Origin: an uncultured Eubacteriales bacterium
GTDB lineage: Bacteria; Acidobacteriota; Aminicenantia; Aminicenantales; Saccharicenantaceae
Direction of reading: 5' to 3'
NCBI GenBank assembly: GCA_964525875.1
Contig: CAZGJS010000013.1
Span: forward strand, 10,254-74,253
Length of the DNA: 64,000 bases
The notes under the pieces were generated by a model. The model ran no database searches, was not told the origin of the DNA, and saw only the letters and a list, made by a program, of their open reading frames with translations. Position numbers and translations under genes: made by a program. Shown here one piece after another: positions 1 through 64,000 of the stretch (its first letter is position 1; the number at the start of each line of letters is the position of its first letter).

Positions 1-2
1 GG

Positions 3-1178
3 CTGGCCGTCCTGCCCATGGAAGGGGCCGATGCGGAGGCCGACGGGGCGCCGTCCGAATGGACCTTCAGGAGGTATCAAAGGTATGCCGGCGGCGGCAG
101 CGGCCTTATCTGGTGCGAGGCGACGGCCATCCGGCGCGACGGCCGCTCCAACCCCGGCCAGCTCATGCTCACCGAAAAAACGCTCGGCGGCTTCGGCAAG
201 CTGGCCGACGCGGTCCGGGCCGCCGCGAAGAAGGAGTGGGGGCCCGCCCATCGGCCCCTTCTCGTCCTCCAGCTCACCCACTCCGGCCGTTTCTCCAAGC
301 CCGAAGGGACGCCCAACCCGATGATCGTCCAGCACAACCCGTACCTCGATCCGCTCCACGGCCTGCCTCCCGACTACCCTCTCGTTTCCGACGGAGAGCT
401 CGAGGAGGTCCGGGACGATCTCGTCGCGGCGGCCGAGCTTGCCGCCGCCGCGGGCTTCGACGGCGTCGACGTCAAGGCCTGCCACGGCTACCTCGTCTCG
501 GAGACTCTGGCCGCCTTCAACCGGACGGAAAGCCGCTACGGCGGTCCCTTCGAGAACAGGTCGCGGCTCCTCCTCGAAACCGTCCGTCTCATCCGGCAGG
601 AGGCGCCGGGGCTCCTCGTCACCTGCCGCATATCCGCCTCCGACACCGTCCCCTTCCCTTTCGGGTTCGGGATGGACCCCGACGCGCCGGAAACGATCGA
701 CCTGACTGAGACAAAGGCGCTTGTTTCGCACCTCGCCCGGGCCGGCGTCGGCTTCCTCTCGGTTTCGCTGGGCATCCCCTACTGGAAGCCGCACTTCGGC
801 CGTCCGTTCGACGAACCGGTCCCGGGCGGGAAGCTCCCCGGTGAGCACCCGCTCGAAGGGGTCGCCCGCCATCTCCGGGTCGCCTCCGAGCTCCAGCGCT
901 CCTCGCCGGGGACGGCCCTCGTCGGCGCCGGCTACTCCTGGCTCCGCGCTTTCGGTCCGGGAGTCGGGGCGGCCATGATCGCGTCCGGCCGGACGGCCGT
1001 CCTCGGCCTGGGCCGCGGCGCCCTGGCCTACCCGGATTTTGCCAAGGACCTGGCCGCGCGGGGACGCCTCGACCCGCGCAAAGTCTGCACGACCTGCTCG
1101 CTCTGCTCGCACTCTCTCCGGCAGGGCAGGCGAACGGGCTGCGCCGTCCGCGACGCCGAGGTCTACGGGGTCTCATGA
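3..1178 (+). CDS. NADH:flavin oxidoreductase, Old Yellow Enzyme family (5'-truncated by window edge)
   Basis: ORF 18..1178; motifs YAGGGSGLIWCEATAI and ACHGYLVSETL typical of OYE/2,4-dienoyl-CoA-reductase-type TIM-barrel flavoenzymes; N-terminal ~40 aa of family missing so CDS starts upstream of window. Confidence 0.7.
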   Translation: MAVLPMEGADAEADGAPSEWTFRRYQRYAGGGSGLIWCEATAIRRDGRSNPGQLMLTEKTLGGFGKLADAVRAAAKKEWGPAHRPLLVLQLTHSGRFSKPEGTPNPMIVQHNPYLDPLHGLPPDYPLVSDGELEEVRDDLVAAAELAAAAGFDGVDVKACHGYLVSETLAAFNRTESRYGGPFENRSRLLLETVRLIRQEAPGLLVTCRISASDTVPFPFGFGMDPDAPETIDLTETKALVSHLARAGVGFLSVSLGIPYWKPHFGRPFDEPVPGGKLPGEHPLEGVARHLRVASELQRSSPGTALVGAGYSWLRAFGPGVGAAMIASGRTAVLGLGRGALAYPDFAKDLAARGRLDPRKVCTTCSLCSHSLRQGRRTGCAVRDAEVYGVS

Positions 1179-1837
1179 GCGCGCCGTTCGGGGCCGTCTT
1201 CGACATGGACGGCGTCATCGTCGACAACAGGAAATACCACGTCCTGGCTTGGAAGGCGTTCGCCCGGAAGCACGGCGTCCCGTTCGACACCCGTCACTTC
1301 AAGGACCACCTTTTCGGCCGGGTCAACCGGGAGATCTTCATGGGCCTCTATGGCCACGTCCTGCCCGAGGTCGAGGTCATCGCCTGGGCCGAGGAAAAGG
1401 AAGCCTTCTACAGGTCCATCTACAAGGGCCATGTCGAACCGGCCCGCGGCCTTGTCGCGTTCCTGCGCCGGCTCGCCGACCGCGGGGTCCCGGCGGCCGT
1501 GGCCACGGCCGCGCCGCGAGTGAACCTCGATTTCGCCCTGGACGAGGCGGGCCTGCGGCCCTACTTCCAGGCTCTCGTCGACGTCGGCCAGGTCCTGCGG
1601 GGAAAGCCGGCCCCGGACCTCTATCTCAAAGCGGCCGAGGCCATCGGTATCCCCGCCGCCCGGTGCGTCGCTTTCGAGGACTCCTACCCCGGCCTCGAAT
1701 CGGCCCTGGCCGCCGGCATGAAGGTTGTCGGCGTTATGACCACGCACACGCGTCGCGAGCTCGGCCGGGTCCACCTCGCCGTTCGCGATTTCGAAGGACT
1801 CGACGTCGGCCGCGTCGAATCGCTCCTCGTCGCATAG
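1175..1837 (+). CDS. HAD-superfamily hydrolase (beta-phosphoglucomutase-like, subfamily IA)
   Basis: N-terminal motif VFDMDGVIVDN (HAD motif I DxDGx); ATGA overlap with upstream gene. Confidence 0.75.
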   Translation: MSAPFGAVFDMDGVIVDNRKYHVLAWKAFARKHGVPFDTRHFKDHLFGRVNREIFMGLYGHVLPEVEVIAWAEEKEAFYRSIYKGHVEPARGLVAFLRRLADRGVPAAVATAAPRVNLDFALDEAGLRPYFQALVDVGQVLRGKPAPDLYLKAAEAIGIPAARCVAFEDSYPGLESALAAGMKVVGVMTTHTRRELGRVHLAVRDFEGLDVGRVESLLVA

Positions 1838-1884
1838 CCCCGGCAGGGTCTTGGCGTCCCGAGGACGCTCGGCCGGCGGGCGGT

Positions 1885-1912
1885 TTGACGGCGTACGGCG
1901 AGTTGGGATAAT
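1885..1912 (+). promoter_or_regulatory. sigma70-like promoter (TTGACG-16-GATAAT) upstream of 1942 gene
   Basis: -35 TTGACG 1885-1890, 16-nt spacer, -10 GATAAT 1907-1912; RBS GGAAGGAGAGG before ATG 1942. Confidence 0.35.
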
Positions 1913-1941
1913 TTAGCCCCAGGAAGGAGAGGTCGCCGGGC

Positions 1942-4818
1942 ATGAAGAGATCGGTCATTCGGGTCGGCCGCACGGCCTATCCGGTGTATTCCCTGAACAC
2001 CCTCGTCGTCGGCAGCGGGGCGGCGGGGCTCAACGCCGCGGTCCGCCTCAACCAGTTCGGGCAGACCGACGTTGCCGTCGTCACCGACCGCTTCGGGGCC
2101 GGGACGTCGGCCAACTCCGGCTCGGACAAGCAGACTTACTACAAGCTGTCCCTCGCCGGCGACCGCCCCGACTCCGCGTTCGACATGGCCCGCGACCTCG
2201 CCGCCGGCGGCTCCATGCACGGCGACATCGCCCTGGCCGAAGCCCAGGGCTCGCTCGAGGCCTTCTTCCACCTCGTCGGTCTCGGCGTCCCTTTTCCTCA
2301 CGACCGCTTCGGCGCCTACGTCGGGTACAAGACCGACCACGACCCGGGCCAGCGGGCGACGTCGGCCGGACCGCTGACCTCCCGCCTCATGTTCCGGGCC
2401 TTGGCGGCCGAGGTCCGGCGGCGGAAAGTCCGCGTCTTCGACCGCCACGAAGTGATCGCCCTGCTGACGGAGGGCGCGGGCGCGGCGAAACGGGCCATCG
2501 GGGCCGTGGCCCTGGATAAGAAGAAGCTGTCCTCGGCGAACTTCGGCTTCGTCCTCTTCAACGCCACGAACGTCGTCATGGCGACGGGCGGCCCCGGAGG
2601 GATGTACGAGCATTCCGTCTACCCGGAGAGCCAGACAGGCTCGCACGGGCTCCTCTTCGAGGCCGGCGCCGCGGCCCAGAACCTGACCGAGTCCCAGTAC
2701 GGGCTGGCCTCCGTGAAATATCGCTGGAACGTCTCCGGCACCTACCAGCAGGTCGTGCCGCGGTACATCTCGACCGTCGCCGGCGGCGGCGGCGAGAGGG
2801 AATTCCTCAACGATTTTTTCCCGGACATGGGTTCCCTGGCGACGGCCGTTTTTCTCAAAGGGTACCAGTGGCCCTTCGACCCACGAAAAGCGGCCGACGG
2901 CGGGGCATCGCTCATCGACATCCTCGTCTACGAAGAGACCGTCGTCAAAGGGCGGCGGGTTTTCCTGGACTTCAGGCGGAACCCAGACGGCGGCGGCAAG
3001 CTCGAGCCGTTCGAACCCCGCCTGCTCGCCCCGGAAGCCAAGGCCTATCTCGAAAGGTCGGGCGCCCTGCAAGCGACGCCCATCGCCCGGCTCCTGAAGA
3101 TGAACCGGCCCGCCGCCGACCTCTACAGGTCGCACGGCATCGATCTTTTCCGCGAGCCCCTCGAGGTCGCCGTCTGCGCCCAACACAACAACGGTGGGTT
3201 CAGGGGATCGATCTGGTGGCAATCCAACGTGCGCGGCCTGTTTCCCATCGGCGAGGTCTGCGGCACCCACGGTGTCACTCGTCCGGGGGGCTCGGCCCTC
3301 AACGCCGGCCAGGTCGGAAGCGCCCGGGCAGCCCTCTTCATCGCCCACCGGCGCGTCGGACGGCCGATGCCCGTCACCGCATTCGTCCGCGCGGCCAGGG
3401 CCCAGGTCCTGGCGAAAAGCGAACAGGCCCGGGCCATGATCGGCCGAAAGGACGGGCGGGCGCTCTCGCCGGAATCTTGCCTGGCCGAGCTCCGGCGGCG
3501 GATGTCGGCCTGCGGCGCCGCGGTCAGAGATCCGGAAGAGGTCCGGACCGCAAAGACGGCGGCCCGGGATTTGTGGCTCAGGGCCCGGCGGGAGGTACGA
3601 GTTCCTTCGGGCCGAGACTTGCCGAAAGCGTTCAAGGCCCTGGACCTTGCCTTGACCCACGCCGTCTATCTCGAGGCCGTTAGCGAGTATCTCGACCGGG
3701 GCGGGAAGAGCCGGGGCTCCACCCTTGTCCCCGACCCGTCCGGCCGCAAGCCCCACCCGCTCCTCGGAGACCGCTGGGCGTTTTCCCTGGCCGAGCCGCC
3801 TGACTTCGTCAGCGGAAACATCCTCGAGGTTTGGCTCGATAAAAAAGGGCGGGTCCGCAAGCGGTGGGTCCCCGTCCGGCCCGTGCCTCCGGCGGAGGGC
3901 TGGTTCGAGACGGTCTGGAACGATTTCATGAAGGACGGGATCATCGTCGAGGGACGAGCCTTCGGCTCGCCACTCGCCCGTGATTTATATGCACGGGCGA
4001 GTACGGCGAAAACGGACCCCCGGGCAAAGCCCGGGGCCCCCGTCGCTGTCGTCACAGGCGCGGGACAGGGCATCGGCCGGGGCATCGTCCTGGCGCTGGC
4101 GCATGAGGGTTTCGACGTCGCCGGGATCGACATCGTCTTCGACCCCCGGAATAGGAAGAAAGGGCTCTTTGAAGTCAAGAGGAAAGTCGAAAAGCTCGGC
4201 CGGCGGTTCCTGCCCATCGAGGGCGACATCGCCCGGCTCGAGGACCACGACAGGATGCTCGACGCGGCCTTCGGGGAATTCGGCGCGATCGACGTCCTGG
4301 TCAACAACGCCGGCATCGCCCCGGCGAAACGAGTCGACATCCTGGAGACGGCGCCGGAAAGCTACGACCGGCTCCTCGGCGTCAACGCCCGGGGGCCGTT
4401 CTTCCTGACCCAGAACGCGGCCAGGAGGATGGCCACGCGGAACGACACGCGTCCGGGCCTTCCCCCGTCCATCATTTTCATCACCTCCATCTCGGCCGTC
4501 GTCTCCTCGGCGTCGAGGGCCGAGTACTGCGTCTCCAAGGCGGCTCTGAGCATGACCGCCGCCCTTTTCGCCGACGCGCTTGCGGCCAAGGGCATCAACG
4601 TCTACGAGGTCCGGCCGGGGATCATTTCCACCGACATGACCGCCGGCGTCAAGGACAAGTACGACCGCCTCATCGCCGGCGGCCTCGTCCCCCAGGGACG
4701 CTGGGGCCGGCCCGAAGACGTCGGCCGAACCGTAGCCGCTTTGGCCCGGGGCGACCTCGGCTTCTCGACCGGGGCCGTCGTCGAAGTCAGCGGCGGCCTG
4801 AACATCCGCCGACTCTGA
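1942..4818 (+). CDS. Fusion protein: FAD-dependent oxidoreductase (fumarate reductase/succinate dehydrogenase flavoprotein-like) + C-terminal short-chain dehydrogenase/reductase (SDR)
   Basis: N-term GxGxxG (VVGSGAAGLNAAV), HNNGGF near flavoprotein active-site region; from ~aa 690 a second Rossmann fold VVTGAGQGIGRGI with SDR catalytic S...YxxxK (SRAEYCVSKAA); 958 aa. Confidence 0.65.
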   Translation: MKRSVIRVGRTAYPVYSLNTLVVGSGAAGLNAAVRLNQFGQTDVAVVTDRFGAGTSANSGSDKQTYYKLSLAGDRPDSAFDMARDLAAGGSMHGDIALAEAQGSLEAFFHLVGLGVPFPHDRFGAYVGYKTDHDPGQRATSAGPLTSRLMFRALAAEVRRRKVRVFDRHEVIALLTEGAGAAKRAIGAVALDKKKLSSANFGFVLFNATNVVMATGGPGGMYEHSVYPESQTGSHGLLFEAGAAAQNLTESQYGLASVKYRWNVSGTYQQVVPRYISTVAGGGGEREFLNDFFPDMGSLATAVFLKGYQWPFDPRKAADGGASLIDILVYEETVVKGRRVFLDFRRNPDGGGKLEPFEPRLLAPEAKAYLERSGALQATPIARLLKMNRPAADLYRSHGIDLFREPLEVAVCAQHNNGGFRGSIWWQSNVRGLFPIGEVCGTHGVTRPGGSALNAGQVGSARAALFIAHRRVGRPMPVTAFVRAARAQVLAKSEQARAMIGRKDGRALSPESCLAELRRRMSACGAAVRDPEEVRTAKTAARDLWLRARREVRVPSGRDLPKAFKALDLALTHAVYLEAVSEYLDRGGKSRGSTLVPDPSGRKPHPLLGDRWAFSLAEPPDFVSGNILEVWLDKKGRVRKRWVPVRPVPPAEGWFETVWNDFMKDGIIVEGRAFGSPLARDLYARASTAKTDPRAKPGAPVAVVTGAGQGIGRGIVLALAHEGFDVAGIDIVFDPRNRKKGLFEVKRKVEKLGRRFLPIEGDIARLEDHDRMLDAAFGEFGAIDVLVNNAGIAPAKRVDILETAPESYDRLLGVNARGPFFLTQNAARRMATRNDTRPGLPPSIIFITSISAVVSSASRAEYCVSKAALSMTAALFADALAAKGINVYEVRPGIISTDMTAGVKDKYDRLIAGGLVPQGRWGRPEDVGRTVAALARGDLGFSTGAVVEVSGGLNIRRL

Positions 4819-4885
4819 CCACGCGCGCGGCGCGTTTGGCAGAGCCACGGGCGGTGTGATATCCTAGACGGGAACGGAGGGAAAG

Positions 4886-5578
4886 ATGAGCGCACAAAAA
4901 ATCCAAGGCCGTATTTTCTGGGGCCTGTTACTCATCGTCCTGGGCGTCCTCTTCCTGTTCGACCAGATGGGCCGCCTGGATTTCGGCGATCTCGTCGGAC
5001 GTTACTGGCCGGTCATTTTCATCCTCATCGGCATCTCGATCCTTCTCAGCAACAATTTCAAGAACGTCGGCTCCGGCGTCTTCTTCATCCTCTTCGGGGC
5101 GTTCTTCCTGCTCGTCCGGCTACGGATCTTCCATCAGACGATCTGGCACTACATCTGGCCGCTGGCCATCATCGGGGTCGGTCTGTGGATCCTCATCCGG
5201 CCGGCCTGGCGCCCGGATAAAAAAAAAATCAATGAAATGACCGCCGACGACCTGGCCATCAGCCAGGTCCTCTCGGGAACCTCGCGCAAGGTCGAGTCCC
5301 AGAACTTCAAGGGCGGCAAGGCCGACGTCGTCCTCGGCTCGGCCGAAGTCGACTTCCGCGGGGCGCGCCTCTCCGGCGGCCAGGCGACGCTTCTTCTGTC
5401 CGTCGTCCTGGGGAGCATCGAGCTCACCGTGCCGCACGAATGGCAGGTCGTCCTCGAGGGGACGCCCGTCCTCGGTTCGATGGACAGTCACAAGAAGACG
5501 ATCCCCGACGCCGAAAAAACGGGGACTCTCTTCATCAAAGGGTCGGCCGTCCTCGGCTCGATCGAAGTCAAGGAGTAG
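4886..5578 (+). CDS. LiaF-like cell-envelope stress membrane protein (DUF5668 TM region + LiaF C-terminal domain)
   Basis: Multiple N-terminal TM helices, C-terminal beta-rich domain with repeated VLGS motifs; RBS GGAGGG; contains A10 homopolymer 5219-5228. Confidence 0.5.
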   Translation: MSAQKIQGRIFWGLLLIVLGVLFLFDQMGRLDFGDLVGRYWPVIFILIGISILLSNNFKNVGSGVFFILFGAFFLLVRLRIFHQTIWHYIWPLAIIGVGLWILIRPAWRPDKKKINEMTADDLAISQVLSGTSRKVESQNFKGGKADVVLGSAEVDFRGARLSGGQATLLLSVVLGSIELTVPHEWQVVLEGTPVLGSMDSHKKTIPDAEKTGTLFIKGSAVLGSIEVKE

Positions 5579-5585
5579 GTCCATC

Positions 5586-6380
5586 ATGAAGAAATTCGTG
5601 TTCTGGTTTCTAGCCGTCGCCATCACCCTCGGTTCCGCCGTCTATCAGCGGATGACGGGCCCAACCCACGACCTGCGGGGGAAGGTCGTCGTGGAGGGGA
5701 CCGAGATCAAATACAGACTGCCGCGGAGCGCCGAAACCGTCCGGCCCGCCGAGGTCGCCGTCCCCGCGCCGGCGCCGCTTGAAGGCTACCTCGATTTCAA
5801 GCGGTATAAGACCGAGGACTCCTGGACGCGTGTGCCCCTCGTCCGGGAGGGCGAAAATCTCGTCGGGCTTCTGCCCAAACAGCCGGCGGCCGGGAAGCTC
5901 GCTTATAAGGTCTTCCTGACCGGCGGACACGTAGCGACGCCCGTCACGGGCGACGACCCGGTCATCTTCCGGTTCAAGGACCCCGTCCCGGCCTGGATCA
6001 TCTACCTTCACGTGCTGGTCATGTTCGCAGGGATGCTCCTGTCGACGGCGGCCGGCCTGGCGGCGATCGATAAGAAGCGGAATCCCCGGCGCTTCGTCCT
6101 CTGGACGGTCGCCCTTCTCTTCGTCGGGGGGTTCATCCTCGGCCCGCTCGTCCAGAAGTTCGCCTTCGGCGTCGCCTGGAGCGGTATTCCTTTCGGCACG
6201 GACCTGACGGATAACAAGACCCTCATCGCCTTCCTGTTCTGGATCGCCGCCCTCATCGCCGGGCGCAAAGGGAAACCAGCCCGGCCCTTCGTGCTGGCGG
6301 CGTCTCTCGTGACACTGTTGATCTTCCTCATCCCCCACAGCTTGAGGGGGTCCGAGCTCGATTACTCGAAAATGCAATAA
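5586..6380 (+). CDS. hypothetical integral membrane protein
   Basis: 264-aa ORF, N-terminal signal/TM helix plus 4-5 predicted TM helices in C-terminal half; no recognisable motif. Confidence 0.45.
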   Translation: MKKFVFWFLAVAITLGSAVYQRMTGPTHDLRGKVVVEGTEIKYRLPRSAETVRPAEVAVPAPAPLEGYLDFKRYKTEDSWTRVPLVREGENLVGLLPKQPAAGKLAYKVFLTGGHVATPVTGDDPVIFRFKDPVPAWIIYLHVLVMFAGMLLSTAAGLAAIDKKRNPRRFVLWTVALLFVGGFILGPLVQKFAFGVAWSGIPFGTDLTDNKTLIAFLFWIAALIAGRKGKPARPFVLAASLVTLLIFLIPHSLRGSELDYSKMQ

Positions 6381-6428
6381 GACTTGGACCGGAGCGAAAG
6401 ACAGCGCCCGGCCGTCAAGGAAAAAACA

Positions 6429-6923
6429 ATGAAACGATTGTCCGCGCTGGTCACGGTATTGATTCTGGCCCTGGCGGGCGGAGCCTGGGCCACAATGGAA
6501 ATCCCCGACGGTGTCAAGGAACTGCTCCAGAAAAGATGCGCCGGCTGTCATAAAGGGAATCATCCCCCCAAGGGGCTGAACCTCGAGCCGGCCAACATCG
6601 CCGCCATCCTCGACGCATCGAGCAAAGAGGTCCCCACCCTGAAGATCATCGACACGAATTCGCCCGGTTCGAGCTACCTCCTCAAGAAGGTCCGGAGAGG
6701 CAAAGATATCGCCGGGAGCGGAATGCCCCCCCGAAAGGCCCTGGCCGCTGCGGAACTCCAGATCATCGAAACCTGGCTCGCCGGGCTCAAGCAGTCGTCC
6801 GTCCCCGGCGGAGATCTGCGCCTCGGATTCAATATCTTCAGTCCGCTTCACTTGAGCTGGAAGCGGACGGTGACGGTGAAGACGACCGGGACGGCTTTTC
6901 CGTCGACGACCAGCGGTTCGTAG
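6429..6923 (+). CDS. small secreted mono-heme c-type cytochrome
   Basis: Signal peptide MKRLSALVTVLILALAGGAWA; single CxxCH (CAGCHK); ATG 6429 preferred over the TTG of the listed ORF start 6384. Confidence 0.55.
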   Translation: MKRLSALVTVLILALAGGAWATMEIPDGVKELLQKRCAGCHKGNHPPKGLNLEPANIAAILDASSKEVPTLKIIDTNSPGSSYLLKKVRRGKDIAGSGMPPRKALAAAELQIIETWLAGLKQSSVPGGDLRLGFNIFSPLHLSWKRTVTVKTTGTAFPSTTSGS

Positions 6924-8503
6924 ACCCACTGCCGAACGGCGTCGATGGCCGCCTGGTCGAGTAGCGGGATGGAGCGCAGGACGATGACGTCCTTGACCTT
7001 GCCTTCCTCGTCGGTCTTGACGCCGAGGATGACCACGCCTTGCACTTCGGCCAGCCTGGCGATCACGGGGTAGACCGGCGGAACTTCCTTGACGAGCTTC
7101 GGCGGCTTGATGTCGTTTTCGGCCCGGACCGCGCCCTGGGCGAATTTTTCGAGGGTCTTCACCTTGTCGCCTTCTTTAAGCATGAAACGGACGGTCACCG
7201 TGAAGAGGACCTTGCGGGCGATGCCGCCGACTATGAGAGGTTCGTACTTCCACTGCCGGACCGCGTCGATGGCCGCCTGGTCGAGGAGAGGGATGGACCT
7301 CAGGACCTTGCTATCGATGACATTGCCCTGCTCGTCGGTCTTGGCCTCGAGGATGACCGTCCCCTCGACCCGGGCTTGGCGGGCAACCTGCGGATAGATG
7401 GGAGGGACCTGCTTGATGAGCTTCGGGGGCTTGATGTCGCCCACGGCCCGGACGGCGTCCCCTTCGAACTTCTGAAGCTCCTGGGGGCTCATGACCCCGC
7501 CCTGGCCCCCCCCGGAAACGCCTCCCTCGACGCCCTTGGAAACACCGCCCTGAACTCCGCCGGTGACGCCGCCGATTCCGCTCACGACTCCGCCGTGGAC
7601 ACCGCCGATCTCGCCGGCTTTCGGCTTCTTCTCGTCGTCGAGAGTGAACTGGAGTGTCACCGTGAACGTGACCGGCCGGGGTGTACCATTGATGACCATG
7701 GGCTCGTAGACCCATTGTTTAAGGGCGTCGACGGCCGCCTGGTCGAGCAACGGAATCGACCTCAAGACCTTCACCTCGATGACCTGCCCGTAGACATCTG
7801 TCGTCGCCTCGGCGATGACGACGCCTTCCACCCGGGCTTGGCGGGCGATTTCAGGATAGACCGGTTCGACTTCTTTGATGAGTTTGGGCGGCATGATCTT
7901 TCCGCCGCCGGGGAAGTGTTCGATGGGAACCCCGCTCCAACTCACGAGTCTCAGGGAGATGAAATAGGGCTTGAGCTGGGTATCCTCGAAGCCGAACACG
8001 GCAGCGCTCTTGTCGGGAAGCGTGAACTCGGTATCGAGCAGGTTGGTTTTCTTGTCACGACTCTGCTCGTAGACCTCGATCCGAAACTGGTTGCGCTCGG
8101 GAAGACGGCCAGGAGTGACTATGACCAGGTATTCCTGTCCGTTCAGCCGGAACATGTGGAAGGCCTTCTCGGATTTCCCTTTTTCCCAGACGAGGCTTGC
8201 CTCGGTCAGAAGGCCCACATCCTTCAGGTTGTAGACTTTCTTGATCTGTTGCTCGGCGGCCAGGTCCTCCTCGAGGTCGAAATTGGCAAAGAACAGGAAC
8301 TTGAGAAACGAGGACGTGACCGGCTTGGCCAGCTCCGCCGATTTCTCCCGAACGCCCTCGAGGATACGCATCTTCAGCTCGAACCCGGAGGCGGATCCTT
8401 TTAAGCTCTGAACGGCGTCGTCCGCCCCGCGGATGGCCGGGGCCGCCGCGGCGCAGAGGACGATAAAGGCCAGCGCTACCAGAAGACAATGAACTTTTCT
8501 CAT
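6848..8503 (-). CDS. secreted protein with three tandem TonB C-terminal domains
   Basis: Signal peptide MRKVHCLLVALAFIVLCAAAAPA (start 8503, RBS GGAGG upstream); three repeats of the ~80-aa motif VxPxYPxIARQARVEG...VLRSIPLLDQAA[VI]DA[LV][KR]QW.YEP (TonB_C fold); Gly-rich linker GGVHGGVVSGIGGVTGG; last gene of sigma/anti-sigma operon. Confidence 0.7.
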   Translation of the reverse strand: MRKVHCLLVALAFIVLCAAAAPAIRGADDAVQSLKGSASGFELKMRILEGVREKSAELAKPVTSSFLKFLFFANFDLEEDLAAEQQIKKVYNLKDVGLLTEASLVWEKGKSEKAFHMFRLNGQEYLVIVTPGRLPERNQFRIEVYEQSRDKKTNLLDTEFTLPDKSAAVFGFEDTQLKPYFISLRLVSWSGVPIEHFPGGGKIMPPKLIKEVEPVYPEIARQARVEGVVIAEATTDVYGQVIEVKVLRSIPLLDQAAVDALKQWVYEPMVINGTPRPVTFTVTLQFTLDDEKKPKAGEIGGVHGGVVSGIGGVTGGVQGGVSKGVEGGVSGGGQGGVMSPQELQKFEGDAVRAVGDIKPPKLIKQVPPIYPQVARQARVEGTVILEAKTDEQGNVIDSKVLRSIPLLDQAAIDAVRQWKYEPLIVGGIARKVLFTVTVRFMLKEGDKVKTLEKFAQGAVRAENDIKPPKLVKEVPPVYPVIARLAEVQGVVILGVKTDEEGKVKDVIVLRSIPLLDQAAIDAVRQWVYEPLVVDGKAVPVVFTVTVRFQLK

Positions 8504-8516
8504 ATCACCCCTCCTA

Positions 8517-8996
8517 TCAAGGATTTTTTGTCGCCCAGACGAAGACGGTGTCCGTCCCCTGGGGCTGGTAGACGAAGGTTTGGGCGGGCGCGCCGCCGAC
8601 GTTGATATAGTCAATCTGGAACCGGGCGGCCACCCGGATGGATTCCGGGTCGAAGCCTTGCCGGTTGATTTCCCGGAGAAGCCAGAAGCCGGTCACCGCG
8701 ACGACAGCCGCAGTTGCTGCGGCAGTGGCCCATCGCCAGCCCGCAGCCGCCGAATCCGTCCGCCGCTCGAGTCTGACCGTCTCGCACGCGGCTTGAGAGG
8801 ATACCCGCTCCCACAGGGCTTCGGCATCTCCGACCTGGTCGGAGGCCACGAACAGGCTCCTCGCCTCCACCCGGCTGAGGATCCGCGCCTGGCAGCGCGG
8901 GCATCTTTCCATGTGGCTCCGGATGAGAAAAGCCCGGAGCGGACGGAGGGGCAAGGCGGCGTAGACGATATCAACCATTCTGCAAAAGGCCATGGT
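8517..8996 (-). CDS. anti-sigma factor, zf-HC2 (ChrR/RsrA-like) with single TM helix
   Basis: HMERCPRCQARI = HxxxCxxC zinc-binding anti-sigma motif; TM AAAGWRWATAAATAAVVAVTGFWLL; start ambiguous (8996 or 8981), overlaps end of sigma gene. Confidence 0.6.
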   Translation of the reverse strand, partial: TMAFCRMVDIVYAALPLRPLRAFLIRSHMERCPRCQARILSRVEARSLFVASDQVGDAEALWERVSSQAACETVRLERRTDSAAAGWRWATAAATAAVVAVTGFWLLREINRQGFDPESIRVAARFQIDYINVGGAPAQTFVYQPQGTDTVFVWATKNP

Positions 8997-9543
8997 CGTT
9001 CTCCAGCAAAGCTTTGATTTTCCGGCGGGCGTTGAAAAGATAGACACGAGCCGTAGAAGCGGAGCATTCGAGGACCTCGGAGATGTCCCGGGCCGAATAG
9101 CCCTCGTTGGCCCAGAGGCAGAGGGCCGTCCGTTCGCGCGGCGAGAGCCTGGTCAAGAGGGCCGAAGGCAATGGTTTAGGGTCGGCGGGGTGGGGATTTC
9201 CCCCCCGTTCGGCGACGGCCGGCTCGAACCGGGCCCGGGCCGAAAACTCGGAAAAGCGCCGTTTCTTCTTGATCATGTCGAGCGACCTCCTGTAGACGAT
9301 GGTCAGAAGCCAGATCCTGAAATTCCTCATCGGGTCGTAGCGATCGAGATGACGGAAGACCTGGAGGAAGGTCTCCTGGCAGACGTCCTCGGCGTCCTGC
9401 CTGTTGCCGACGACGTTGAGGGCCACGGACATGACCAGGTTCCCGTAAGCCTCGACCATCGCCCGGCTGGAAACGGGGCTCCCCCGCAAACAGCCTTCGA
9501 TGATCTCTTTCTCTTCCACGGCGGGTCTCTTCTGTTCGTCCAT
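8971..9543 (-). CDS. RNA polymerase ECF-type sigma-70 factor
   Basis: Sigma70 region 2 (DAEDVCQETFLQVFRHLDRYD) and region 4 HTH (LSPRERTALCLWANEGYSARDISEVL). Confidence 0.8.
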   Translation of the reverse strand: MDEQKRPAVEEKEIIEGCLRGSPVSSRAMVEAYGNLVMSVALNVVGNRQDAEDVCQETFLQVFRHLDRYDPMRNFRIWLLTIVYRRSLDMIKKKRRFSEFSARARFEPAVAERGGNPHPADPKPLPSALLTRLSPRERTALCLWANEGYSARDISEVLECSASTARVYLFNARRKIKALLENDHGLLQNG

Positions 9544-9712
9544 GCGAGAATACGCCGTCCCCCCGCGGGGCGTTTAGGGGGAAACGGCCCTCCTTACTAT
9601 TCCTACAACTTTCCGCCGCGGGTGTCACCTATGCGGGCCGGAAAGAGGGACAGCCCTCATTCGGGGGGAAGCAAAAATGGCCCCGAATGAGGACAGTCCC
9701 TCTTTTCCGATT

Positions 9713-9741
9713 TTGACAATCTGCGGCATCTTTGTTAAATT
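9713..9741 (+). promoter_or_regulatory. sigma70-like promoter TTGACA-17-TAAATT for PAS-GGDEF gene (near-leaderless)
   Basis: -35 TTGACA 9713-9718, 17-nt spacer, -10 TAAATT 9736-9741; ATG at 9751 only ~10 nt downstream; palindromic GAGGACAGTCCCTC immediately upstream of -35. Confidence 0.4.
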
Positions 9742-9750
9742 CATTCCCAC

Positions 9751-10728
9751 ATGGCCGAGAGACAGCGCAAAAGACCGAAACGGACGCCGCCGGACGCATC
9801 TGCCACGCCCGCCTTCGTGGTCGGCGAAGACCGCTACAAGGCGCTCGTCGAACAGCTCCCCGTCGGCGTCTACCGGACGACCCTCGACGGCATGATCATC
9901 GAGGCCAACGCCGCCCTGGTCCGGATGCTGGGCCACAAGAGGCCTCAGACCCTCTTCAACTGCAACGTCAAGGATTTCTACGTCAGGGGCGAGGACCGCT
10001 CCCGGCTCATCGAGAAATTGTCTTCGCAGCCCATATCGTTCCAGGAGTTCGAGATCCGGCGCGCCGACGGCCGGAGATTCTGGGTTCGCGACTATTGCCG
10101 CGGCGTCAAGGGGCCCGATGGGTCGATCCACCATCTCGACGGCATCCTCGTCGACATCACCGAGAGGAAAACGACGGATAGGAAGCTCAAGCTCACCCTA
10201 CGCAAGCTCCGATTGACCAACGAAAAGTACGAAAACCTGTCCCTGACCGACCATCTCACCGACCTCCATAACCGCCGGGGCTTCTTCACATTCGGCCTCC
10301 AGCAGATGAAGATCGCCAAGCGCCTCAAGGAAGACAATTACCTGCTCTTTCTCGATATCGACAACCTCAAAGAGGTCAACGACGCGCACGGCCACGCGGT
10401 CGGGGACCAGCTCCTGCAGGGCGTCGCGACCATCCTCAAGAACACGCTCCGGGAATCCGATGTCATCGGCCGGATCGGCGGGGACGAGTTCGCCGTCCTG
10501 GCCATGCGCTCTAAGGGCCTAGGCGAGCGGGCCCTCCTCGCCCGGATCGAGGATGGCGTCCAGAGGTTCCGCTTGAAAAAGTTCGGGCACCTGCGCCTGT
10601 CCGTGAGCATGGGCTTGGTCCGCGTCGACCCCCAGAAATACCAGCAGCTCGACGATTTCCTGGCCCATGCCGATTTCCTGATGTATCAACAGAAAAGAAG
10701 CAAGGAAAGACTAGCGAACCAGCCATAA
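9751..10728 (+). CDS. PAS-domain diguanylate cyclase (GGDEF)
   Basis: PAS-like N-terminus; intact GGDEF active site RIGGDEFAVL; I-site-like RESD upstream. Confidence 0.8.
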   Translation: MAERQRKRPKRTPPDASATPAFVVGEDRYKALVEQLPVGVYRTTLDGMIIEANAALVRMLGHKRPQTLFNCNVKDFYVRGEDRSRLIEKLSSQPISFQEFEIRRADGRRFWVRDYCRGVKGPDGSIHHLDGILVDITERKTTDRKLKLTLRKLRLTNEKYENLSLTDHLTDLHNRRGFFTFGLQQMKIAKRLKEDNYLLFLDIDNLKEVNDAHGHAVGDQLLQGVATILKNTLRESDVIGRIGGDEFAVLAMRSKGLGERALLARIEDGVQRFRLKKFGHLRLSVSMGLVRVDPQKYQQLDDFLAHADFLMYQQKRSKERLANQP

Positions 10729-11113
10729 TAAGGCCGGCCGAGAAAGCCGAGAATAAGTAAATTTTGAAGGGACGGGGGAGGCTCCGGGCCGCTGACACGG
10801 AGTTGAGCCCCGCCGCGTTTCCGCGGTTTCCTGGAAAGCGGCGCCTGAAACCGGACTCTTTTGGGGTTTAAAAGAAGGCTGGCTGGCGAGGCGCCAAGGT
10901 TTCAAAGGAAAAGGAAGCGGGGCTAAGGAGGATCCCTCTCCAGCCAGCGGTTTTATTATAGGTGAGGCCTTTCTCGCTTGTCAATCTCAAATTGTGTTGT
11001 TTACGAAATATTTGTTCGCCGGCGGAAGCCGGGCGCAAGGGAAGCTCCTTGATTTTATGGCGGTTCAATGTATACTATTTATATAGGGTTTATACAAAAC
11101 AGGAAACACCTAA

Positions 11114-12145
11114 ATGCGCACCAGCGTCAAGATAGCCATCCTCGCCTTGGCGACCTTCCTGAGCCTGACCGGGTGGAGGGGCATCAACGCCCTGCTCGGC
11201 CGGGACGCGCCGAGGACGGCAGCCTTCGCTTCGGGAGGACAAGACATGCCTAACAAGGTCAAAAAGACGGATAAGGAATGGAAGGCCGCGCTCACGCCGG
11301 AGCAGTACGACGTCATGCGCAAGTGCAGCACGGAGGAGCCCTTCACCGGAAAGTACAACGACTTCTGGGAGAAGGGCGTCTACATCTGCGCCGGATGTGG
11401 AACGCCTCTTTTCCTTTCCGACGCGAAATACGAGCACCGCACGGGCTGGCCGAGCTTCGCGGCTCCCGTGGAAGAGAAGAGCTTCGAATACCGCGACGAC
11501 TATTCCCTGCTGACAAAGCGCATCGAGGTCCGCTGCGCGGGCTGCGGCGCCCACCTGGGCCATATCTTCGACGACGGTCCGGCGCCGACGTTCCTCCACT
11601 ACTGCATCAACTCCGCGGCCCTGGATTTCAAGCCCGAAGCGCAAGCAAATGCCGCGGGCCGGGAGACGGCGGCCGCGGCGACGGAAACGGCGACCTTCGC
11701 GGCCGGCTGTTTCTGGGGCGTGGAACACAAGCTGGGAAAGGTTCCCGGGGTCGTCTCCACTGTCGTCGGCTACACCGGGGGGAAGACCGTCAACCCGACC
11801 TACGAGGAGATCTGCACGGATAGGACGGGTCATGCCGAGTCCGTCCAGGTGACTTTCGATACGAACCGTATCAGCTACGCCGAGCTCGTCCGCCAATTCT
11901 TCGGGATCCACGACCCGACGCAGGTCGATCGCCAGGGGCCCGATCACGGCACCCAATACCGGTCGGCCATCTTCTTCCACGGCGAAGCCCAGAGGGAGAC
12001 GGCCCGTCGCGTGATGGATGAGGTCGAAAAATCGGGTCAATACAAAAAACGACTGGCCACGGAGCTCGTCCCGGCGTCGGCCTTCTACAAGGCAGAAGAA
12101 TACCACCAAAAATACTTCGAAAAGCACGGCGTCGTCTGTTATTGA
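11114..12145 (+). CDS. msrAB: bifunctional peptide methionine sulfoxide reductase MsrB-MsrA, secreted
   Basis: Signal peptide; MsrB zinc CxxC pairs (CAGCGTPLF...CAGCGAHLGHIF, RTGWPSF) followed by MsrA motif GCFWGVE. Confidence 0.85.
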   Translation: MRTSVKIAILALATFLSLTGWRGINALLGRDAPRTAAFASGGQDMPNKVKKTDKEWKAALTPEQYDVMRKCSTEEPFTGKYNDFWEKGVYICAGCGTPLFLSDAKYEHRTGWPSFAAPVEEKSFEYRDDYSLLTKRIEVRCAGCGAHLGHIFDDGPAPTFLHYCINSAALDFKPEAQANAAGRETAAAATETATFAAGCFWGVEHKLGKVPGVVSTVVGYTGGKTVNPTYEEICTDRTGHAESVQVTFDTNRISYAELVRQFFGIHDPTQVDRQGPDHGTQYRSAIFFHGEAQRETARRVMDEVEKSGQYKKRLATELVPASAFYKAEEYHQKYFEKHGVVCY

Positions 12146-12378
12146 AGCTCATTGGGTTAGCCATAAAACGGTGTCCTCTTTACAAGACAGTCCGCACTCC
12201 ACCCTGAACGGCCTCATCGAGGCCCCCCTGGCGGAAACTTCTGGCACGAATCTTGAAGTGGGAACGAATGACCAGGAGGATAGGATGAACAGGGCAGAAA
12301 TCAAGGCCGCTATCAGGGGCGAAAGGCCTGAACGGGCCGGTATTGGCCTGGAAAAGGGCGGAAATGTAAAGTTTTTTA

Positions 12379-12407
12379 TTGACAAGGCCAGCCGGATATT
12401 GTATTCT
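12379..12407 (+). promoter_or_regulatory. sigma70-like promoter TTGACA-17-TATTCT in long rpoD leader
   Basis: -35 TTGACA 12379-12384, spacer 17, -10 TATTCT 12402-12407, A/T-rich UP-like tract upstream; ~170 nt 5'UTR before rpoD. Confidence 0.4.
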
Positions 12408-12575
12408 GCACACTTCATTTTCGACGGTCCCGCCCTCAGGGGGTGAAACGATTCCGGCCTCGGCTCCGTTGGAAGAACTGGAGTCAAGGGCTAGAAAAAA
12501 TGAAAAAAAGGCTTTACTTTTGGAACGAAAAGCTTATTATTATAGTAATCCTATCATAATAGTAATTTACAGGAG

Positions 12576-14024
12576 ATGACCATGGCTTCTCAATTCAAAT
12601 ACAAGAGCGAAGAGATCCTTCAGCTGATCCCAAGGACGCCCGGGGGCAAGCTCTTTTCGGACGAAGAGGAGACGTTCCCGGCAGCCGACGCCGGCGTCCT
12701 CGGGGCGCGGCTGGTGGAGCCGAAAAACGGCAACGGCGGGAACGGCAAGGGCCTGAACTCCCCGGAGGACATCGAGCAGACCGCCGACCTGGTCAAGATC
12801 TATCTCCGGGAAATGGGCAGCATCCTGCTCCTCTCCAGGGACCAGGAGATCCAGCTCGCCCGGAGGATGGAGCGCGGCGAAAAGGCCATCCGCAAGGCTT
12901 TGGTCAGGACCCCGTTCACGCTCGAGGAGATCTTGTCGCTCGAAACAATGCTGAAGAAGAACCCAGAATCCTTCGCCAAGCACTTCAACACCCCGGAAGA
13001 GGAATACTCCGAGGAAGGTCTTGAGGCCAGGAGACTCGATGTCCTGGACAGGATTCATAGGATACGGACGCTAAGCAGCCGGCTCCGGTCGATCCGGCCT
13101 CTCGTCCGCAACCGTTTCTCCCGGGGCCGTCTCGTCGTCCGGATCATCCGTTTGGCCCGGGAGCTCGAGATCAAACCGGAGTATCAGGATAGGATCGTCC
13201 AGTCCGTCCAGGTCCGCCTGAAGGAGGACATCAAGCGGGCGTCCAAGCAGGCCCGCAAGGACGACAGGGCTATCCTCCAGGCCATCCAGTCCGGGCGACG
13301 GGCCCGGGAGAGGGCCAAGGGCGACCTCGTTTCGGCCAACCTGCGGCTCGTCGTTTCGATCGCCAAGAAATATCAGGGCCGGGGCCTCCAGCTCCTCGAC
13401 CTCATCCAGGAAGGGAACATCGGACTGATGCGGGCCGCCGAAAAGTTCGATTACCGGAGGGGTCACAAGTTCTCGACCTACGCGACGTGGTGGATCCGCC
13501 AGTCCATCACCCGGGCCATCGCCGACCAGGGCCGGACGATCCGCATCCCGGTCCACTTAACGGAAACCATCCACCGGCTCAAGAAGATATCCCAGACGTC
13601 CGTCCAGGAGGATGGGAAGATGCCCAACCCCGACGAGCTCGCCCGCAGGATGAACCTCCCCGTCAACAAGGTCCTGGAGATGCTCTACTCCTCCCAGGAT
13701 CCCGTCTCCATCGAGACGCCTCTCGGGGAGAACGGCGAGGGCTCGCTCGGCGACCTCCTGGAGGACAAGTCCTTCCCCTCCCCTCCCGACACCGTCATCC
13801 ACATCAACCTCCGCGAGCAGATCGAAGCTGCGCTGCGCACTCTGCCCGAGCGGGAGACTTTGGTCCTGAGGATGAGATACGGCCTCGGGGACGGCCGCGA
13901 GTACACGCTCGAAGAGGTCGGCCAGCATTTCAAGCTGACCCGGGAGAGGATCCGCCAGATCGAGCTGAAGGCCCTCAAGGCCCTTCAGCTCTCGCCCCCC
14001 GGCCAGAAGTTAAAGTCCTTCTGA
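12576..14024 (+). CDS. rpoD: RNA polymerase sigma factor, sigma-70 family group 1 (RpoD-like)
   Basis: Regions 1.2 ([11 protein letters not shown]), 2.x ([41 protein letters not shown]), 3 and 4.2 ([21 protein letters not shown]); RBS AGGAG. Confidence 0.8.
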
Positions 14025-14056
14025 CCGGCCGCCTGAGCCCCCCCGTTCGCGAAGCG

Positions 14057-14965
14057 CTACGCTCTCAGATGGATGAGGGCCTGCATGGCGGCCACGCATC
14101 CTTCGCCGGCGGCGGCGACGACTTGGAGCCCGCCGCAGGTGACGTCCCCCGCGGCGAAGACGCCGGGGATGTTGGTCCGCTGGAACCGGTCCACGGCGAC
14201 GCACTGCTTGTGGTCGAGGACGAGCCCGGCCCGCTCAAAGAGCGGTCCGGCCGGGATCTCGCGGAATAAGAAGACGGCCGAAACCGGGACGGTTTCCGCC
14301 CCGGTCGCGCTCTCCACGAGGACGGCTTCCACCCGTTCGACGCCGCGGATCTCCTTGATCTTCCCGTCCCTGCGGATGGAGACCCCTTTTTCCTCGAGGG
14401 CCCGGACGGCCGGCGAGTCCAGCCCGCCGGGTTTCCCCGGCACCCAGAGGACCCGGCAGCCCATCGCCTGGAGGGCGCCGACCTCCTCCAGGGCCGCTTC
14501 GGAATGCCCGACCGCGGCGACCGTCGCGCCCCGGAAAAGCGGCCCGTCGCATGTGGCGCAGTAGCTGACGCCCTGCCCGAGGAGCCGGTCCTCTCCGCCG
14601 ATCAGGCGCTCCTTGGGCATGGGTTTCCCCATGGCCAGAATGACCGCGCCGGACTCGATCACGGCGTCCTTGGTCGTGACGTACTTCCGGTCGCCGTCGA
14701 GGGCGAAGGCGATGGCGTCGCCGGAGACGACCTCGGCCCCGAAGGACAAGGCCTGGCCTCGGAAGATGTCCAGGAGCTCCCGGCTGTCGATCGAGGGGAA
14801 GCCGGGATAATTCTCGAGCTTATAGTTGATCCCCAATCGGGAAGGTCCGCTCCCCTCGAGGATGAGGGCCTTCTTCCCGGCCCGGGCGGCGTAAATCCCC
14901 GCGGTCAGCCCGGCCGGCCCGGCCCCGACGATGAGGATATCCGTCTTGAGCGACTTGATGCTCAT
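14057..14965 (-). CDS. trxB: thioredoxin-disulfide reductase
   Basis: Redox-active CATCDG motif, two Rossmann folds (GAGPAG, GGG...); 302 aa. Confidence 0.85.
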   Translation of the reverse strand: MSIKSLKTDILIVGAGPAGLTAGIYAARAGKKALILEGSGPSRLGINYKLENYPGFPSIDSRELLDIFRGQALSFGAEVVSGDAIAFALDGDRKYVTTKDAVIESGAVILAMGKPMPKERLIGGEDRLLGQGVSYCATCDGPLFRGATVAAVGHSEAALEEVGALQAMGCRVLWVPGKPGGLDSPAVRALEEKGVSIRRDGKIKEIRGVERVEAVLVESATGAETVPVSAVFLFREIPAGPLFERAGLVLDHKQCVAVDRFQRTNIPGVFAAGDVTCGGLQVVAAAGEGCVAAMQALIHLRA

Positions 14966-14990
14966 GGCTTATCGGACATTCCCGGCGCCG

Positions 14991-15434
14991 TCAGTCGACG
15001 AGCCGGCCGCTGTCGGCGACCTTCCATACGTTCTCGTGCAGGATGTAAAGGACGGTCCGCCGGATCTCCCGGTTGTCCTCCCCCTTGATCCAGATGTCCA
15101 CGACGGCCCAATCCTCGAGGCCCTTGAACGTCATTTCCAGGACGGGGACGCCGGCCCCGACGAGCTTCGAGCCGCGGAATTTTTTGAGGACCGCGGCGTT
15201 CCGGCCGTAGTTGCGGAACTGGAAGGGCAGAAGGCCTTTCTCTTCGTAATCGGTCTTGATGGACTGCTCGAGCTCGGTCGCGGGCTGGTAATAGGCGTCC
15301 AGCGTCGTCCAAGCGAAGTCCTTGGTCGGGTCCGCGCCGGACCCCGATCCCGACCCCTTGACCAGGAAATAGACGCCCGCGGCGACGGCGTCGATGAGCA
15401 GGAAGATGAGCAGCAGGCGCAGCGGTTTACTCAT
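14991..15434 (-). CDS. hypothetical secreted/membrane-anchored protein (DUF4864-like)
   Basis: ATG 15434 (MSKPLRLLLIFLL signal/TM) chosen over the longer upstream ORF; 8-nt overlap with upstream regulator gene. Confidence 0.4.
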   Translation of the reverse strand: MSKPLRLLLIFLLIDAVAAGVYFLVKGSGSGSGADPTKDFAWTTLDAYYQPATELEQSIKTDYEEKGLLPFQFRNYGRNAAVLKKFRGSKLVGAGVPVLEMTFKGLEDWAVVDIWIKGEDNREIRRTVLYILHENVWKVADSGRLVD

Positions 15435-16518
15435 CGGACCTTCCTTTCGCCGGCGGCGCCGGCGCGTGGTCGCCCCTGGACTTCTCGAGTGCGGCGGCCT
15501 CGGCGAGGAGCAACCGGTAGCGGTCGGAAGGTATGGCCCGGGATTTCCGGAAGAGCGTTCGCGCCCGGCGCTCCTCCTGACCGGAGAGGCCGCCGAATAC
15601 CTCCTGCTCCCGGTCCTCCGGATTGCGTTTGAAGAACTCCTCAAACTTCGCCTCCGGGAGATGGCCTCGGCCGCGAAGGGTCCGCAGCATGGCCCGCGTG
15701 CTCACGCCGAAGTACCTCTTGAGGAACAGCACGTCGTCGAACCCCAGGCTCTTCGAGCGGATGTCTTTTTCGATGAGCTCCCGGAGCTTGGCCGGCGGGA
15801 CCAGGAAACGGGAGGCGAAGATCTGGGCGAACTGCTCCCGCGGCGGATAGAGGGAAACGTACTCGTCGACGACGACGTCGGAGTTGTCGATGATCGGGCT
15901 GTCGTCCCTGTCCATGAGGTAATGGCCGTAGAGGTGGGCGGCGATGAAGGTCTGGAGCCCGGGCGGCTCGCTGGCGTTGACCAGGGCGAAGGCGGCCTTT
16001 TTCTCGGCGTCGAACACGAAGACCCCGGCGATCCGGGCTTCCTCGGGAAGCGTCTGGCGGACGATCCGGCAGCCGTTGACCTCGCAGAGGGCCAGGACGT
16101 CGCGGATCGGTTCGTTGCCGAGACCCAGTCGGCGTCTTTCCTCCTCGGCCAGGCGTTCCGGGGAGATCCGGGAGTACTGGGGGGCGAGGTCGAGCCGGCG
16201 GCCCGTCTGTTCCTCGAGCAGGAGGTATTTTTCACAGGTCGTCCGGAACTTCTGGAGGTCCTTCCTGACCCGCTCGTCCGCGAACCCGGGGGCGAACAGG
16301 CTTTCGAACGCCGACCTCTTCTCTTCGAAGAAATAGGCGACGTTCTTGTTCAGGAACCCGGCGATCTTGAGGAGGGTCTCGAAGCTCGGCGTCCTCTTGC
16401 CGGACTCGAGGAGCGAGATGTATTCCGAAGACAGGCCCAGGGCCTTGGCGAACGAGCCTTGGCTGAGGTTGACCTCTTCGCGGGCCCGCTTGAGTCTTGT
16501 CCCGAGAAGCTTGTCCAT
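15427..16518 (-). CDS. XRE-family HTH transcriptional regulator fused to ImmA/IrrE-like (DUF955) metallopeptidase domain
   Basis: N-terminal Cro/C1 HTH (LSQGSFAKALGLSSEYISLLESGKRTPS); C-terminal COG2856-like domain (AAHLYGHYLMD). Confidence 0.6.
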   Translation of the reverse strand: MDKLLGTRLKRAREEVNLSQGSFAKALGLSSEYISLLESGKRTPSFETLLKIAGFLNKNVAYFFEEKRSAFESLFAPGFADERVRKDLQKFRTTCEKYLLLEEQTGRRLDLAPQYSRISPERLAEEERRRLGLGNEPIRDVLALCEVNGCRIVRQTLPEEARIAGVFVFDAEKKAAFALVNASEPPGLQTFIAAHLYGHYLMDRDDSPIIDNSDVVVDEYVSLYPPREQFAQIFASRFLVPPAKLRELIEKDIRSKSLGFDDVLFLKRYFGVSTRAMLRTLRGRGHLPEAKFEEFFKRNPEDREQEVFGGLSGQEERRARTLFRKSRAIPSDRYRLLLAEAAALEKSRGDHAPAPPAKGRSDE

Positions 16519-16713
16519 GACGGCGCACCCCTGGGCAGCGCCGGTAGGATAACACGCGGTTAGCGGTGTGTCAAACCCTCATGCTCCCCGCATAAATGCC
16601 GGGGCTCGTTCGGGTTTAACCCTGAGCCTCGCTTCGCGCATAACGTCCCCGCTTTGAAAGACCGCGCTCAGCGCCGGCGAACGGGTCAACCGGCCGGAAT
16701 GCCAAAAAAAGGA

Positions 16714-16741
16714 TTGACAAATCCCGGGGGGGATTTAGAAT
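16714..16741 (+). promoter_or_regulatory. sigma70-like promoter TTGACA-16-TAGAAT upstream of 16765 gene
   Basis: -35 TTGACA 16714-16719, spacer 16 containing G7 tract, -10 TAGAAT 16736-16741. Confidence 0.4.
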
Positions 16742-16764
16742 GAGAAAGCAAATAAGGAAAAACC

Positions 16765-17718
16765 ATGTCCGAAAAGAATATCCTCGAAATCTTCCGGGGA
16801 GCCACTAAGAATCTCTGCAACAGCGTCCTCAACCAGGTGCAGGACGCTGTCGTCTGGCTGGACAAGGACAGGAAGGTCGTCTACTGGAACAAGGCGGCCG
16901 AGCAGATGTCGGGGATCGAAGGCGCTCATATCCTGGGGAGGGCCTGCTTCGAGGAGCCGGCCCTGTTCGTGGATTTCGGCGGCGTCAACGTCTGCCGGGA
17001 CAAGTGTCCCGTCGCCATGACCCTCAAGGACGGCGCGCCGCGAGCGCTCGACATCTATCTCCAGCACAAAAAAGGGTTCCGCATGCCGGCGTCCCTTAGG
17101 ATCATCCCTGTGCTCAAGGAGGACGGCGAGATCATCGGGGCCGTCGAAATGTTCACCAGCACCTCGCCGAAGGTCACCCTGCCCCTCAACCTGGCGGAGC
17201 TCGAGAAAATGGGCCTCGTCGAGACCGAGACGGGCATCCCCTCCAAGCCGTACCTGGACATGACGCTGAACACCCGCTTGGAGGAATTTCAAAAGTACGG
17301 CCTGCCGTTCGGGCTGATCTACGTCGACCTCGACAATTACGGCAAGATCCTCGAGAAGTACGGCCGTTTCAACGCCAGCAAGATCGTCCGGACCGTCGCC
17401 CGGACCCTGCACAAGAACATCCGCTTTTTCGACATCGTCGGCCGCTGGGACACCGAGGAATTCCTGGTCGTCCTCCTCAACATCGACGACAGCCGGCTGG
17501 ACATCGTCGCCAACAAGCTCCGCCTCCTCATCGCCGAATCCTACATCACGACCGAGACGGGGATGCTCAACGCCACGGTGTCCATGGGCGCCAGCATCGT
17601 CCTCCGCTACGACACGGTCGAATCCCTCATCAAGCGCGGCGAACAGCTCATGATGCACAGCAAGTGGCTGGGCAAGAACCGCGTCAGCATGAGCTTCATC
17701 CAGAAAGAGATGAACTGA
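16765..17718 (+). CDS. PAS-domain protein with degenerate GGDEF domain (GRWDTEEF; probably catalytically inactive)
   Basis: PAS N-terminus; GGDEF-fold C-terminus with active-site motif replaced by RWDTEEF; lower GC than flanks. Confidence 0.6.
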   Translation: MSEKNILEIFRGATKNLCNSVLNQVQDAVVWLDKDRKVVYWNKAAEQMSGIEGAHILGRACFEEPALFVDFGGVNVCRDKCPVAMTLKDGAPRALDIYLQHKKGFRMPASLRIIPVLKEDGEIIGAVEMFTSTSPKVTLPLNLAELEKMGLVETETGIPSKPYLDMTLNTRLEEFQKYGLPFGLIYVDLDNYGKILEKYGRFNASKIVRTVARTLHKNIRFFDIVGRWDTEEFLVVLLNIDDSRLDIVANKLRLLIAESYITTETGMLNATVSMGASIVLRYDTVESLIKRGEQLMMHSKWLGKNRVSMSFIQKEMN

Positions 17719-17775
17719 ACAGAGGCCCCCTTCTCCGGGGGGGTGCGGAAAAGGGGGCGAAGACAGAAAGGAGGG

Positions 17776-18675
17776 TTAGAAAGAGGCCGGATTTTTGGCC
17801 TTGATATCGTTCGCTTCGGCGGCGAAAAGGATCTCGTTGTTCTCACCGGTCAGGCTGAGCCGCAGGCCGGTGCCCTGGAAAACCCACTCCGCGGTCAGAC
17901 GCAGACATCCCGTCGAAAGGGCCGTCCCCCAGCCCTCATTCCGTTCGGCGTAAGCCCTATCCTCCCGCCAGACGACGTTGTTGGTGCGCGGCTCGCCGAC
18001 TTTCTCGATGAGGAAATCCCTGATCTTGTTGTAATCGGCGACATAGCGGTCCTTATCCGCGTACTTTTCGAGGAGATGGAGGCGGACGGCGACGAGCTTC
18101 TCGTCGTTGAGGACGTAGGCGAGAAGGCACTTCTTTCCCAGGAGGTCGCGGTGATAGCTCAGGAACTCGAGGCCCCCGGAAACTTCGCGGGCGAGCGGAC
18201 GGCCTTCTGCTCGAAGGATGCCCGCCTTTGTCCTCCCCCACTCCACCATGGGCATGGACTCGCCCGTCAGGTCGATCTCCTTCGGGTCGACGATCTCTTC
18301 CTGCCCGGGGGTCAAGTTGACGACCCTGAGAGTGGAGTTGAGCTTGCGGACGAACCCATCCAGGACGTAGCCGCAGAGCGTCCGGCCCGAACGCGACGAG
18401 ACGAAGAGGATGTAGAACCAGTTGGTCCGGAACTTGATCGCGCTCGACAGCCTCACGACCGCGCCCCGGGACAGGGTCTCGACGACCGGACTGCGGCCGT
18501 CTGGCTCGAGATGGACGGCGGCCTTCTCGGCCGTGACCTCGAGCCGGACGATGGTCTCGGCGCGGGCCGGCCCGGGGGGGAACGAGACGCCGAAAAGGAG
18601 CAAGAAGGCGACGGCCGCGGACCGGGCCGCGAGGCCGGCACGGCCGCTTTCCCCGTGGTTCCTGGGCATTCTCAT
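17776..18675 (-). CDS. secreted hypothetical protein with N-terminal SH3b-like domain
   Basis: ATG 18675 (MRMPRNHG...signal peptide ending PARA); SH3b-like IVRLEVTAEKAAVHLEPDGRSPVVETLSRGAVVRL...WFYI...GYVLDGFV; last gene of the second sigma/anti-sigma operon. Confidence 0.45.
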   Translation of the reverse strand: MRMPRNHGESGRAGLAARSAAVAFLLLFGVSFPPGPARAETIVRLEVTAEKAAVHLEPDGRSPVVETLSRGAVVRLSSAIKFRTNWFYILFVSSRSGRTLCGYVLDGFVRKLNSTLRVVNLTPGQEEIVDPKEIDLTGESMPMVEWGRTKAGILRAEGRPLAREVSGGLEFLSYHRDLLGKKCLLAYVLNDEKLVAVRLHLLEKYADKDRYVADYNKIRDFLIEKVGEPRTNNVVWREDRAYAERNEGWGTALSTGCLRLTAEWVFQGTGLRLSLTGENNEILFAAEANDIKAKNPASF

Positions 18676-18780
18676 GGCAATCCCATCTTTCCGCACGCAT
18701 ACTATCGGATGGGACGATGGGGCTCACAATCCCCGCCGGAGATGATTCCGAGGGGGATATTCCTCACCCCGGGAGGGGGC

Positions 18781-19779
18781 TCATTTCAGCTGGAACCTGA
18801 CCGTCACCGTGAAAACGACGGGTCGGGGCCGCCCGTTGATGACCATGGGCTCATAGACCCACTGCCGGACGGCGTCGATGGCCGCCTGGTCTAGAAGCGG
18901 GATCGACCGCAGGACCTTCACGCCGATGACCCGCCCGTAGACGTCGGTCGTCGCTTCGACGATGACGATGCCCTCCACCCGGGCCTGGCGGGCGATCTCC
19001 GGGTAGAGCGGGTCGACCGACCTGACCAGCTTGGGCGGCTTGACGTCGCCGATGGCCCTCACGGGCGCTTCCACTTCGCCGACGACACCGCCCAGGACGC
19101 CGCCCACGACACCACCCAAGACGCCACCGACCACCCCGCCCTCGACGCCGCCCTCGACGCCGCCTTCGACGCCGATGTCCGAGAGCGTTTCCTCGGCGAT
19201 CTGCTCGGGGATCTCGATGGGCGCGACGAGTTTCCCCGCATCGACAGGCGCCGCGGCCTGGACACGCTTGATCCGCGCGCTCGCCGCCGGGCTCTTCCTC
19301 TTGGCCGGTGGCGGGGGGGGAGGCGGCGGGGGCGGAGGCGGAGCAAGAAAGGCGCTGTAGACCTCGACCGTCGGCAGCTCCCCCGTTCTCATCAGGGGAA
19401 GGACGATGAGCAGCAGGAGGATGGCCGCATGGGCCACCAGGGACAGCGGGAAGACAGCCGCCCGCACGCGCGTCACGCTTTCCGGGCGATAGAAGGAGTC
19501 CTTGAACATCTCGACCTCCGCAACACGGGATGCGGGGGCTCCGGCCTGCCGCCGGTCGATCCCGGCCCGGACGCGACCGGAAAAAGAGGCCCAGTATTCC
19601 GCTTCGCGGGGAACGGAGGGAGGCGTTTTGGGAAGTTGGTCGAGGTCCCGGATGAATTCGAGGTCCCTCCGGCACGAGGAACAGGCCTTGAGATGCTTCT
19701 CGACCCGCGAGCGGTCGGCCGCCCGGAGTTCGCCGTCGGCATAGGCCCCGATGAGTTCCTGGAATTTTCGGTGTCTCAT
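18781..19779 (-). CDS. anti-sigma factor (zf-HC2) fused to proline-rich linker, (GGV)n repeats and TonB C-terminal domain
   Basis: HLKACSSCRR (HxxxCxxC), TM helix VAHAAILLLLIVLPL, P12 run, GGVEGGVEGGV...repeats, C-terminal PPKLVRSVDPLYPEIARQARVEGIVIVEATTDVYGRV...LRSIPLLDQAAIDAVRQWVYEP (TonB_C); ATGA overlap with sigma gene. Confidence 0.75.
   Translation of the reverse strand: MRHRKFQELIGAYADGELRAADRSRVEKHLKACSSCRRDLEFIRDLDQLPKTPPSVPREAEYWASFSGRVRAGIDRRQAGAPASRVAEVEMFKDSFYRPESVTRVRAAVFPLSLVAHAAILLLLIVLPLMRTGELPTVEVYSAFLAPPPPPPPPPPPPAKRKSPAASARIKRVQAAAPVDAGKLVAPIEIPEQIAEETLSDIGVEGGVEGGVEGGVVGGVLGGVVGGVLGGVVGEVEAPVRAIGDVKPPKLVRSVDPLYPEIARQARVEGIVIVEATTDVYGRVIGVKVLRSIPLLDQAAIDAVRQWVYEPMVINGRPRPVVFTVTVRFQLK
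19110..19200. repeat. coding tandem repeat (12-nt unit gacgccgccctc and variants) encoding (GGV[EVL])n linker
   Basis: Direct nucleotide repeats within anti-sigma::TonB_C gene, GGVEGGVEGGVEGGVVGGVLGGVVGGVLGGVV. Confidence 0.6.
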
Positions 19780-19780
19780 C

Positions 19781-20371
19781 TCAAGCTCCCCTCGCCAGGG
19801 AATCCGTCAGGAGGCCTTTCAGCTTCTGTCGGGCCCGATTGAGCCGGGACATGACGGTGCCGATCGGCAGGTCGAGGGTCCGGGAGATCTCCTCGTAGCT
19901 CATGCTCTCTTGGAACCTCAGGACGAAGACGCTTCTCTGGTCGGCCGCGAGCGACGCCACCGCCCGTTCGAATCGGACCTCGAATTCGGCGCGCTCCAGC
20001 CGCTCCTCGGGACCGTCGGCCGGCGCGGAGAAAGGCGTCCTCCGCGCTCCCAGGGTCCCTTCGAGGAGCGGCCGCTCCCGCTTCCGGGCCTTGAGGTAAT
20101 TGAGCCCTGAGTTGAGGGCGATCCGCCGGAGCCAGGGGTAAATGGGCCATTGCACGTCGAACCGGTCCAGGGCGTAATAGGCCTTGATGAAGGTCTCCTG
20201 GGCCAGGTCGTCGGCCGACTGGTGGGCGCCGGTCAGGCGCCGGCAGAGGGCGTAGACCCTCTGCTGGTACTTCCGGACCAGGCTCTCGAAGGCGTCCATG
20301 TCTCCCTGCTGGGCTTTCCGGACGAGGACGGCATCCTCCGGATGCTCGGGCGGCCTCGTCGGAGCTCCCAT
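19781..20371 (-). CDS. RNA polymerase ECF-type sigma-70 factor
   Basis: Region 2 (DDLAQETFIKAYYALDRFD) and region 4 (MSYEEISRTLDLPIGTVMSRLNRAR). Confidence 0.8.
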   Translation of the reverse strand: MGAPTRPPEHPEDAVLVRKAQQGDMDAFESLVRKYQQRVYALCRRLTGAHQSADDLAQETFIKAYYALDRFDVQWPIYPWLRRIALNSGLNYLKARKRERPLLEGTLGARRTPFSAPADGPEERLERAEFEVRFERAVASLAADQRSVFVLRFQESMSYEEISRTLDLPIGTVMSRLNRARQKLKGLLTDSLARGA

Positions 20372-20481
20372 AGGTCATACACCTCGCGGCGGAAGTTATT
20401 CCTCATTTCCATGATACGCCTTTTTGAGCCGCGAATGAACTCGACCGTGGAGGGACTTGACAGCAGGGCCTGATTCTTGTA

Positions 20482-20517
20482 TTTCTACTGTTCCTATAGT
20501 ACCTATAGTACCTATAG
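20482..20517. repeat. tandem 9-bp repeat (CCTATAGTA)x3 + degenerate 4th copy in sigma/mtrA-like intergenic region
   Basis: cctatagta cctatagta cctatagta tctatatgc at 20482-20517; low-GC spacer 65-100 nt upstream of the decaheme gene ATG. Confidence 0.8.
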
Positions 20518-20583
20518 TATCTATATGCTCAGTTCTCTTCATTCATGCGACTGTAGATTGGGGAATTTGGAAAGGAGGATTAC

Positions 20584-21501
20584 ATGAAAGGTCATCGCAA
20601 GACCACGCCCCCTGCTCTCGCTGTCCTCATGACTTTCCTGGCTCTGATCGGCCTGGTCCTTCTGGTTATGCCCGAGAAGGTCGCGGCCCGTCAGGACGGG
20701 CAATATGCGGGCATCGAGCAGTGCGCGGCGTGCCACGAGGAAACTGTCGCCCAGTTCCGCGAATCGATCCACGGGAAAAAGGGGTTCGAGATGCGCTCGA
20801 GCCACTCCTGTGAAACCTGCCACGGGGCCGGCAAGGCCCACGTGGACGCGGGCGGAGGCAAGGGCTCCATGACGACGATCAAGGGGCTCTCCAAGGAAAA
20901 ACAAACGGAGATGTGCCTGCAGTGCCATGACCGCGGGAACAAGACCGACTGGCAAGGGAGTCTCCACGAGACCCGTGGGCTTTCCTGCCAGGATTGTCAC
21001 TCGGTCCACAGCCCCGGCACCGACAAGGCTCAGCTCAAGGCGTCCGAAACGGATCTGTGCTTCACCTGCCATAAGCAGAAGCAGGCGCAGTTCTTCCGGG
21101 CATCCCACCACCCGGTCCGGGAAGGTAAGATGGCATGCTCCGACTGCCACAATCCCCACGCCGTCCAGGAAGGCAAGCTCGTCGACCAAGCGGCCGTGGC
21201 AGAGACCTGTTATCAGTGCCACGCCGAAAAGCGCGGGCCCTTCCTCTGGGAGCACATCCCCGTTCGGGAGGATTGCATGACCTGCCACGAAGCCCACGGG
21301 TCCAACCACATGAAGATGCTCAAGGTGAAGGAGCCCTTCCTTTGCCAGCGCTGCCATTCCGACACTCGGCACCCCGGCACGCTCTACGACCAGACCCAGC
21401 GGAACAACGACAGCAATCGCCTGTACGGCCGCTCCTGCACCAACTGCCATTCGACGGTCCACGGTTCGAACCATCCTTCGGGCAGGACCTACCTGAGGTG
21501 A
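20584..21501 (+). CDS. periplasmic decaheme c-type cytochrome, MtrA/DmsE/PioA family-like
   Basis: 305 aa, signal peptide, exactly ten CxxCH (CAACH CETCH CLQCH CQDCH CFTCH CSDCH CYQCH CMTCH CQRCH CTNCH); RBS AAAGGAGGA. Confidence 0.8.
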   Translation: MKGHRKTTPPALAVLMTFLALIGLVLLVMPEKVAARQDGQYAGIEQCAACHEETVAQFRESIHGKKGFEMRSSHSCETCHGAGKAHVDAGGGKGSMTTIKGLSKEKQTEMCLQCHDRGNKTDWQGSLHETRGLSCQDCHSVHSPGTDKAQLKASETDLCFTCHKQKQAQFFRASHHPVREGKMACSDCHNPHAVQEGKLVDQAAVAETCYQCHAEKRGPFLWEHIPVREDCMTCHEAHGSNHMKMLKVKEPFLCQRCHSDTRHPGTLYDQTQRNNDSNRLYGRSCTNCHSTVHGSNHPSGRTYLR

Positions 21502-21514
21502 CGAGGAGTTCCCA

Positions 21515-23728
21515 ATGAAAAAAACAATCCTATCCATTGCACTTGTGGGTCTCGTCCTCGACCTGTTCTCGGGTTCCGCCTGGGCCCAGGACAAGAAGGG
21601 CGAGGAACTCGTCTTCAAGGGGGCCGCTACGGCCGGCGTCCAGGCCGTCAAGGAGATCGAAAGGTCCTCCAAGTTCACCGAATACCGCGACGTCCCTCGG
21701 GGCTTTTTTCTGCAGTCACTGACTCTGGACCTGACGAAGGGAAGCCGTTATTTCTATCTCTCCGTGATGAATGTTCAGCAGGCCGACGAGCGGATCACGG
21801 CCAGCGTCGGTGACTACGGCAAATTCGCGCTCGATCTGGGCTACGATAGCATCCCCCACCGGTTCAGCTTCGACGGCGCCACATCGTACGTCGAAAAAAC
21901 CCCGGGCGTCTTCACCCTGAACGACGTCATCCGGTCCGCCGCAGAGGCCCTCGTCCCCACGGGGACAAGCACCAATATCGCCGCCGCACGGGCCCTCGTC
22001 TCGAGCTTCCTGACAAGCGCCGCCCCTATCGACCTGGGACTTCTGCGGAAAAAGGCGACCCTCGATTTCGCCTACACGCCGTCCGTTCCCTTCAGCTTCA
22101 ACGTCGCGGGAAGCTACGAAACACGGAGTGGGAACCGGCCCTACGGCACCCCCCTCGGATTCAGCAACGCGATCGAACTCCCCGAACCGATCCATTACAA
22201 GACGACCAACATGGACACGAGCCTCGAGTACCACAAGGGTTGGGGAACAGTCCGGGCGGGTTTCGCTGCGTCCCTGTTCGACAACGACGTCCAGACCCTG
22301 ACCTGGGACAATCCCTATCGGATCACCGACTCGACCTATGCCACGGCCTACAGCGCGGGCAACGGGACCGCTCACGGCCAGATGGCCCTCTGGCCCTCCA
22401 ACGACGCCGTAAGGTTTTATCTCAGCGGGTCCTTCAAACCGCTGAAGACCACGCGGATTTCGGCGGCCGCGTCCTACGGCACCTTCAGCCAGAACCAGAA
22501 ACTCCTGCCCTTCACGGTCAACACCGCCATCCCGGGCTCCGACCCGACGGCCGTCAACGCCCTCTCCGCGCCCCGTGAATCGGCCAAGGCCAAGGCGAAC
22601 ATCACCTCGCTCGACCTCACCTTGAACTCCCGGCTCATGAAGTCCGTTTATCTCGCGGCCGGATTCCGGTACTACGACTTCGCCAACAAGATCGAAGAGC
22701 TCGATATTCCCAACGGGTATGCCCGGCTGGATCAGGTCTGGGAAAACATCCCCATCGCCGTCGAACCCTATTCCTTCGCCCGTTCGCGGCTGTTCGGCGA
22801 CCTGACCTTCAACGTCCTCAAGAACACGTCCCTCAAGGTCGGTTACTCCCTCTATAGCGTCCGCCGGCACGAGGGCACCCACGAGACGGAAAAGAACAAG
22901 TCGGACGAGGGCACCTTCAAGGTCTCCGTCGATAGCAATCCGTTGGACTGGTTGATGCTCCGCGTCACCTACCTCAACTCCAAGCGGGACTGGTCCCTCG
23001 ACGACACCTGGTACGCCTACATCCCGAGCTTCAACTTCAAGCGTTATTTCGAGGCCAGCCGGGACCGGCAGTCCATCAACGCGCTCGTCGGCCTGACCCC
23101 GATCGACAACCTGGATATCCAGCTGACCTACTCGATCGGGCGTGACGATTACCCGAAGTCCGAATACGGGCTGACGCGGGACGACTTCGACATGTACGGC
23201 ATCGACCTCAGCTACGCCTTCGCCAAGAACCAGACGCTCTACGGTTTTTACACCCGCGAGATCTATGACGCCGACCAGGCCTCGCGTCAGAGCGGCGCGA
23301 CCTTTTCGGTGAACCCGTTGGACGATTGGACGGCGAACCTGAAGGACACCGTCGACACCTTCGGGGCCGGACAGACGATCGAGCTCCTCGCGGACAAGCT
23401 CAACTTCGACCTCTCAGCCTCGTATTCCAAGGCTGCCGGCTCTTCGTTCCTCTTCTCCCCGGCCGGCGGGACCCCGAACACCGCCCTCAACTTCACCGAC
23501 CCCCTCGACTCGACCACCTGGTGGACGATCCAGTCCTCCTTCAAGTGGAAGATGATGAAGAACCTCCTCGTCGTCCTTGGCTACTGGTACGAGCAGTATA
23601 ACCTCAAGGACATCGTCCGGAACGAAATCGCCGTGGATTACGCGGCCGCCGGCGCCATCTTTCTCGGCGCCCGGGAGCCCGGCTACAAGTATCACGTCGG
23701 CTCCGTGAAGTTCATCTACAGCTGGTAA
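21515..23728 (+). CDS. outer-membrane beta-barrel, decaheme-associated MtrB/PioB family-like
   Basis: 737 aa, signal peptide MKKTILSIALVGLVLDLFSGSAWA, C-terminal ...KFIYSW aromatic terminus, alternating amphipathic beta-strand pattern; 14 nt downstream of decaheme gene. Confidence 0.7.
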   Translation: MKKTILSIALVGLVLDLFSGSAWAQDKKGEELVFKGAATAGVQAVKEIERSSKFTEYRDVPRGFFLQSLTLDLTKGSRYFYLSVMNVQQADERITASVGDYGKFALDLGYDSIPHRFSFDGATSYVEKTPGVFTLNDVIRSAAEALVPTGTSTNIAAARALVSSFLTSAAPIDLGLLRKKATLDFAYTPSVPFSFNVAGSYETRSGNRPYGTPLGFSNAIELPEPIHYKTTNMDTSLEYHKGWGTVRAGFAASLFDNDVQTLTWDNPYRITDSTYATAYSAGNGTAHGQMALWPSNDAVRFYLSGSFKPLKTTRISAAASYGTFSQNQKLLPFTVNTAIPGSDPTAVNALSAPRESAKAKANITSLDLTLNSRLMKSVYLAAGFRYYDFANKIEELDIPNGYARLDQVWENIPIAVEPYSFARSRLFGDLTFNVLKNTSLKVGYSLYSVRRHEGTHETEKNKSDEGTFKVSVDSNPLDWLMLRVTYLNSKRDWSLDDTWYAYIPSFNFKRYFEASRDRQSINALVGLTPIDNLDIQLTYSIGRDDYPKSEYGLTRDDFDMYGIDLSYAFAKNQTLYGFYTREIYDADQASRQSGATFSVNPLDDWTANLKDTVDTFGAGQTIELLADKLNFDLSASYSKAAGSSFLFSPAGGTPNTALNFTDPLDSTTWWTIQSSFKWKMMKNLLVVLGYWYEQYNLKDIVRNEIAVDYAAAGAIFLGAREPGYKYHVGSVKFIYSW

Positions 23729-23732
23729 AACG

Positions 23733-23781
23733 CCCGGGCCGGGAGGGGGACGCTCTCCCCTTCCCGGCCCGGATTCTCTTT
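23733..23781. terminator. bidirectional rho-independent terminator between convergent operons
   Basis: Hairpin cccgggccgggaggggga-cgctc-tccccttcccggcccgg followed by ATTCTCTTT on + strand and preceded by AAAA (TTTT on - strand). Confidence 0.6.
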
Positions 23782-23867
23782 ACGTCTCTCCCCCCTCCCT
23801 CAGGACCTCTCGATGCCCTGGTCGATTGAGGGGCATTTCTCCCCGGGGAGACGGTTCAAAGGGAGTG

Positions 23868-24683
23868 TCAGGGCGCCGGGACGGCTTGGCGAGCAGGCTC
23901 TGTCCCCCCGGCTTCGAGGGCCTTTTGCCTCTCGGCCAGGATCTTCCGGTATTCCAGGGCGTGAAGAGTCTTCAGCTCGTGCCCGCTGATCTTGCCGTTG
24001 ATCCATATCTTGCTCATCGGGAAGACTTCGGGGTTGAGGTGGACGTTGTACATGTGCCAGATGATGATCGCCAGGAAGGCCAGCATGGCCTCGTAGCCGT
24101 GGGCGATGACGAAAATATCGTGGACCCAGAGAGGGAAGATGCTGAGCGACAGATCCACGTTCCACATGAAGAAGCCGGAGATGATCATGATGAACGACCC
24201 CCAGGCCACGGAGAGATATTCGAGCTTCTCGACAAAATTATAGCGACCGTACTCCGGCGGATTCTCGAACCTCCAGAAGGGATGGCGGTCGAAAAACTTC
24301 CGAAGGATCCCCTTCCGGTAGAGCCAGCGCGATAAGCCGACGTTGTACCCGAAAAGGGCCACGGCGTCGAGGCCGTCCTTCGGATGCGGGATCATCTCCT
24401 TGAAGTTGTCCCGGCCCCTCCGGGTCAGGATGGTGTAGCCGGAGTGCCAGACCATATCGACGATCAGGACGATCGCCGCGACGCGGTGCAAGACCCCGCG
24501 ATAGGTGAACGCCTTCTCGATGCTGAAGATGGACTTGAAGATGCGCAGCTCGTAGAACATCAGGGGCAGCCCCGTCACGACGAGGAGCGAGAAAGAAACG
24601 ATGAGGAGGACGTGCTGGACCCTCTCGGCCGGGTTCATCCGGAGAAAAACTTCGTCGTCGCGGATGAGCGTCTTTCCGGTCAT
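23868..24683 (-). CDS. di-heme membrane cytochrome b (FdnI/HydC/cytochrome b561-like quinone-interacting subunit)
   Basis: ATG 24683 (MTGKTL...) in ATGA overlap with upstream gene; 5 TM helices with conserved His (HVLLIV, HRVAAIV, HGYEAM, WHMYNVH). Confidence 0.6.
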   Translation of the reverse strand: MTGKTLIRDDEVFLRMNPAERVQHVLLIVSFSLLVVTGLPLMFYELRIFKSIFSIEKAFTYRGVLHRVAAIVLIVDMVWHSGYTILTRRGRDNFKEMIPHPKDGLDAVALFGYNVGLSRWLYRKGILRKFFDRHPFWRFENPPEYGRYNFVEKLEYLSVAWGSFIMIISGFFMWNVDLSLSIFPLWVHDIFVIAHGYEAMLAFLAIIIWHMYNVHLNPEVFPMSKIWINGKISGHELKTLHALEYRKILAERQKALEAGGTEPARQAVPAP

Positions 24684-25918
24684 CTTTTCCATCGGATCCT
24701 CATGCGGCGATAAAGGTCGGCGGCGATGAAGGCCAGGAACACGAAGATCAATCCGCCGATGACGACCATGTAGACGATCTTGACGGTATAGGCCCAGCGG
24801 TTCTCGGTTTTCTCCGAGATGACGTGGATGCGGCCCTTGGAGAAGTTGTCGCCGGCGCCCGGATGGCAGGTCCCGCATGTTGCGGCCATGTTGGCCGGGT
24901 TGATGGACGAGAGGGGGTCGGAGGACGGCCGGATGCCGTGGTGCCCGTGGCAGCTCGAGCAGTTGGCGACCTTGACTTCGCCGAACTTCGAAGCCGTGCC
25001 GTGGTAGGACGCGGAGAAGGTCTTAAGCCGGGACGTCAGAAGGCCATACTGTCTGGCCAGGGTCTCGTCGTCGTGGCAGCGGGTGCAGACGGCGGCCACC
25101 TTCGTGGCGTAAACGCCCGAGCCGAGGTCCTCGGGGGAGCGGATGTCGTGCTCGCTGTGGCAGTCCGTGCAGACGGGGACGCCCTGGACGCCCTTGACAT
25201 AGTCTTTGCCGTGAACGCCCTCGAGATAATCCCGCTCAATGCCGGTATGGCACGTCCCGCAAGTTCGAATGATGTTCTGGCGCGAGACTTTGGACCGAGG
25301 GTCGTCGACCGTACGGACCGAGTGGCCGCCGTGGCAGCTGAGGCAGGTCGCGGAAAGACTCAGGCCCGCCTTGGACAGGGCCCGGAAATGAGCGCTGTCC
25401 TTATAGCCGCCGACGAATCCCGCCACCCGCTTGGCCTTGACGCGCTCGAGATGGCAGGTCAGGCAGGTGTCGGGGATGTTCATCGGGGAGGTGTGCGACT
25501 GGGCGTCTTTGGCGGGACGGATATCGTGAGTGCCGTGGCAATCCTTGCATTGGACGGTGATGGGCGAGTCCCCGTCATGCTGACGGCCATGGATGCTGTC
25601 GCGGATCGCGGTGGCTGCCTCCTCGTGGCAGGACGCGCAATCGACCGGCTTGAGCTTCGCGGCGTGAGGGAAATCCGTGAACTTTTTGAGGTCGGCGTGA
25701 CAGTCGACGCAGGCGATCCCGGCCGAGCCGTGGATCGAAGCGGTGAAACTAGCGCCGTCCACGAAAAGGGAGCGGCCCTGCTCCGTTTTCAACCCGGAGT
25801 CCCCATGGCAGGTCAGACAGTCGTCGTCGGATTGTCCGGCGAGGGCCGGCGCGGCGGTCCAGAGAACGACCAGCGCCGCCGGGAGGGCAAGCCGCAGGAA
25901 CGCGCCGCGGAGCTTCAT
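24680..25918 (-). CDS. undecaheme c-type cytochrome with C-terminal TM anchor
   Basis: ATG 25918 (MKLRGAFL signal peptide); 11 CxxCH; C-terminal TM VKIVYMVVIGGLIFVFLAFIAADL. Confidence 0.75.
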   Translation of the reverse strand: MKLRGAFLRLALPAALVVLWTAAPALAGQSDDDCLTCHGDSGLKTEQGRSLFVDGASFTASIHGSAGIACVDCHADLKKFTDFPHAAKLKPVDCASCHEEAATAIRDSIHGRQHDGDSPITVQCKDCHGTHDIRPAKDAQSHTSPMNIPDTCLTCHLERVKAKRVAGFVGGYKDSAHFRALSKAGLSLSATCLSCHGGHSVRTVDDPRSKVSRQNIIRTCGTCHTGIERDYLEGVHGKDYVKGVQGVPVCTDCHSEHDIRSPEDLGSGVYATKVAAVCTRCHDDETLARQYGLLTSRLKTFSASYHGTASKFGEVKVANCSSCHGHHGIRPSSDPLSSINPANMAATCGTCHPGAGDNFSKGRIHVISEKTENRWAYTVKIVYMVVIGGLIFVFLAFIAADLYRRMRIRWKR

Positions 25919-25956
25919 CGGGTCTTGAATCCTCGCCTCCGGCGGCGGAAGCGGAC

Positions 25957-26475
25957 TTACTTCCCCGGGACGGGGTGCTTGATCTTTTCCCAGAAGGAGG
26001 CGAAGTCGAAGCTGATGCCGTGGGGATTCTCGTGACACTTCAGGCACTGGGCTTTGATGGCGTCGGGGCTGCCGTAGAGGATCAGTCCGTTCTTCACGGA
26101 CTCAGCCTTGTCCTTCATCACGCTGAGCTTCTTGTACTCGCTGCCGGGGCCGTGGCAGACCTCGCAAGATACGCCATCGGACTTGAGGTCGGGGGCTTTG
26201 GCGGCGAGCGGAGAGTGGCACTTCAGACAGCGCGGGTCGTCCGCCGGCTTGTCCACGCCCATGGCCTGACAAGCCTCGGCCGCCTTGGACGAGGTCAGGG
26301 CTTCCAAGGACTTGGAATGCTTGGAGCTTTCCCAGATCACATACTGCCGTCCCTGGTTCTCCGACTTATGGCAAATCTGGCATTTCTGGGCGCCGACGTA
26401 GGCGAATTCCTGGCCGATGGCCGGGACGGCCAGAATGAGCAGACCCAAGGCTGACAGCGCAAGCTTGTTTTTCAT
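25957..26475 (-). CDS. tetraheme c-type cytochrome (cytochrome c554-like), secreted
   Basis: Signal peptide; CQICH, CLKCH, CEVCH, CLKCH. Confidence 0.75.
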   Translation of the reverse strand: MKNKLALSALGLLILAVPAIGQEFAYVGAQKCQICHKSENQGRQYVIWESSKHSKSLEALTSSKAAEACQAMGVDKPADDPRCLKCHSPLAAKAPDLKSDGVSCEVCHGPGSEYKKLSVMKDKAESVKNGLILYGSPDAIKAQCLKCHENPHGISFDFASFWEKIKHPVPGK

Positions 26476-26574
26476 GGTCACTTCCTATAACTCATATAAG
26501 GTCTATCGGATAAATATTGTATTAAACCGGCGGTGAATTGTCAACGCGAATGGACAGAATTGCTTGCCGGGCTC

Positions 26575-27843
26575 TTACGGCCGGGAACCGCCGCGGCCTT
26601 CTCCCTCTCGCCGGGCACGCGCCATGCGCCTGATTTTCAGGGCAAGGGCGGCCGCGAAGACGGCCAGGAGAACGGTGGTCACGGCCAAGCCCCGCCGCCG
26701 GAAGCGGGCCTCGTCCAGAGCCTTCTCGCCGGCGGTGCGGACCCCGGCGAGCGCCGCTTCTCCTTCGGCGACGGTCTTGGCGATCTCGGCCGTATCGAGA
26801 CCGTGGGTCAAGTTCTTGGCGGTGACGAGGACGGTCGTCACGTCCAAGAGCTTGAATTCCGCATCGCTGACTTCGACGCCCTTCTGCTTGGCCCGCGCCA
26901 AGAGGCCCTCGGCGGCCTGGAAACCGGACTCGAAGCGGTCGAGCGTCCGGCGGAGCTCGGCCGCCGCCTCGAACCCCCGCGACCCTTTTTCGTGGCACTG
27001 GACGCACACGGCACGATCGTCGGTCCCGATCATCGCCGTGGAGGGGGTAAGGATCTTGTGGTTTCCGTGGCAGGCTTCGCACTCGCTCGCCCCGAGCTCG
27101 TCGAAGGCCTTTTTATGGGGGCTCTTGGTGAAGAGCTCGCCCGTCGAGGGATGGCACTGGCGGCAGACCGAGGCCACCGACGTGACGGATGGCGGATAGG
27201 CGCCGTGGTTTCCGTGGCAGTCATTGCAGACGGGAGCGGAAAGGTCCTTCTTGTCATAGAGGGCCTTGGCGTGGACGCTGGCTTTGTAGTCGTCCAACTG
27301 GTCCGTCGGGATCCTATAGCCCTCCATGAAGGCCTTGTCGGCGTGGCAGCGGCCGCAAGTCTGGGGGATATTCCACGGAAAAGTCGGGGATTTGGGGAAC
27401 CTGGCCGATTGGATGCCATGGACACCGTGGCAGTCGGTGCAGACGGCCGCTTTCGTATCCCCGGATTTCAGGAGCTGCCCGTGGCGGCTGGTTCCATATT
27501 GACTGAGCTGGTCCGTGCGCAGGGCGGGATTGTAGGCCCGCATGGCCGCGGCGTCGGAGTGGCACCCTCCACAGAACTGGGGGATTTGGCTCCGTTTGGG
27601 CGATCCCTTGAACGATTTGTCCTTGGCCAGGTCGACGTCGTCCTTGTCCGGATTCCCTCCGTGACAGTCCTTGCAGCTCAGCCCGTACTCGGCGTGGACA
27701 TCGGCAGCGAAAGAGGCGGCCGGGACCTTGAGCTCGTCGTCGAGCTGGTTATGACACTCGATACAGCTGTTTTTCTGCCCGAAGGCTAGGAGCGGCGCAA
27801 AAAGCGCCGCCACGGTAAGAAAGCGGATCGCACGGATTTTCAT
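26575..27843 (-). CDS. nonaheme c-type cytochrome with C-terminal TM anchor
   Basis: Signal peptide MKIRAIRFLTVAALFAPLLAFG; 9 CxxCH; C-terminal helix LAVTTVLLAVFAAALAL. Confidence 0.75.
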   Translation of the reverse strand: MKIRAIRFLTVAALFAPLLAFGQKNSCIECHNQLDDELKVPAASFAADVHAEYGLSCKDCHGGNPDKDDVDLAKDKSFKGSPKRSQIPQFCGGCHSDAAAMRAYNPALRTDQLSQYGTSRHGQLLKSGDTKAAVCTDCHGVHGIQSARFPKSPTFPWNIPQTCGRCHADKAFMEGYRIPTDQLDDYKASVHAKALYDKKDLSAPVCNDCHGNHGAYPPSVTSVASVCRQCHPSTGELFTKSPHKKAFDELGASECEACHGNHKILTPSTAMIGTDDRAVCVQCHEKGSRGFEAAAELRRTLDRFESGFQAAEGLLARAKQKGVEVSDAEFKLLDVTTVLVTAKNLTHGLDTAEIAKTVAEGEAALAGVRTAGEKALDEARFRRRGLAVTTVLLAVFAAALALKIRRMARARREGEGRGGSRP

Positions 27844-27855
27844 ATTATCGTCTCG

Positions 27856-28932
27856 TCAGAGTTTCGGCAACGCATAGGTCAGGACCGTCATGACCGCGAT
27901 GTAGGCGGCCAGGACCAGACCGATCCAGGTGAAAGGGGGGCTTCGCTTCTCGCGGCCGGCGCGCCGGTCCAGGAAGGGTATCAGCATCCAGAGCAGGCCC
28001 CCGGCCATGAAGCCCAATATGGCCAGCCTCTCCCCTTCGATGGACAGGATGTGCGCGGGGACGATCTTGAGGGTCGTGAACATGAAGGTAAAATACCACT
28101 CCGGTTTGATGCCGAGCGGGGTCGCGGCCAGCGGGTCGGCTTTCGTTCCGATCTCCCATGGTAAAAATACGCACAGGACGCCGATGAGGACGAGCATCAG
28201 GGTCCAGCCGAGTGCATCCTTGTACAGGAAGTCGGGAAAGAAGGGGATTTCCTTCGTCCCGCGCTCGCCGACGGGCTTGCTCATGCCCAGGGTTTGGACG
28301 AGGAGGATGTGGATGCCGATGAGGATCAGCGCGGCCAGGGGCAGCAGGGCGACGTGGAACCAGAAGAAACGGGAAAGGGTCGCCTGGGAGACCTCGGGCC
28401 CTCCCAAGATGAACGTTTTGAGCCAATTGCCTATGAACGGGAGGCTCCCGGCGATGTCTGTCCCGACGCGGGTCGCGAAATAGGACAGCTCGTTCCAGGG
28501 GAGGAGGTAGCCGCTGAACCCGAAGGCCATGAAGAGGACTAACAGGAGGAAGCCGGTCACCCACGTCAGTTCCCGGGGTTTACGGTAGGCCTTGAGGAAG
28601 AATGTCGAGAACATGTGGACGAAGAGGAGGCCGATGAGGATGTTGGCCGTCCAGCTGTGGACGGAGCGGATGAGCCAGCCGAACTTGACCCCGCTCATGA
28701 TGAACTGGATGCTTTCGTGGGCGGCGTCGATGTGGGGAGTATAGTAAAGAAGGAGCATGGCGCCCGTCGCGACCTGGATCCCGGTCAGGAACAGGCAGAT
28801 CCCGCCGAAGAAATACCAGAATGAATGGCGGTGTTCGGGAACGGTCTTTTTCTTTCCAAAGGCGATGAGCCCTGAAAGCAGGAAGCGTTCGTCCAGGAAT
28901 TTCCAGACGCTCTGCCCGATTTTCTTGGCCAT
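27856..28932 (-). CDS. cytochrome b of a Rieske/cyt b (bc-type) complex
   Basis: ATG 28932 (MAKKIGQSVWKFL); 8+ TM helices, heme-ligand His pairs, Qo-site PEWY motif (IKPEWYF). Confidence 0.8.
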   Translation of the reverse strand: MAKKIGQSVWKFLDERFLLSGLIAFGKKKTVPEHRHSFWYFFGGICLFLTGIQVATGAMLLLYYTPHIDAAHESIQFIMSGVKFGWLIRSVHSWTANILIGLLFVHMFSTFFLKAYRKPRELTWVTGFLLLVLFMAFGFSGYLLPWNELSYFATRVGTDIAGSLPFIGNWLKTFILGGPEVSQATLSRFFWFHVALLPLAALILIGIHILLVQTLGMSKPVGERGTKEIPFFPDFLYKDALGWTLMLVLIGVLCVFLPWEIGTKADPLAATPLGIKPEWYFTFMFTTLKIVPAHILSIEGERLAILGFMAGGLLWMLIPFLDRRAGREKRSPPFTWIGLVLAAYIAVMTVLTYALPKL

Positions 28933-28933
28933 G

Positions 28934-29359
28934 TCAGCTTTTCCTGGAGACGATGATGTCGGGGCCGGAAACCTCGACGGCGTAGGTTTCGAGCGGTCTC
29001 GGCGGCGGCCCGGACAGGACGTTCCCGCTGAGGTCGAAACGGCCGTTGTGACAGGGGCAGAAGAGGGTCCCTGTTTCGCCGTCATAGCGGACCGTGCATG
29101 TCAAGTGGGTACAGATAGCCGAGAGGGCGACCAGGGTCCCCTCCGCCGTGTTGATCAAGACGGCCGGCGCCGAACCGAACTTGAAGATCTTGGCCGCGTT
29201 GGGGGGAAGCTCGCCGGCCTTGGCCGCCGCGACGCTGTTCTGGACGGCGCCGGTCCTCTTGGACGGGAGGACGTAGCGAACGACCGGATAGACGAAGGCG
29301 GCGATCGTGGCCAGAAGGCTTCCGCCGAAGAAGATGTCGAGGAAACTGCGGCGTTTCAC
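28934..29359 (-). CDS. Rieske [2Fe-2S] iron-sulfur protein
   Basis: N-terminal TM anchor; CTHLTC ... CPCHNG cluster-binding boxes; ATGA overlap with upstream gene. Confidence 0.85.
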   Translation of the reverse strand: MKRRSFLDIFFGGSLLATIAAFVYPVVRYVLPSKRTGAVQNSVAAAKAGELPPNAAKIFKFGSAPAVLINTAEGTLVALSAICTHLTCTVRYDGETGTLFCPCHNGRFDLSGNVLSGPPPRPLETYAVEVSGPDIIVSRKS

Positions 29360-31404
29360 TTTTTCTCTTCTTTTCCGCTGCCCAACGATTTTATTGTTCC
29401 CAATATTTTTGTCAAGTAGTCGTCGATAAAAAGATAGTTGTGGATGCCCGAACTCCCGTCGAGGTCGATCGTCCGCAACGCCTCCTCGATCTTCTGGACC
29501 ACGGCTTTTTCGGGGTCCGTCAAAGGGCTTTTATAGAGGGCGTGGAGGGCGGACCGGGCTTCGTCGGCGCGGCTCCGGACGCCGTCCCGCCACTCGGTGA
29601 ACGTCGCCCGGTATTTCTCGTCGTGGCAGGCGACGCAGGCGCCGCCGTCGGGCCGGACGACCTTCTTGGCTTTATCCACGTGGCAATCCGGGCAGGACGC
29701 CCCGGCCTCGGCCATCATGTCCTTCGGGACCTTGACCTCCCCGAGCGCCCCTCCCTCGTAAAACGTTTTCTGGAGGGCATGGCACTCGCCGCAGCTTTTC
29801 TTGGCCTCCTGATGATGGCAGGTTGCGCAGGACGCCTTGGTGGCCGTCAGCTCGCCATGGCGGCGGACGTTCGAATGGCACGTCGCACACTCCAGCTTCT
29901 GCCCGACAGCATGTTTGCGGTGGGAAAACTGGAGGCCGAACACGGGGCGGCTGATCTCCTCGATCCCGGCGTGGCAGGTCAGGCAGGCGTTCGGCGTTTC
30001 GCGGTTCAAGAGGGTCGTCGCCTCCGGCCGGTAGGTGGAGCCCGCGGCGGCCAGGGCTTCGCGGATTTTTTCAAGCGACGCGGTCAAGAGCTCCTGGGAA
30101 TAGGCCATGTTATGGACGCTCTTGCCCTTTTCCACGATGTCGATATTGAACCGGGCTTCATCGAGGAGGGCCGTGGGCTCTTTCTTTTTCGGCCCGGCCG
30201 CCGATCGGACGGCCACGGCCGCCCGCGCCGAAATCGCCTTGATCTCCGCCAGCCTCTTCTCGGTCGCGCTCTCCCAATTCTTTAAGATCCGGTCGAAGCC
30301 GCGGCCATGGCACGACTCGCAGGCCGCGCCGCTCGCCGTGAGCGTATCGCCCTTGTCCAGCCGGCCGCTCGCCTCATGGAACATGTGGCAGCCCTGGCAG
30401 CTAAGCCCTTTCTCCAGCATGACGTTGGGCATGGCGTGCGGGATCCCTTTTCCGCCCTGACCCGTGTAAAGGATTTTCTGGGCGCTGTGGGTCCCTTGGT
30501 GGCAGGCCTGGCAGTCGGCGATCGTCTCGATGTCCTTGACGATCTTGTGTTCGATTTCGCGGTGGCACTGCTCGCACTCGATCTTGTTGGCCGTGATGTG
30601 GGTCCGGTGCATAAGTTCCGTATCGTTGTACTTCTCCAGCCGGTCCCTCTCGAAATGGCACTTGTCGCAGTTTTCCTTCGGCACCTCGCCGTCGCCGGAC
30701 ACGATACGGCTGTGGCACTTGTCGCAGCTGTAGCCGTTGTCGAAGACGGGCATGTGGTCGAAACGCTCCTTGACGGCGAGAAGCTCGTCCTTGCGGTGGC
30801 AGACGGCGCATTCCCCTGTCCGGACCTCGGGCGCCTTGTCCTTGAAATGGCAGAGGAAACAGGACGCCGGCGTGACGGTGATGTGTTCGCCTTGCACGAT
30901 CTGGGAGTGGCAGCTCGTGCAGCGCAGGGTCTTGCCCCGTTTGAGGTCGTCGAAGTGGGCCTTGTGGTCGAAGGCGACCTTGCCGAACTCGACCTTGCCC
31001 TCGAGAAGCCTCCGGTCGTGACAGCCGGGACGGAGGCAGCTCTCGTCCTGGATTTCCGCCCAGGGCTTGGATTTCACGTAGAGGCGCGTCCAGTAGCGGC
31101 CGACCATGACCAGGCCCTCGATTTTCGTCCGGAAGAACGATTTCATGCCCGGCGGATAATGGCAGACCTTGCACTGGACGTCTTTGTGGGAGGAGGTCTT
31201 CCAGCTCTCGAAAAAGGGCTTCATGTAATGGCAGGACGAACAGAAACGTGACGTCGAGGTCACCTCGATGGAAACGACGAACAGCAGGATGACGGCCGCC
31301 GGCAGGCCGAAGAGGAGGAGACGGCGTTTCCTGCGTTTCGGCTTCTGCGGCAGGGCTTCCGAGCCCAGCACCGCGGCCGGGTCCCGAGGGCCGTCCTCAG
31401 GCAT
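29356..31404 (-). CDS. membrane-anchored multiheme (17 CxxCH) cytochrome with NapC/NirT/NrfH-type N-terminal quinol-dehydrogenase module
   Basis: ATG 31404; TM LLLFGLPAAVILLFVV then FCSSCHYMKPFFESWKTSSH (NapC/NirT signature); 17 CxxCH plus one possible CX4CH (CLRPGCH). Confidence 0.7.
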   Translation of the reverse strand: MPEDGPRDPAAVLGSEALPQKPKRRKRRLLLFGLPAAVILLFVVSIEVTSTSRFCSSCHYMKPFFESWKTSSHKDVQCKVCHYPPGMKSFFRTKIEGLVMVGRYWTRLYVKSKPWAEIQDESCLRPGCHDRRLLEGKVEFGKVAFDHKAHFDDLKRGKTLRCTSCHSQIVQGEHITVTPASCFLCHFKDKAPEVRTGECAVCHRKDELLAVKERFDHMPVFDNGYSCDKCHSRIVSGDGEVPKENCDKCHFERDRLEKYNDTELMHRTHITANKIECEQCHREIEHKIVKDIETIADCQACHQGTHSAQKILYTGQGGKGIPHAMPNVMLEKGLSCQGCHMFHEASGRLDKGDTLTASGAACESCHGRGFDRILKNWESATEKRLAEIKAISARAAVAVRSAAGPKKKEPTALLDEARFNIDIVEKGKSVHNMAYSQELLTASLEKIREALAAAGSTYRPEATTLLNRETPNACLTCHAGIEEISRPVFGLQFSHRKHAVGQKLECATCHSNVRRHGELTATKASCATCHHQEAKKSCGECHALQKTFYEGGALGEVKVPKDMMAEAGASCPDCHVDKAKKVVRPDGGACVACHDEKYRATFTEWRDGVRSRADEARSALHALYKSPLTDPEKAVVQKIEEALRTIDLDGSSGIHNYLFIDDYLTKILGTIKSLGSGKEEKK

Positions 31405-32185
31405 AAGAGTGCAGCCCCGAGAGGAGGTAATTGACTCCGAAATAGGTAAACAGCGCGGCCAGGAAACCGAGGATGGCAATGAGCGCCGAGCGTTTCCCTT
31501 TCCACCCCATGACGATCCGCGTATGGAGATAGAGGGCGAAGACGAACCAGGTGATAAGGCTCCAGACCTCCTTGGGGTCCCAGCTCCAATACCTCCCCCA
31601 GGCCTTGTAAGCCCAGACCATGCCGAAGACGAGCCCCCCGAGGGTGAAGAGAGGGAAGCCCACGGCGACGGCCCGGTAGCTCAGGGAGTCCATTTTCTGT
31701 TTTTTCTCCTCCGTGTCGGCCCTGAGATAGAGCAAGCTGGCGATGAAAGCCACGGCGAAAAACGCCTCGCCGAGGAGGGTGACGGACACGTGGAGCCAAA
31801 GCCAATAGCTCTGGAGGGCAGGGACGAGGGGCGCCGTGTCCTTGGGCATGAGCGGGGACGACGCCAGGGCGACAAGGCCGACGGCGATCAGCATGACATA
31901 GGGCGCAACCCGGGGAATGCGGAATTTCCTGTCGAAAACGATCAAGGCCAGGACCGTTGCCCAGGCCAGGAAAGATAGGGATTCATACATATTGGTGAAG
32001 GGCGCGTGCCGGCTGACGACGGTCCTGAGGATGAGGGCCCCGGTGTGGACCGCGAAGCCGGCTGCGGCCAGCACAAGGCCCGCCCCGGCCCATTTCTCCT
32101 TCCCAACAAAAAGAGAAGCGAGGTAGACGAGCGCCGACAGGATGTAAAGAATGAAAGTGATGGTGAAGAGCGTGGCTTCGGTCAT
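31397..32185 (-). CDS. ccsA: cytochrome c biogenesis protein CcsA (System II heme handling, ResC)
   Basis: WWD-domain motif WGRYWSWDPKE, 7-8 TM helices; ATGA overlap with resB. Confidence 0.85.
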   Translation of the reverse strand: MTEATLFTITFILYILSALVYLASLFVGKEKWAGAGLVLAAAGFAVHTGALILRTVVSRHAPFTNMYESLSFLAWATVLALIVFDRKFRIPRVAPYVMLIAVGLVALASSPLMPKDTAPLVPALQSYWLWLHVSVTLLGEAFFAVAFIASLLYLRADTEEKKQKMDSLSYRAVAVGFPLFTLGGLVFGMVWAYKAWGRYWSWDPKEVWSLITWFVFALYLHTRIVMGWKGKRSALIAILGFLAALFTYFGVNYLLSGLHSYA

Positions 32186-33537
32186 GTTGTCCTCCTGAGG
32201 GATTCGACGAGGGTATCGAATTCGGTCTGGAAAGCTTCGCGACTTTTCGAGGCGAAGCCGCCGAGGACCGCTTCGGTCCTCCCCTGGACCTCCTCGAGGA
32301 CGACCCGGATCTCGCGGGGAGGCCAGTAGAAGGCGAGGAAAAAGCCCGCCGTTACGAAAATGCAGCCGAGCCAGATGAAGGTCACGCCCGGGTCCTTGGC
32401 CGCTTCGAGGACGGAGTATTGGGGGGCCTCATAGTTCTTCAGGATAAAGGAAAGAGAGGCTTGGCCCACCTTGTGCCCCTCCCCGAAATCGGGAAACTTG
32501 GCGAAGGTCCAGCCCGAGTAGACCCGCTCCTCCCCTTTCCAGACCTCGACCAGGGCGGCGGGGTTGTTGGGTTCCATGGAACGGGTTTGGACCTCGTTTC
32601 CCTCACCGATGACGAAATCGGGAACGAACCGGCGGACGGCGAGATGGGTAAAATCCGGGTCCTCTACAGCCAGACGTTCGCCGACCTTCAGGGACAAGGA
32701 TTTGAGATAAGCGGGGTCGGCAGGCTTCTTGACCACGATCTCGAGGCGCGGGTTTTCCCAGTCCCAGCCGTAGCTTGTCTGGTAAAAGGAGAAACGTTTA
32801 TAGGTCAACGGGTGGTTGACCTCGACGACACGCGTCAGGACGGGCGCGCTGTTCTCGAGGACGCTGACGGTGCTCTTCCAGTCCTTGACCCCGCCCTGCG
32901 GATAATATTCCGTTTCGAACCGGTCCAGGCGCACCTGGAACGCGGCATGAGGAACATCGGCCGTCTGGCCGACGCGGAGTTCCAGGTCCGCCCGGCGGCT
33001 GGTCAATCCGCTGATGACGCCCCCGGCCAGGATGATCAGCAGGCCGACGTGGACGGTATCCGACCCGAACCAGCCGAGCCTGCGCTTTTGAGCAACGACG
33101 GCGATGCGGGTTCCTGCGCCCGATGTCCTTAGGCGGTAGTGGCGGGAAGCAAGGGCTTCCCGGACCTTCTCGACGGCCGCGGGAAGAGGACCGGGAATCC
33201 GAGCCCGGCCCTTGATTTTCATGGCCTGGAGGCTTTTGTCATCGACCTCTGGGGAGGCCCGGAAGGCCCGTCTCCACTTGGGTCCGAGCCGGGCAAGAGT
33301 GCAGACGATCGTATTGAGCGCGAACAGGAAGAGTAGCGCGAGATACCAGGCCGAGTGATAAAGGCCCGTCAGCTGGAGCTTGACGAAAAGACCCGAGAGG
33401 CTGCCATAACGGGCGGCGTATTCCGCCGCGCTCCTTCCCTGGGGGATGAGCGTCCCCAGGACGGATGCGAGGGTCAGGATAATGAACAGGACGATGGCCA
33501 GCTTGACCGATTCGAAGAATTTCCAAATTGATTTCAT
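32182..33537 (-). CDS. resB: cytochrome c biogenesis protein ResB/CcsB (System II)
   Basis: N-terminal TM pair flanking large periplasmic domain, typical ResB layout and start MKSIWKFFESVKLAIVLFIILTLASVLGT. Confidence 0.75.
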   Translation of the reverse strand: MKSIWKFFESVKLAIVLFIILTLASVLGTLIPQGRSAAEYAARYGSLSGLFVKLQLTGLYHSAWYLALLFLFALNTIVCTLARLGPKWRRAFRASPEVDDKSLQAMKIKGRARIPGPLPAAVEKVREALASRHYRLRTSGAGTRIAVVAQKRRLGWFGSDTVHVGLLIILAGGVISGLTSRRADLELRVGQTADVPHAAFQVRLDRFETEYYPQGGVKDWKSTVSVLENSAPVLTRVVEVNHPLTYKRFSFYQTSYGWDWENPRLEIVVKKPADPAYLKSLSLKVGERLAVEDPDFTHLAVRRFVPDFVIGEGNEVQTRSMEPNNPAALVEVWKGEERVYSGWTFAKFPDFGEGHKVGQASLSFILKNYEAPQYSVLEAAKDPGVTFIWLGCIFVTAGFFLAFYWPPREIRVVLEEVQGRTEAVLGGFASKSREAFQTEFDTLVESLRRTT

Positions 33538-33691
33538 GACGGCTCCAATCGGCCGGCTGCCGTTTCCCGGCCTAAACTCTATCGATATTATCGGATTTAT
33601 TATTTTTTCGCAACTTGAACCTTACCTGCGTATAATCGTAAAATGACGTAGGGAAAACCTAATAATGCCGTCTTCCCGAGGGGAGGTCGCT

Positions 33692-34636
33692 ATGAATATT
33701 CTATTCATGGAACCGCTTGGCCGCGCCTGGAACCGGATGAAAATCGCGCTGTTCAGGCCGTTCGACATCCACAAGTGGTTCGTCGTCGGCTTCAACGCCT
33801 TCCTGGCCGGCCTCATGGACGCCGCCAATGGCTCGGGCGGAGGGCGCGGAGGGAAAGGCGGGAGCTTCGGCGAGTTCATCCACTTCCCCCGGACGGCCTG
33901 GGCCTGGCTGATGGACAATCCCGGCTGGGCCATCGCCATCCTCTTCCTCGCTGTCGTCGCTATCGTCATCGGGGTCGTCCTCACCTGGGCCAGCTCGCGG
34001 GGCGTTTTCATGTTCCTCGACAGCGTCGTCCATGGCCGCGTCGAGATCGCCCGGCCGTGGCGGGAATACCGGAAGGAAGGCAATTCGCTTTTCGTCTGGC
34101 GGCTCCTATTCGGCCTCGTCTGTATCGCCCTGTTCGCGGGGCTCGCCGCCTGGTTTTTCATACAGGGGGCCGCCCTCTATGACGCCGGTTACAGCCGAGC
34201 TTTTCCCATCGCCCTCATCGTCAGCCTGGGCTTGCTGGCCTTGGTGATTCTGCTCGTATGTGGTTACATCACGCTCTTCCTCAAGGACTTCGTCGCCGCC
34301 CTGATGTACAAGAACAGGATTTCGGCCGTCGCGGCCTGGAAGATCTTCATGGGGCTATTCGGGAAGTATGCCTTCCACTTCCTCGGCTACGGGGTCCTCC
34401 TCTTCTTGCTGATGCTGATGTTCGTCTTCGTCGTCATCATCGCCGGGTTGATTACTTGCTGCATCGGCTGGCTGCTCCTGGTCATCCCCTACATCGGGAC
34501 GGTCGTGACGCTTCCGTTCTGGTACACGCTCCGGGTCTTCAGCCTGGAGTTCCTGGCCCAGTTCGGTCCGGAATACAATGTGTTCCCGGTCCCGGTCGCT
34601 CCTGTGACCGCAGCCCCGGCCGTGCCCGCCGTCTGA
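33692..34636 (+). CDS. hypothetical polytopic membrane protein
   Basis: ATG 33692 with RBS GGGGAGG (alternative ATG 33665); 6+ TM helices; Gly-rich loop GSGGGRGGKGGS. Confidence 0.45.
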   Translation: MNILFMEPLGRAWNRMKIALFRPFDIHKWFVVGFNAFLAGLMDAANGSGGGRGGKGGSFGEFIHFPRTAWAWLMDNPGWAIAILFLAVVAIVIGVVLTWASSRGVFMFLDSVVHGRVEIARPWREYRKEGNSLFVWRLLFGLVCIALFAGLAAWFFIQGAALYDAGYSRAFPIALIVSLGLLALVILLVCGYITLFLKDFVAALMYKNRISAVAAWKIFMGLFGKYAFHFLGYGVLLFLLMLMFVFVVIIAGLITCCIGWLLLVIPYIGTVVTLPFWYTLRVFSLEFLAQFGPEYNVFPVPVAPVTAAPAVPAV

Positions 34637-34674
34637 CCGGAACGAGAGGCGGGACTCTCGTCGTCGGTGAGTTC

Positions 34675-34697
34675 AGAGGGGCTGTCCCTCTTTTAAT
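34675..34697 (+). terminator. hairpin + T-tract terminator (member of GGGACAGTCCC-type motif family)
   Basis: AGAGGG-GCTGT-CCCTCT followed by TTTTAATT, 40 nt after stop of 33692 gene. Confidence 0.45.
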
Positions 34698-34712
34698 TCG
34701 GAAAGACGGGGG

Positions 34713-34757
34713 TGGAGCCAGCGAGAGGGATCGAACCTCCGATCTGCAGATCAGTTG
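34713..34757 (-). repeat. R1: degenerate direct copy of tRNA-Thr 3' end (oldest/outermost island junction)
   Basis: tggagccagcgagagggatcgaacctccga identical to 3' 30 nt of tRNA-Thr at 58560; next 15 nt partially similar. Confidence 0.7.
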
Positions 34758-34849
34758 CCCGTCAGCCCGGCCAGTCACAGCCGGGCGTCCCCTTAAAAAT
34801 TCCATCGTTCAATCCTTTGTTCGACAAAACTCATTTTCGGAAGAATAAA

Positions 34850-35638
34850 ATGAAGATGAGCTTGACGAGAGCCAGCCTTGTCCTCTTCGGAGTCGCTGTT
34901 GCCTGGTTCTCCGGATGTCAAGCGGGCCTCCGAGTCATCCCTCCCTCCGCTCCTCCTATAACCCCCGCTCCCGCTGCGCCCAGCGCCGCCGTGACGCGGA
35001 CGGGCTGCACCGTGCAGGTGGGCGCCTTCTCCATCCTGGACAATGCTCGACGGCTGGCCCAGGCCCTGAACGACATTGGCCTGGATGCTTATTATTTTTC
35101 ACAGGGGTCGGGGCTCTTTAGAGTTCGTTTCGGGGACTTCCCTTCCAGGGACGCCGCCGTCCGCGAGGCCGAGCGACTTCTCGAGCAAGAGCTCGTCGAG
35201 GACTACTTCATCGTCGGCCCCGAGGATCACCCCGTTTACGGGCGGAGCTTGTCGGGAGAGGACCTCCGGGAAAATCTGGTGGCCACAGCGGAGAGTTTCA
35301 TCGGTGTGGAGTACACGTGGGGCGGAACATCGAGCCCCGAAGGCGTCGATTGCAGCGGACTGGTCCGGGCGGTCTACCAGCTGAACGGCATCAGCGTGCC
35401 TCGGACGATGATGGATCAATACCAAGCGGGAACGACGGTCGCCCGGGACCGGCTGCAAAAGGGCGACCTCGTCTTCTTCTCCGTCTCTCCGGGCCGGCCG
35501 ATATCCCATGTGGGGATCTACGTCGGGGAGAACTTCTTTATTCATGCCCCGGGGAAAGGCCAAAAGGTCCGCGAGGAATCACTCGACGGCCTTTATTTCA
35601 AGGAGCGTTTCTCCGGAGCCAGAGCTTACTTGAACTAG
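34850..35638 (+). CDS. lipoprotein with SPOR domain and NlpC/P60 peptidoglycan endopeptidase domain
   Basis: ATG 34850 (MKMSLTRASLVLFGVAVAWFSGC lipobox); SPOR-like CTVQVGAFS...FRVRFGDF; NlpC/P60 Cys (GVDCSGLV) and His (ISHVGIYVG); ORF N-terminal extension MEPARGIEPP is translation of repeat R1. Confidence 0.7.
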   Translation: MKMSLTRASLVLFGVAVAWFSGCQAGLRVIPPSAPPITPAPAAPSAAVTRTGCTVQVGAFSILDNARRLAQALNDIGLDAYYFSQGSGLFRVRFGDFPSRDAAVREAERLLEQELVEDYFIVGPEDHPVYGRSLSGEDLRENLVATAESFIGVEYTWGGTSSPEGVDCSGLVRAVYQLNGISVPRTMMDQYQAGTTVARDRLQKGDLVFFSVSPGRPISHVGIYVGENFFIHAPGKGQKVREESLDGLYFKERFSGARAYLN

Positions 35639-35678
35639 CCCCCTCCCCGTTACTTGGCTTGAAGATATCGTCGAGGCC

Positions 35679-36155
35679 TTAAGGGAAGAGCTTCTTCGTC
35701 AAGGCGGCCAGGTTCTTGGCGTGGGATTCGCAACAGTCGAGCGACCTCTTATCGGGCCGGCCGATCGAGACCGGGCCGTAGTGGTCGAACCGGTGGTCCC
35801 CCTGGACGACCATGCCGTGAATGAGGAGCGCCTGGAGGATATCGAGGACCGTCGTCTCGTTGCCGCCTCCGATGTTGGCCGAGGAGGTGAAAGCCCCGCC
35901 GACCTTCCCCCGGAGCTTCCCGTGGAACTTGACGCTCTCGTCGAGGAGCTTCTTCAGCTCCCAGGCCATGGTGCCGTAGTAGGTCGGGGACCCGAGGACG
36001 ATGCAGTCGTAGCCGAGGAGGCCGGCCGGGGACGTGTCCTCGACCGTCATCAGGTCTACCTCGAGGCCTTGCGACTCGAGGACCTCGGCGATCCGGGCCG
36101 CCATCTTCTTGGTATTTCCCGTCCGGGAATAATAGGAAACCAGGGCTTTGGGCAT
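35679..36155 (-). CDS. flavodoxin-like fold protein (WrbA/NAD(P)H:quinone oxidoreductase-type)
   Basis: ATG 36155 with RBS GGAGGAG; MPKALVSYYSRTGNTKKMA flavodoxin FMN-binding signature. Confidence 0.65.
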   Translation of the reverse strand: MPKALVSYYSRTGNTKKMAARIAEVLESQGLEVDLMTVEDTSPAGLLGYDCIVLGSPTYYGTMAWELKKLLDESVKFHGKLRGKVGGAFTSSANIGGGNETTVLDILQALLIHGMVVQGDHRFDHYGPVSIGRPDKRSLDCCESHAKNLAALTKKLFP

Positions 36156-36228
36156 CGGACTCCTCCTGCGACGCTGCCGATTATGGCTTAGGAAGGAAGT
36201 CAAGTCAAACCGACAGGTGCCAGCTTGG

Positions 36229-36295
36229 TGTCGACTTTTTGTCGTGTTGAACACTAAAAAGGGCTTAAAACGGCTTAAAAGGACATAAAGCCCGA
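36229..36295. repeat. solo IS21-family terminal repeat (TGTCGACTTTTTGTCGTGTTGAAC...GGCTTAAAAC GGCTTAAAAG)
   Basis: ~85% identical to 44153-44217 next to IS21 istB remnant; both begin TGTCGAC with different flanks; internal tandem GGCTTAAAA repeats typical of IS21 multi-site termini. Confidence 0.5.
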
Positions 36296-36352
36296 TTATC
36301 ACCAGATCTCCCGTAAGTGATTGAATCATCTGTTCTATATGGGGAGAATCAA

Positions 36353-36480
36353 TGGAGCCAGCGAGAGGGATCGAACCTCCGACCTGCTGATTACGAAGGG
36401 ACTGCTCTAGCGTTTCAAATTACTGATAATAAATGTATTAGGTGGGGCGCCCAATCAATTGTGCTCATCTAAGGCGCCGG
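36353..36480 (-). repeat. R2: tRNA-Thr 3'-end copy (46 nt identical) continuing into degenerate pseudo-tRNA and conserved arm
   Basis: tggagcc...ctgattacgaa identical to tRNA; then gggactgctctagcgtttcaaattactgataataaa... shared with R4/R5; second tRNA-3'-like segment at 36504-36533 resembles R6 variant (ctccgacctttgg). Confidence 0.7.
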
Positions 36481-36776
36481 AAGAGGGCGGATTGAATGTC
36501 GTGCCCGAGAGGATATGAATCTCCGACCTTTGGATGTGGAGTCTATTGCCTTTCCTCGCTTTTTTGTGCTCTCGCTCTTTCCACCCGCATAATTGCTGCG
36601 TAGATACCACAACGATATAGCCCGGATGGCATCATCAGTGAATTCTTCGATAGCAAGCCAGCATAAATCTATGAGATTCGCATCATCGACAACCGTAGGC
36701 GCGAGCACCTGACCCGCAAAATACCGCAACTCATCAAAAGAAGGAAACAGACCTGGCCAGAGCGGACGGTAAGCTG

Positions 36777-37325
36777 CTAAAGCCTGATACCGGCAAAAAT
36801 GCCGATGCGGGCGCCTCCCAGCTTGAACTTGACGTCCCCGATTGTCTCCGTTGCGGAGATATACCCAACCTTGACTTCCGCAAAAACGATCTTCCCGGCC
36901 ACGAGCAGACCCGCCTTGGCTTGATAACCGAGTTTCGATCCAAAGAAGCTGGACTCCAGAGCATCTTCGGTGTACATCACATCGGCCAGGCCCGCCTCGA
37001 GCTTAAACATCAGTATCTTTCCTATCCTATCGACGAATCCGAACCCGGCCGAAAGGAAACTCTGCGTCGACCGGGCATCGAAGCCGAAGTCCGGGATTTT
37101 GCCGCTCCTGCTGACGGCCCCGTACCCTCCCATCACATAGAGGCTCCGGTAGATCCTGAAGCCGATCTCAAATTCAGGCTGGACGGCGCCGCTGCCGTAG
37201 ATTGCGCGGTAATTGGCATCCGCATGCTTCAAATAACTCGCCCCGACCGAGAGCAACAAGCGGTCGGCAGCTCGACCCGATCCGGACACGCACAGGAAGA
37301 CAAGAATGAGAGCAACCTTTTTCAT
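36777..37325 (-). CDS. small outer-membrane beta-barrel protein (OmpA-like barrel family)
   Basis: Signal peptide MKKVALILVFLCVSGSGRA; alternating-hydrophobic strands; C-terminal aromatic-rich end. Confidence 0.5.
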   Translation of the reverse strand: MKKVALILVFLCVSGSGRAADRLLLSVGASYLKHADANYRAIYGSGAVQPEFEIGFRIYRSLYVMGGYGAVSRSGKIPDFGFDARSTQSFLSAGFGFVDRIGKILMFKLEAGLADVMYTEDALESSFFGSKLGYQAKAGLLVAGKIVFAEVKVGYISATETIGDVKFKLGGARIGIFAGIRL

Positions 37326-37331
37326 GGCCTT

Positions 37332-40300
37332 CTACCTCTTCACGATTCTACGCAGGGGATCCTTCTCCTGCTTCTGCCGCTGAGGAGAAGGCGCAAGGTC
37401 AAGCCCCTGCGAGGTATAGATCACGAAGCCCCGGCAGTCCAACGCATCGATCCTATAGGCATAACTCACCTTGCTCTCGAGGTACATGTCGGTGTACGTC
37501 CACTGACCTGCCACAGTATCGTCCCACGTGAAAAGTTTAATGCCCCGGTAGGAAGCGCTACCCGCCTTCCGCATCAAGCGAAAGGTGACCGCGCTCTGAG
37601 GCGCCGACAGAGTGACCTCCGCGTTGATCCGGGCATAATCCATCCGCGCGATCCAGGCCCTGACGAATCCGCGCTCGACTTGGAGCTGCGCCGAAACGGA
37701 TAGAGAGATGCCGTGGCCGGTGGCCGTGAAGGGGGCGCTGCCGTTCACGGGATCGTTCGAAAGGATAGAAAAGACGGCGGACACCGGGCCTGTCCCCCCG
37801 GAGGGCAGAAACCCGATCCCAATCTCGGCAGATCCTCCCGGCGCGATGGAGAACGGCGTGGGCGGGCCCAGGTAGCCGAAATCCGAGGACCCGGAGGCCC
37901 ATATAACGCGGTTCACGACCAGGGGAGCGTCACCGTCGTTGTAAAGGAACGTCGTTTCGTAGACGCCCGTACACACGTTCACGTAACCGAAGCTGAGGTC
38001 CCAGATCGGCAGCCTTAGGACGGACTTGTAAGCCGGAGTCGTCAGCGGAACCTCGTCGGAGTACCCGGAGTTCCCGGCTCCGTTATAAGCGCAGACCCTG
38101 TAGAAGTAAGTCGTATTCTCCAGAGCGCTCCTGTCCACGAAAGCATACGAGCCGATCAATGTGCTGCCGATTTGGCTCCAGGCGCCGGCGGCGCCCGTTT
38201 TCCGATCGATCTTGAAACCCGCCGCGTTGAAGGCGTTGTTGAGCCATGTCAAGGTGACCTGGGTGGCCAACGGGGCCGTCGCTTGAAGGCCCGACGGCGC
38301 GATCGGGAGCGACAAGGGAGGTGTTGTCACCGAGGCTTCATTGGATGGGAAAGACTCCGTATGGTCGTGAACCAAGGCCAGGACCCTGTAGAAGTACGTT
38401 GTGTCTTCCGCCACGTAGTTGGTGTCGACATACGATGTCGCGTCATAGGACCGGCGGGCAAGAATCGTCCACGAACCGTTGGCATGGACCTTGCGTTCGA
38501 CGAGATGCTCGATCGCGTGATTCGAATTGTTGACCCAGGAAAGTTCGATCCGCCGTTCGTTGACGGCCGTCGCCGTGAGGTTCGTCGCGGCTGCCGGCCG
38601 CGTGAAGAACAGGCAGGGGATCGAATACTCCGAGTCGCCGAAATCATTGTAGGCCCGGATACGGTAGATATAGGGCCACCCTTCCGTGAGGCCTGTGTCT
38701 TCGTAGGTTATGACATTGGCGTCGACCGTGGCTATCTGGACCCATTCTTGAGGTGGATTATTCTGCCGTTCGATCTTGAAACCGGTTTCGTTTGTCGACT
38801 CGTCGGTCCAGGTTATTTCGATTTCGGCAGTCGTGACATTCCCCTTCCGCAAAAGATAGGGTCCGCAGGGGGGCAAGTCTTCGGAGATCCTGGCGATGAA
38901 CGCGTCGTCGGAGAGCCCTGAAGGTACCGCGCCGGAGGCGGGAATCGCGCCCAGGGAAATGGGGAAGTCGGCCGAGCGCGTGTAACCGGCGACAAACACG
39001 TTCCCGGACCCGTCCGTGGCGACCCCCGCGGCCTCATCGTCTTGCGAGCCGCCGAGATAGCTGCAATAGAGCAAACTCTCGCCGGTGGAGCCGACCGTGG
39101 CCGCAAACGCGTCCGTTAATCCCGCATGAACAAGGAACGGGCCGCCGGTGACCGGGAAATCCGCGGCGGAGGACGTCGAACCGGCGACATAGGCCCGCCC
39201 GGCGAAATCGACCGCGATGGCTTTTCCCTGGTCGTCGCCCGAACCGCCGATGAATCCACAGTAGTAAAGGTTGCCGCCGAGTTCGAAGACTTTGGCCACG
39301 AAGGCGTCGTTGCCGCCGTGATGAACCAGGTCCGGCCCTTCCTTGACGGGAAACAGCGATCCGGAATTGGTCGTCCCCGTGACATAGGCGCTGCCGTGTG
39401 AGTCGACAGCGATCGCGGCTCCGGAGTCGACGCCTGCGCCCCCGATATAGCCGCAGTACTCAATCATGGCCCACGGGTTCACTTTGGCCACGAAGGCGTC
39501 CTGGTTTCCGTTATAGGTGTATGACGGCCCTACCCAGACGCGGAAATTTTCAGTCGGGGAGGAACTCGTGCTGCCTGTGATGTAGGCATATCCCGAGGAG
39601 TCGACGGCGATGCCCGACCCGACGTCTGCCTGCGAGCCGCCGATGTATCCGGAATAGACGAGCGATGTACCTGCGGCATTCACCTCAGTCACGAAAGCGT
39701 CACGGCCCCCTTTGGGCGACGTTTCGGGTCCTGACTTGACCGGGAAATCGCCCGATTCCGTCCAGCCCGTGAGGTAGGCGCGTCCTGAACTATCGACCGC
39801 GATCGCGTTGGCCTGGTCGGACCGGCTCCCGCCGACGAAGCCGGAATAGATGAGTGACGTGCCCTCGGCGTTTACTTTAGTTACGAACGCGTCGCTGTAT
39901 TGCGAGATCTCAGGGCGATGCGTTAAGTATGGGCCGACGAGGACCGGAAAGTCCGAGGAAAACGTCCTTCCCGAAACGTAAGCGTTGCCGGCGGAATCGA
40001 CCGCCACGCCGGTGCCGACATCCTCCGCGATTCCTCCGATGAACCCACAATAGACCAGGGCCGTGCCGTCGGCGGTCACCTTGGCCACGAACGCGTCGCT
40101 TTTCCCCGAGGCGTCGTTGAACGTCAGGTCGGGGCCCGCCGTCACGGGGAAATCGAGGGAGGCGGTCCAACCCGTCAAGTAAGCATTGCCGGAACCGTCG
40201 ACGGCCACCGCCGTTGCGCGGTCGTCCGCGGCGCCTCCAATAAATCCGCAATAAATGACTGTGGCCGGATCGATCACAAGCGGCAGGCTCCGGTCATACG

Positions 40301-41087
40301 CGCCGACCGCAAAGCCAAAGGCAGCGGATGGGTCCGCCGATCCCTCGATCTGGAAAGCGACAGGGACGGGCACTCTGTCTCCGTGACGATCCTGATATGC
40401 GAGGGGCGCTTGATCATGGAAACCGCCCAGGGGTGTGTCCACCTCGAGCTGCCTTCCGGCATTGACCGCGACTCGTGAGGCCCCACGATAGGCCAGCCGG
40501 ATCGTCGAGGGGTCGACCCCCGGCTGGACGACAAACTCATACTTGAGACAATCGGTGCTGCCCGAATACGCGAGGTCGACTCCCGGCCAGAGATTCCTAT
40601 AAACGATCCGGGAATAAGACGGGAGGCCCGATTTCCATTCATCCGGACGGCCCCTAAAATAGGAGATGACCGATCCGGTCTTCTCGTCTCCACAGGGCAT
40701 CACACCGGCGGCAACCCCGAGGAAGTCCAGTTTGACGGTCCAGCGGCTCTTCTGATCGTGCTTGTTCATTAAGAAGGGGCCAGCCATAGGGAAGATTGGC
40801 GCGGCCTTCTCGGGCGTGGCGAAACGCATGAGAGATATCGAGACTCCCGTGGGCCCAAAATAGATACATGTGTCCCGGCCCGCGACGTAATAGATCACGC
40901 TGTTGTCGAGTTGGCCCTCGTTTGGGATAAAAGAAAGGGACATCCGTCCGAATTTGGCGTCTGTTCGTGGGGCGCCGGCATTGAGATTCCACCCCGCTGT
41001 GTCTGCCGGCTGCGGACGTTCGGCTATCGAGCCTGAGGATGCTCCGAAAATAAGGCAACCCAAAACCGACGTGATAATGGTCTTCAT
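37332..41087 (-). CDS. large secreted SBBP beta-propeller-repeat / fibronectin type III domain protein
   Basis: ATG 41087 (MKTIITSVLGCLIFGASSGS), RBS AGGGAAG; >8 repeats of AxDxxGNAYxTGxTxSxDFPV (SBBP); two FN3-like modules; 1251 aa. Confidence 0.65.
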   Translation of the reverse strand: MKTIITSVLGCLIFGASSGSIAERPQPADTAGWNLNAGAPRTDAKFGRMSLSFIPNEGQLDNSVIYYVAGRDTCIYFGPTGVSISLMRFATPEKAAPIFPMAGPFLMNKHDQKSRWTVKLDFLGVAAGVMPCGDEKTGSVISYFRGRPDEWKSGLPSYSRIVYRNLWPGVDLAYSGSTDCLKYEFVVQPGVDPSTIRLAYRGASRVAVNAGRQLEVDTPLGGFHDQAPLAYQDRHGDRVPVPVAFQIEGSADPSAAFGFAVGAYDRSLPLVIDPATVIYCGFIGGAADDRATAVAVDGSGNAYLTGWTASLDFPVTAGPDLTFNDASGKSDAFVAKVTADGTALVYCGFIGGIAEDVGTGVAVDSAGNAYVSGRTFSSDFPVLVGPYLTHRPEISQYSDAFVTKVNAEGTSLIYSGFVGGSRSDQANAIAVDSSGRAYLTGWTESGDFPVKSGPETSPKGGRDAFVTEVNAAGTSLVYSGYIGGSQADVGSGIAVDSSGYAYITGSTSSSPTENFRVWVGPSYTYNGNQDAFVAKVNPWAMIEYCGYIGGAGVDSGAAIAVDSHGSAYVTGTTNSGSLFPVKEGPDLVHHGGNDAFVAKVFELGGNLYYCGFIGGSGDDQGKAIAVDFAGRAYVAGSTSSAADFPVTGGPFLVHAGLTDAFAATVGSTGESLLYCSYLGGSQDDEAAGVATDGSGNVFVAGYTRSADFPISLGAIPASGAVPSGLSDDAFIARISEDLPPCGPYLLRKGNVTTAEIEITWTDESTNETGFKIERQNNPPQEWVQIATVDANVITYEDTGLTEGWPYIYRIRAYNDFGDSEYSIPCLFFTRPAAATNLTATAVNERRIELSWVNNSNHAIEHLVERKVHANGSWTILARRSYDATSYVDTNYVAEDTTYFYRVLALVHDHTESFPSNEASVTTPPLSLPIAPSGLQATAPLATQVTLTWLNNAFNAAGFKIDRKTGAAGAWSQIGSTLIGSYAFVDRSALENTTYFYRVCAYNGAGNSGYSDEVPLTTPAYKSVLRLPIWDLSFGYVNVCTGVYETTFLYNDGDAPLVVNRVIWASGSSDFGYLGPPTPFSIAPGGSAEIGIGFLPSGGTGPVSAVFSILSNDPVNGSAPFTATGHGISLSVSAQLQVERGFVRAWIARMDYARINAEVTLSAPQSAVTFRLMRKAGSASYRGIKLFTWDDTVAGQWTYTDMYLESKVSYAYRIDALDCRGFVIYTSQGLDLAPSPQRQKQEKDPLRRIVKR

Positions 41088-41239
41088 GGTCGCTTCCCTA
41101 TTTCCATTCGAACCACGCTCACTTTTAAAGACTGGCAGCAATCCCCCTCTTAGCTAACAGTATCTCCGGTCTCGATCCCATGTCAAGAGCCTGAGCCCGG
41201 GTCCGAATACGGTCTGCATATCGAGGAGCCAACGAGCGG

Positions 41240-41290
41240 CTGGGCCGACGAGACTCGAACTCGCGACCTCCGGCGTGACAGGCCTTGCGA
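41240..41290 (-). other. tRNA-derived 3' fragment (T-arm + acceptor-like), possible second att scar
   Basis: Minus-sense ...GGTCGCGAGTTCGAGTCTCGTCGGCCCAGCC: T-loop TTCGAGT with GCGAG/CTCGT stem and 7-nt acceptor-like strand; no matching 5' half nearby. Confidence 0.3.
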
Positions 41291-41309
41291 GGAGTCGCTT
41301 AATATCGGC

Positions 41310-41852
41310 CTATTTCTTCTTTTCCGCTATCGGCCTCAGCTCCATGCCGAGCTGCTGATAAAAATCCAGATAATTTTCGACTGCCCAGAATTCCTTGACT
41401 TTCCCGTCGGCGATAACGAATAGGCATTGGGCCGGCACTGTCACTTCTTTGCCCGTCGGGGGGATCCCCTCATATTCGGCTTTGTGAGTCCCATTTTGAT
41501 TGAGCCTAACCGCTACATTGTCGCCCTCTGCAACAAGAGTCTCGATTTTGTGTCTCCAATCCGGGAAGGCGGCATAATGAGTTTTTGCTACTTGAGATAG
41601 CACGTCGATCCTCAACGGCTCGGGCAGCCCGGGAGACTGAAACGAAAAATCGTCTGCGGAAAGTTCCTTCATGCGCGAGTAGTCTTGAGCGTCAATGGCT
41701 TCGAAAAACTGACGCACGATGGCTTTGTTCTGGTCCTCTATTTGAGCCAGGTTTTTTGCTTTCTCAAGCTCGGCCATTGCCGCCTTGTCCTGGCAAGCGA
41801 TGGTGAAACAAAACAGAAGGACCAAGGGACCGGCACAGAGATACTTTTTCAT
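41310..41852 (-). CDS. SnoaL-like/NTF2-fold ester cyclase-type lipoprotein (low GC)
   Basis: Signal peptide/lipobox LLFCFTIAC; SnoaL-like polyketide cyclase fold motifs; GC ~50% vs ~67% host. Confidence 0.5.
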   Translation of the reverse strand: MKKYLCAGPLVLLFCFTIACQDKAAMAELEKAKNLAQIEDQNKAIVRQFFEAIDAQDYSRMKELSADDFSFQSPGLPEPLRIDVLSQVAKTHYAAFPDWRHKIETLVAEGDNVAVRLNQNGTHKAEYEGIPPTGKEVTVPAQCLFVIADGKVKEFWAVENYLDFYQQLGMELRPIAEKKK

Positions 41853-42233
41853 TATTTCCCTCCAATTAAGCTGTCCTGAGTATCGACCTTTGGTCGCTGG
41901 TTGTCAAGAACGTGGGTTTACCTGGCTGTCCATCCGACAAGACCCTAGCTCTTAGCCGCCTAGGAATGTGGCCAGAAAAAAATTTCCCGGGTACTCGGAG
42001 CATAGGTTGGATGCTCCCGGCTCGAACCCAGCACCTTTTTCGTTATCACGCCCCTTGAAAATCCACTCTGGGACCCGCCCTTGCTGGCCTTCGTCCGGCG
42101 TCCTGGTGGGGATGCAGACTCCGCCCCGTGTAACGCCGGTGTAACAGATTTTTCTAAATCCCCGTAGTTGACTCCGCCTCCCAGCCGGCAGTATAGTTTC
42201 ATCATAGGTAAGGGGTTATTTCGGGAGAAAACT

Positions 42234-43193
42234 ATGCAAGAAAACAAGACCATGCCAGTAATCCGTCTTGCGGCCTGCCTGATACTATGCCTAAGCCTGC
42301 CGGCCCCAGCTCAAACTCCGGAGACGCCTCCACCCCCATCGATGAAGGCAAGGACCCTGGCCCGTCCTGACCTGGTTCTCCACTACAAGGACTACGGCCA
42401 GGGGGAGCCCGTGCTGGTGCTCATGGGCGGCCCGGGGTTTTCTGGCGAAGGCATGGAACCCGTGGCCCGGATAATAGCCAAACGGGGCCGGGCTATCGTT
42501 CCGGACCAACGTGGTTCGGGGGGTTCCATGCCTAAAGACCCCAAGGCTATCACCTTGGACGCCACCATCGCTGACCTGGAGGCCCTTCGAAAGGAGCTGG
42601 GCCTGGAAAAATGGACCGTGTGGGGTTGCTCCTGGGGCGGCATGATGGCTTTGGACTATGCATCAAAATCCCCGTCGAGCATCAAGGGCCTCGTCCTAGT
42701 GGGCTCCGGCGGGGCCTCTTGGGCCTTTGCCAAAGCCTTTTCCGACAATATGAAAGCACGTATGAGCGCCGATGACCTGAGCGCTCAGAGATATTGGTCA
42801 CAACCCGACGTGGTATCGAAAGACCCCACGCGAGCTACCATTGAAGGAATGCGTGCCATCCTGCCCTCCCAGTTCTACGACCGCACAAAGGCGCACGAAG
42901 CTATTGCCATCCTGAAGGCCGGGAAGGAGCACTACAATACTGAGGCCGGCGACCACCTGAGCCCCGCCTATGAGGAGGGAGCACTTTCCCGCATTGAGGC
43001 CCTGAGGAAGCTGAACATTCCTGCCCTAATCCTCCATGGCCGCCAGGACCCCATGCCCGAATGTGTGGCGCTCGAAAACCAAAAACTTCTCAAGGGCAGC
43101 CGTCTTGTGTGGCTCGATAGATGTGGCCACTGGCCATGGATAGAGCAGCCCGCTGCAGTCGAAAAGGCGCTGTTCGAGTTCCTGTTCAGGTGA
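42234..43193 (+). CDS. alpha/beta hydrolase (secreted)
   Basis: ATG 42234; signal peptide; nucleophile elbow GCSWGG, HGxxD region LILHGRQD; low-GC. Confidence 0.65.
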   Translation: MQENKTMPVIRLAACLILCLSLPAPAQTPETPPPPSMKARTLARPDLVLHYKDYGQGEPVLVLMGGPGFSGEGMEPVARIIAKRGRAIVPDQRGSGGSMPKDPKAITLDATIADLEALRKELGLEKWTVWGCSWGGMMALDYASKSPSSIKGLVLVGSGGASWAFAKAFSDNMKARMSADDLSAQRYWSQPDVVSKDPTRATIEGMRAILPSQFYDRTKAHEAIAILKAGKEHYNTEAGDHLSPAYEEGALSRIEALRKLNIPALILHGRQDPMPECVALENQKLLKGSRLVWLDRCGHWPWIEQPAAVEKALFEFLFR

Positions 43194-43225
43194 GGCGAAC
43201 CCAGCTTACGGTTTCTTGAGGCCGA

Positions 43226-43720
43226 CTATTTTCCATCGGAGCCATCCCTCTTGTCGAGGGAATAGGCGTTCCATTCGAATTGCCAAGTCTTCTTTTCAGA
43301 CAGTTTCAAGATGCACATGCCTTTGCCGGTCTGTTCGATCTTCTCTCCGCCAGCCAACGGCGTCATCTGTTGCACGAAGCTGTAGCTTGCAGCAACGCGG
43401 TCCCCGATGAATCTGATGTCGATGAACTTGAAATCCTCGTGGAAGTCATATGTTTTGTATAGATCAGCCATAGTAGTCCGAATCCATTCTTTGCCATAAA
43501 GAATGGGCTCGTCAGGAGGGATGGTGATCATATCGGATGTGTAATACTGCAAGATGCCTTCGATGTCCTTGGCGTTAATGGCAGCACGGTGCCCGGTTTC
43601 CATGGCTCGAAGTTGTTCTTCCACGGCAACAGCGTCCAGGGCGGGATTTTCGGCGGGTTTCGAGCAACCTGAGGCAAAGATAACCAATCCAATAGCAAAT
43701 GCATAACCAACGCTTCTCAT
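43226..43720 (-). CDS. NTF2-like (DUF4440/SnoaL-like) lipoprotein
   Basis: Lipobox VIFASGC; NTF2-fold pattern; low-GC. Confidence 0.45.
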   Translation of the reverse strand: MRSVGYAFAIGLVIFASGCSKPAENPALDAVAVEEQLRAMETGHRAAINAKDIEGILQYYTSDMITIPPDEPILYGKEWIRTTMADLYKTYDFHEDFKFIDIRFIGDRVAASYSFVQQMTPLAGGEKIEQTGKGMCILKLSEKKTWQFEWNAYSLDKRDGSDGK

Positions 43721-44187
43721 TTTTGAATCCCCTCCTTGATTACTGATGAGGTCATTGAACTTCGGTTGATTGCCCTTGTCAAGCCGAGTATGTGTCAGAC
43801 CAGTTAGGGCCCTCCCAAAAAAATCCTCTCTGGACGATTTCTATGCGAAAAGCAGATGCCATGTTCGAAGGGCCCCTTTAGTGAAAAAATATGATAAATT
43901 TCCGCAGAGAATTACAATCACGGGTCAGCGCACGAGCGGCCAGGCCGCCCCATACCCCCCTCCCGGGAGCGCCAGAGCTCGCTGAGACTAACGGAGCCAC
44001 CCACTCAGGTGGATCTCCAACTCCGGCCTTCCAGGTTGCCGCCGGCTGTCGGTGCCGCCACGAGCCAGCCAGCGGTCCGTCGGAAGGGCTGCGCCATCGG
44101 GCGCCGATGACCGGCCAAGGCCTGAAGCCAATTGAGGGGCTGCGAGGGGACTGTCGACTTTTTGTCGTGTTGAACGCTAATAATGGC

Positions 44188-45009
44188 TTAAAACAGCTTA
44201 AAGGGACTGAAAGCCCGAACGTGCGTATTCCGACGATTCCGGCCACCCATTCCGAACGAAGGCGGCCACATGTCGGAGCGGAGCGACGCTGGGCAACTTC
44301 TATGTACCTGAGTGGCCGGAATAGGCCCGGCGTTGTGGACGAGCCGGTCGAGGATGGCGTCGGCCAGGGTCGGGTCGCCGATCATCTCGTGCCAGCCTGA
44401 GACCGGCAGCTGACCGGTGACGATCGTGGAGCGGACGTCGTGGCGGTCCTCAAGGATCTCCAGGATATCGCGCCGGCCGTGGTCGTCCAAGGGGGCCAGG
44501 CCCCAGTCGTCGATAAGCAAGAGGTCCATCCGCGCCAAGCCGGCCAGGACCTTGCCGTAACGGCCGTCGCCCCGGGCGATGTGGAGCTCCTGGAGGAGCC
44601 GGGGCAGCCGCACGTAGAGCGTTCGATAGCCCTCCCGGCAGGCCTTGTTGCCCAGGGCGCAGGCGAGATAGCTCTTGCCCACGCCTGTCGGCCCGGTGAT
44701 GAGGATGTTCTGTCGCTCCTTGATCCAGCGACAAGAGACAAGCTCCAGCAGAAGTCCCTTGTCGAGGCCGCGGGGCTGGCGGTAGTCGATGTCCTCGACG
44801 CAGGCTGTAAGGCGAAGCCGGGCCATCTTCAGCCGGACGCGAAGTCTCAGGTCGCGCCGCTCCGTCATCTCCCGGTCGACCAAGAGGCCGAAGCGCTCCT
44901 CGAAGCTAAGCTCCCTGAGGTCCGTCATCCGCATCTGCTCTTCCCAGCCCCTGGCCATACCCCAGAGCCTCAGACTATAGAGCTTCTCCAGAGTCGGATG
45001 GGCTAACAT
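44188..45009 (-). pseudogene. istB: IS21 helper ATPase IstB, C-terminally corrupted
   Basis: Conserved through ...ADAILDRLVHNA then diverges (GPIPATQ...) instead of canonical HRIELKGESMRK ending. Confidence 0.7.
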
Positions 45010-45422
45010 GAGGGCTTCTCCTCGAAGTAGGCGGCGCCGCGGATATTGGGATGAGCGATCGTCCTGGGCTCGGCCGCGATGTCGGCGGCGCGGTCAAGCC
45101 CGCACTTCAGGATCGAGGCCAGGCTCCGGTAGCTCAGGGCCCCGAAGCGAAGGGCCCTCTCCGCCGCGGCCTCGAGCCGCTCCGGCCCGTAGATCTTGCC
45201 CAGCCGCATGATCCCCAAGGCTGAACGGAAGCCCTGCTGGGGATGAGGCTTGGAGGCGATGATCCTCTCGACGAGCTCCCGTGTCGCCGGGCCGGCCGCG
45301 CGAGACCGACATCGTCTTCGCCGCCGCGCTCGGCCGCCTGACGGGGCCGATCGAGCGGAACCGGATTCCAGGGTTTTCCTTGTAGGCGAACAAAGCCCCT
45401 TCGCGGGACGTCGAATCGTCAA
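45003..45422 (-). pseudogene. istA: IS21 transposase IstA, C-terminal ~130-aa fragment only
   Basis: Matches IstA C-terminus (…RSALGIMRLGKIYGPERLEAAAERALRFGALSYRSLASILK…NIRGAAYF); DDE catalytic region absent. Confidence 0.65.
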
Positions 45423-45477
45423 TGGGAAAGGCGGGATATTGTTGCGGGACTTCTAATGTCGGGAGCGGGGTGGCGGC

Positions 45478-46584
45478 TCAGGGAGTGCGGCTCGACGACC
45501 CGAGCCTCGTCAAGGCAGGATCCCCCGGCCGAAATGGGCCGTCGGCCGACGCGGGATAGGGCCGGAGCGCCACGGAGATGTCTCCGCCGTTCGCGAACGG
45601 ACTCGCCTGGAAAAACGACGAAATGGACAGGGTTTCGTGGCCCTTCCCCATGCAGGACAGGACTCCCTCGAATGGTTCATATGGCCCCGACGTGGGGATT
45701 TCCACGAGCGTGTAGTGGTTTTTCTTGGTGAACCGGGGCTCTGCCACGGCGGGCTCCAGGAAGTTTCTCTGGCCCCCACCCCCCGTAATGATCATGAGGA
45801 CGCCGTTGTGGACCATGGACGCGTGAACGTGTCTGTGGCCGAAGGCGGCCAGGACGACGTTGTGGCGGGCGAGAATGTCAAGGAATTCCCCCTCGTTTTC
45901 GAGCCGCGGGGTAAAGAGGGAGGACAGGCCCGGATTGATCCTCTTGAACGGAGCCTTCGGCGGAACGTGGGCGAAAAAGAATTTTCTCGACGGGTAGGGC
46001 GCCTTCAGCTTGTCTTCGAGCCAGCCCAGCTGCTCCCGGCTGAAACCGAAATCCCCATCCCCGCGGACGTTGCTCATGAACACGAAGCGCATGTCGTCCC
46101 TGTCGAAGAAGAAATCCTTATCGCCGAAGAAGGCCCTCGAAATCCGCTCGCCTTCCTCCCTGACGTCATGGTTCCCGTCGACATGGAGGATGGGGCAGGG
46201 AGGATCGCTGATGGTCTCGAGGTACGTGCCGTAGTAATCGACGACGGGCGAGACGACCCGGTCTCCCAGATGGACGATGAACGACGGACGCGGATCGAGA
46301 GTGGCGATCTCGTCGAGAAAGGTCCGGAAGGTCTCGTTGTTGTCGGAAATCGTGTCCCCGATGATGACGAACCTCAAATCTCCTCCATCGTTTTGGGCTG
46401 AGATCGCCCGCGCGGCTTCGCCGTTGGTCGGGACGATGCCCCGGAGCTCGTCGGGGACGGAGCTCAGCTCAGCGTTTTCCCGGAACCGGGACAGGTCATA
46501 TCCCCCGTCTCCGAGGGAGTACTTGCATCGGCCCGTGAGAAGGGCTATAAAAAAAAGCATATATATTATTCTCTTTCGGAACAT
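45478..46584 (-). CDS. calcineurin-like metallophosphoesterase (secreted/lipoprotein)
   Basis: Motifs GDTISDN, HLGDRV, GNHD, GHRHVH. Confidence 0.7.
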   Translation of the reverse strand: MFRKRIIYMLFFIALLTGRCKYSLGDGGYDLSRFRENAELSSVPDELRGIVPTNGEAARAISAQNDGGDLRFVIIGDTISDNNETFRTFLDEIATLDPRPSFIVHLGDRVVSPVVDYYGTYLETISDPPCPILHVDGNHDVREEGERISRAFFGDKDFFFDRDDMRFVFMSNVRGDGDFGFSREQLGWLEDKLKAPYPSRKFFFAHVPPKAPFKRINPGLSSLFTPRLENEGEFLDILARHNVVLAAFGHRHVHASMVHNGVLMIITGGGGQRNFLEPAVAEPRFTKKNHYTLVEIPTSGPYEPFEGVLSCMGKGHETLSISSFFQASPFANGGDISVALRPYPASADGPFRPGDPALTRLGSSSRTP

Positions 46585-46740
46585 TTATCTTTTCCATCTC
46601 TCTGCTACTATTATAGCCGACGCCAAAAACCGGCTGAAAGAATCCCATTTTTCCTCTTGGCCGGGCATAGGGTTAATGTGAAGCGGATTTCAGGCCGGGT
46701 CAATCGCCCATGAGAGTGAATCGGGGGGTTAGGGATATGG

Positions 46741-46940
46741 TGGAGCCAGCGAGAGGGATCGAACCTCCGACCTGCTGATTACGAACGAACTGCGCTAGTC
46801 GGTTAACTGACTGATAACAAAGATATTTCGATGGGCTGCGCGGGAGATTGTGCACAACTTGTGCTCACCTGCAGCGCTGCCATGAATTGGTGATCAGCCG
46901 CCTGTTAGCCCGGCCAGCCGCCTCCAAGCATTATAGACTT
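46741..46940 (-). repeat. R3: tRNA-Thr 3'-end copy (46 nt identical) + pseudo-tRNA + ~130-bp conserved arm shared with R5
   Basis: Identical 46 nt; then cgaactgcgctagtcggttaactgactgataacaaag (degenerate D/anticodon-arm homologue); gattgtgc...tcacctgc.gc.ctgcc..gaattggtgatcagc...agcccggccagccgc shared with 52850-52930. Confidence 0.7.
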
Positions 46941-46963
46941 CGGGATGGCCGGGGTCGGCGCCC

Positions 46964-49834
46964 TCACTTCTTTCCGCTGGGGACAAGCCGCTTGAGTTCC
47001 TCGAACCAGTTCAGCACGAGGATCATTTCGGTGACAGGCGTGGGTTTTCTTTGCTCTTGCTTGGCCATGAGAAATCTCTGCGAATCAAGGGACAAGTCAT
47101 AGGCGGGTAGGGGGAACGAGTGCTGGTAACCCGGTTTCTCAAAAAGCAGGCGCGGCTTGCCGGGCGAGAACACGCCGTCCGTCCGGACATCCACGACCCA
47201 CATTTGACCCGACGGGAACTTTCGGTAGAAAAGCTGTTTGCCGTTTCTGGCCCACAGCGGCTCGCGGCCGCCTTCGCTCGAGACAAGGTATTTCGGGCCC
47301 GGTCCCGGGAACGGCCTGACGTAGACCTCTTCGCGATTCGACTCATTGGATGTGTACACTATCCAACGACCGTCTGGCGAGAATTCCGGATATTGCTCAT
47401 CGAATGGAGAATTTAGGAAAGGGGTCACGCGTCCGGAACCGACGTCAAGCATAACGATGTCGGCGCCGGTATCCGGGGGGTGATCAATTATAGCGATTGT
47501 CTTCCCATCCGGAGACCAGGATGCCGGCTGTTGACCGTATTCGCTTTTTATCAGGCGCTCCATCGGTGAGCTGCCATCGGAAGGTAGCCAATACAGGTTC
47601 ATCGGCGGGAATTTAGACCAGCAGAAAAGAAGCCGTTTTCCGTCGGGGCTCCAGATCACATTATAAGCCCTTCCCTCGCTGGTCAGCCGGTCGTTCGTGC
47701 CTCTGCCCAAGTCATACACCCAGACCCGTTCAAAAGCCATATAGGCGATTCTCTGGCCATCAGGCGAGAGACGCGGACCGCCAACGCTAAGAGAGAGCTC
47801 AGAGGCCGTGGCCAGCCGCTCTTCGCCTCTCTGATCTACCCACACGAGCGATTTCTTTGGATCCGGGACGATGCCGCCTGCGGCATAGATGAGCGTCCCT
47901 GTGTCAGAGATGCCGAACTGACCGGCCCCAGTGTGTCCATAATACCTGGCGCCGGTAAACGCTTGCATGACGTTTTCCACAAGCTCGACCGGTTGTCCGA
48001 TACGCTCCAGCTTGGCCGGATCGAATCGGACGGCCATGAGCGTTCCCTGCCTCAGAAAGACAAGGTGTCCCGTGGGAACGTACCTGGCATCTGCCGCGTC
48101 CTCGAGCAGAACACGCCAGTCGCCCTTATCCGGTCTGAGGAGAGCAAGGCAGGGTTGCCTGTCCCAGTCGTTTCTCGTTATGGTGAACAGCACAGCTTTC
48201 CCGTTGGGAAGCCAGAACGGCAGACGGTGACCATACTCCTCACGCTTCGGGTCAGGCTTGGTTAGGGTCTCGAGTTTCCCGCCCTCAGCTGAAATCCTCG
48301 AGAGCCCGGCTGTCCATCCGTCCGCAAACACGATGCTGTTATTGTGACCCCAAGTCGCACCCAAGAACCAAGCTGAAAGGTCGCACAACGTGCCGGGGAC
48401 ACCACCTTCGACAGGCACCTTCTTCAGCTTCCCGTCCGCCGAGAACCCCACCCACCGGTTGTCGGGCGAGAGGAAGGGATTTTCCCCGCCCTCCGTTCCG
48501 GCGATGGGTTCGGCTTCCGATCGGTCCAATCTCCGCAGGTACAACCGAGGCTTCGCCTGAGGGCCTGGATTCTCCTCGATCGCGCTGTAGACGACGAACC
48601 TGCCATCGCTCGAAATGGCTATGGCCGTGCAGGTCGGGCGGTCCATTTCTTCATAGGTGCGCCTGCCTTGGAGCCTGTGACCTGGTTCGATCTTGATGGT
48701 TGATGTGATAACTGAAGCGGGAGGGCCGGGTTGGGGACGCCCGCTCACCAATCGGTCGATCAGGAAGCCGGCAAGAAGCATGACAACCGCACTTGCGGCC
48801 AGCGACAGAAGTGAGAATCTCCGGTGAGCAGGCGCTGCTTCGGAGGGATAAGCCTCCGGGGACGCGATTTCGAGCCGGGCATCGGCGATGTCATGAAGGC
48901 GTTCTCTCGGGCTTTTCTCAAGGCAGCGGCGGAGGAGGACCTTAATGCGCGTCGGCGTTTCTGCAGGCAACCTGCTCAAATCCGGCTCGCCCTTCAGGAT
49001 GTGCGCGAGGGTGTCCGACACCGTTTCCCCATGAAACGCCCGGCTCCCCGTCAGGCACTCATAGAGCACGCAACCGAAAGCCCAGATGTCGGACCGCCTG
49101 TCTGCTGCCCGTCCTCGCGCCTGCTCGGGACTCATGTAGGCCGCCGTCCCCAGGATGACACCCGGCTCGGTCATCTGGGCAGTGATCGTAGGAGACTTCT
49201 CGATATCGACCCCGGTTGTCTCTCCCCCGTATGCCTTGGCCAGCCCGAAATCCAGGACCTTCACCTTGCCCTCGGGGGTGACCATGATGTTTCCGGGCTT
49301 CAGGTCACGGTGGATGATTCCTTTCTCGTGGGCCGCCTCAAGCCCCTCGGCTATCAATCGACACGTCTCGAGGGCCTCATCGACGGGGAGGGCCCCGCGA
49401 TTCAACCGCGCCTGGAGCGTCTCCCCCTCCGCAAGCTCGAGAACAAGGAAGCGCCGTCCCTCAAATTCCTCGAGCCCGTGTATCGCGGCGATATTGGGAT
49501 GGTTCAAGACGGCAAGAAGTTTTGCCTCCCGCTCGAACCGGGCCATTCGCTCCTTGTCCTGGGCGAAGGCAGCCGGGAGGATCTTGATGGCGATGTGGCG
49601 CCCAAGGTTCTTATCAATGGCCCGATAGACCTCGCCCATCCCGCCAGCGCCGATGTGTTCGAGAATTTCATAGCGGCCAGCGAAAACGGTCCCCGGGGTA
49701 ACTGCACGGACAGGCGATTCGAGGGTTTCGGTGAGGGAAGGAGGAGCGGCTTTAGCCGAAGTCAGCGAGGTTGCGCAGTTGCTGCAGAATCGGGATGTGT
49801 CGGGATTATCGGTGTTACATTTCGGGCATTTCAT
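46964..49834 (-). CDS. Ser/Thr protein kinase with N-terminal zinc-ribbon, TM helix and C-terminal PD40/TolB-like beta-propeller
   Basis: CPKCNTDNPDTSRFCSNC; kinase subdomains GAGGMGEVYRA, HRDLKPGNIMV, DFGLA, APE; PD40-type repeats (SPDGR...). Confidence 0.75.
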   Translation of the reverse strand: MKCPKCNTDNPDTSRFCSNCATSLTSAKAAPPSLTETLESPVRAVTPGTVFAGRYEILEHIGAGGMGEVYRAIDKNLGRHIAIKILPAAFAQDKERMARFEREAKLLAVLNHPNIAAIHGLEEFEGRRFLVLELAEGETLQARLNRGALPVDEALETCRLIAEGLEAAHEKGIIHRDLKPGNIMVTPEGKVKVLDFGLAKAYGGETTGVDIEKSPTITAQMTEPGVILGTAAYMSPEQARGRAADRRSDIWAFGCVLYECLTGSRAFHGETVSDTLAHILKGEPDLSRLPAETPTRIKVLLRRCLEKSPRERLHDIADARLEIASPEAYPSEAAPAHRRFSLLSLAASAVVMLLAGFLIDRLVSGRPQPGPPASVITSTIKIEPGHRLQGRRTYEEMDRPTCTAIAISSDGRFVVYSAIEENPGPQAKPRLYLRRLDRSEAEPIAGTEGGENPFLSPDNRWVGFSADGKLKKVPVEGGVPGTLCDLSAWFLGATWGHNNSIVFADGWTAGLSRISAEGGKLETLTKPDPKREEYGHRLPFWLPNGKAVLFTITRNDWDRQPCLALLRPDKGDWRVLLEDAADARYVPTGHLVFLRQGTLMAVRFDPAKLERIGQPVELVENVMQAFTGARYYGHTGAGQFGISDTGTLIYAAGGIVPDPKKSLVWVDQRGEERLATASELSLSVGGPRLSPDGQRIAYMAFERVWVYDLGRGTNDRLTSEGRAYNVIWSPDGKRLLFCWSKFPPMNLYWLPSDGSSPMERLIKSEYGQQPASWSPDGKTIAIIDHPPDTGADIVMLDVGSGRVTPFLNSPFDEQYPEFSPDGRWIVYTSNESNREEVYVRPFPGPGPKYLVSSEGGREPLWARNGKQLFYRKFPSGQMWVVDVRTDGVFSPGKPRLLFEKPGYQHSFPLPAYDLSLDSQRFLMAKQEQRKPTPVTEMILVLNWFEELKRLVPSGKK

Positions 49835-49886
49835 TTCCCTATGACCCCTATCCGTTCGTGACCCAAGGATATAGAACCAGGGCCGG

Positions 49887-51017
49887 TCAGGTCAAGAGGT
49901 CCCGTGCGCCGGCAACACGGACCACGAGCCCTCCGAAACGCCGCTCATAGGCTTTCCGGATCCCCGGGCAGACAACGTAATTCCGGCCGCCGGGATAGGA
50001 CGCGCGGAAAACGGCCAGGGAGGCCGGGTCGAAGCGGTCGGGATTGACCTTGCATTCGACCGCATCGACTTCTTTGCCGCGCCGGACGACGAAGTCCACC
50101 TCCCGGCCGGATTTATCGCGCCAGTGGAACAACCCTTCTCCGCCGGTCGCGGTCCGTAAGGTGTCCAGGACCAGATGCTCCCAAAGCAGTCCGCGGTCGT
50201 CGTCGCGGATGTCTTTCCATCCCCGCGCGTAGGTCACAAAGCCCGTGTCGAATCCGTAAACCTTGGGCCGCTTCAGGAGCTCCCGCCGTCCGCCGCCGTG
50301 GAAGGGAGGTACGATCGAAAGAGCGCAGGCGATGCTCATCGCTTCTAAGTAAGCTTTGACCGTCTGACGGCTGATGTCGCATTCCCTGGAGAGCGCGGTA
50401 TAATCGGCCCGCCCGCCACTCGTCCTGAGCATGAGGCGGAAAAGGTTGAGAAAGCCCGTGCGCTCCCGGACAGCGAAGAGCTCTTGGATGTCCCGGGCAT
50501 AAAAGCTGTCCATCCATTCTGAAAACAGCGTCTCGTCCTTTTCGGGGCTGAGCAGAAACTCGGGGAGGCCGCCGTGATGAAGCCGGCGATCGAGATCGGC
50601 GATGCCGAAATGGTCCTCGCATTCGGTCCAGAGAACGGGTGTCAATTGGAGGACCTGCTTCCGGCCGGTCAGAGTGTCCCTGAACTTGCGCGTCGCGGCC
50701 AGCGTGGACGAGCCGGTAGCGAGGATGCGAAGCCTAGGAAAGGCGTCGGCGGCGATCTTCAGGATGCGGCTGGGGTCGGCCAGCCTGTGGACCTCGTCGA
50801 GGACGATGACGGCGGCTTCGGGCTGGGCCCGGAAAAAAAGCTCGGGATCCTCGAGGCGCCGCGCGTCGGAGGGCAGGTCGCAATTGATGTAGATGGTATC
50901 GGGCAGCATCCTCGCCAGGGTCGTCTTCCCGACGCGGCGGACTCCGGCCAGCCAGACGATCGGACGCTTTTCCCAAGCGTCCTGGATGCGCTTCAGCCAA
51001 TAGGGACGATCAATCAT
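49887..51017 (-). CDS. AAA+ ATPase with DUF4143 (COG1373 family)
   Basis: Walker A GVRRVGKTT; start ATG 51017 (MIDRPYWLKRIQ) chosen by alignment with paralog 51353; the listed ORF start 51053 is a TTG. Confidence 0.6.
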   Translation of the reverse strand: MIDRPYWLKRIQDAWEKRPIVWLAGVRRVGKTTLARMLPDTIYINCDLPSDARRLEDPELFFRAQPEAAVIVLDEVHRLADPSRILKIAADAFPRLRILATGSSTLAATRKFRDTLTGRKQVLQLTPVLWTECEDHFGIADLDRRLHHGGLPEFLLSPEKDETLFSEWMDSFYARDIQELFAVRERTGFLNLFRLMLRTSGGRADYTALSRECDISRQTVKAYLEAMSIACALSIVPPFHGGGRRELLKRPKVYGFDTGFVTYARGWKDIRDDDRGLLWEHLVLDTLRTATGGEGLFHWRDKSGREVDFVVRRGKEVDAVECKVNPDRFDPASLAVFRASYPGGRNYVVCPGIRKAYERRFGGLVVRVAGARDLLT

Positions 51018-51138
51018 GATTTCATAATTAACATATAGACGTCTATTTGTCAACCATTATTTCATTCGAACGGACCTCTCCCCTTCTTATCAGGGAAGTC
51101 AAACGGCGGATTGCTGATGCCTTGGGGGGGGGAATTGC

Positions 51139-51215
51139 TGGAGCCAGCGAGAGTTCCGGCCTACTCATTGCGAAGGGACTGCCTTAGCGTTTCAACTTAC
51201 TGATAATAAAGGCTT
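51139..51215 (-). repeat. R4: internally deleted tRNA-Thr 3'-end copy + pseudo-tRNA arm (R2-like)
   Basis: tggagccagcgagag then T-arm segment missing; continues ...cattgcgaagggactgccttagcgtttcaacttactgataataaagg as in R2; followed by ~170 bp at ~25% GC. Confidence 0.6.
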
Positions 51216-51352
51216 GTTGATAATAACTATTTGTTCTTATACGTAAAAAAGCTATAATAGCATATATAATAATACAAAAAATATAAAATACAGGCTTGAC
51301 AATTTAACAACTAATAGACTACGATCTAGCTGCTTAAGCAAGAAGGAGGAAC

Positions 51353-52699
51353 ATGTTCAAGAGGGAGATCCTGCGGCGACTTGGCGACTGGAAGAACAAA
51401 CCGGACCGCAAGCCCCTCATTCTCCGCGGCGCGCGCCAGGTCGGGAAAACCACGGCCGTGGAGCTTTTCTCGGCAGCCTACGACCAGTTCATTTCCCTCA
51501 ACCTCGAGAAGCCCGAGGAGGCGAAGCTCTTTGCCCGGTCTTTGCCGGCCGCTGACCTCCTGCAGGCCATTCGGTTTTCCAAAGGGCTCCCGAGCGTCCA
51601 AGGCCGGACGCTTCTGTTCCTCGACGAGGTCCAGAACTCCCCCGAAGCTGTCTCTTCGTTGCGGTATTTCTATGAAGACCTCCCCGAGCTCCACGTGATC
51701 GCGGCCGGCTCGCTCCTCGAGATCGCCCTGACCCAGAAGCAGATCGGTGTTCCCGTGGGACGAGTTGAATACGCCCTGATGTCCCCACTTTCCTTTCGGG
51801 AGTTCCTCGAAGCCACGGGCGAAACACAGGCCCTCGAGGCCCTGGACGTCATTCCCGCCCCTGTCTTTGCCCTTCCCCGGCTGATGGATTTGTTTCACCG
51901 ATTTACCCTTGTCGGCGGCATGCCCGAGATCGTAGCGCATTATGCCGGGAATCGCGACGCCGTGGCTCTCGCGCCGCTCTACCGCTCTTTATGGACGTCC
52001 TTCCTGGACGACATCCCCAAGTACGCGCGGAACGAGACGATGAAACGCGTTATCCGGCATTGTCTCGAGGCGGCCCCGCTGGAGGCCGGCGAACGGATCA
52101 AGTTCGCCGGCTTCGGCAAATCGAACTACCGTTCGCGGGAGGCCGGCGAGTCCCTGAGGACTCTCGAGCAGGCCATGCTCCTTCACCTCCTCGCCCCCAC
52201 GACTTCCACGGAAATCCCCCTCATCCCCGACCGCCGGAAGTCCCCCAAGCTCCTGTTCCTGGATATCGGCTTGATCAACTTCACGGCCGGCATCCAGGGC
52301 CACTATTTCGAGTATCCCGATCTTTATTCCTTCTATCGCGGCCGGATCGCGGAAATGATCGTCGGGCAGGAGCTGATCGCCGCGGATCCCGGACATCACA
52401 AGCCTGTCTTCTGGGTCAGGGAAAAACGCCAGGCCCCCGCGGAAGTGGATTATGTGCTCCAGCATGGAAGCCTCGCCGTCCCCATCGAGGTCAAGGCCGG
52501 CGCGAAGGGCACACTGAAATCGCTCCACCAGTATATCAACAGGTGCCCCCACGGATTCGCCGTCCGGCTTTATGCGGGCCCCCTCGAGATCGTCCGGACG
52601 AAAACGCCGGAAGGCAAACCTTTTTCCCTCCTCAATCTCCCCTATTGCCTTGCTGGAAAGCTGGGGGCTTACATGGGCTGGATGATCGAAGGCGCCTGA
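51353..52699 (+). CDS. AAA+ ATPase with DUF4143 (COG1373 family), paralog of 49887..51017
   Basis: Walker A GARQVGKTT; RBS GGAGGA; AT-rich promoter region upstream (TTGACA at ~51296). Confidence 0.65.
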   Translation: MFKREILRRLGDWKNKPDRKPLILRGARQVGKTTAVELFSAAYDQFISLNLEKPEEAKLFARSLPAADLLQAIRFSKGLPSVQGRTLLFLDEVQNSPEAVSSLRYFYEDLPELHVIAAGSLLEIALTQKQIGVPVGRVEYALMSPLSFREFLEATGETQALEALDVIPAPVFALPRLMDLFHRFTLVGGMPEIVAHYAGNRDAVALAPLYRSLWTSFLDDIPKYARNETMKRVIRHCLEAAPLEAGERIKFAGFGKSNYRSREAGESLRTLEQAMLLHLLAPTTSTEIPLIPDRRKSPKLLFLDIGLINFTAGIQGHYFEYPDLYSFYRGRIAEMIVGQELIAADPGHHKPVFWVREKRQAPAEVDYVLQHGSLAVPIEVKAGAKGTLKSLHQYINRCPHGFAVRLYAGPLEIVRTKTPEGKPFSLLNLPYCLAGKLGAYMGWMIEGA

Positions 52700-52732
52700 A
52701 GTGCCCAACCAGGTCTCGAATTGGTGAATCGA

Positions 52733-52960
52733 TGGAGCCAGCGAGAGGGATCGAACCTCCGACCTGCTGATTGCGAACGAACTGCCCAAGCGTTTCAACT
52801 TACTGTTAATAAAGGTAATTAGGTGGGGCGCCCAATCGATTGTGCGCAGATTGTGCTCACCTGCGGCCCTGCCCCGAATTGGTGATCAGCTGCACTTCAG
52901 CCCGGTCAGCCGCAACCGGGCATCCACAACTTCTTGAAGGCCTGAAGCCTCGACTGCTAA
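52733..52960 (-). repeat. R5: chimeric tRNA-Thr 3'-end copy + pseudo-tRNA + extended conserved arm
   Basis: 45/46 nt identical to tRNA 3' part; middle segment R2/R4-like (agcgtttcaacttactg.taataaaggtaattaggtggggcgcccaatcgattgtgc), distal segment R3-like. Confidence 0.7.
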
Positions 52961-53011
52961 TATTAGTCGCCATAGCCGAGATAGCTCTGCCAGGCCTCTC
53001 GCCGACCCGGA

Positions 53012-54775
53012 CTACTTCTTGTCCGCGCCACGCTCAATCATGAACTCCCATTTGTAGATCAGATCCTTGGCCTCCCGGGCGTTCGGGGCGCCTGGGGAGA
53101 GCTCAAGATAGGCGTTCATGTGCATGATAGCCTGGCTGAACTTGCCGAGTTCCGCGGCAAGCAGCGCGGCGTCATAACGGAGAGTGGGACAGAACGGGGC
53201 AGCGCGGAGGGCGGAGGTGTATTCGCCGAGGGCCCCTTCGAGGTCCTTTTCCTTGACCAGGACTTCGCCCCGCAGAGAGTATTTCCGGGCCTCCTCTGGA
53301 AGCGCGGCAAGCTCGGGATGGGCCGTGAGCAGGGCCGCCGCCCGGGACATGATCGCTTTCGATCCAGCTTGGTCGGCGATTTGCAGGGCCAAAGTGTTTT
53401 CCCCGAGGGCACCACGGGGATCGCCCCCAGCTTCCAGGGAATTGGCCTTCTCCAAGTGTCCCTGAACGGTGGGCTTTAGAAGATCAGCAAGGATCCCGGC
53501 GTTCTTGACGAAGAGAAAATTTGTGGAGGAAAGCATGAGTCCCCCGATCGGAGCGAAGATTCTTTCGGCCTCCGTCACATCCCCTCTTTTGGAGTAAGCG
53601 ATGGCCGCGAGGACGCGAGCCAAAGTGAAGTCGTTGTCCCTGATCGAGGAAAGTTGCTTGACGGCCTCGTCATAACTCCCCCGGTCGAGCGCGACGACCC
53701 CCGAGGAGAACAGTGACCAGTCATGTCCAGGTTCGATCGACCCGGCCTTCTCGGCGCTGCTCGCCGCCTCGTCGGCCCGGCCGTTTTCCCGGCAAAGGAA
53801 GCTTCGAAGCCCGAGCACCTCGACACTGTCTTTGGGTTCCATCTTTCCGAGGAGCCTATCGGCCGCAGCGATAGCTTTATCCAGTTCCCCCATTCGAGCC
53901 CAGGTGTTCATCAGGGACCGGATCGGGTCGGATTCGTCGGGGGCAAGCTCGGCGGCCGCTTGGTAATTTACGACGGCCGCGGGGTAATTGCCGAGGCTGT
54001 AGAAGGCATTGCCGAGCCGGTTGTAGGTCCAAGGATTCTTGGGGTTCAGCCCGATGCCCTTCTTCAGCGGCTCAACCGCCTTGGCGAAATCTCCCATGCC
54101 CATGAGCGAGTCGGCGAGTCCCACATGGGCGTCGGAGTTGTCCGGGGCCAGCTTGATGGCACTCTCGGCCGCGGCCTTAGCTTCGTCATATTTCTTCAAC
54201 GCGATTTTGGAGAAGGCCAACCCGATGAAGTTCTTGGGATCCTGAGGGTTCACCCGAGCCCTCGCCTGAAAGACCGAGGCGGCCTTTTCGTACTCGCCGG
54301 ATGAATAAAAGGCCATGCCCGCCCGGCTCTGGATCAAACCCATGCCTTGGACGATCTTCGCCGCGGCCTTGGCAGAGGCGCTGCCGGCCCATTCCGCCAT
54401 GATCTTCATGCCCGCAATGGCCTGGTCGATATCGGCGCCCTTGCTGATCAGGAGGTCGATCATGTCGCCGTAGCCTTCCGCGGCGGCGCAACCGAGCGCC
54501 GTCCAGCCGTTCTTGCCCAGAGAGTTCACGTCGGCGCCCCTGTCAATCAGGAGCTTGGCGATCTCCAGCCTGTTCTCGCTAGCCGCCCATATGAGCGCGG
54601 TGCCGAAATTCCATTCGTTGATATCGGCCCCTTTATCCAGGAGATCCTGGACCTTTTTGATATCCCCCTTGTGGACGGCCTTCTGCAGAGCCGTCATGCC
54701 GGAAGCGGTGCCGACGGTGATAAAGCCGATGGCGAGAAAAGCCGCTAACGCTCCGATATGCCTAAAGAGTCTCAT
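53012..54775 (-). CDS. ankyrin-repeat + TPR-repeat protein with N-terminal signal/TM anchor
   Basis: ATG 54775 (MRLFRHIGALAAFLAIGFITV); 4 ANK repeats (G.TAL..A...G....v.lLl..GAD.N); ≥8 TPR-like helices. Confidence 0.65.
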   Translation of the reverse strand: MRLFRHIGALAAFLAIGFITVGTASGMTALQKAVHKGDIKKVQDLLDKGADINEWNFGTALIWAASENRLEIAKLLIDRGADVNSLGKNGWTALGCAAAEGYGDMIDLLISKGADIDQAIAGMKIMAEWAGSASAKAAAKIVQGMGLIQSRAGMAFYSSGEYEKAASVFQARARVNPQDPKNFIGLAFSKIALKKYDEAKAAAESAIKLAPDNSDAHVGLADSLMGMGDFAKAVEPLKKGIGLNPKNPWTYNRLGNAFYSLGNYPAAVVNYQAAAELAPDESDPIRSLMNTWARMGELDKAIAAADRLLGKMEPKDSVEVLGLRSFLCRENGRADEAASSAEKAGSIEPGHDWSLFSSGVVALDRGSYDEAVKQLSSIRDNDFTLARVLAAIAYSKRGDVTEAERIFAPIGGLMLSSTNFLFVKNAGILADLLKPTVQGHLEKANSLEAGGDPRGALGENTLALQIADQAGSKAIMSRAAALLTAHPELAALPEEARKYSLRGEVLVKEKDLEGALGEYTSALRAAPFCPTLRYDAALLAAELGKFSQAIMHMNAYLELSPGAPNAREAKDLIYKWEFMIERGADKK

Positions 54776-55131
54776 GTCATCCTCCCAGTAAAATCTGCTC
54801 TGGCCGGGGCGAAAATATCCGCCTCTCCACACGCGTCGGACCGCTTCAGATCGAGCGGACACTATCGAGATTTTAGTTTCCGTCGATTCCCAGTCTAATG
54901 GACCTACAAAGCGAGTCCATCATCCACTCAGGTGGAATGAGGGGTGATTTTTACCATGCAGCCATCATCGTCCCCATGAGCGGCCCCTTCGGCTCCGGAA
55001 CGAAAGCTGTCACTCTAACTCAGAAGAGTCGGGAATCGACCAGGCTTTGGCTTCCCGAAGAGTTGGCAGACGAGGCCTAAGATGTCTCAGTTGTGTGAAC
55101 TGATGCTAACAATAAGAAACAGGATAAAGGG

Positions 55132-55165
55132 TGGAGCCAGCGAGAGGGATCGAACCTCCGACCTT
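55132..55165 (-). repeat. R6: tRNA-Thr 3'-end copy (34 nt), variant crossover (gacctttggg)
   Basis: tggagccagcgagagggatcgaacctccgacct identical, then diverges; the variant tail is also found at 36521-36533. Confidence 0.7.
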
Positions 55166-55298
55166 TGGGCTTTGCCGTGCGCGCCGTCTGAAAAGAACCG
55201 TCAATCATCGCTCTTTTGGGCCCTCTGGGCCGAGGACGTCTCCCTCTATTTGTCCCAGGCGGGCAATATCATCGTTTCATATGCCAACGTCCCGGCGC

Positions 55299-56465
55299 CT
55301 ATTCCCAGACGATCCGGTAGCGCGTCAGGACGCGCACGCCCGTGTCCGGGTCCTCCTTGTACCGGTACATCCTTCCGGCGGCGAATTTCGCGGGATTGAA
55401 ATCGAGCCAGCCCCTGGCATCATAGCGCCCCTCGGCGTCGAAGACGTCGTAGGCTGTGAGCTTGCGCCCGCCCTCGTCTTTCGTCTCGTTTGTCGCCACC
55501 CATAAGAATCCCCGGTCGTCGCAGAGCATCCGCTCCGTCACCGTCTTGACCTTCGGCCAGGGCATGTCTCGATAGATCTCTGCAAGCTCCTTGGGGCCGC
55601 TCGTTCTGGCCGTGTACTCCTCCCTGTCCGCGTCGGTGAACGAGACCCGCTCGTAGGGCCTGTCGATCTTCCGGAAGATCCGGCCGGCGGCATCGAAGAC
55701 CTCGATGAGATACGCGTCGTTCATGCAGTGATAGACCCGCCGGAGCACGGGGTCACCCGTCAGGACCGAACGCGGACTGTAAGGGATGCTCACGGTGATG
55801 GCGACTTCGCCCCTGGTAACGAATTTTGTCCCGGGAAGGACGAATTCGCCCCAGTTCTTGATCTCGGCACCTTCGAAATCGTAGGTCTTTACGAAAAGCT
55901 TCGATGCGCCGGCGTCATAGAAGGACTCGTGGACGACGTAGGCGTTTTCGAGGACGAGGAGAGGGATCGAGATGTTCTTCGTCCATTGATAGCTGGCCAG
56001 GAAGTCGCCTTCGGGACCGAAAAACGACGTCCGCTTGTTCTGGAAGTCCGTGACGAGGAGCCGTCCGTCGGGGCAGAACCCGAGAAAAAAGGCCTGGGCG
56101 AACTCGCCCGGACCCTGTCCCTTCCGGCCGACCGTCTGCAGGAACCGCCCGTCTTCACCGAAGACCTTGATCGTGCCTTCCCCGGATTCGTAGATATAGA
56201 CCTGGTTCCGGCCGTCGACCGCAAATTGGCCGGGCTTGTAGACCGCCCCGGGCCCCGATTCCTCGGCGCCGAAGGATACCTCCTCCTCGAATCGCACGGC
56301 CTTGCGGGGATTGAGCGGCTCCGGAGGATTGTGGACAAGGGTCACGCCGTCCACGGTCTCCGTTCGGACCTTCGCACCTCGGGACCCAACCGGCCCCTTC
56401 CGGCAGCCGGACAGAAGAAGGGCCGGAACGAGAACGAGAAGCCAGAGAGATCGATGCGCCGTCAT
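55299..56465 (-). CDS. lipoprotein, predicted 6-bladed beta-propeller (TolB/NHL-like)
   Basis: ATG 56465 (MTAHRSLWLLVLVPALLLSGC lipobox); repeated hydrophobic-Gly-Asp blade motifs. Confidence 0.45.
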   Translation of the reverse strand: MTAHRSLWLLVLVPALLLSGCRKGPVGSRGAKVRTETVDGVTLVHNPPEPLNPRKAVRFEEEVSFGAEESGPGAVYKPGQFAVDGRNQVYIYESGEGTIKVFGEDGRFLQTVGRKGQGPGEFAQAFFLGFCPDGRLLVTDFQNKRTSFFGPEGDFLASYQWTKNISIPLLVLENAYVVHESFYDAGASKLFVKTYDFEGAEIKNWGEFVLPGTKFVTRGEVAITVSIPYSPRSVLTGDPVLRRVYHCMNDAYLIEVFDAAGRIFRKIDRPYERVSFTDADREEYTARTSGPKELAEIYRDMPWPKVKTVTERMLCDDRGFLWVATNETKDEGGRKLTAYDVFDAEGRYDARGWLDFNPAKFAAGRMYRYKEDPDTGVRVLTRYRIVWE

Positions 56466-56701
56466 GATAGCCTCCTTTGGCAACCCCCTACGGAATGGGA
56501 TCATTATGTCCCAAGAGGCGGCGCAGATTCAAGCCCGGGCGCGGAACGGTTCGGACCCGCGGGAAGGCCGCCCCAGAAGGAAATAGAAGGCGGAAACGAG
56601 GCGTGCCGGAGAGGATTCGACCCTCCGACCTTAGGATCCATTTGCCAGAAAACTCACATTGTGTCTACACCATTTTTCAGGGATGAGGTCCCCCCAGCAA
56701 T

Positions 56702-58396
56702 TCATTCCAACCGAGGAATCCTATACTCCACCCTTCGACTGGGAGGCTGGAGAACGATATCCTCGTACCCACTCGCTCTCCTGAACCACAACCGGACTTG
56801 CTCCATGAAACCCGTGAATACCAGGAAGATCCCCTTCAGGATCACCCCCGGGCCGGCTTTGCCAAGAACCTTTGCGTACAATCTCATCGCCTTCCGGGCC
56901 TTCATCCTGGCAGCCCTGTTGGGTGCGAACAAGAGGGCGGGAAGCAGGATGGGGCGCAGGTTCAAGGCGATCTTCTGGAGACGTCTGATCCTCTGGCGCA
57001 TGAACACGTCGTCAGCAGCATGGTCGCTCTTCTCGTATCGCAGACTCTCGGGGTTCCAGACAAGCGATTCCGCCTCCCTCCATGTTCTATCGGCCTCGGC
57101 CTTCGCATAGCCTCGGACGGCGGTGATCGCCATGTTGAGGATACCAGGTCCGCTGGCCTCGTATTTCCTCCTGAATGCTTTTTTCAGCAGGTTAGCCTGT
57201 TCCTTTGGATCAACGATGTGCGGGTGGTTCCAGTTCAGTTCTCCCGCGCCGTGGTGGAAGCGCCAGTGGATGTCCTTGAGCCTTCCCTCGCCGGCAAGTC
57301 TTGCGTACAAGCCGGTGCATGGGCAGGGTGTGTAGTTCATGAACTGGGTCATGTCGGAACCGAGACCGATGATCCACTCGATGTCTTCCCTGATGGTCAC
57401 CTGGTCATGGTGGTCAAGGAAAAGGATGCCAGACGTTATCACCGAGATGCCCTTGTCCTGGAGCTGAGCTATCAGTTTGCCGATGTCTATGTCCTTAAGC
57501 TTCGCATGGGTGTTGGCCCTTGACTCGACACCGATCCAAATCATGTGTATGCCGAGTCGCACGAGGAAATCGATGCCCACATCGGTGGTCACCTCAGCAG
57601 AGGAGAATATGTCGAAGACGTAGGCCTTTCCCTGTGCCTCCAACTGGGTAAGAAGTTCCCTGGCTCGTTGGGGTTTCTTGAGGAAATTCTCATCGATAAT
57701 GGTAAATCCCCTTGAACCCAGTTCCTTTTCGGACTTCAGACAGGCATCGAACACCTGGGCCCCGGTCGACATAAAGGGCACATACTCCTTGCCGAACTTG
57801 AAGGAAGTGGCGCAGAACTCACAGGCATTGTTGCACCCCACCCCGGTGAGCAGGATCGACCCCTTCGTGGGAGTTCTTGCCCCATAGATGTACTCGTAAG
57901 CTGGGCCCAAGAGGGCAGGATGCACGATAGGTGCCGATGGGTCTTCCCCGAAGTACCGCCTCAGCCACTCCACACCCTCGCCCTCGCATACACCGTCGTG
58001 GGGTACGATGGTCTCCAGGGCAGGGACCATGGTGCCGAAGCCGCCCAGTATTATCTTCATCTCAGGGTGCTTAGATCTGATGTGCTCGGCCATCCTTCGA
58101 GCCTTTAGGATGTTGGGGACGATGAAGGTGATGCCCACGTGAGTGTAACCCTTTTCCAGTTCCCTCGTGAATTCTTCCCAGGTGGGAAAATCGAGAACAG
58201 TTGCAGGCACCGAGACCTTCTCCGCGAGCAGGTACAGCGGGAAGCTCCAGTAGGACTGCCGGGGCGAGTGGACTCCCTGCTGCCTCGTGATCTGATTGTT
58301 TAAGAGCTCCATCTGCATTCCAGTTCCCTCCGCGTAATCGTCTCTCACCCCGAAGGGACCGAAGACAGAAACCAGAAGAAGTCTTATCGGATTCAT
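56702..58396 (-). CDS. B12-binding-domain radical SAM protein (low GC)
   Basis: CNNACEFC (CxxxCxxC) radical SAM cluster motif preceded by cobalamin-binding-like Rossmann segment (KIILGGFG); GC ~52%. Confidence 0.65.
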   Translation of the reverse strand: MNPIRLLLVSVFGPFGVRDDYAEGTGMQMELLNNQITRQQGVHSPRQSYWSFPLYLLAEKVSVPATVLDFPTWEEFTRELEKGYTHVGITFIVPNILKARRMAEHIRSKHPEMKIILGGFGTMVPALETIVPHDGVCEGEGVEWLRRYFGEDPSAPIVHPALLGPAYEYIYGARTPTKGSILLTGVGCNNACEFCATSFKFGKEYVPFMSTGAQVFDACLKSEKELGSRGFTIIDENFLKKPQRARELLTQLEAQGKAYVFDIFSSAEVTTDVGIDFLVRLGIHMIWIGVESRANTHAKLKDIDIGKLIAQLQDKGISVITSGILFLDHHDQVTIREDIEWIIGLGSDMTQFMNYTPCPCTGLYARLAGEGRLKDIHWRFHHGAGELNWNHPHIVDPKEQANLLKKAFRRKYEASGPGILNMAITAVRGYAKAEADRTWREAESLVWNPESLRYEKSDHAADDVFMRQRIRRLQKIALNLRPILLPALLFAPNRAARMKARKAMRLYAKVLGKAGPGVILKGIFLVFTGFMEQVRLWFRRASGYEDIVLQPPSRRVEYRIPRLE

Positions 58397-58559
58397 GTGA
58401 ATCCAACCTCCTCATCGACGGATAACTTCGAAATAGCAATTGACCTATTAATAGAATGCCAAGGTAGGAATGTCAAATCACCTAAAAGGACTTATAGCGC
58501 AATTCTGCCCGGATCCTTGGTAACTAACTGAATTATGTGCTCCATATGCAAGGAATCGA

Positions 58560-58636
58560 TGGAGCCAGCGAGAGGGATCGAACCTCCGACCTGCTGATTA
58601 CGAATCAGCTGCTCTACCGACTGAGCTACGCTGGCC
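58560..58636 (-). tRNA. tRNA-Thr (anticodon CGU)
   Basis: GCCAGCG-TA-GCTC-AGTCGGTA-GAGC-A-GCTGA-TTCGTAA-TCAGC-AGGTC-GGAGG-TTCGATC-CCTCT-CGCTGGC-T-CCA; cloverleaf with U33, anticodon CGT, A37; encoded CCA. Confidence 0.85.
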
Positions 58637-58846
58637 TGGAGGGGCTCGGATAAATTAAACGAAACGTGCCTTCCTGTCAACTCAGAGGGACAGTCCCCAA
58701 CGGGACGGATAGCTGTCCGCGTTGGGGGCAGTCCCTCCCTGAGAAAGCGGGGACACGCACCGCTTCTCTCAAAGCGGTGCATGTCCCCTATCGCGGCGGG
58801 AACGGAAAAGAGGGACAGCCCCCTTCCAGGGGGACAGTCCCTCTTT

Positions 58847-59566
58847 TCATTTCAATACAAAGCGGACGGTGACGGTGAAGGTCACGGGGCGCGGCCGGCC
58901 GTTTATGACCATCGGCTCGTAGACCCATTGCCTGACGGCGTCGACGGCGGCCGCGTCGAGGAGCGGGAGCGACCGCAGTACGCGGACACCGGTGACACGG
59001 CCGTAAACATCGGTCGTCGCCTCGAGGATGACGACGCCCTCGACCCGGGCCTGCCGGGCGATTTCCGGATAGTCCGGTTCGACCCTCCGGGCGAGCCGGG
59101 GGGCTTTGATGTCGCCGACCGCCCGGACGACGGGCTCCGGCTCGCCGACGATCGCGAAGAGCGCCCTGCCGATAAGGTTCCCGGCGAAGCCGCCGGCGTC
59201 TCCGTAGTCGACGCCGCCGGGGATGCCGCCTTCTTCGCCTCCCATCCCGAAGCCCTCCTCGACGATGCCGTCGGGGATGTCGACGGGAGCGACCCTCCAG
59301 CTGCCAACGGCGGCGGCCGCGGGCTTCTTCACGAGGCGCGAGCCGGGATTCCCGGACCGTGCTTTCGGCGGCGGAAGCGGCGTTGCCGGCGGCGCGGGGA
59401 CCAAAACGACGCTGGTAAAACCGACCTCCGGCACGTCGCCCACCCGAAGCAGAGGGACCGTCACCAGTAGGGCCAGCGCCACCGCATGAACGAGGGCAGC
59501 GGCCGGAAGAGCCGCGGCTTTCGCCCGGAAATTCCTGTCCGGGACAAACAACGCGTCTTGGAACAT
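58847..59566 (-). CDS. TonB-like energy transducer (N-terminal TM anchor, Pro-rich spacer, TonB C-terminal domain)
   Basis: ATG 59566 with RBS AAGGAGG; TM AALVHAVALALLVTVPLL; PPATPLPPP; C-terminal domain near-identical to the other TonB_C copies in this window. Confidence 0.7.
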   Translation of the reverse strand: MFQDALFVPDRNFRAKAAALPAAALVHAVALALLVTVPLLRVGDVPEVGFTSVVLVPAPPATPLPPPKARSGNPGSRLVKKPAAAAVGSWRVAPVDIPDGIVEEGFGMGGEEGGIPGGVDYGDAGGFAGNLIGRALFAIVGEPEPVVRAVGDIKAPRLARRVEPDYPEIARQARVEGVVILEATTDVYGRVTGVRVLRSLPLLDAAAVDAVRQWVYEPMVINGRPRPVTFTVTVRFVLK

Positions 59567-59777
59567 ATTCGCCTCCTTGCGGCGGATTCCCGGAAGCTTT
59601 CGCTTCCAACATTGATACATTCGACCGGACTGGATATTCCGCTTCCAAGAGGGACAGTCCCCTCCGAGGACAGTCCCTCTTCAGTCCCCCCTTTCAAAAT
59701 CCGGGCGAATCGCATACAATACCCCTCTTGTTCGACCCCGCGGTTGGACCTATTCGACCGAAAGCGCCGCGACAACC

Positions 59778-62700
59778 ATGAACATGATCATCAAGAAGCT
59801 CGAGTTGCAGGGATTCAAGTCCTTCGCCGACAGGACGAAGATCGTCTTCCACCCCGGCATCACGGCCATCGTTGGCCCCAACGGCACGGGCAAGAGCAAC
59901 CTCGTCGACGCCATGCTCTGGGTCCTCGGCGGGCACCGCCAGAAAGTCGTGCGCGGCGACCGGACCGAGGACGTCATCTTCAACGGCAACGCCAAGAAGC
60001 CCGCCCTGAGCATGGTCGACGCGGTCCTGACCCTGGCCAGCGAGGAGGAAGAGCTCGTCGTATCGCACCGGGCCTTCCGCTCCGGGGAGAGCGAATACCG
60101 GATGAACGGCAAATCCGTCCGCCTCAAGGACATCCAGGACGAGCTCTGGCGGCACGCCATCGGCGAGAAGGAATACTTCGTCATCGAGCAGGGCTCTATT
60201 GGTAACTTCGTCACCGCCAAGCCGACCGAGAAGAGAGCGTTCATCGAGGAGGCCGCCGGCACGGCCTACTACAAGGACAAGAGGCGCCAGGCCCAGGCGA
60301 AGCTCGACAGCACCGGGCAGAACCTCATCCGCCTCGAAGACATCATCATCGAAGTCGATAAGGCGAAAAACTCCCTTCAGCGCCAGGCCCAGGCGGCCAA
60401 CCGCTACCGGCGCCTGCGCGAGCGCATCCGGGAGCTGACGTCCCACCACTACCAGAGAAAACTCGTCCTGCTCGAGAATTCCCAGGGCGAGGCCTCCGCC
60501 CTCTACGAGAAAGGTCTCCTCCGCGAACGGGACATCACGGCCCGCCTGCGGAGCGAGGAGAAGGACGCGGCGGCCCGGCGGAAGGAGCTCTGGGATCTGG
60601 AGAGGGGCCTCAAGGAGAGCCAGGAAAAGCTCTTCGGGCTGAAGTCCCTCGTCGCCAGGGTCGAGAGCGACATCGAGCGCGAATCGAAAAGGGTCGAGTT
60701 TTTCGAGGAGAAGAAAAAGCGCGCCGAAAGCGACCGCGACGAACTCCTCGAAGACGTCCTCATGCTGACCCAGGAATTCGAAGACCTCCGGGCAAGGCTC
60801 GGCGGTTTCGAGGAAACGCTCGGGACGAACCGGTCCGACGTCGTCCGCGCCGAGGCGGATCTCGAGGCGGCGCGCGAAGTCCGGCTTGCCGAGGAGAAGG
60901 ACATCGAGCGCCTGCGGGGCGACTACCTCCAGGCGCTGCAGGGGCTGACGGAGGCCAAGAACGAAAGCGTCAGGACCGACAAGGAGATCGAGCTCCTCAG
61001 CCGCCAGGAGGAGAAGCTCGCGGCCCAGTTCGGCGAGCAGGCCGGACTCATTGTCGAGACCACGGACCGGACGGGTGTCCTCGAACGGGATATCGCCGAG
61101 CACCGCGACCTCCGGCAAGCCCTGGTCAGCGGGGCGGAGGACGTCAAGACGGCGCTCGGCTCCCTGCGTTCTTCCCTGGAAGAAACCCGGCGCCGGCTCG
61201 AGGCGCTGAAAACGCGGCGGGACGAATCCGCCTACCATCTCCAGGCCCTCCGCAAGATCGACGAGAAAGAGCGCGGCGAGTTCCCGGCCGACGATGTCCC
61301 CGGCGGGCTGGGCATCCTGGCCGACCTCATCCGGACGAATCCGGAGAACGCCCTCCTCTTCGACACGTTCTGGCGGGAGGGGGCCAGGTCCCGCGTCGTC
61401 CCGGTCGAAGAATTCCTGAGGGGCCTTCCGGAGGGCCTGCGCGGAAACTACCTGCTCATCCCGGCCGCGGCCAGGCCGGCCATCCCCGAGGAGGTCCTTA
61501 GCCGCCCCGGAGTCATCGGACTGCTCAAGAGCCTCATCGAACCCGACGACCGTCTCAAGGACCGACTTCCCGGCCTCGAGGACGCCGTCATCGTCAGGGA
61601 CGCCGGCGAAGCGGTTCGGGCCTGGGTCGAACATCCCGGGCTGAACTTCCTGACGCCTTCGGGCGACCTGCTCTTGTCCTCCGGGCTCCTCCGGCTCGGC
61701 GAGAAGGCCGAAGGCGCGATCGCCCTGACCTCGGAGATGCGCCGGCTCGATGCGGAAATCGCCCGCCTCGAGTCCGAATCCGCCCCCGTCACCGCCGACC
61801 TCGAAGAAAAACAGAAGGGCATCGGAGCCCTCGAGGCGGAGCTTGCGGGCGTCCGCGAAAACCTCGAGCGGGCGGAGCGCGTCCTCCAGGATAGGGAGCG
61901 CGAACATCGCTACGGGCTCGGCGAGAGCGAAAGGATCCGGACGACGCAGACGATCCTCGGCCGCGAGCTCGGCCTCCTGCGCGACGAGAAAGGGCGGCTC
62001 GGCGAGACCCTCCGCAGCGCGGGCCAAGGCCTGTCGCTCCGCGAGTCCGAAACCCGGGAGCTCAAAGAAAGGATCGAAGCGAAGGAGACGGCCTTGGCCG
62101 CCCTCACGGCCGAAGCCGCCGGTCTCGAGCGCCGCTTCTTCGAAACGAAGGCCGGTCTCGACCTCGTCCAGGAAAAGATGAACGGCATCGGCGACCAGAT
62201 GCGGGCGACCGCGAAACGGAAGGAAGCCGCGACGGCCAAGATCCATCAGCTCGAGACCGACGCCCGGGGCAGCGAGGAGGACAAGGCCCGCCTCCGGGAC
62301 GAGATCCTGGCCCTCCGGGAAAGCGCCAAGACCCGCGGCGAAGAGCGCCTCCGGGCCGAGGCCGGATTGGAGGCGACAGAAGAAGAACTCGAGGAGGTCC
62401 GCAAGGCCCTCGAAGGGTCCGAGACGGTCGTCCAGAAAAGCCGGGAAGAGGAAGAGGCGGCCAAGAACGAGCGGGTCAGACACGAGATCCGCAAGGCCGA
62501 GGTCGAGCGCGACCTGGTCAACCTCGACGAAATGTGCTGGCAGGAGCTCAAGAAGACCCTGGCCGAGCTCCGGGCGGAGGCCAAGTCCGCCGGCGAGGCC
62601 GCTCCCGCGGCCGTCCCCGCCGACGACCAGGAGACCGAAGAGCCGGCCGAAGAAGAAGCCGAGGACGCCGACACCGAGGCTTCCGGGCCGGCGGACAAGG

Positions 62701-63449
62701 CCGTCCTTCCGGGCGAGGCCGTGAAGCCCAGGCGGACCGCGAAGAAATGGCGGCCCCTCGCCGAGATGGCCGACGACGAGGTCGAAAAAGAGCTCGAGGA
62801 TGCCCGCGAAACGCTCTCCCGCTTCAAGGCGGTCAACCTCATGGCCGAGGAGGAATACCTCGAGCAGAAGAAACGCTTCGACTTCCTCTTCGAGCAGCGC
62901 CGCGACCTCCGGGATTCCATCTCCTCCACCGAAGAGGCCATCCGCAAGATCGACGAAGAGAGCAAGACCCAATTCCTCAAGGCCCTGGAGGAGGTCAACA
63001 AGAACTTCCAGGAGATCTTCGCGGCCCTCTTCAAGGGCGGCAACGCCGAGGTCAAGCTCCTCGAGCCGGACAACCCCCTGGAGAGCGGCGTCGAGATCGT
63101 CGCCCAACCGCCGGGCAAGCGTGTCCAGAACCTCAACCTGCTCTCCGGCGGCGAGAAATCCCTGACCAGCCTGTCGTTCCTGTTCGCCCTCTTCCGCTAC
63201 CGGCCCTCGCCCTTCTGTTTCCTGGACGAAGTGGACGCCGCCCTCGACGACGTCAACCTGGCCCGCTTCCTCGACCTCCTGAAGACGATCAAGCACCAGA
63301 CCCAGTTCATCCTCATCACCCACAACTATAAGACGATGGAAGTGGCCGACTACATCTACGGCACGACCATGTCCGAACCCAACATGACCAAGCTCCTATC
63401 GGTGAAGTTCGAGAAAAAAAAGGGCGAAGAACCGAACAATTTGTTATGA
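59778..63449 (+). CDS. smc: chromosome segregation protein SMC
   Basis: N-terminal Walker A FHPGITAIVGPNGTGKSNLVDA, long coiled coils, hinge, C-terminal signature LSGGEKSLTSLSF and Walker B FCFLDEVDAALD; 1223 aa. Confidence 0.9.
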   Translation: MNMIIKKLELQGFKSFADRTKIVFHPGITAIVGPNGTGKSNLVDAMLWVLGGHRQKVVRGDRTEDVIFNGNAKKPALSMVDAVLTLASEEEELVVSHRAFRSGESEYRMNGKSVRLKDIQDELWRHAIGEKEYFVIEQGSIGNFVTAKPTEKRAFIEEAAGTAYYKDKRRQAQAKLDSTGQNLIRLEDIIIEVDKAKNSLQRQAQAANRYRRLRERIRELTSHHYQRKLVLLENSQGEASALYEKGLLRERDITARLRSEEKDAAARRKELWDLERGLKESQEKLFGLKSLVARVESDIERESKRVEFFEEKKKRAESDRDELLEDVLMLTQEFEDLRARLGGFEETLGTNRSDVVRAEADLEAAREVRLAEEKDIERLRGDYLQALQGLTEAKNESVRTDKEIELLSRQEEKLAAQFGEQAGLIVETTDRTGVLERDIAEHRDLRQALVSGAEDVKTALGSLRSSLEETRRRLEALKTRRDESAYHLQALRKIDEKERGEFPADDVPGGLGILADLIRTNPENALLFDTFWREGARSRVVPVEEFLRGLPEGLRGNYLLIPAAARPAIPEEVLSRPGVIGLLKSLIEPDDRLKDRLPGLEDAVIVRDAGEAVRAWVEHPGLNFLTPSGDLLLSSGLLRLGEKAEGAIALTSEMRRLDAEIARLESESAPVTADLEEKQKGIGALEAELAGVRENLERAERVLQDREREHRYGLGESERIRTTQTILGRELGLLRDEKGRLGETLRSAGQGLSLRESETRELKERIEAKETALAALTAEAAGLERRFFETKAGLDLVQEKMNGIGDQMRATAKRKEAATAKIHQLETDARGSEEDKARLRDEILALRESAKTRGEERLRAEAGLEATEEELEEVRKALEGSETVVQKSREEEEAAKNERVRHEIRKAEVERDLVNLDEMCWQELKKTLAELRAEAKSAGEAAPAAVPADDQETEEPAEEEAEDADTEASGPADKAVLPGEAVKPRRTAKKWRPLAEMADDEVEKELEDARETLSRFKAVNLMAEEEYLEQKKRFDFLFEQRRDLRDSISSTEEAIRKIDEESKTQFLKALEEVNKNFQEIFAALFKGGNAEVKLLEPDNPLESGVEIVAQPPGKRVQNLNLLSGGEKSLTSLSFLFALFRYRPSPFCFLDEVDAALDDVNLARFLDLLKTIKHQTQFILITHNYKTMEVADYIYGTTMSEPNMTKLLSVKFEKKKGEEPNNLL

Positions 63450-63485
63450 TAGCGCCGGTCGAACCGGACGTTTAGGAGGGCGGCA

Positions 63486-64000
63486 TGTCGAGTTATCTCA
63501 TCATCATCCTCGTCTATCTCCTCGCCTTGACGGTCCTGAACTTCGTCCGCTCCCGGCGGATCAAGAGCCAGGAGGAGTTCATGGTCGCCGGCCGGAGCCT
63601 GAAGTGGCAGGTCATGGTCTTCACCCTGATCTGCACCTGGATCGGCTCCGGGACGTTCATCAGCGGCGCCGAATTCGCCTCCAAGGCCGGCTTCTCGGCC
63701 CTCTGGCTGGCCGCCGGGGCCTGGGTGGGGATCATCCTCATCTATTTCCTCGCCGCCAAGATCCACACTTTCGGGCAGTACACGGTCGGCGACGTCCTCG
63801 AAGTCCGCTACGGACCGGCCGCTCGCCTCTTCGGGGCCGTCGCCCTGATCCTGTCGTTCGTTTCCATCGTCTCCTACCAGTTCGTCGCCGGCGGGTTCAT
63901 CCTCAACGTCATCACCGACGGCAAGATCTCCGAAGCGACGGGCACGTTCATCGCCGCCGCCTTCGTCATCCTCTTCACCGCCCTGGGCGGCATGGTCGCC
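63486..64000 (+). CDS. sodium:solute symporter family transporter (3'-truncated by window edge)
   Basis: RBS AGGAGGG; N-terminal TM helices with SSF-like motifs (FMVAGRSL, GSGTFISGAEFA); ORF open to end of window. Confidence 0.6.

Follow-up and report, generated by a model that had tools for sequence, protein, structure and literature searches.

In Streptococcus, ICEs, IMEs and CIMEs accrete in tandem at the 3' end of a target gene, and CIMEs, which are bounded by att sites and lack integration and transfer genes, stack at one attB and are moved by a functional neighbour, as outlined in PMC5704250 (citing Pavlovic 2004 and Bellanger 2011). In Dehalococcoides, 20-bp direct repeats of a small-RNA 3' end (the target is tmRNA), located downstream of ssrA, delimit tandem islands in a high-plasticity region; a serine recombinase, DsiB, is present in 16 islands, and some islands without an integration module were proposed by the authors to be CIMEs (PMC3146451). 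The tRNA islands of Prochlorococcus result from repeated integration, in which incoming elements displace older ones outward; partial tRNAs are scattered within them, they hold fragmented integrases, and ecologically useful cargo behaves as plug-in cassettes, and tycheposons encode a recombinase of their own and, in most cases, a replication module (bioRxiv 10.1101/2020.12.28.424599).

The array described here lies in a 64-kb window (the whole stretch of DNA analysed) of an Aminicenantia (Acidobacteriota) genome, and the region is probably a tRNA-Thr(CGU) integration hotspot with a one-directional array of small cassettes. By analogy, it may be compared with all three systems. As with CIMEs, att-bounded, integrase-less units are stacked in tandem at one attB; however, here the integrase-less state is the rule over hundreds of junctions and not an occasional decay product, the units hold one or two genes, neither conjugation genes nor an ICE partner were seen, the sole integrase-bearing partner found is prophage-like, and mobilization would be read from comparison. 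As in the ssrA islands, direct repeats of a gene's 3' end bound tandem units, some or all of which lack an integration module, but here a 45-nt tRNA core is joined to an arm of ~200 nt, and the candidate enzyme is a tyrosine integrase that none of the cassettes carries. The tRNA-adjoining position, repeated integration, partial tRNAs and plug-in cargo are shared with tycheposon islands, whereas the present cassettes have no recombinase or replication module, no integrase fragments were found, and bioRxiv 10.1101/2020.12.28.424599 describes neither a long conserved arm nor cores of two kinds, Thr and Arg. Integron arrays are similar in their one-directional cassettes of one or two genes with a terminal recombination site and no recombinase, shared across species; however, this array adjoins TonB-SMC with no intI/attI/Pc platform beside it, its sites are direct repeats of tRNA origin in place of attC hairpins, the cassettes seem to have promoters of their own, and about a quarter of the genes lie in the opposite direction. 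IMEX elements and pdif modules are also integrase-less tandem stacks with short recombination sites (dif-like, 28 bp) that rely on a recombinase, XerC/D, encoded elsewhere. They share this reliance with the present array, but the sites here are tRNA 3' halves with long arms, which are typical of lambda/P4-type tyrosine integrases.

In the reading we prefer, with a probability of about 0.6, the array consists of cis-mobilizable, integrase-less cassettes that accreted at a tRNA attB and were probably moved in trans. Each cassette would have the order short P' flank, one or two cargo genes, conserved P arm and tRNA-derived core, the P arm of the main class measuring ~200 nt and having two GAGCACAATC repeats. 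Most cores correspond to 45 nt of tRNA-Thr, beginning within the anticodon loop, and some to the 3' portion of a tRNA-Arg(CCG)-like gene. Every internal junction would then have all the elements of an attP-like site (P-core-P'), the array being closed by an attL-like site at the tRNA and an attR-like one at the last copy. Cassettes would be excised and inserted via recombination at the cores by a tyrosine integrase targeting tRNA-Thr and acting in trans, a cis/trans mobilization of CIME-like units following tandem accretion.

The single tRNA of the window, tRNA-Thr(cgt), was placed by ARAGORN at 58560-58635 on the minus strand and by Rfam RF00005 at 58563-58635 (70.7 bits); the first-pass annotation had the gene, start and strand right, and its end, 58636, was one base too far. 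The adjoining TonB_C gene neighbours tRNA-Thr in more than 25 genomes. An empty tRNA-Thr site had been suggested as something to look for in relatives, and JAGNLW (L061) has a near-empty one: both flanks are syntenic (TonB-tRNA; DUF7544-ResB), and the same flanking genes are <1 kb apart, compared with 24 kb in the window. At the level of sequence, the comparison shows the 24-kb array to be an insertion relative to this syntenic relative. The earlier cargo annotations were borne out by Pfam, which is the source for the protein genes below:

33665-34636, plus strand: DUF7544 gene, first conserved chromosomal gene past the array (syntenic with JAGNLW)
34713-34776, minus: terminal junction, attR-like, 39-nt core with 2 mismatches fused to the distal P-arm motif
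34857-35638, plus: SPOR + NlpC/P60 lipoprotein gene
35679-36329, minus: flavodoxin-like cassette gene
36229-36352, minus: full class-b P' arm (sequence comparison)
36353-36478, minus: junction, 45-nt core (36353-36397) and truncated class-1 P arm (exact 28-mer, profile)
36506-36547, minus: second tRNA-Arg(CCG)-like core relic (sequence comparison, profile)
36777-43720, both strands: cargo of the 10-kb fused unit, listed in the next five lines
36777-37325, minus: 182-aa ORF
37332-41141, minus: SBBP/fn3 giant protein
41310-41852, minus: SnoaL
42168-43193, plus: alpha/beta hydrolase
43226-43720, minus: DUF4440
44152-44218, minus: distal fragment of a class-b P' arm standing alone, left over from a lost junction (90% identical to 36229-36295)
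44188-45422, minus: IS21-family remnant, IstB of 273 aa (PF01695, E=1e-70) and an overlapping 139-aa ORF
45478-46584, minus: metallophosphoesterase cassette gene
46741-47014, minus: junction, 45-nt core (46741-46785) and class-1 P arm (nhmmer E=2e-69)
46964-49834, minus: Ser/Thr kinase + PD40 beta-propeller, 956 aa
49887-51053, minus: AAA_14/DUF4143 ATPase cassette, 388 aa (also PADLOC PDC-S01, E=3e-55)
51139-51215, minus: damaged junction, core 51139-51174 with 9-nt deletion and short class-1 P arm (tRNA alignment, profile)
51353-52699, plus: AAA_14/DUF4143 ATPase cassette, 448 aa (also PADLOC PDC-S01, E=7e-171)
52733-52777, minus: Thr core copy, 45 nt (exact 28-mer, tRNA alignment)
52778-52988, minus: class-1 P arm, repeats GAGCACAATC/GCGCACAATC at 52838-52858 (nhmmer E=2e-79)
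53012-54862, minus: ankyrin/TPR cassette gene
55132-55164, minus: hybrid core, with an Arg-like 5' part (CCCAAAGGTC) followed by the Thr 28-mer
55299-56504, minus: beta-propeller (DUF5128-like) cassette gene
56594-56639, minus: tRNA-Arg(CCG)-like 3' core relic, second junction type (91 homologous copies in related loci)
56640-58482, minus: radical-SAM/B12 cassette, gene 56702-58396
58483-58559, minus: class-b P' arm, short form, directly after the tRNA (79% identical to 36276-36352)
58560-58635, minus: intact tRNA-Thr(CGU), array anchor, attB/attL side (ARAGORN; Rfam RF00005)
58847-59620, minus: TonB_C gene, conserved chromosomal flank 5' of the tRNA, followed by SMC

The 139-aa ORF would be the IstA C-terminus, and the IstB match agrees with the IS21 remnant reported before. 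The NlpC/P60 gene has its real start near 34857, with the lipoprotein signal MKMSLTRASL, and the true start of the flavodoxin-like gene is probably internal to the listed ORF. The kinase/PD40 gene is fused to the preceding 388-aa ATPase cassette because the intervening junction was lost.

The exact 28-mer GGAGGTTCGATCCCTCTCGCTGGCTCCA occurs at 34713, 36353, 46741, 52733, 55132 and 58560, always on the minus strand, and in none of 100 shuffles of the sequence. The tRNA-Thr 3' end thus has six extra copies on the same strand, five of them exact 28-mers, and the sixth, at 51139, is the block of copies 36353, 46741 and 52733 with a 9-nt internal deletion and substitutions, as the first-pass annotation of seven same-orientation copies had it. 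A junction profile matched seven sites, all minus, with no further copy elsewhere in the 64-kb window. Identity to the tRNA covers 45-57 nt, from the anticodon loop onward, at 36353, 46741 and 52733, 33 nt at 55132, and 39 nt with 2 mismatches at 34713, a class-1 site that has lost ~130 nt internally. The outermost copy had been taken as the most degenerate, which is only partly so, since internal copy 51139 has the more damaged core. Identity starts sharply at the anticodon loop, as at classical tRNA att sites, and its start is class-specific (45, 47 or 48 nt); such a start is characteristic of site-specific crossover. Overall, the repeats are supported as att-type junctions left by recombination at the tRNA-Thr 3' half. 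The MEPARGIEPP ORF at junctions is indeed spurious, an ORF-finder artefact (GTG/ATG GAG CCA GCG AGA GGG ATC GAA CCT CC, plus strand) seen in ORFs 34712-35638 and 55131-55505.

Instead of six islands and seven copies, the window contains nine or more junction relics, among them another type of tRNA-derived core, and several junctions were lost through fusion. The two tRNA-Arg(CCG)-like relics (~56594-56639 and ~36506-36547) had been overlooked, as had the Arg-5'/Thr-3' hybrid make-up of the copy at 55132. The hybrid core of the 55132 type is also found in CAZZCH at 6058, and Thr/Arg hybrids switch at two positions at least.

Arrays were found at 72 genome loci, almost all titled Aminicenantes, with up to eight partial copies plus the tRNA, although most comparison sequences are MAG or metagenome contigs, in which repeats can produce chimeric joins. 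That they stem from a dispersed SINE/MITE-like family derived from tRNA, or that repeats misled the assembly, is very improbable. In CAVRDU, a second core cluster lies ~700 kb from its own tRNA-Thr, and the source sample's Logan contigs, built from short reads, end at cores, as such an origin might predict; however, contigs of 0.16-2.4 Mb each have the exact core at a single locus (CAVRDU being the sole exception), the 64-kb window has no copy elsewhere, and the repeats lie downstream of the tRNA in clusters of one orientation, with the same architecture on independent large contigs of up to 2.4 Mb. Orientation was never mixed within one source among 339 cores. Related loci totalling 1.3 Mb gave 339 junctions and a median unit of 2260 bp (~2.3 kb), and units hold one or two genes; 196 array ORFs are co-oriented with the cores and 59 opposite, and kinase-domain ORFs make up 80 of 718.

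Upstream of four window copies lies a conserved arm, ~200 nt long and containing two GAGCACAATC repeats, which had also been overlooked. The P arm is kept across species, arms being 78-89% identical over ~200 nt and cores 100%, and the arm repeat motif GAGCACAATCTGAGCACAATC matched at least 120 metagenome loci. Arm conservation and the paired direct repeats suggest selection for protein binding. On the other side, flanks homologous to 58483-58559 come after the tRNA in MEYF, CAVRDU, CAVUOW and JAKLEN. Promoter-like sites are enriched (10 versus 3.9±2.1) and positioned after junctions; the P' flank often carries an outward sigma-70-like promoter, and the radical-SAM cassette has its own TTGACA...TATTAA promoter at ~58441-58470.

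Window cassettes are 88-97% identical to cassettes in other species-level genomes or metagenome contigs whose core flank is 75-83% identical, a contrast that may be exaggerated, since SMC possibly evolves faster than cargo genes. Within the same genome pair, the radical-SAM cassette and SMC are 93.2% and 77% identical (CAVWFA), the 448-aa AAA_14 cassette and SMC 93.3% and 75% (VGJC), and the flavodoxin cassette and SMC 96% and 83% (CAVQXL). Shared cassettes occupy other array positions, beside other neighbours, and metagenome copies (94-97%) stand in other contexts. Homology blocks terminate at cores (52723-55164, 36397, 34709, 56600): L107 matches the ankyrin/TPR cassette core to core (93.6% over 52723-55164), the DATKXS homology ends at 36397, JAPKZD matches the NlpC/P60 cassette over 34709-35652 (91.5%), and the radical-SAM block shared with CAVWFA, JAPKZD, L101 and L138 (93-97%) ends at 56600 and 58482. 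The beta-propeller cassette (55259-56631) is 97.2% identical to L116, where neighbours differ; the flavodoxin-like cassette is 94-96% identical to DATKXS, CAVQXL, CAVZBY and L187, and the 448-aa AAA_14 cassette 94.7% to L112. The 388-aa AAA_14 cassette is 87-95% identical to eight loci; in CAVWFA, two cores enclose it as a unit of one gene and 1443 bp. Over 36044-41133 the window and L178 share 96% identity, and the IS21 remnant is 91.5% identical to L196.

That six ordinary islands or prophages integrated serially, each losing integrase and excisionase and leaving a fixed fossil, is quite unlikely. It would account for the decayed junctions (the 51139 deletion, the 34713 arm deletion, the losses in the 10-kb unit) and the IS21 remnant, and integrase-bearing elements do integrate at tRNA-Thr. 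In addition, the stretch of the class-1 arm next to the core resembles the 3' end of an integrase gene, so this lineage of arms was probably a deletion derivative at its origin. However, independent deletions would not have ended at one and the same arm boundary (~200 nt) across dozens of cassettes and species, the units comprise one or two genes, and the cassettes are closer than their core flanks while differing in position. The absence of an integrase from the window, as reported before, was confirmed, and neither the window nor ~1.3 Mb of homologous arrays yielded an integrase fragment; tblastn with 120 integrase family members gave no remnants in arrays, and a profile HMM over 1.33 Mb gave nothing new except one small recombinase 8 kb outside an array. 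Serial tRNA integration was right in kind, as the near-empty JAGNLW site indicates, but the units are cassette-sized, essentially integrase-free and not fixed. Neither is an oldest-outermost age gradient visible: foreign copies match the outer flavodoxin cassette (94-96%) as closely as they do the radical-SAM cassette beside the tRNA (93-97%).

A search for integrase-bearing islands in relatives, proposed earlier, gave one integrase in 0.45 Mb of genome loci and none otherwise in the arrays. This sole integrase at a junction (CAZPEP) is of the phage-type PF13102+PF00589 family, ends 21 nt before a 47-nt Thr core, and lies in a prophage-like element that also encodes a tail protein and HTH_17; a homologue has the same layout at tRNA-His. 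This family would be a candidate for the trans-acting enzyme. Near the core, the class-1 arm aligns with the 3' ends of these phage-type integrase genes. Counting against the preferred reading, the integrase-bearing elements examined lack the GAGCACAATC repeats.

Alternatively, the junctions began as att sites, and present exchange is RecA-type recombination after DNA uptake, in which cassettes are swapped, inserted or deleted through 45-nt identical cores and 80-90% identical arms as portable homology. This is unlikely, although the identical cores with their long similar arms, the absence of integrases from arrays and the fused/deleted variant in L187 (36211-38050 missing) all agree with it. 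The differing hybrid switch points would fit homologous recombination or gene conversion as well as an integrase. Furthermore, the radical-SAM cargo lies between different P and P' arms in the window and CAVWFA, which is not predicted by simple core-to-core site-specific exchange. On the other hand, ~45 nt of identity is near the lower bound for efficient homologous recombination (minimal efficient processing segments), the sharp anticodon-loop start and the conserved arms with paired repeats point to a site-specific, protein-bound system, and a one-directional, tRNA-anchored array needs site-specific integration, at least to arise.

If the cassettes are mobilized in trans, the damaged junctions at 51139 and 34713 and those of the 10-kb fused unit would have decayed or been lost since, so that part of the window array may now be immobile. 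Neither excision products nor circular forms nor reads across an empty site were seen, and cassette activity is read here from comparative data. It appears likely on these grounds that the array is a gene-swapping hotspot and not a graveyard of dead islands.

ARAGORN places a single tRNA gene in the window, a tRNA-Thr(cgt) at 58560-58635 on the minus strand; Rfam concurs and returned nothing else in the window. The final 28 nt of the gene (58560) recur as exact matches at 34713, 36353, 46741, 52733, and 55132, every copy in minus-strand orientation. Copy 51139, the seventh, has lost 9 nt internally. The 28-mer did not occur in 100 shuffles. The tRNA-Thr repeats reported in the first-pass annotation are therefore genuine. 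Identity to the tRNA covers 45-57 nt, from the anticodon loop on, in copies 36353, 46741, and 52733; copy 51139 has the same anticodon-loop block in a damaged form, copy 55132 is identical over 33 nt, and copy 34713 matches over 39 nt with two mismatches. A profile from related junctions recovered only these seven Thr-type sites across 64 kb, all downstream of the tRNA on the minus strand. Overall, the locus has the features of an integration array at a tRNA gene, namely an intact tRNA at one end and co-oriented direct repeats of its 3' part on its 3' side. The MEPARGIEPP reading frames, already suspected to be spurious, are an opposite-strand reading of the tRNA tail, and the actual start of the NlpC/P60 gene lies near 34857.

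Upstream of the tRNA-derived core (in tRNA orientation), copies 36353, 46741, 51139, and 52733 have a common sequence, the class-1 P arm, which extends for ~200 nt at 46741 and 52733; within it, a pair of GAGCACAATC-like direct repeats precedes the core by ~60-80 nt. Downstream lies the P' arm, with the motif GTGGCACAA; the stretch just after the real tRNA (58483-58559) is 79% identical to that after copy 36353 (36276-36352). Since these arms are shared, each internal junction can be described as P arm, core, and P' arm, with the tRNA end being attL-like and the last copy attR-like. This outermost copy, 34713, is a class-1-type site with a ~130-nt internal deletion, which joins the distal arm motif GACTGGCCGGGCTGACGGGCAACTGATC to the core, and the same deletion derivative is found in MEYF01000082. 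An orphan piece of P' arm lies at 44152-44218, beside an IS21 remnant. The 67-nt repeat 36229-36295/44152-44218 was considered as an IS21 terminus and rejected, since it is the distal part of the P' arm found after the tRNA in several genomes.

In most partial copies the conserved arm reads ...GAGCACAATCTGAGCACAATCGATTTTGCG.CCCA.CTAATTAC.TTTATTATCAGTAAGTTGAAACGCTAGGCCAGTTGG and the tRNA identity is exactly 45 nt; a second arm class has 48 nt. Overall, the identity block from the anticodon loop measures 45, 47, or 48 nt according to arm class, and other copies have 29-33 nt of identity from the variable or T region. Tyrosine integrases that cross over at tRNA genes usually leave a class-specific start of identity of this kind, here 45/47/48 nt from the anticodon loop; a sublocation scheme for such sites was reportedly set out by Williams in 2002. 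The idea of the arm as a structured RNA or attC-like site was dropped after an RNAalifold consensus of the class-1 arm, folded with RNA parameters and not as single-strand DNA, showed structural conservation only in the T arm and in a single short stem at the repeat region. Immediately before the core, the class-1 arm has GCCAG, a possible pairing partner of the acceptor 3' strand. ARAGORN called one partial copy, consisting of arm and core (JBFYOD010000151.1 2028-2099, locus L016), a 72-nt tRNA-Thr.

A related genome provides the comparison without the array. In JAGNLW010000003 (locus L061), only ~0.9 kb separates TonB_C and tRNA-Thr from DUF7544 and ResB, whereas the gap is 24 kb in the window, where DUF7544 (33665-34636) and ResB (32182-33537) flank the array. 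The empty tRNA-Thr site sought in relatives by the first-pass annotation thus exists between the same flanking genes; it is near-empty rather than virgin, since a P'-like flank persists after the tRNA, with the motif TGGCACAA present twice (GAGTGGCACAAATGTGGCACAAGG). Two other segments of the window, ~20.4-26.0 kb and 26.4-31.4 kb (within 20431-31409), are likewise additional relative to JAGNLW and contain no tRNA-derived repeats. Three TonB_C-type paralogues in the window (6848-8614, 18781-19779, and 58847-59620) all resemble the tRNA-Thr-adjacent gene of other genomes.

A second core family is represented in the window by two more tRNA-like fragments (~56594-56639 and 36506-36547); it covers the 3' portion of a tRNA-Arg(CCG)-like gene, from the anticodon loop (CTCCGGA) onward. 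The first fragment has 91 relatives in the compared loci, with the consensus GGACTCCGGATCCAAAGGTCGGAGGTTCGAATCCTCTCAGGCACGCCA. A reading of the fragments at 56597 and 36506 as one-off degenerate copies was rejected, as this core family is abundant. Hybrid cores occur in both senses, Arg-5'/Thr-3' at 55132 in the window and at CAZZCH 6058, and Thr-5'/Arg-3' in L116 (1597 and 3707), L096, L122, L125, L144, CAWEJF 38301, and VGJC 4868; the switch points fall within a shared AGGTCGGAGGTTCGA segment or a shared CCTCTC segment. Arg-type cores and hybrids together indicate that cassettes circulate between at least two tRNA-derived site types. In locus L131, tRNA-Thr is followed 220 nt on by a tRNA-Arg(CCG) call (1820-1895). 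In many loci an Arg-type core stands ~25 nt after a Thr core (e.g. CAWEJF 15499, 19157, 22585).

A scan with the 28-mer, covering one genome per species, returned 72 loci, nearly all from MAGs titled Candidatus Aminicenantes or Aminicenantia. The closest relative by SMC, a gene of the conserved flank, is JBGOYY010000025, at 94% identity to the window SMC. Its tRNA-Thr(CGU) (locus L025, JBGOYY010000025.1 3166-3239) has the 3' end ...GCTGGCTC followed by TCG, without the encoded CCA tail present in the window gene. About half of the contigs with a canonical tRNA also have partial copies, always co-oriented and on its 3' side, as in CAVWFA010000003 (tRNA and eight partial copies inside 21 kb) and CAWEJF010000015 (seven copies in 36 kb). 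Searched alone, the arm repeat motif GAGCACAATCTGAGCACAATC was found in at least 120 metagenome loci; IMG/VR viral contigs contained neither the Thr core nor the Arg core. Across all compared sequence there are 339 cores and no source of mixed orientation, with a median core-to-core spacing of 2260 bp (interquartile range 1379-3248, maximum 10863); between cores, 196 ORFs are co-oriented with the cores and 59 are opposite. A dispersed SINE/MITE family, raised in the first-pass annotation as the alternative, would scatter such repeats; it is excluded, because the cores are clustered and unidirectional and, on contigs of 0.16-2.4 Mb, occur at one locus each, with the exception of a second cluster in CAVRDU.

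That cluster (locus L029) lies at 8690-11820 of the 1.06-Mb contig CAVRDU010000006.1, near the contig start and ~700 kb from the tRNA-Thr locus at 721674-729351 (L017, L068); it has three Thr-type copies and one Arg-type, with no intact tRNA in the stretch examined. The comparison sequences are mostly MAG or metagenome contigs, in which repeats can produce chimeric joins; against this, contigs that are independent and up to 2.4 Mb long show the same pattern, as does the 64-kb window. The arrays explain the breaks of short-read assemblies at this locus: two contigs of Logan SRR13723393, L079 (3448 nt) and L080 (6000 nt), begin and end at tRNA-derived cores. Their proteins are also those of the window, and SRR13723393 is the probable source sample. 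In an exact-protein look-up the TonB ORF was not on record, and the radical-SAM and AAA_14 proteins were found only in short Logan contigs of the source sample.

The 64-kb window contains no tyrosine recombinase, and a cognate integrase stands beside the att site in only one related locus, CAZPEP. An XerD query run with phmmer against six-frame translations of the window and of the 72 genome loci yielded a single tyrosine recombinase, CAZPEP010000005 74237-75343, and a gamma-delta resolvase query yielded no serine recombinase; Pfam on 20 window ORFs found no integrase. The CAZPEP integrase belongs to a large environmental family (PF13102 + PF00589, >3000 matches). Using 120 family members, tblastn found no integrase remnant in the window and genome loci and two weak matches in metagenome loci (688 kb) chosen for the class-1 arm repeat motif; one of the two, in L116, was rejected as a remnant, as it is a kinase. 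The one addition from a family profile HMM run over 1.33 Mb in six frames was a small recombinase in L181, 8 kb past the last core. With no integrase fragment in the arrays by any of these searches (XerD phmmer, tblastn, and profile HMM over 1.33 Mb), the earlier view of islands that had lost their integrases is not upheld.

The CAZPEP integrase gene, terminal in a prophage-like element that also encodes AAA_25, a tail tape-measure-like protein, and HTH_17, stops 21 nt short of a 47-nt Thr core. Beyond the att site of this element lie the usual cassettes, which differ between two samples with the same element. The AAA_25 primase-helicase-like gene is found only in the integrase-bearing elements L077, L078, and L202, and L073 has the same layout as the CAZPEP element at a different tRNA-like core. 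In locus L201 (ENA ERZ25039515 contig_32560, 3.3 Mb; 2932-17760), an ~8-kb element lies between tRNA-His(GTG) and a partial tRNA-His, the order being intact tRNA, element ending in a 49%-identical integrase, partial tRNA-His, cassettes, and a partial tRNA-His at 17734. The core-proximal ~35 nt of the class-1 arm align with integrase-gene 3' ends (TTATTAACAGTAAGTTGAAAC vs CATTATTAAGCAATTAGACAT), and the class-1 arm lineage therefore probably began as an attP minus the integrase gene. The distal arm has no counterpart in integrase-bearing elements, its matches in those loci lying only in downstream array junctions of L077 and L078. A ~1000-aa Ser/Thr kinase fusion is encoded by the first gene past the integrase-side att site of every integrase-bearing element examined, including the tRNA-His one (L073 2530-5652; L077 and L078 11413-14553; L201 12560-15583), with TPR or FGE-sulfatase as the partner. 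This placement may exceed chance, kinases being 11% of array ORFs.

The cargo listed by the first-pass annotation agrees with Pfam, which assigned SPOR + NlpC/P60, flavodoxin-like, a 1269-aa SBBP/fn3 protein, SnoaL, alpha/beta hydrolase, DUF4440, IstB, metallophosphoesterase, Ser/Thr kinase + PD40, two AAA_14/DUF4143, ankyrin/TPR, beta-propeller, and radical-SAM/B12. The most frequent cargo consists of proteins with a kinase domain, at 80 of 718 array ORFs; the match of the kinase domain to PADLOC PD-T4-6 models is generic kinase homology. In PADLOC, each of the two AAA_14/DUF4143 proteins gave a full-length match to the defence candidate PDC-S01 (E = 7e-171 and 3e-55). Their genes, 49887-51053 (minus) and 51353-52699 (plus), are divergent and lie on either side of the damaged junction 51139; the family recurs in arrays as two clusters of 14 and 7 members. 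In many P' flanks TTGAC(T/A) stands 20-100 nt past the core, homology of the radical-SAM cassette starts exactly at a predicted TTGACA-N17-TATTAA promoter, and a promoter scan of 44-59 kb gave 10 sites vs 3.9±2.1 expected, several of them just past junctions. From these predictions, cassettes seem to bring their own promoters, unlike those of integrons. The IS21-family remnant at 44188-45422 (IstB and an inferred IstA C-terminus) adjoins the orphan P' arm fragment, and IS insertion may be one route of junction loss. A 91.5%-identical copy of this remnant lies ~2 kb from the tRNA in a metagenome contig (L196 504-1627).

Individual cassettes recur in genomes whose SMC is far less similar, as listed here.

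Window cassettes in other genomes, with the identity of SMC, which may evolve faster than the enzymes
56701-58479, radical-SAM cassette: 93.2% identical in CAVWFA, SMC 77%
51265-52785, cassette of the 448-aa AAA_14/DUF4143 ATPase: 93.3% identical in VGJC, SMC 75%
Flavodoxin-like cassette: 96% identical in CAVQXL, SMC 83%

Against the caveat on SMC, non-coding promoter and flank sequence in the cassettes is likewise conserved at 90% or more. The conserved TonB/SMC flank (58.8-64 kb) has 72-83% identity over all genomes compared, with the exception of JBGOYY at 94%. Further cassette identities are 94.4% in JAPKZD for radical-SAM (56600-58481), 87.5% in CAVWFA and 89.9% in CAWEJF for the 388-aa AAA_14/DUF4143 ATPase, and 91.5% in JAPKZD for NlpC/P60. 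In metagenome contigs they reach 96.7-97.3% for radical-SAM (L101, L138), 97.2% for beta-propeller (L116), 93.6% for ankyrin/TPR (L107), 95% for both AAA_14 cassettes (L112), and 96% for 36044-41133 (L178). The L107 block, 52723-55164, runs from core 52733 to core 55132; DATKXS homology ends at 36397, the 5' edge of core 36353, JAPKZD homology begins at 34709, and radical-SAM blocks begin at 56600. The radical-SAM cassette adjoins the tRNA in the window, occupies the outermost position among eight units in CAVWFA, and follows a partial core in L101; in L116 the beta-propeller cassette comes after other genes. As read from these alignments, cassettes have been exchanged between genomes, with block ends at cores.

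The 388-aa ATPase gene forms a 1443-bp single-gene unit between two cores in CAVWFA, whereas in the window it is fused to a kinase gene without a junction. Therefore, the larger window units (51139-46741 and the 10-kb 46741-36353) are cassette fusions whose junctions were lost. Overall, the first-pass interpretation stands in part: array and insertion are supported, while fixed islands are untenable for the cassette family, given cassettes shared in other contexts, even though some window junctions are dead.

At the level of sequence comparison, these results establish a tRNA-anchored one-directional array, its insertion with respect to a relative, attP-like junctions, and arrays without integrases. 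The enzyme behind recombination at the cores would act in trans and would most plausibly belong to the phage-type integrase family directed at the same core. Homologous recombination, in which identical cores and similar arms serve as portable homology, is the main rival; it would account for hybrid cores that switch at several points and for a given cargo flanked by different arms. A bolder reading, less likely than not at a probability of roughly 0.35, is a lineage-wide, integron-like gene capture on tRNA genes (Thr-CGU, Arg-CCG-like, and His-GTG in relatives). Self-promoted cassettes of 1-2 genes with a ~250-nt site (arm + core) would be inserted, excised, and swapped across species by a tyrosine integrase acting in trans from temperate elements or the chromosome, and would possibly constitute a dedicated integrase-less mobile class rather than island debris.

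Mobile elements are known to stack at tRNA and tmRNA genes, usually as a few large islands with present or visibly former integrases. The array is not an integron, because there is no intI/attI and no attC: its flank is TonB_C and SMC, with no Pc platform, and its junctions are direct tRNA-derived repeats, not attC hairpins. The closest concept is the CIME, for which tandem accretion with cis-mobilizable elements has been described (PMC5704250); like CIMEs, the units are att-bounded and lack integration and transfer genes. As to derivation from ICE/IME by deletion, expected of CIMEs, the core-proximal arm resembles the 3' end of an integrase gene and no other remnants were found. The closest natural example is the ssrA islands of Dehalococcoides, some of which are tandem islands without an integration module (PMC3146451). 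The tRNA islands and tycheposons of Prochlorococcus are likewise stacked, with partial tRNAs scattered through them and cargo of a plug-in kind (bioRxiv 10.1101/2020.12.28.424599); unlike tycheposons, no window unit has a tRNA-targeting recombinase or replication module. Four features differ from CIMEs, ssrA islands, and tycheposons: near-universal absence of integrases without remnants, cassette-sized units, a ~200-nt cross-species arm, and two tRNA cores with hybrids. A literature search on Aminicenantes with genomic islands and tRNA found nothing relevant.

An uncultivated lineage thus has hundreds of junctions with a conserved shared site, and cassette-sized, recombinase-less units common to several species. 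The arm plus core is a ready marker to mine accessory genes in metagenomes, among which large Ser/Thr kinases are commonest and PDC-S01 candidates recurrent. If the cassettes are moved in trans, they would represent a second, tRNA-based route to integron-like gene capture and a tractable explanation of flexible-genome hotspots in environmental bacteria.
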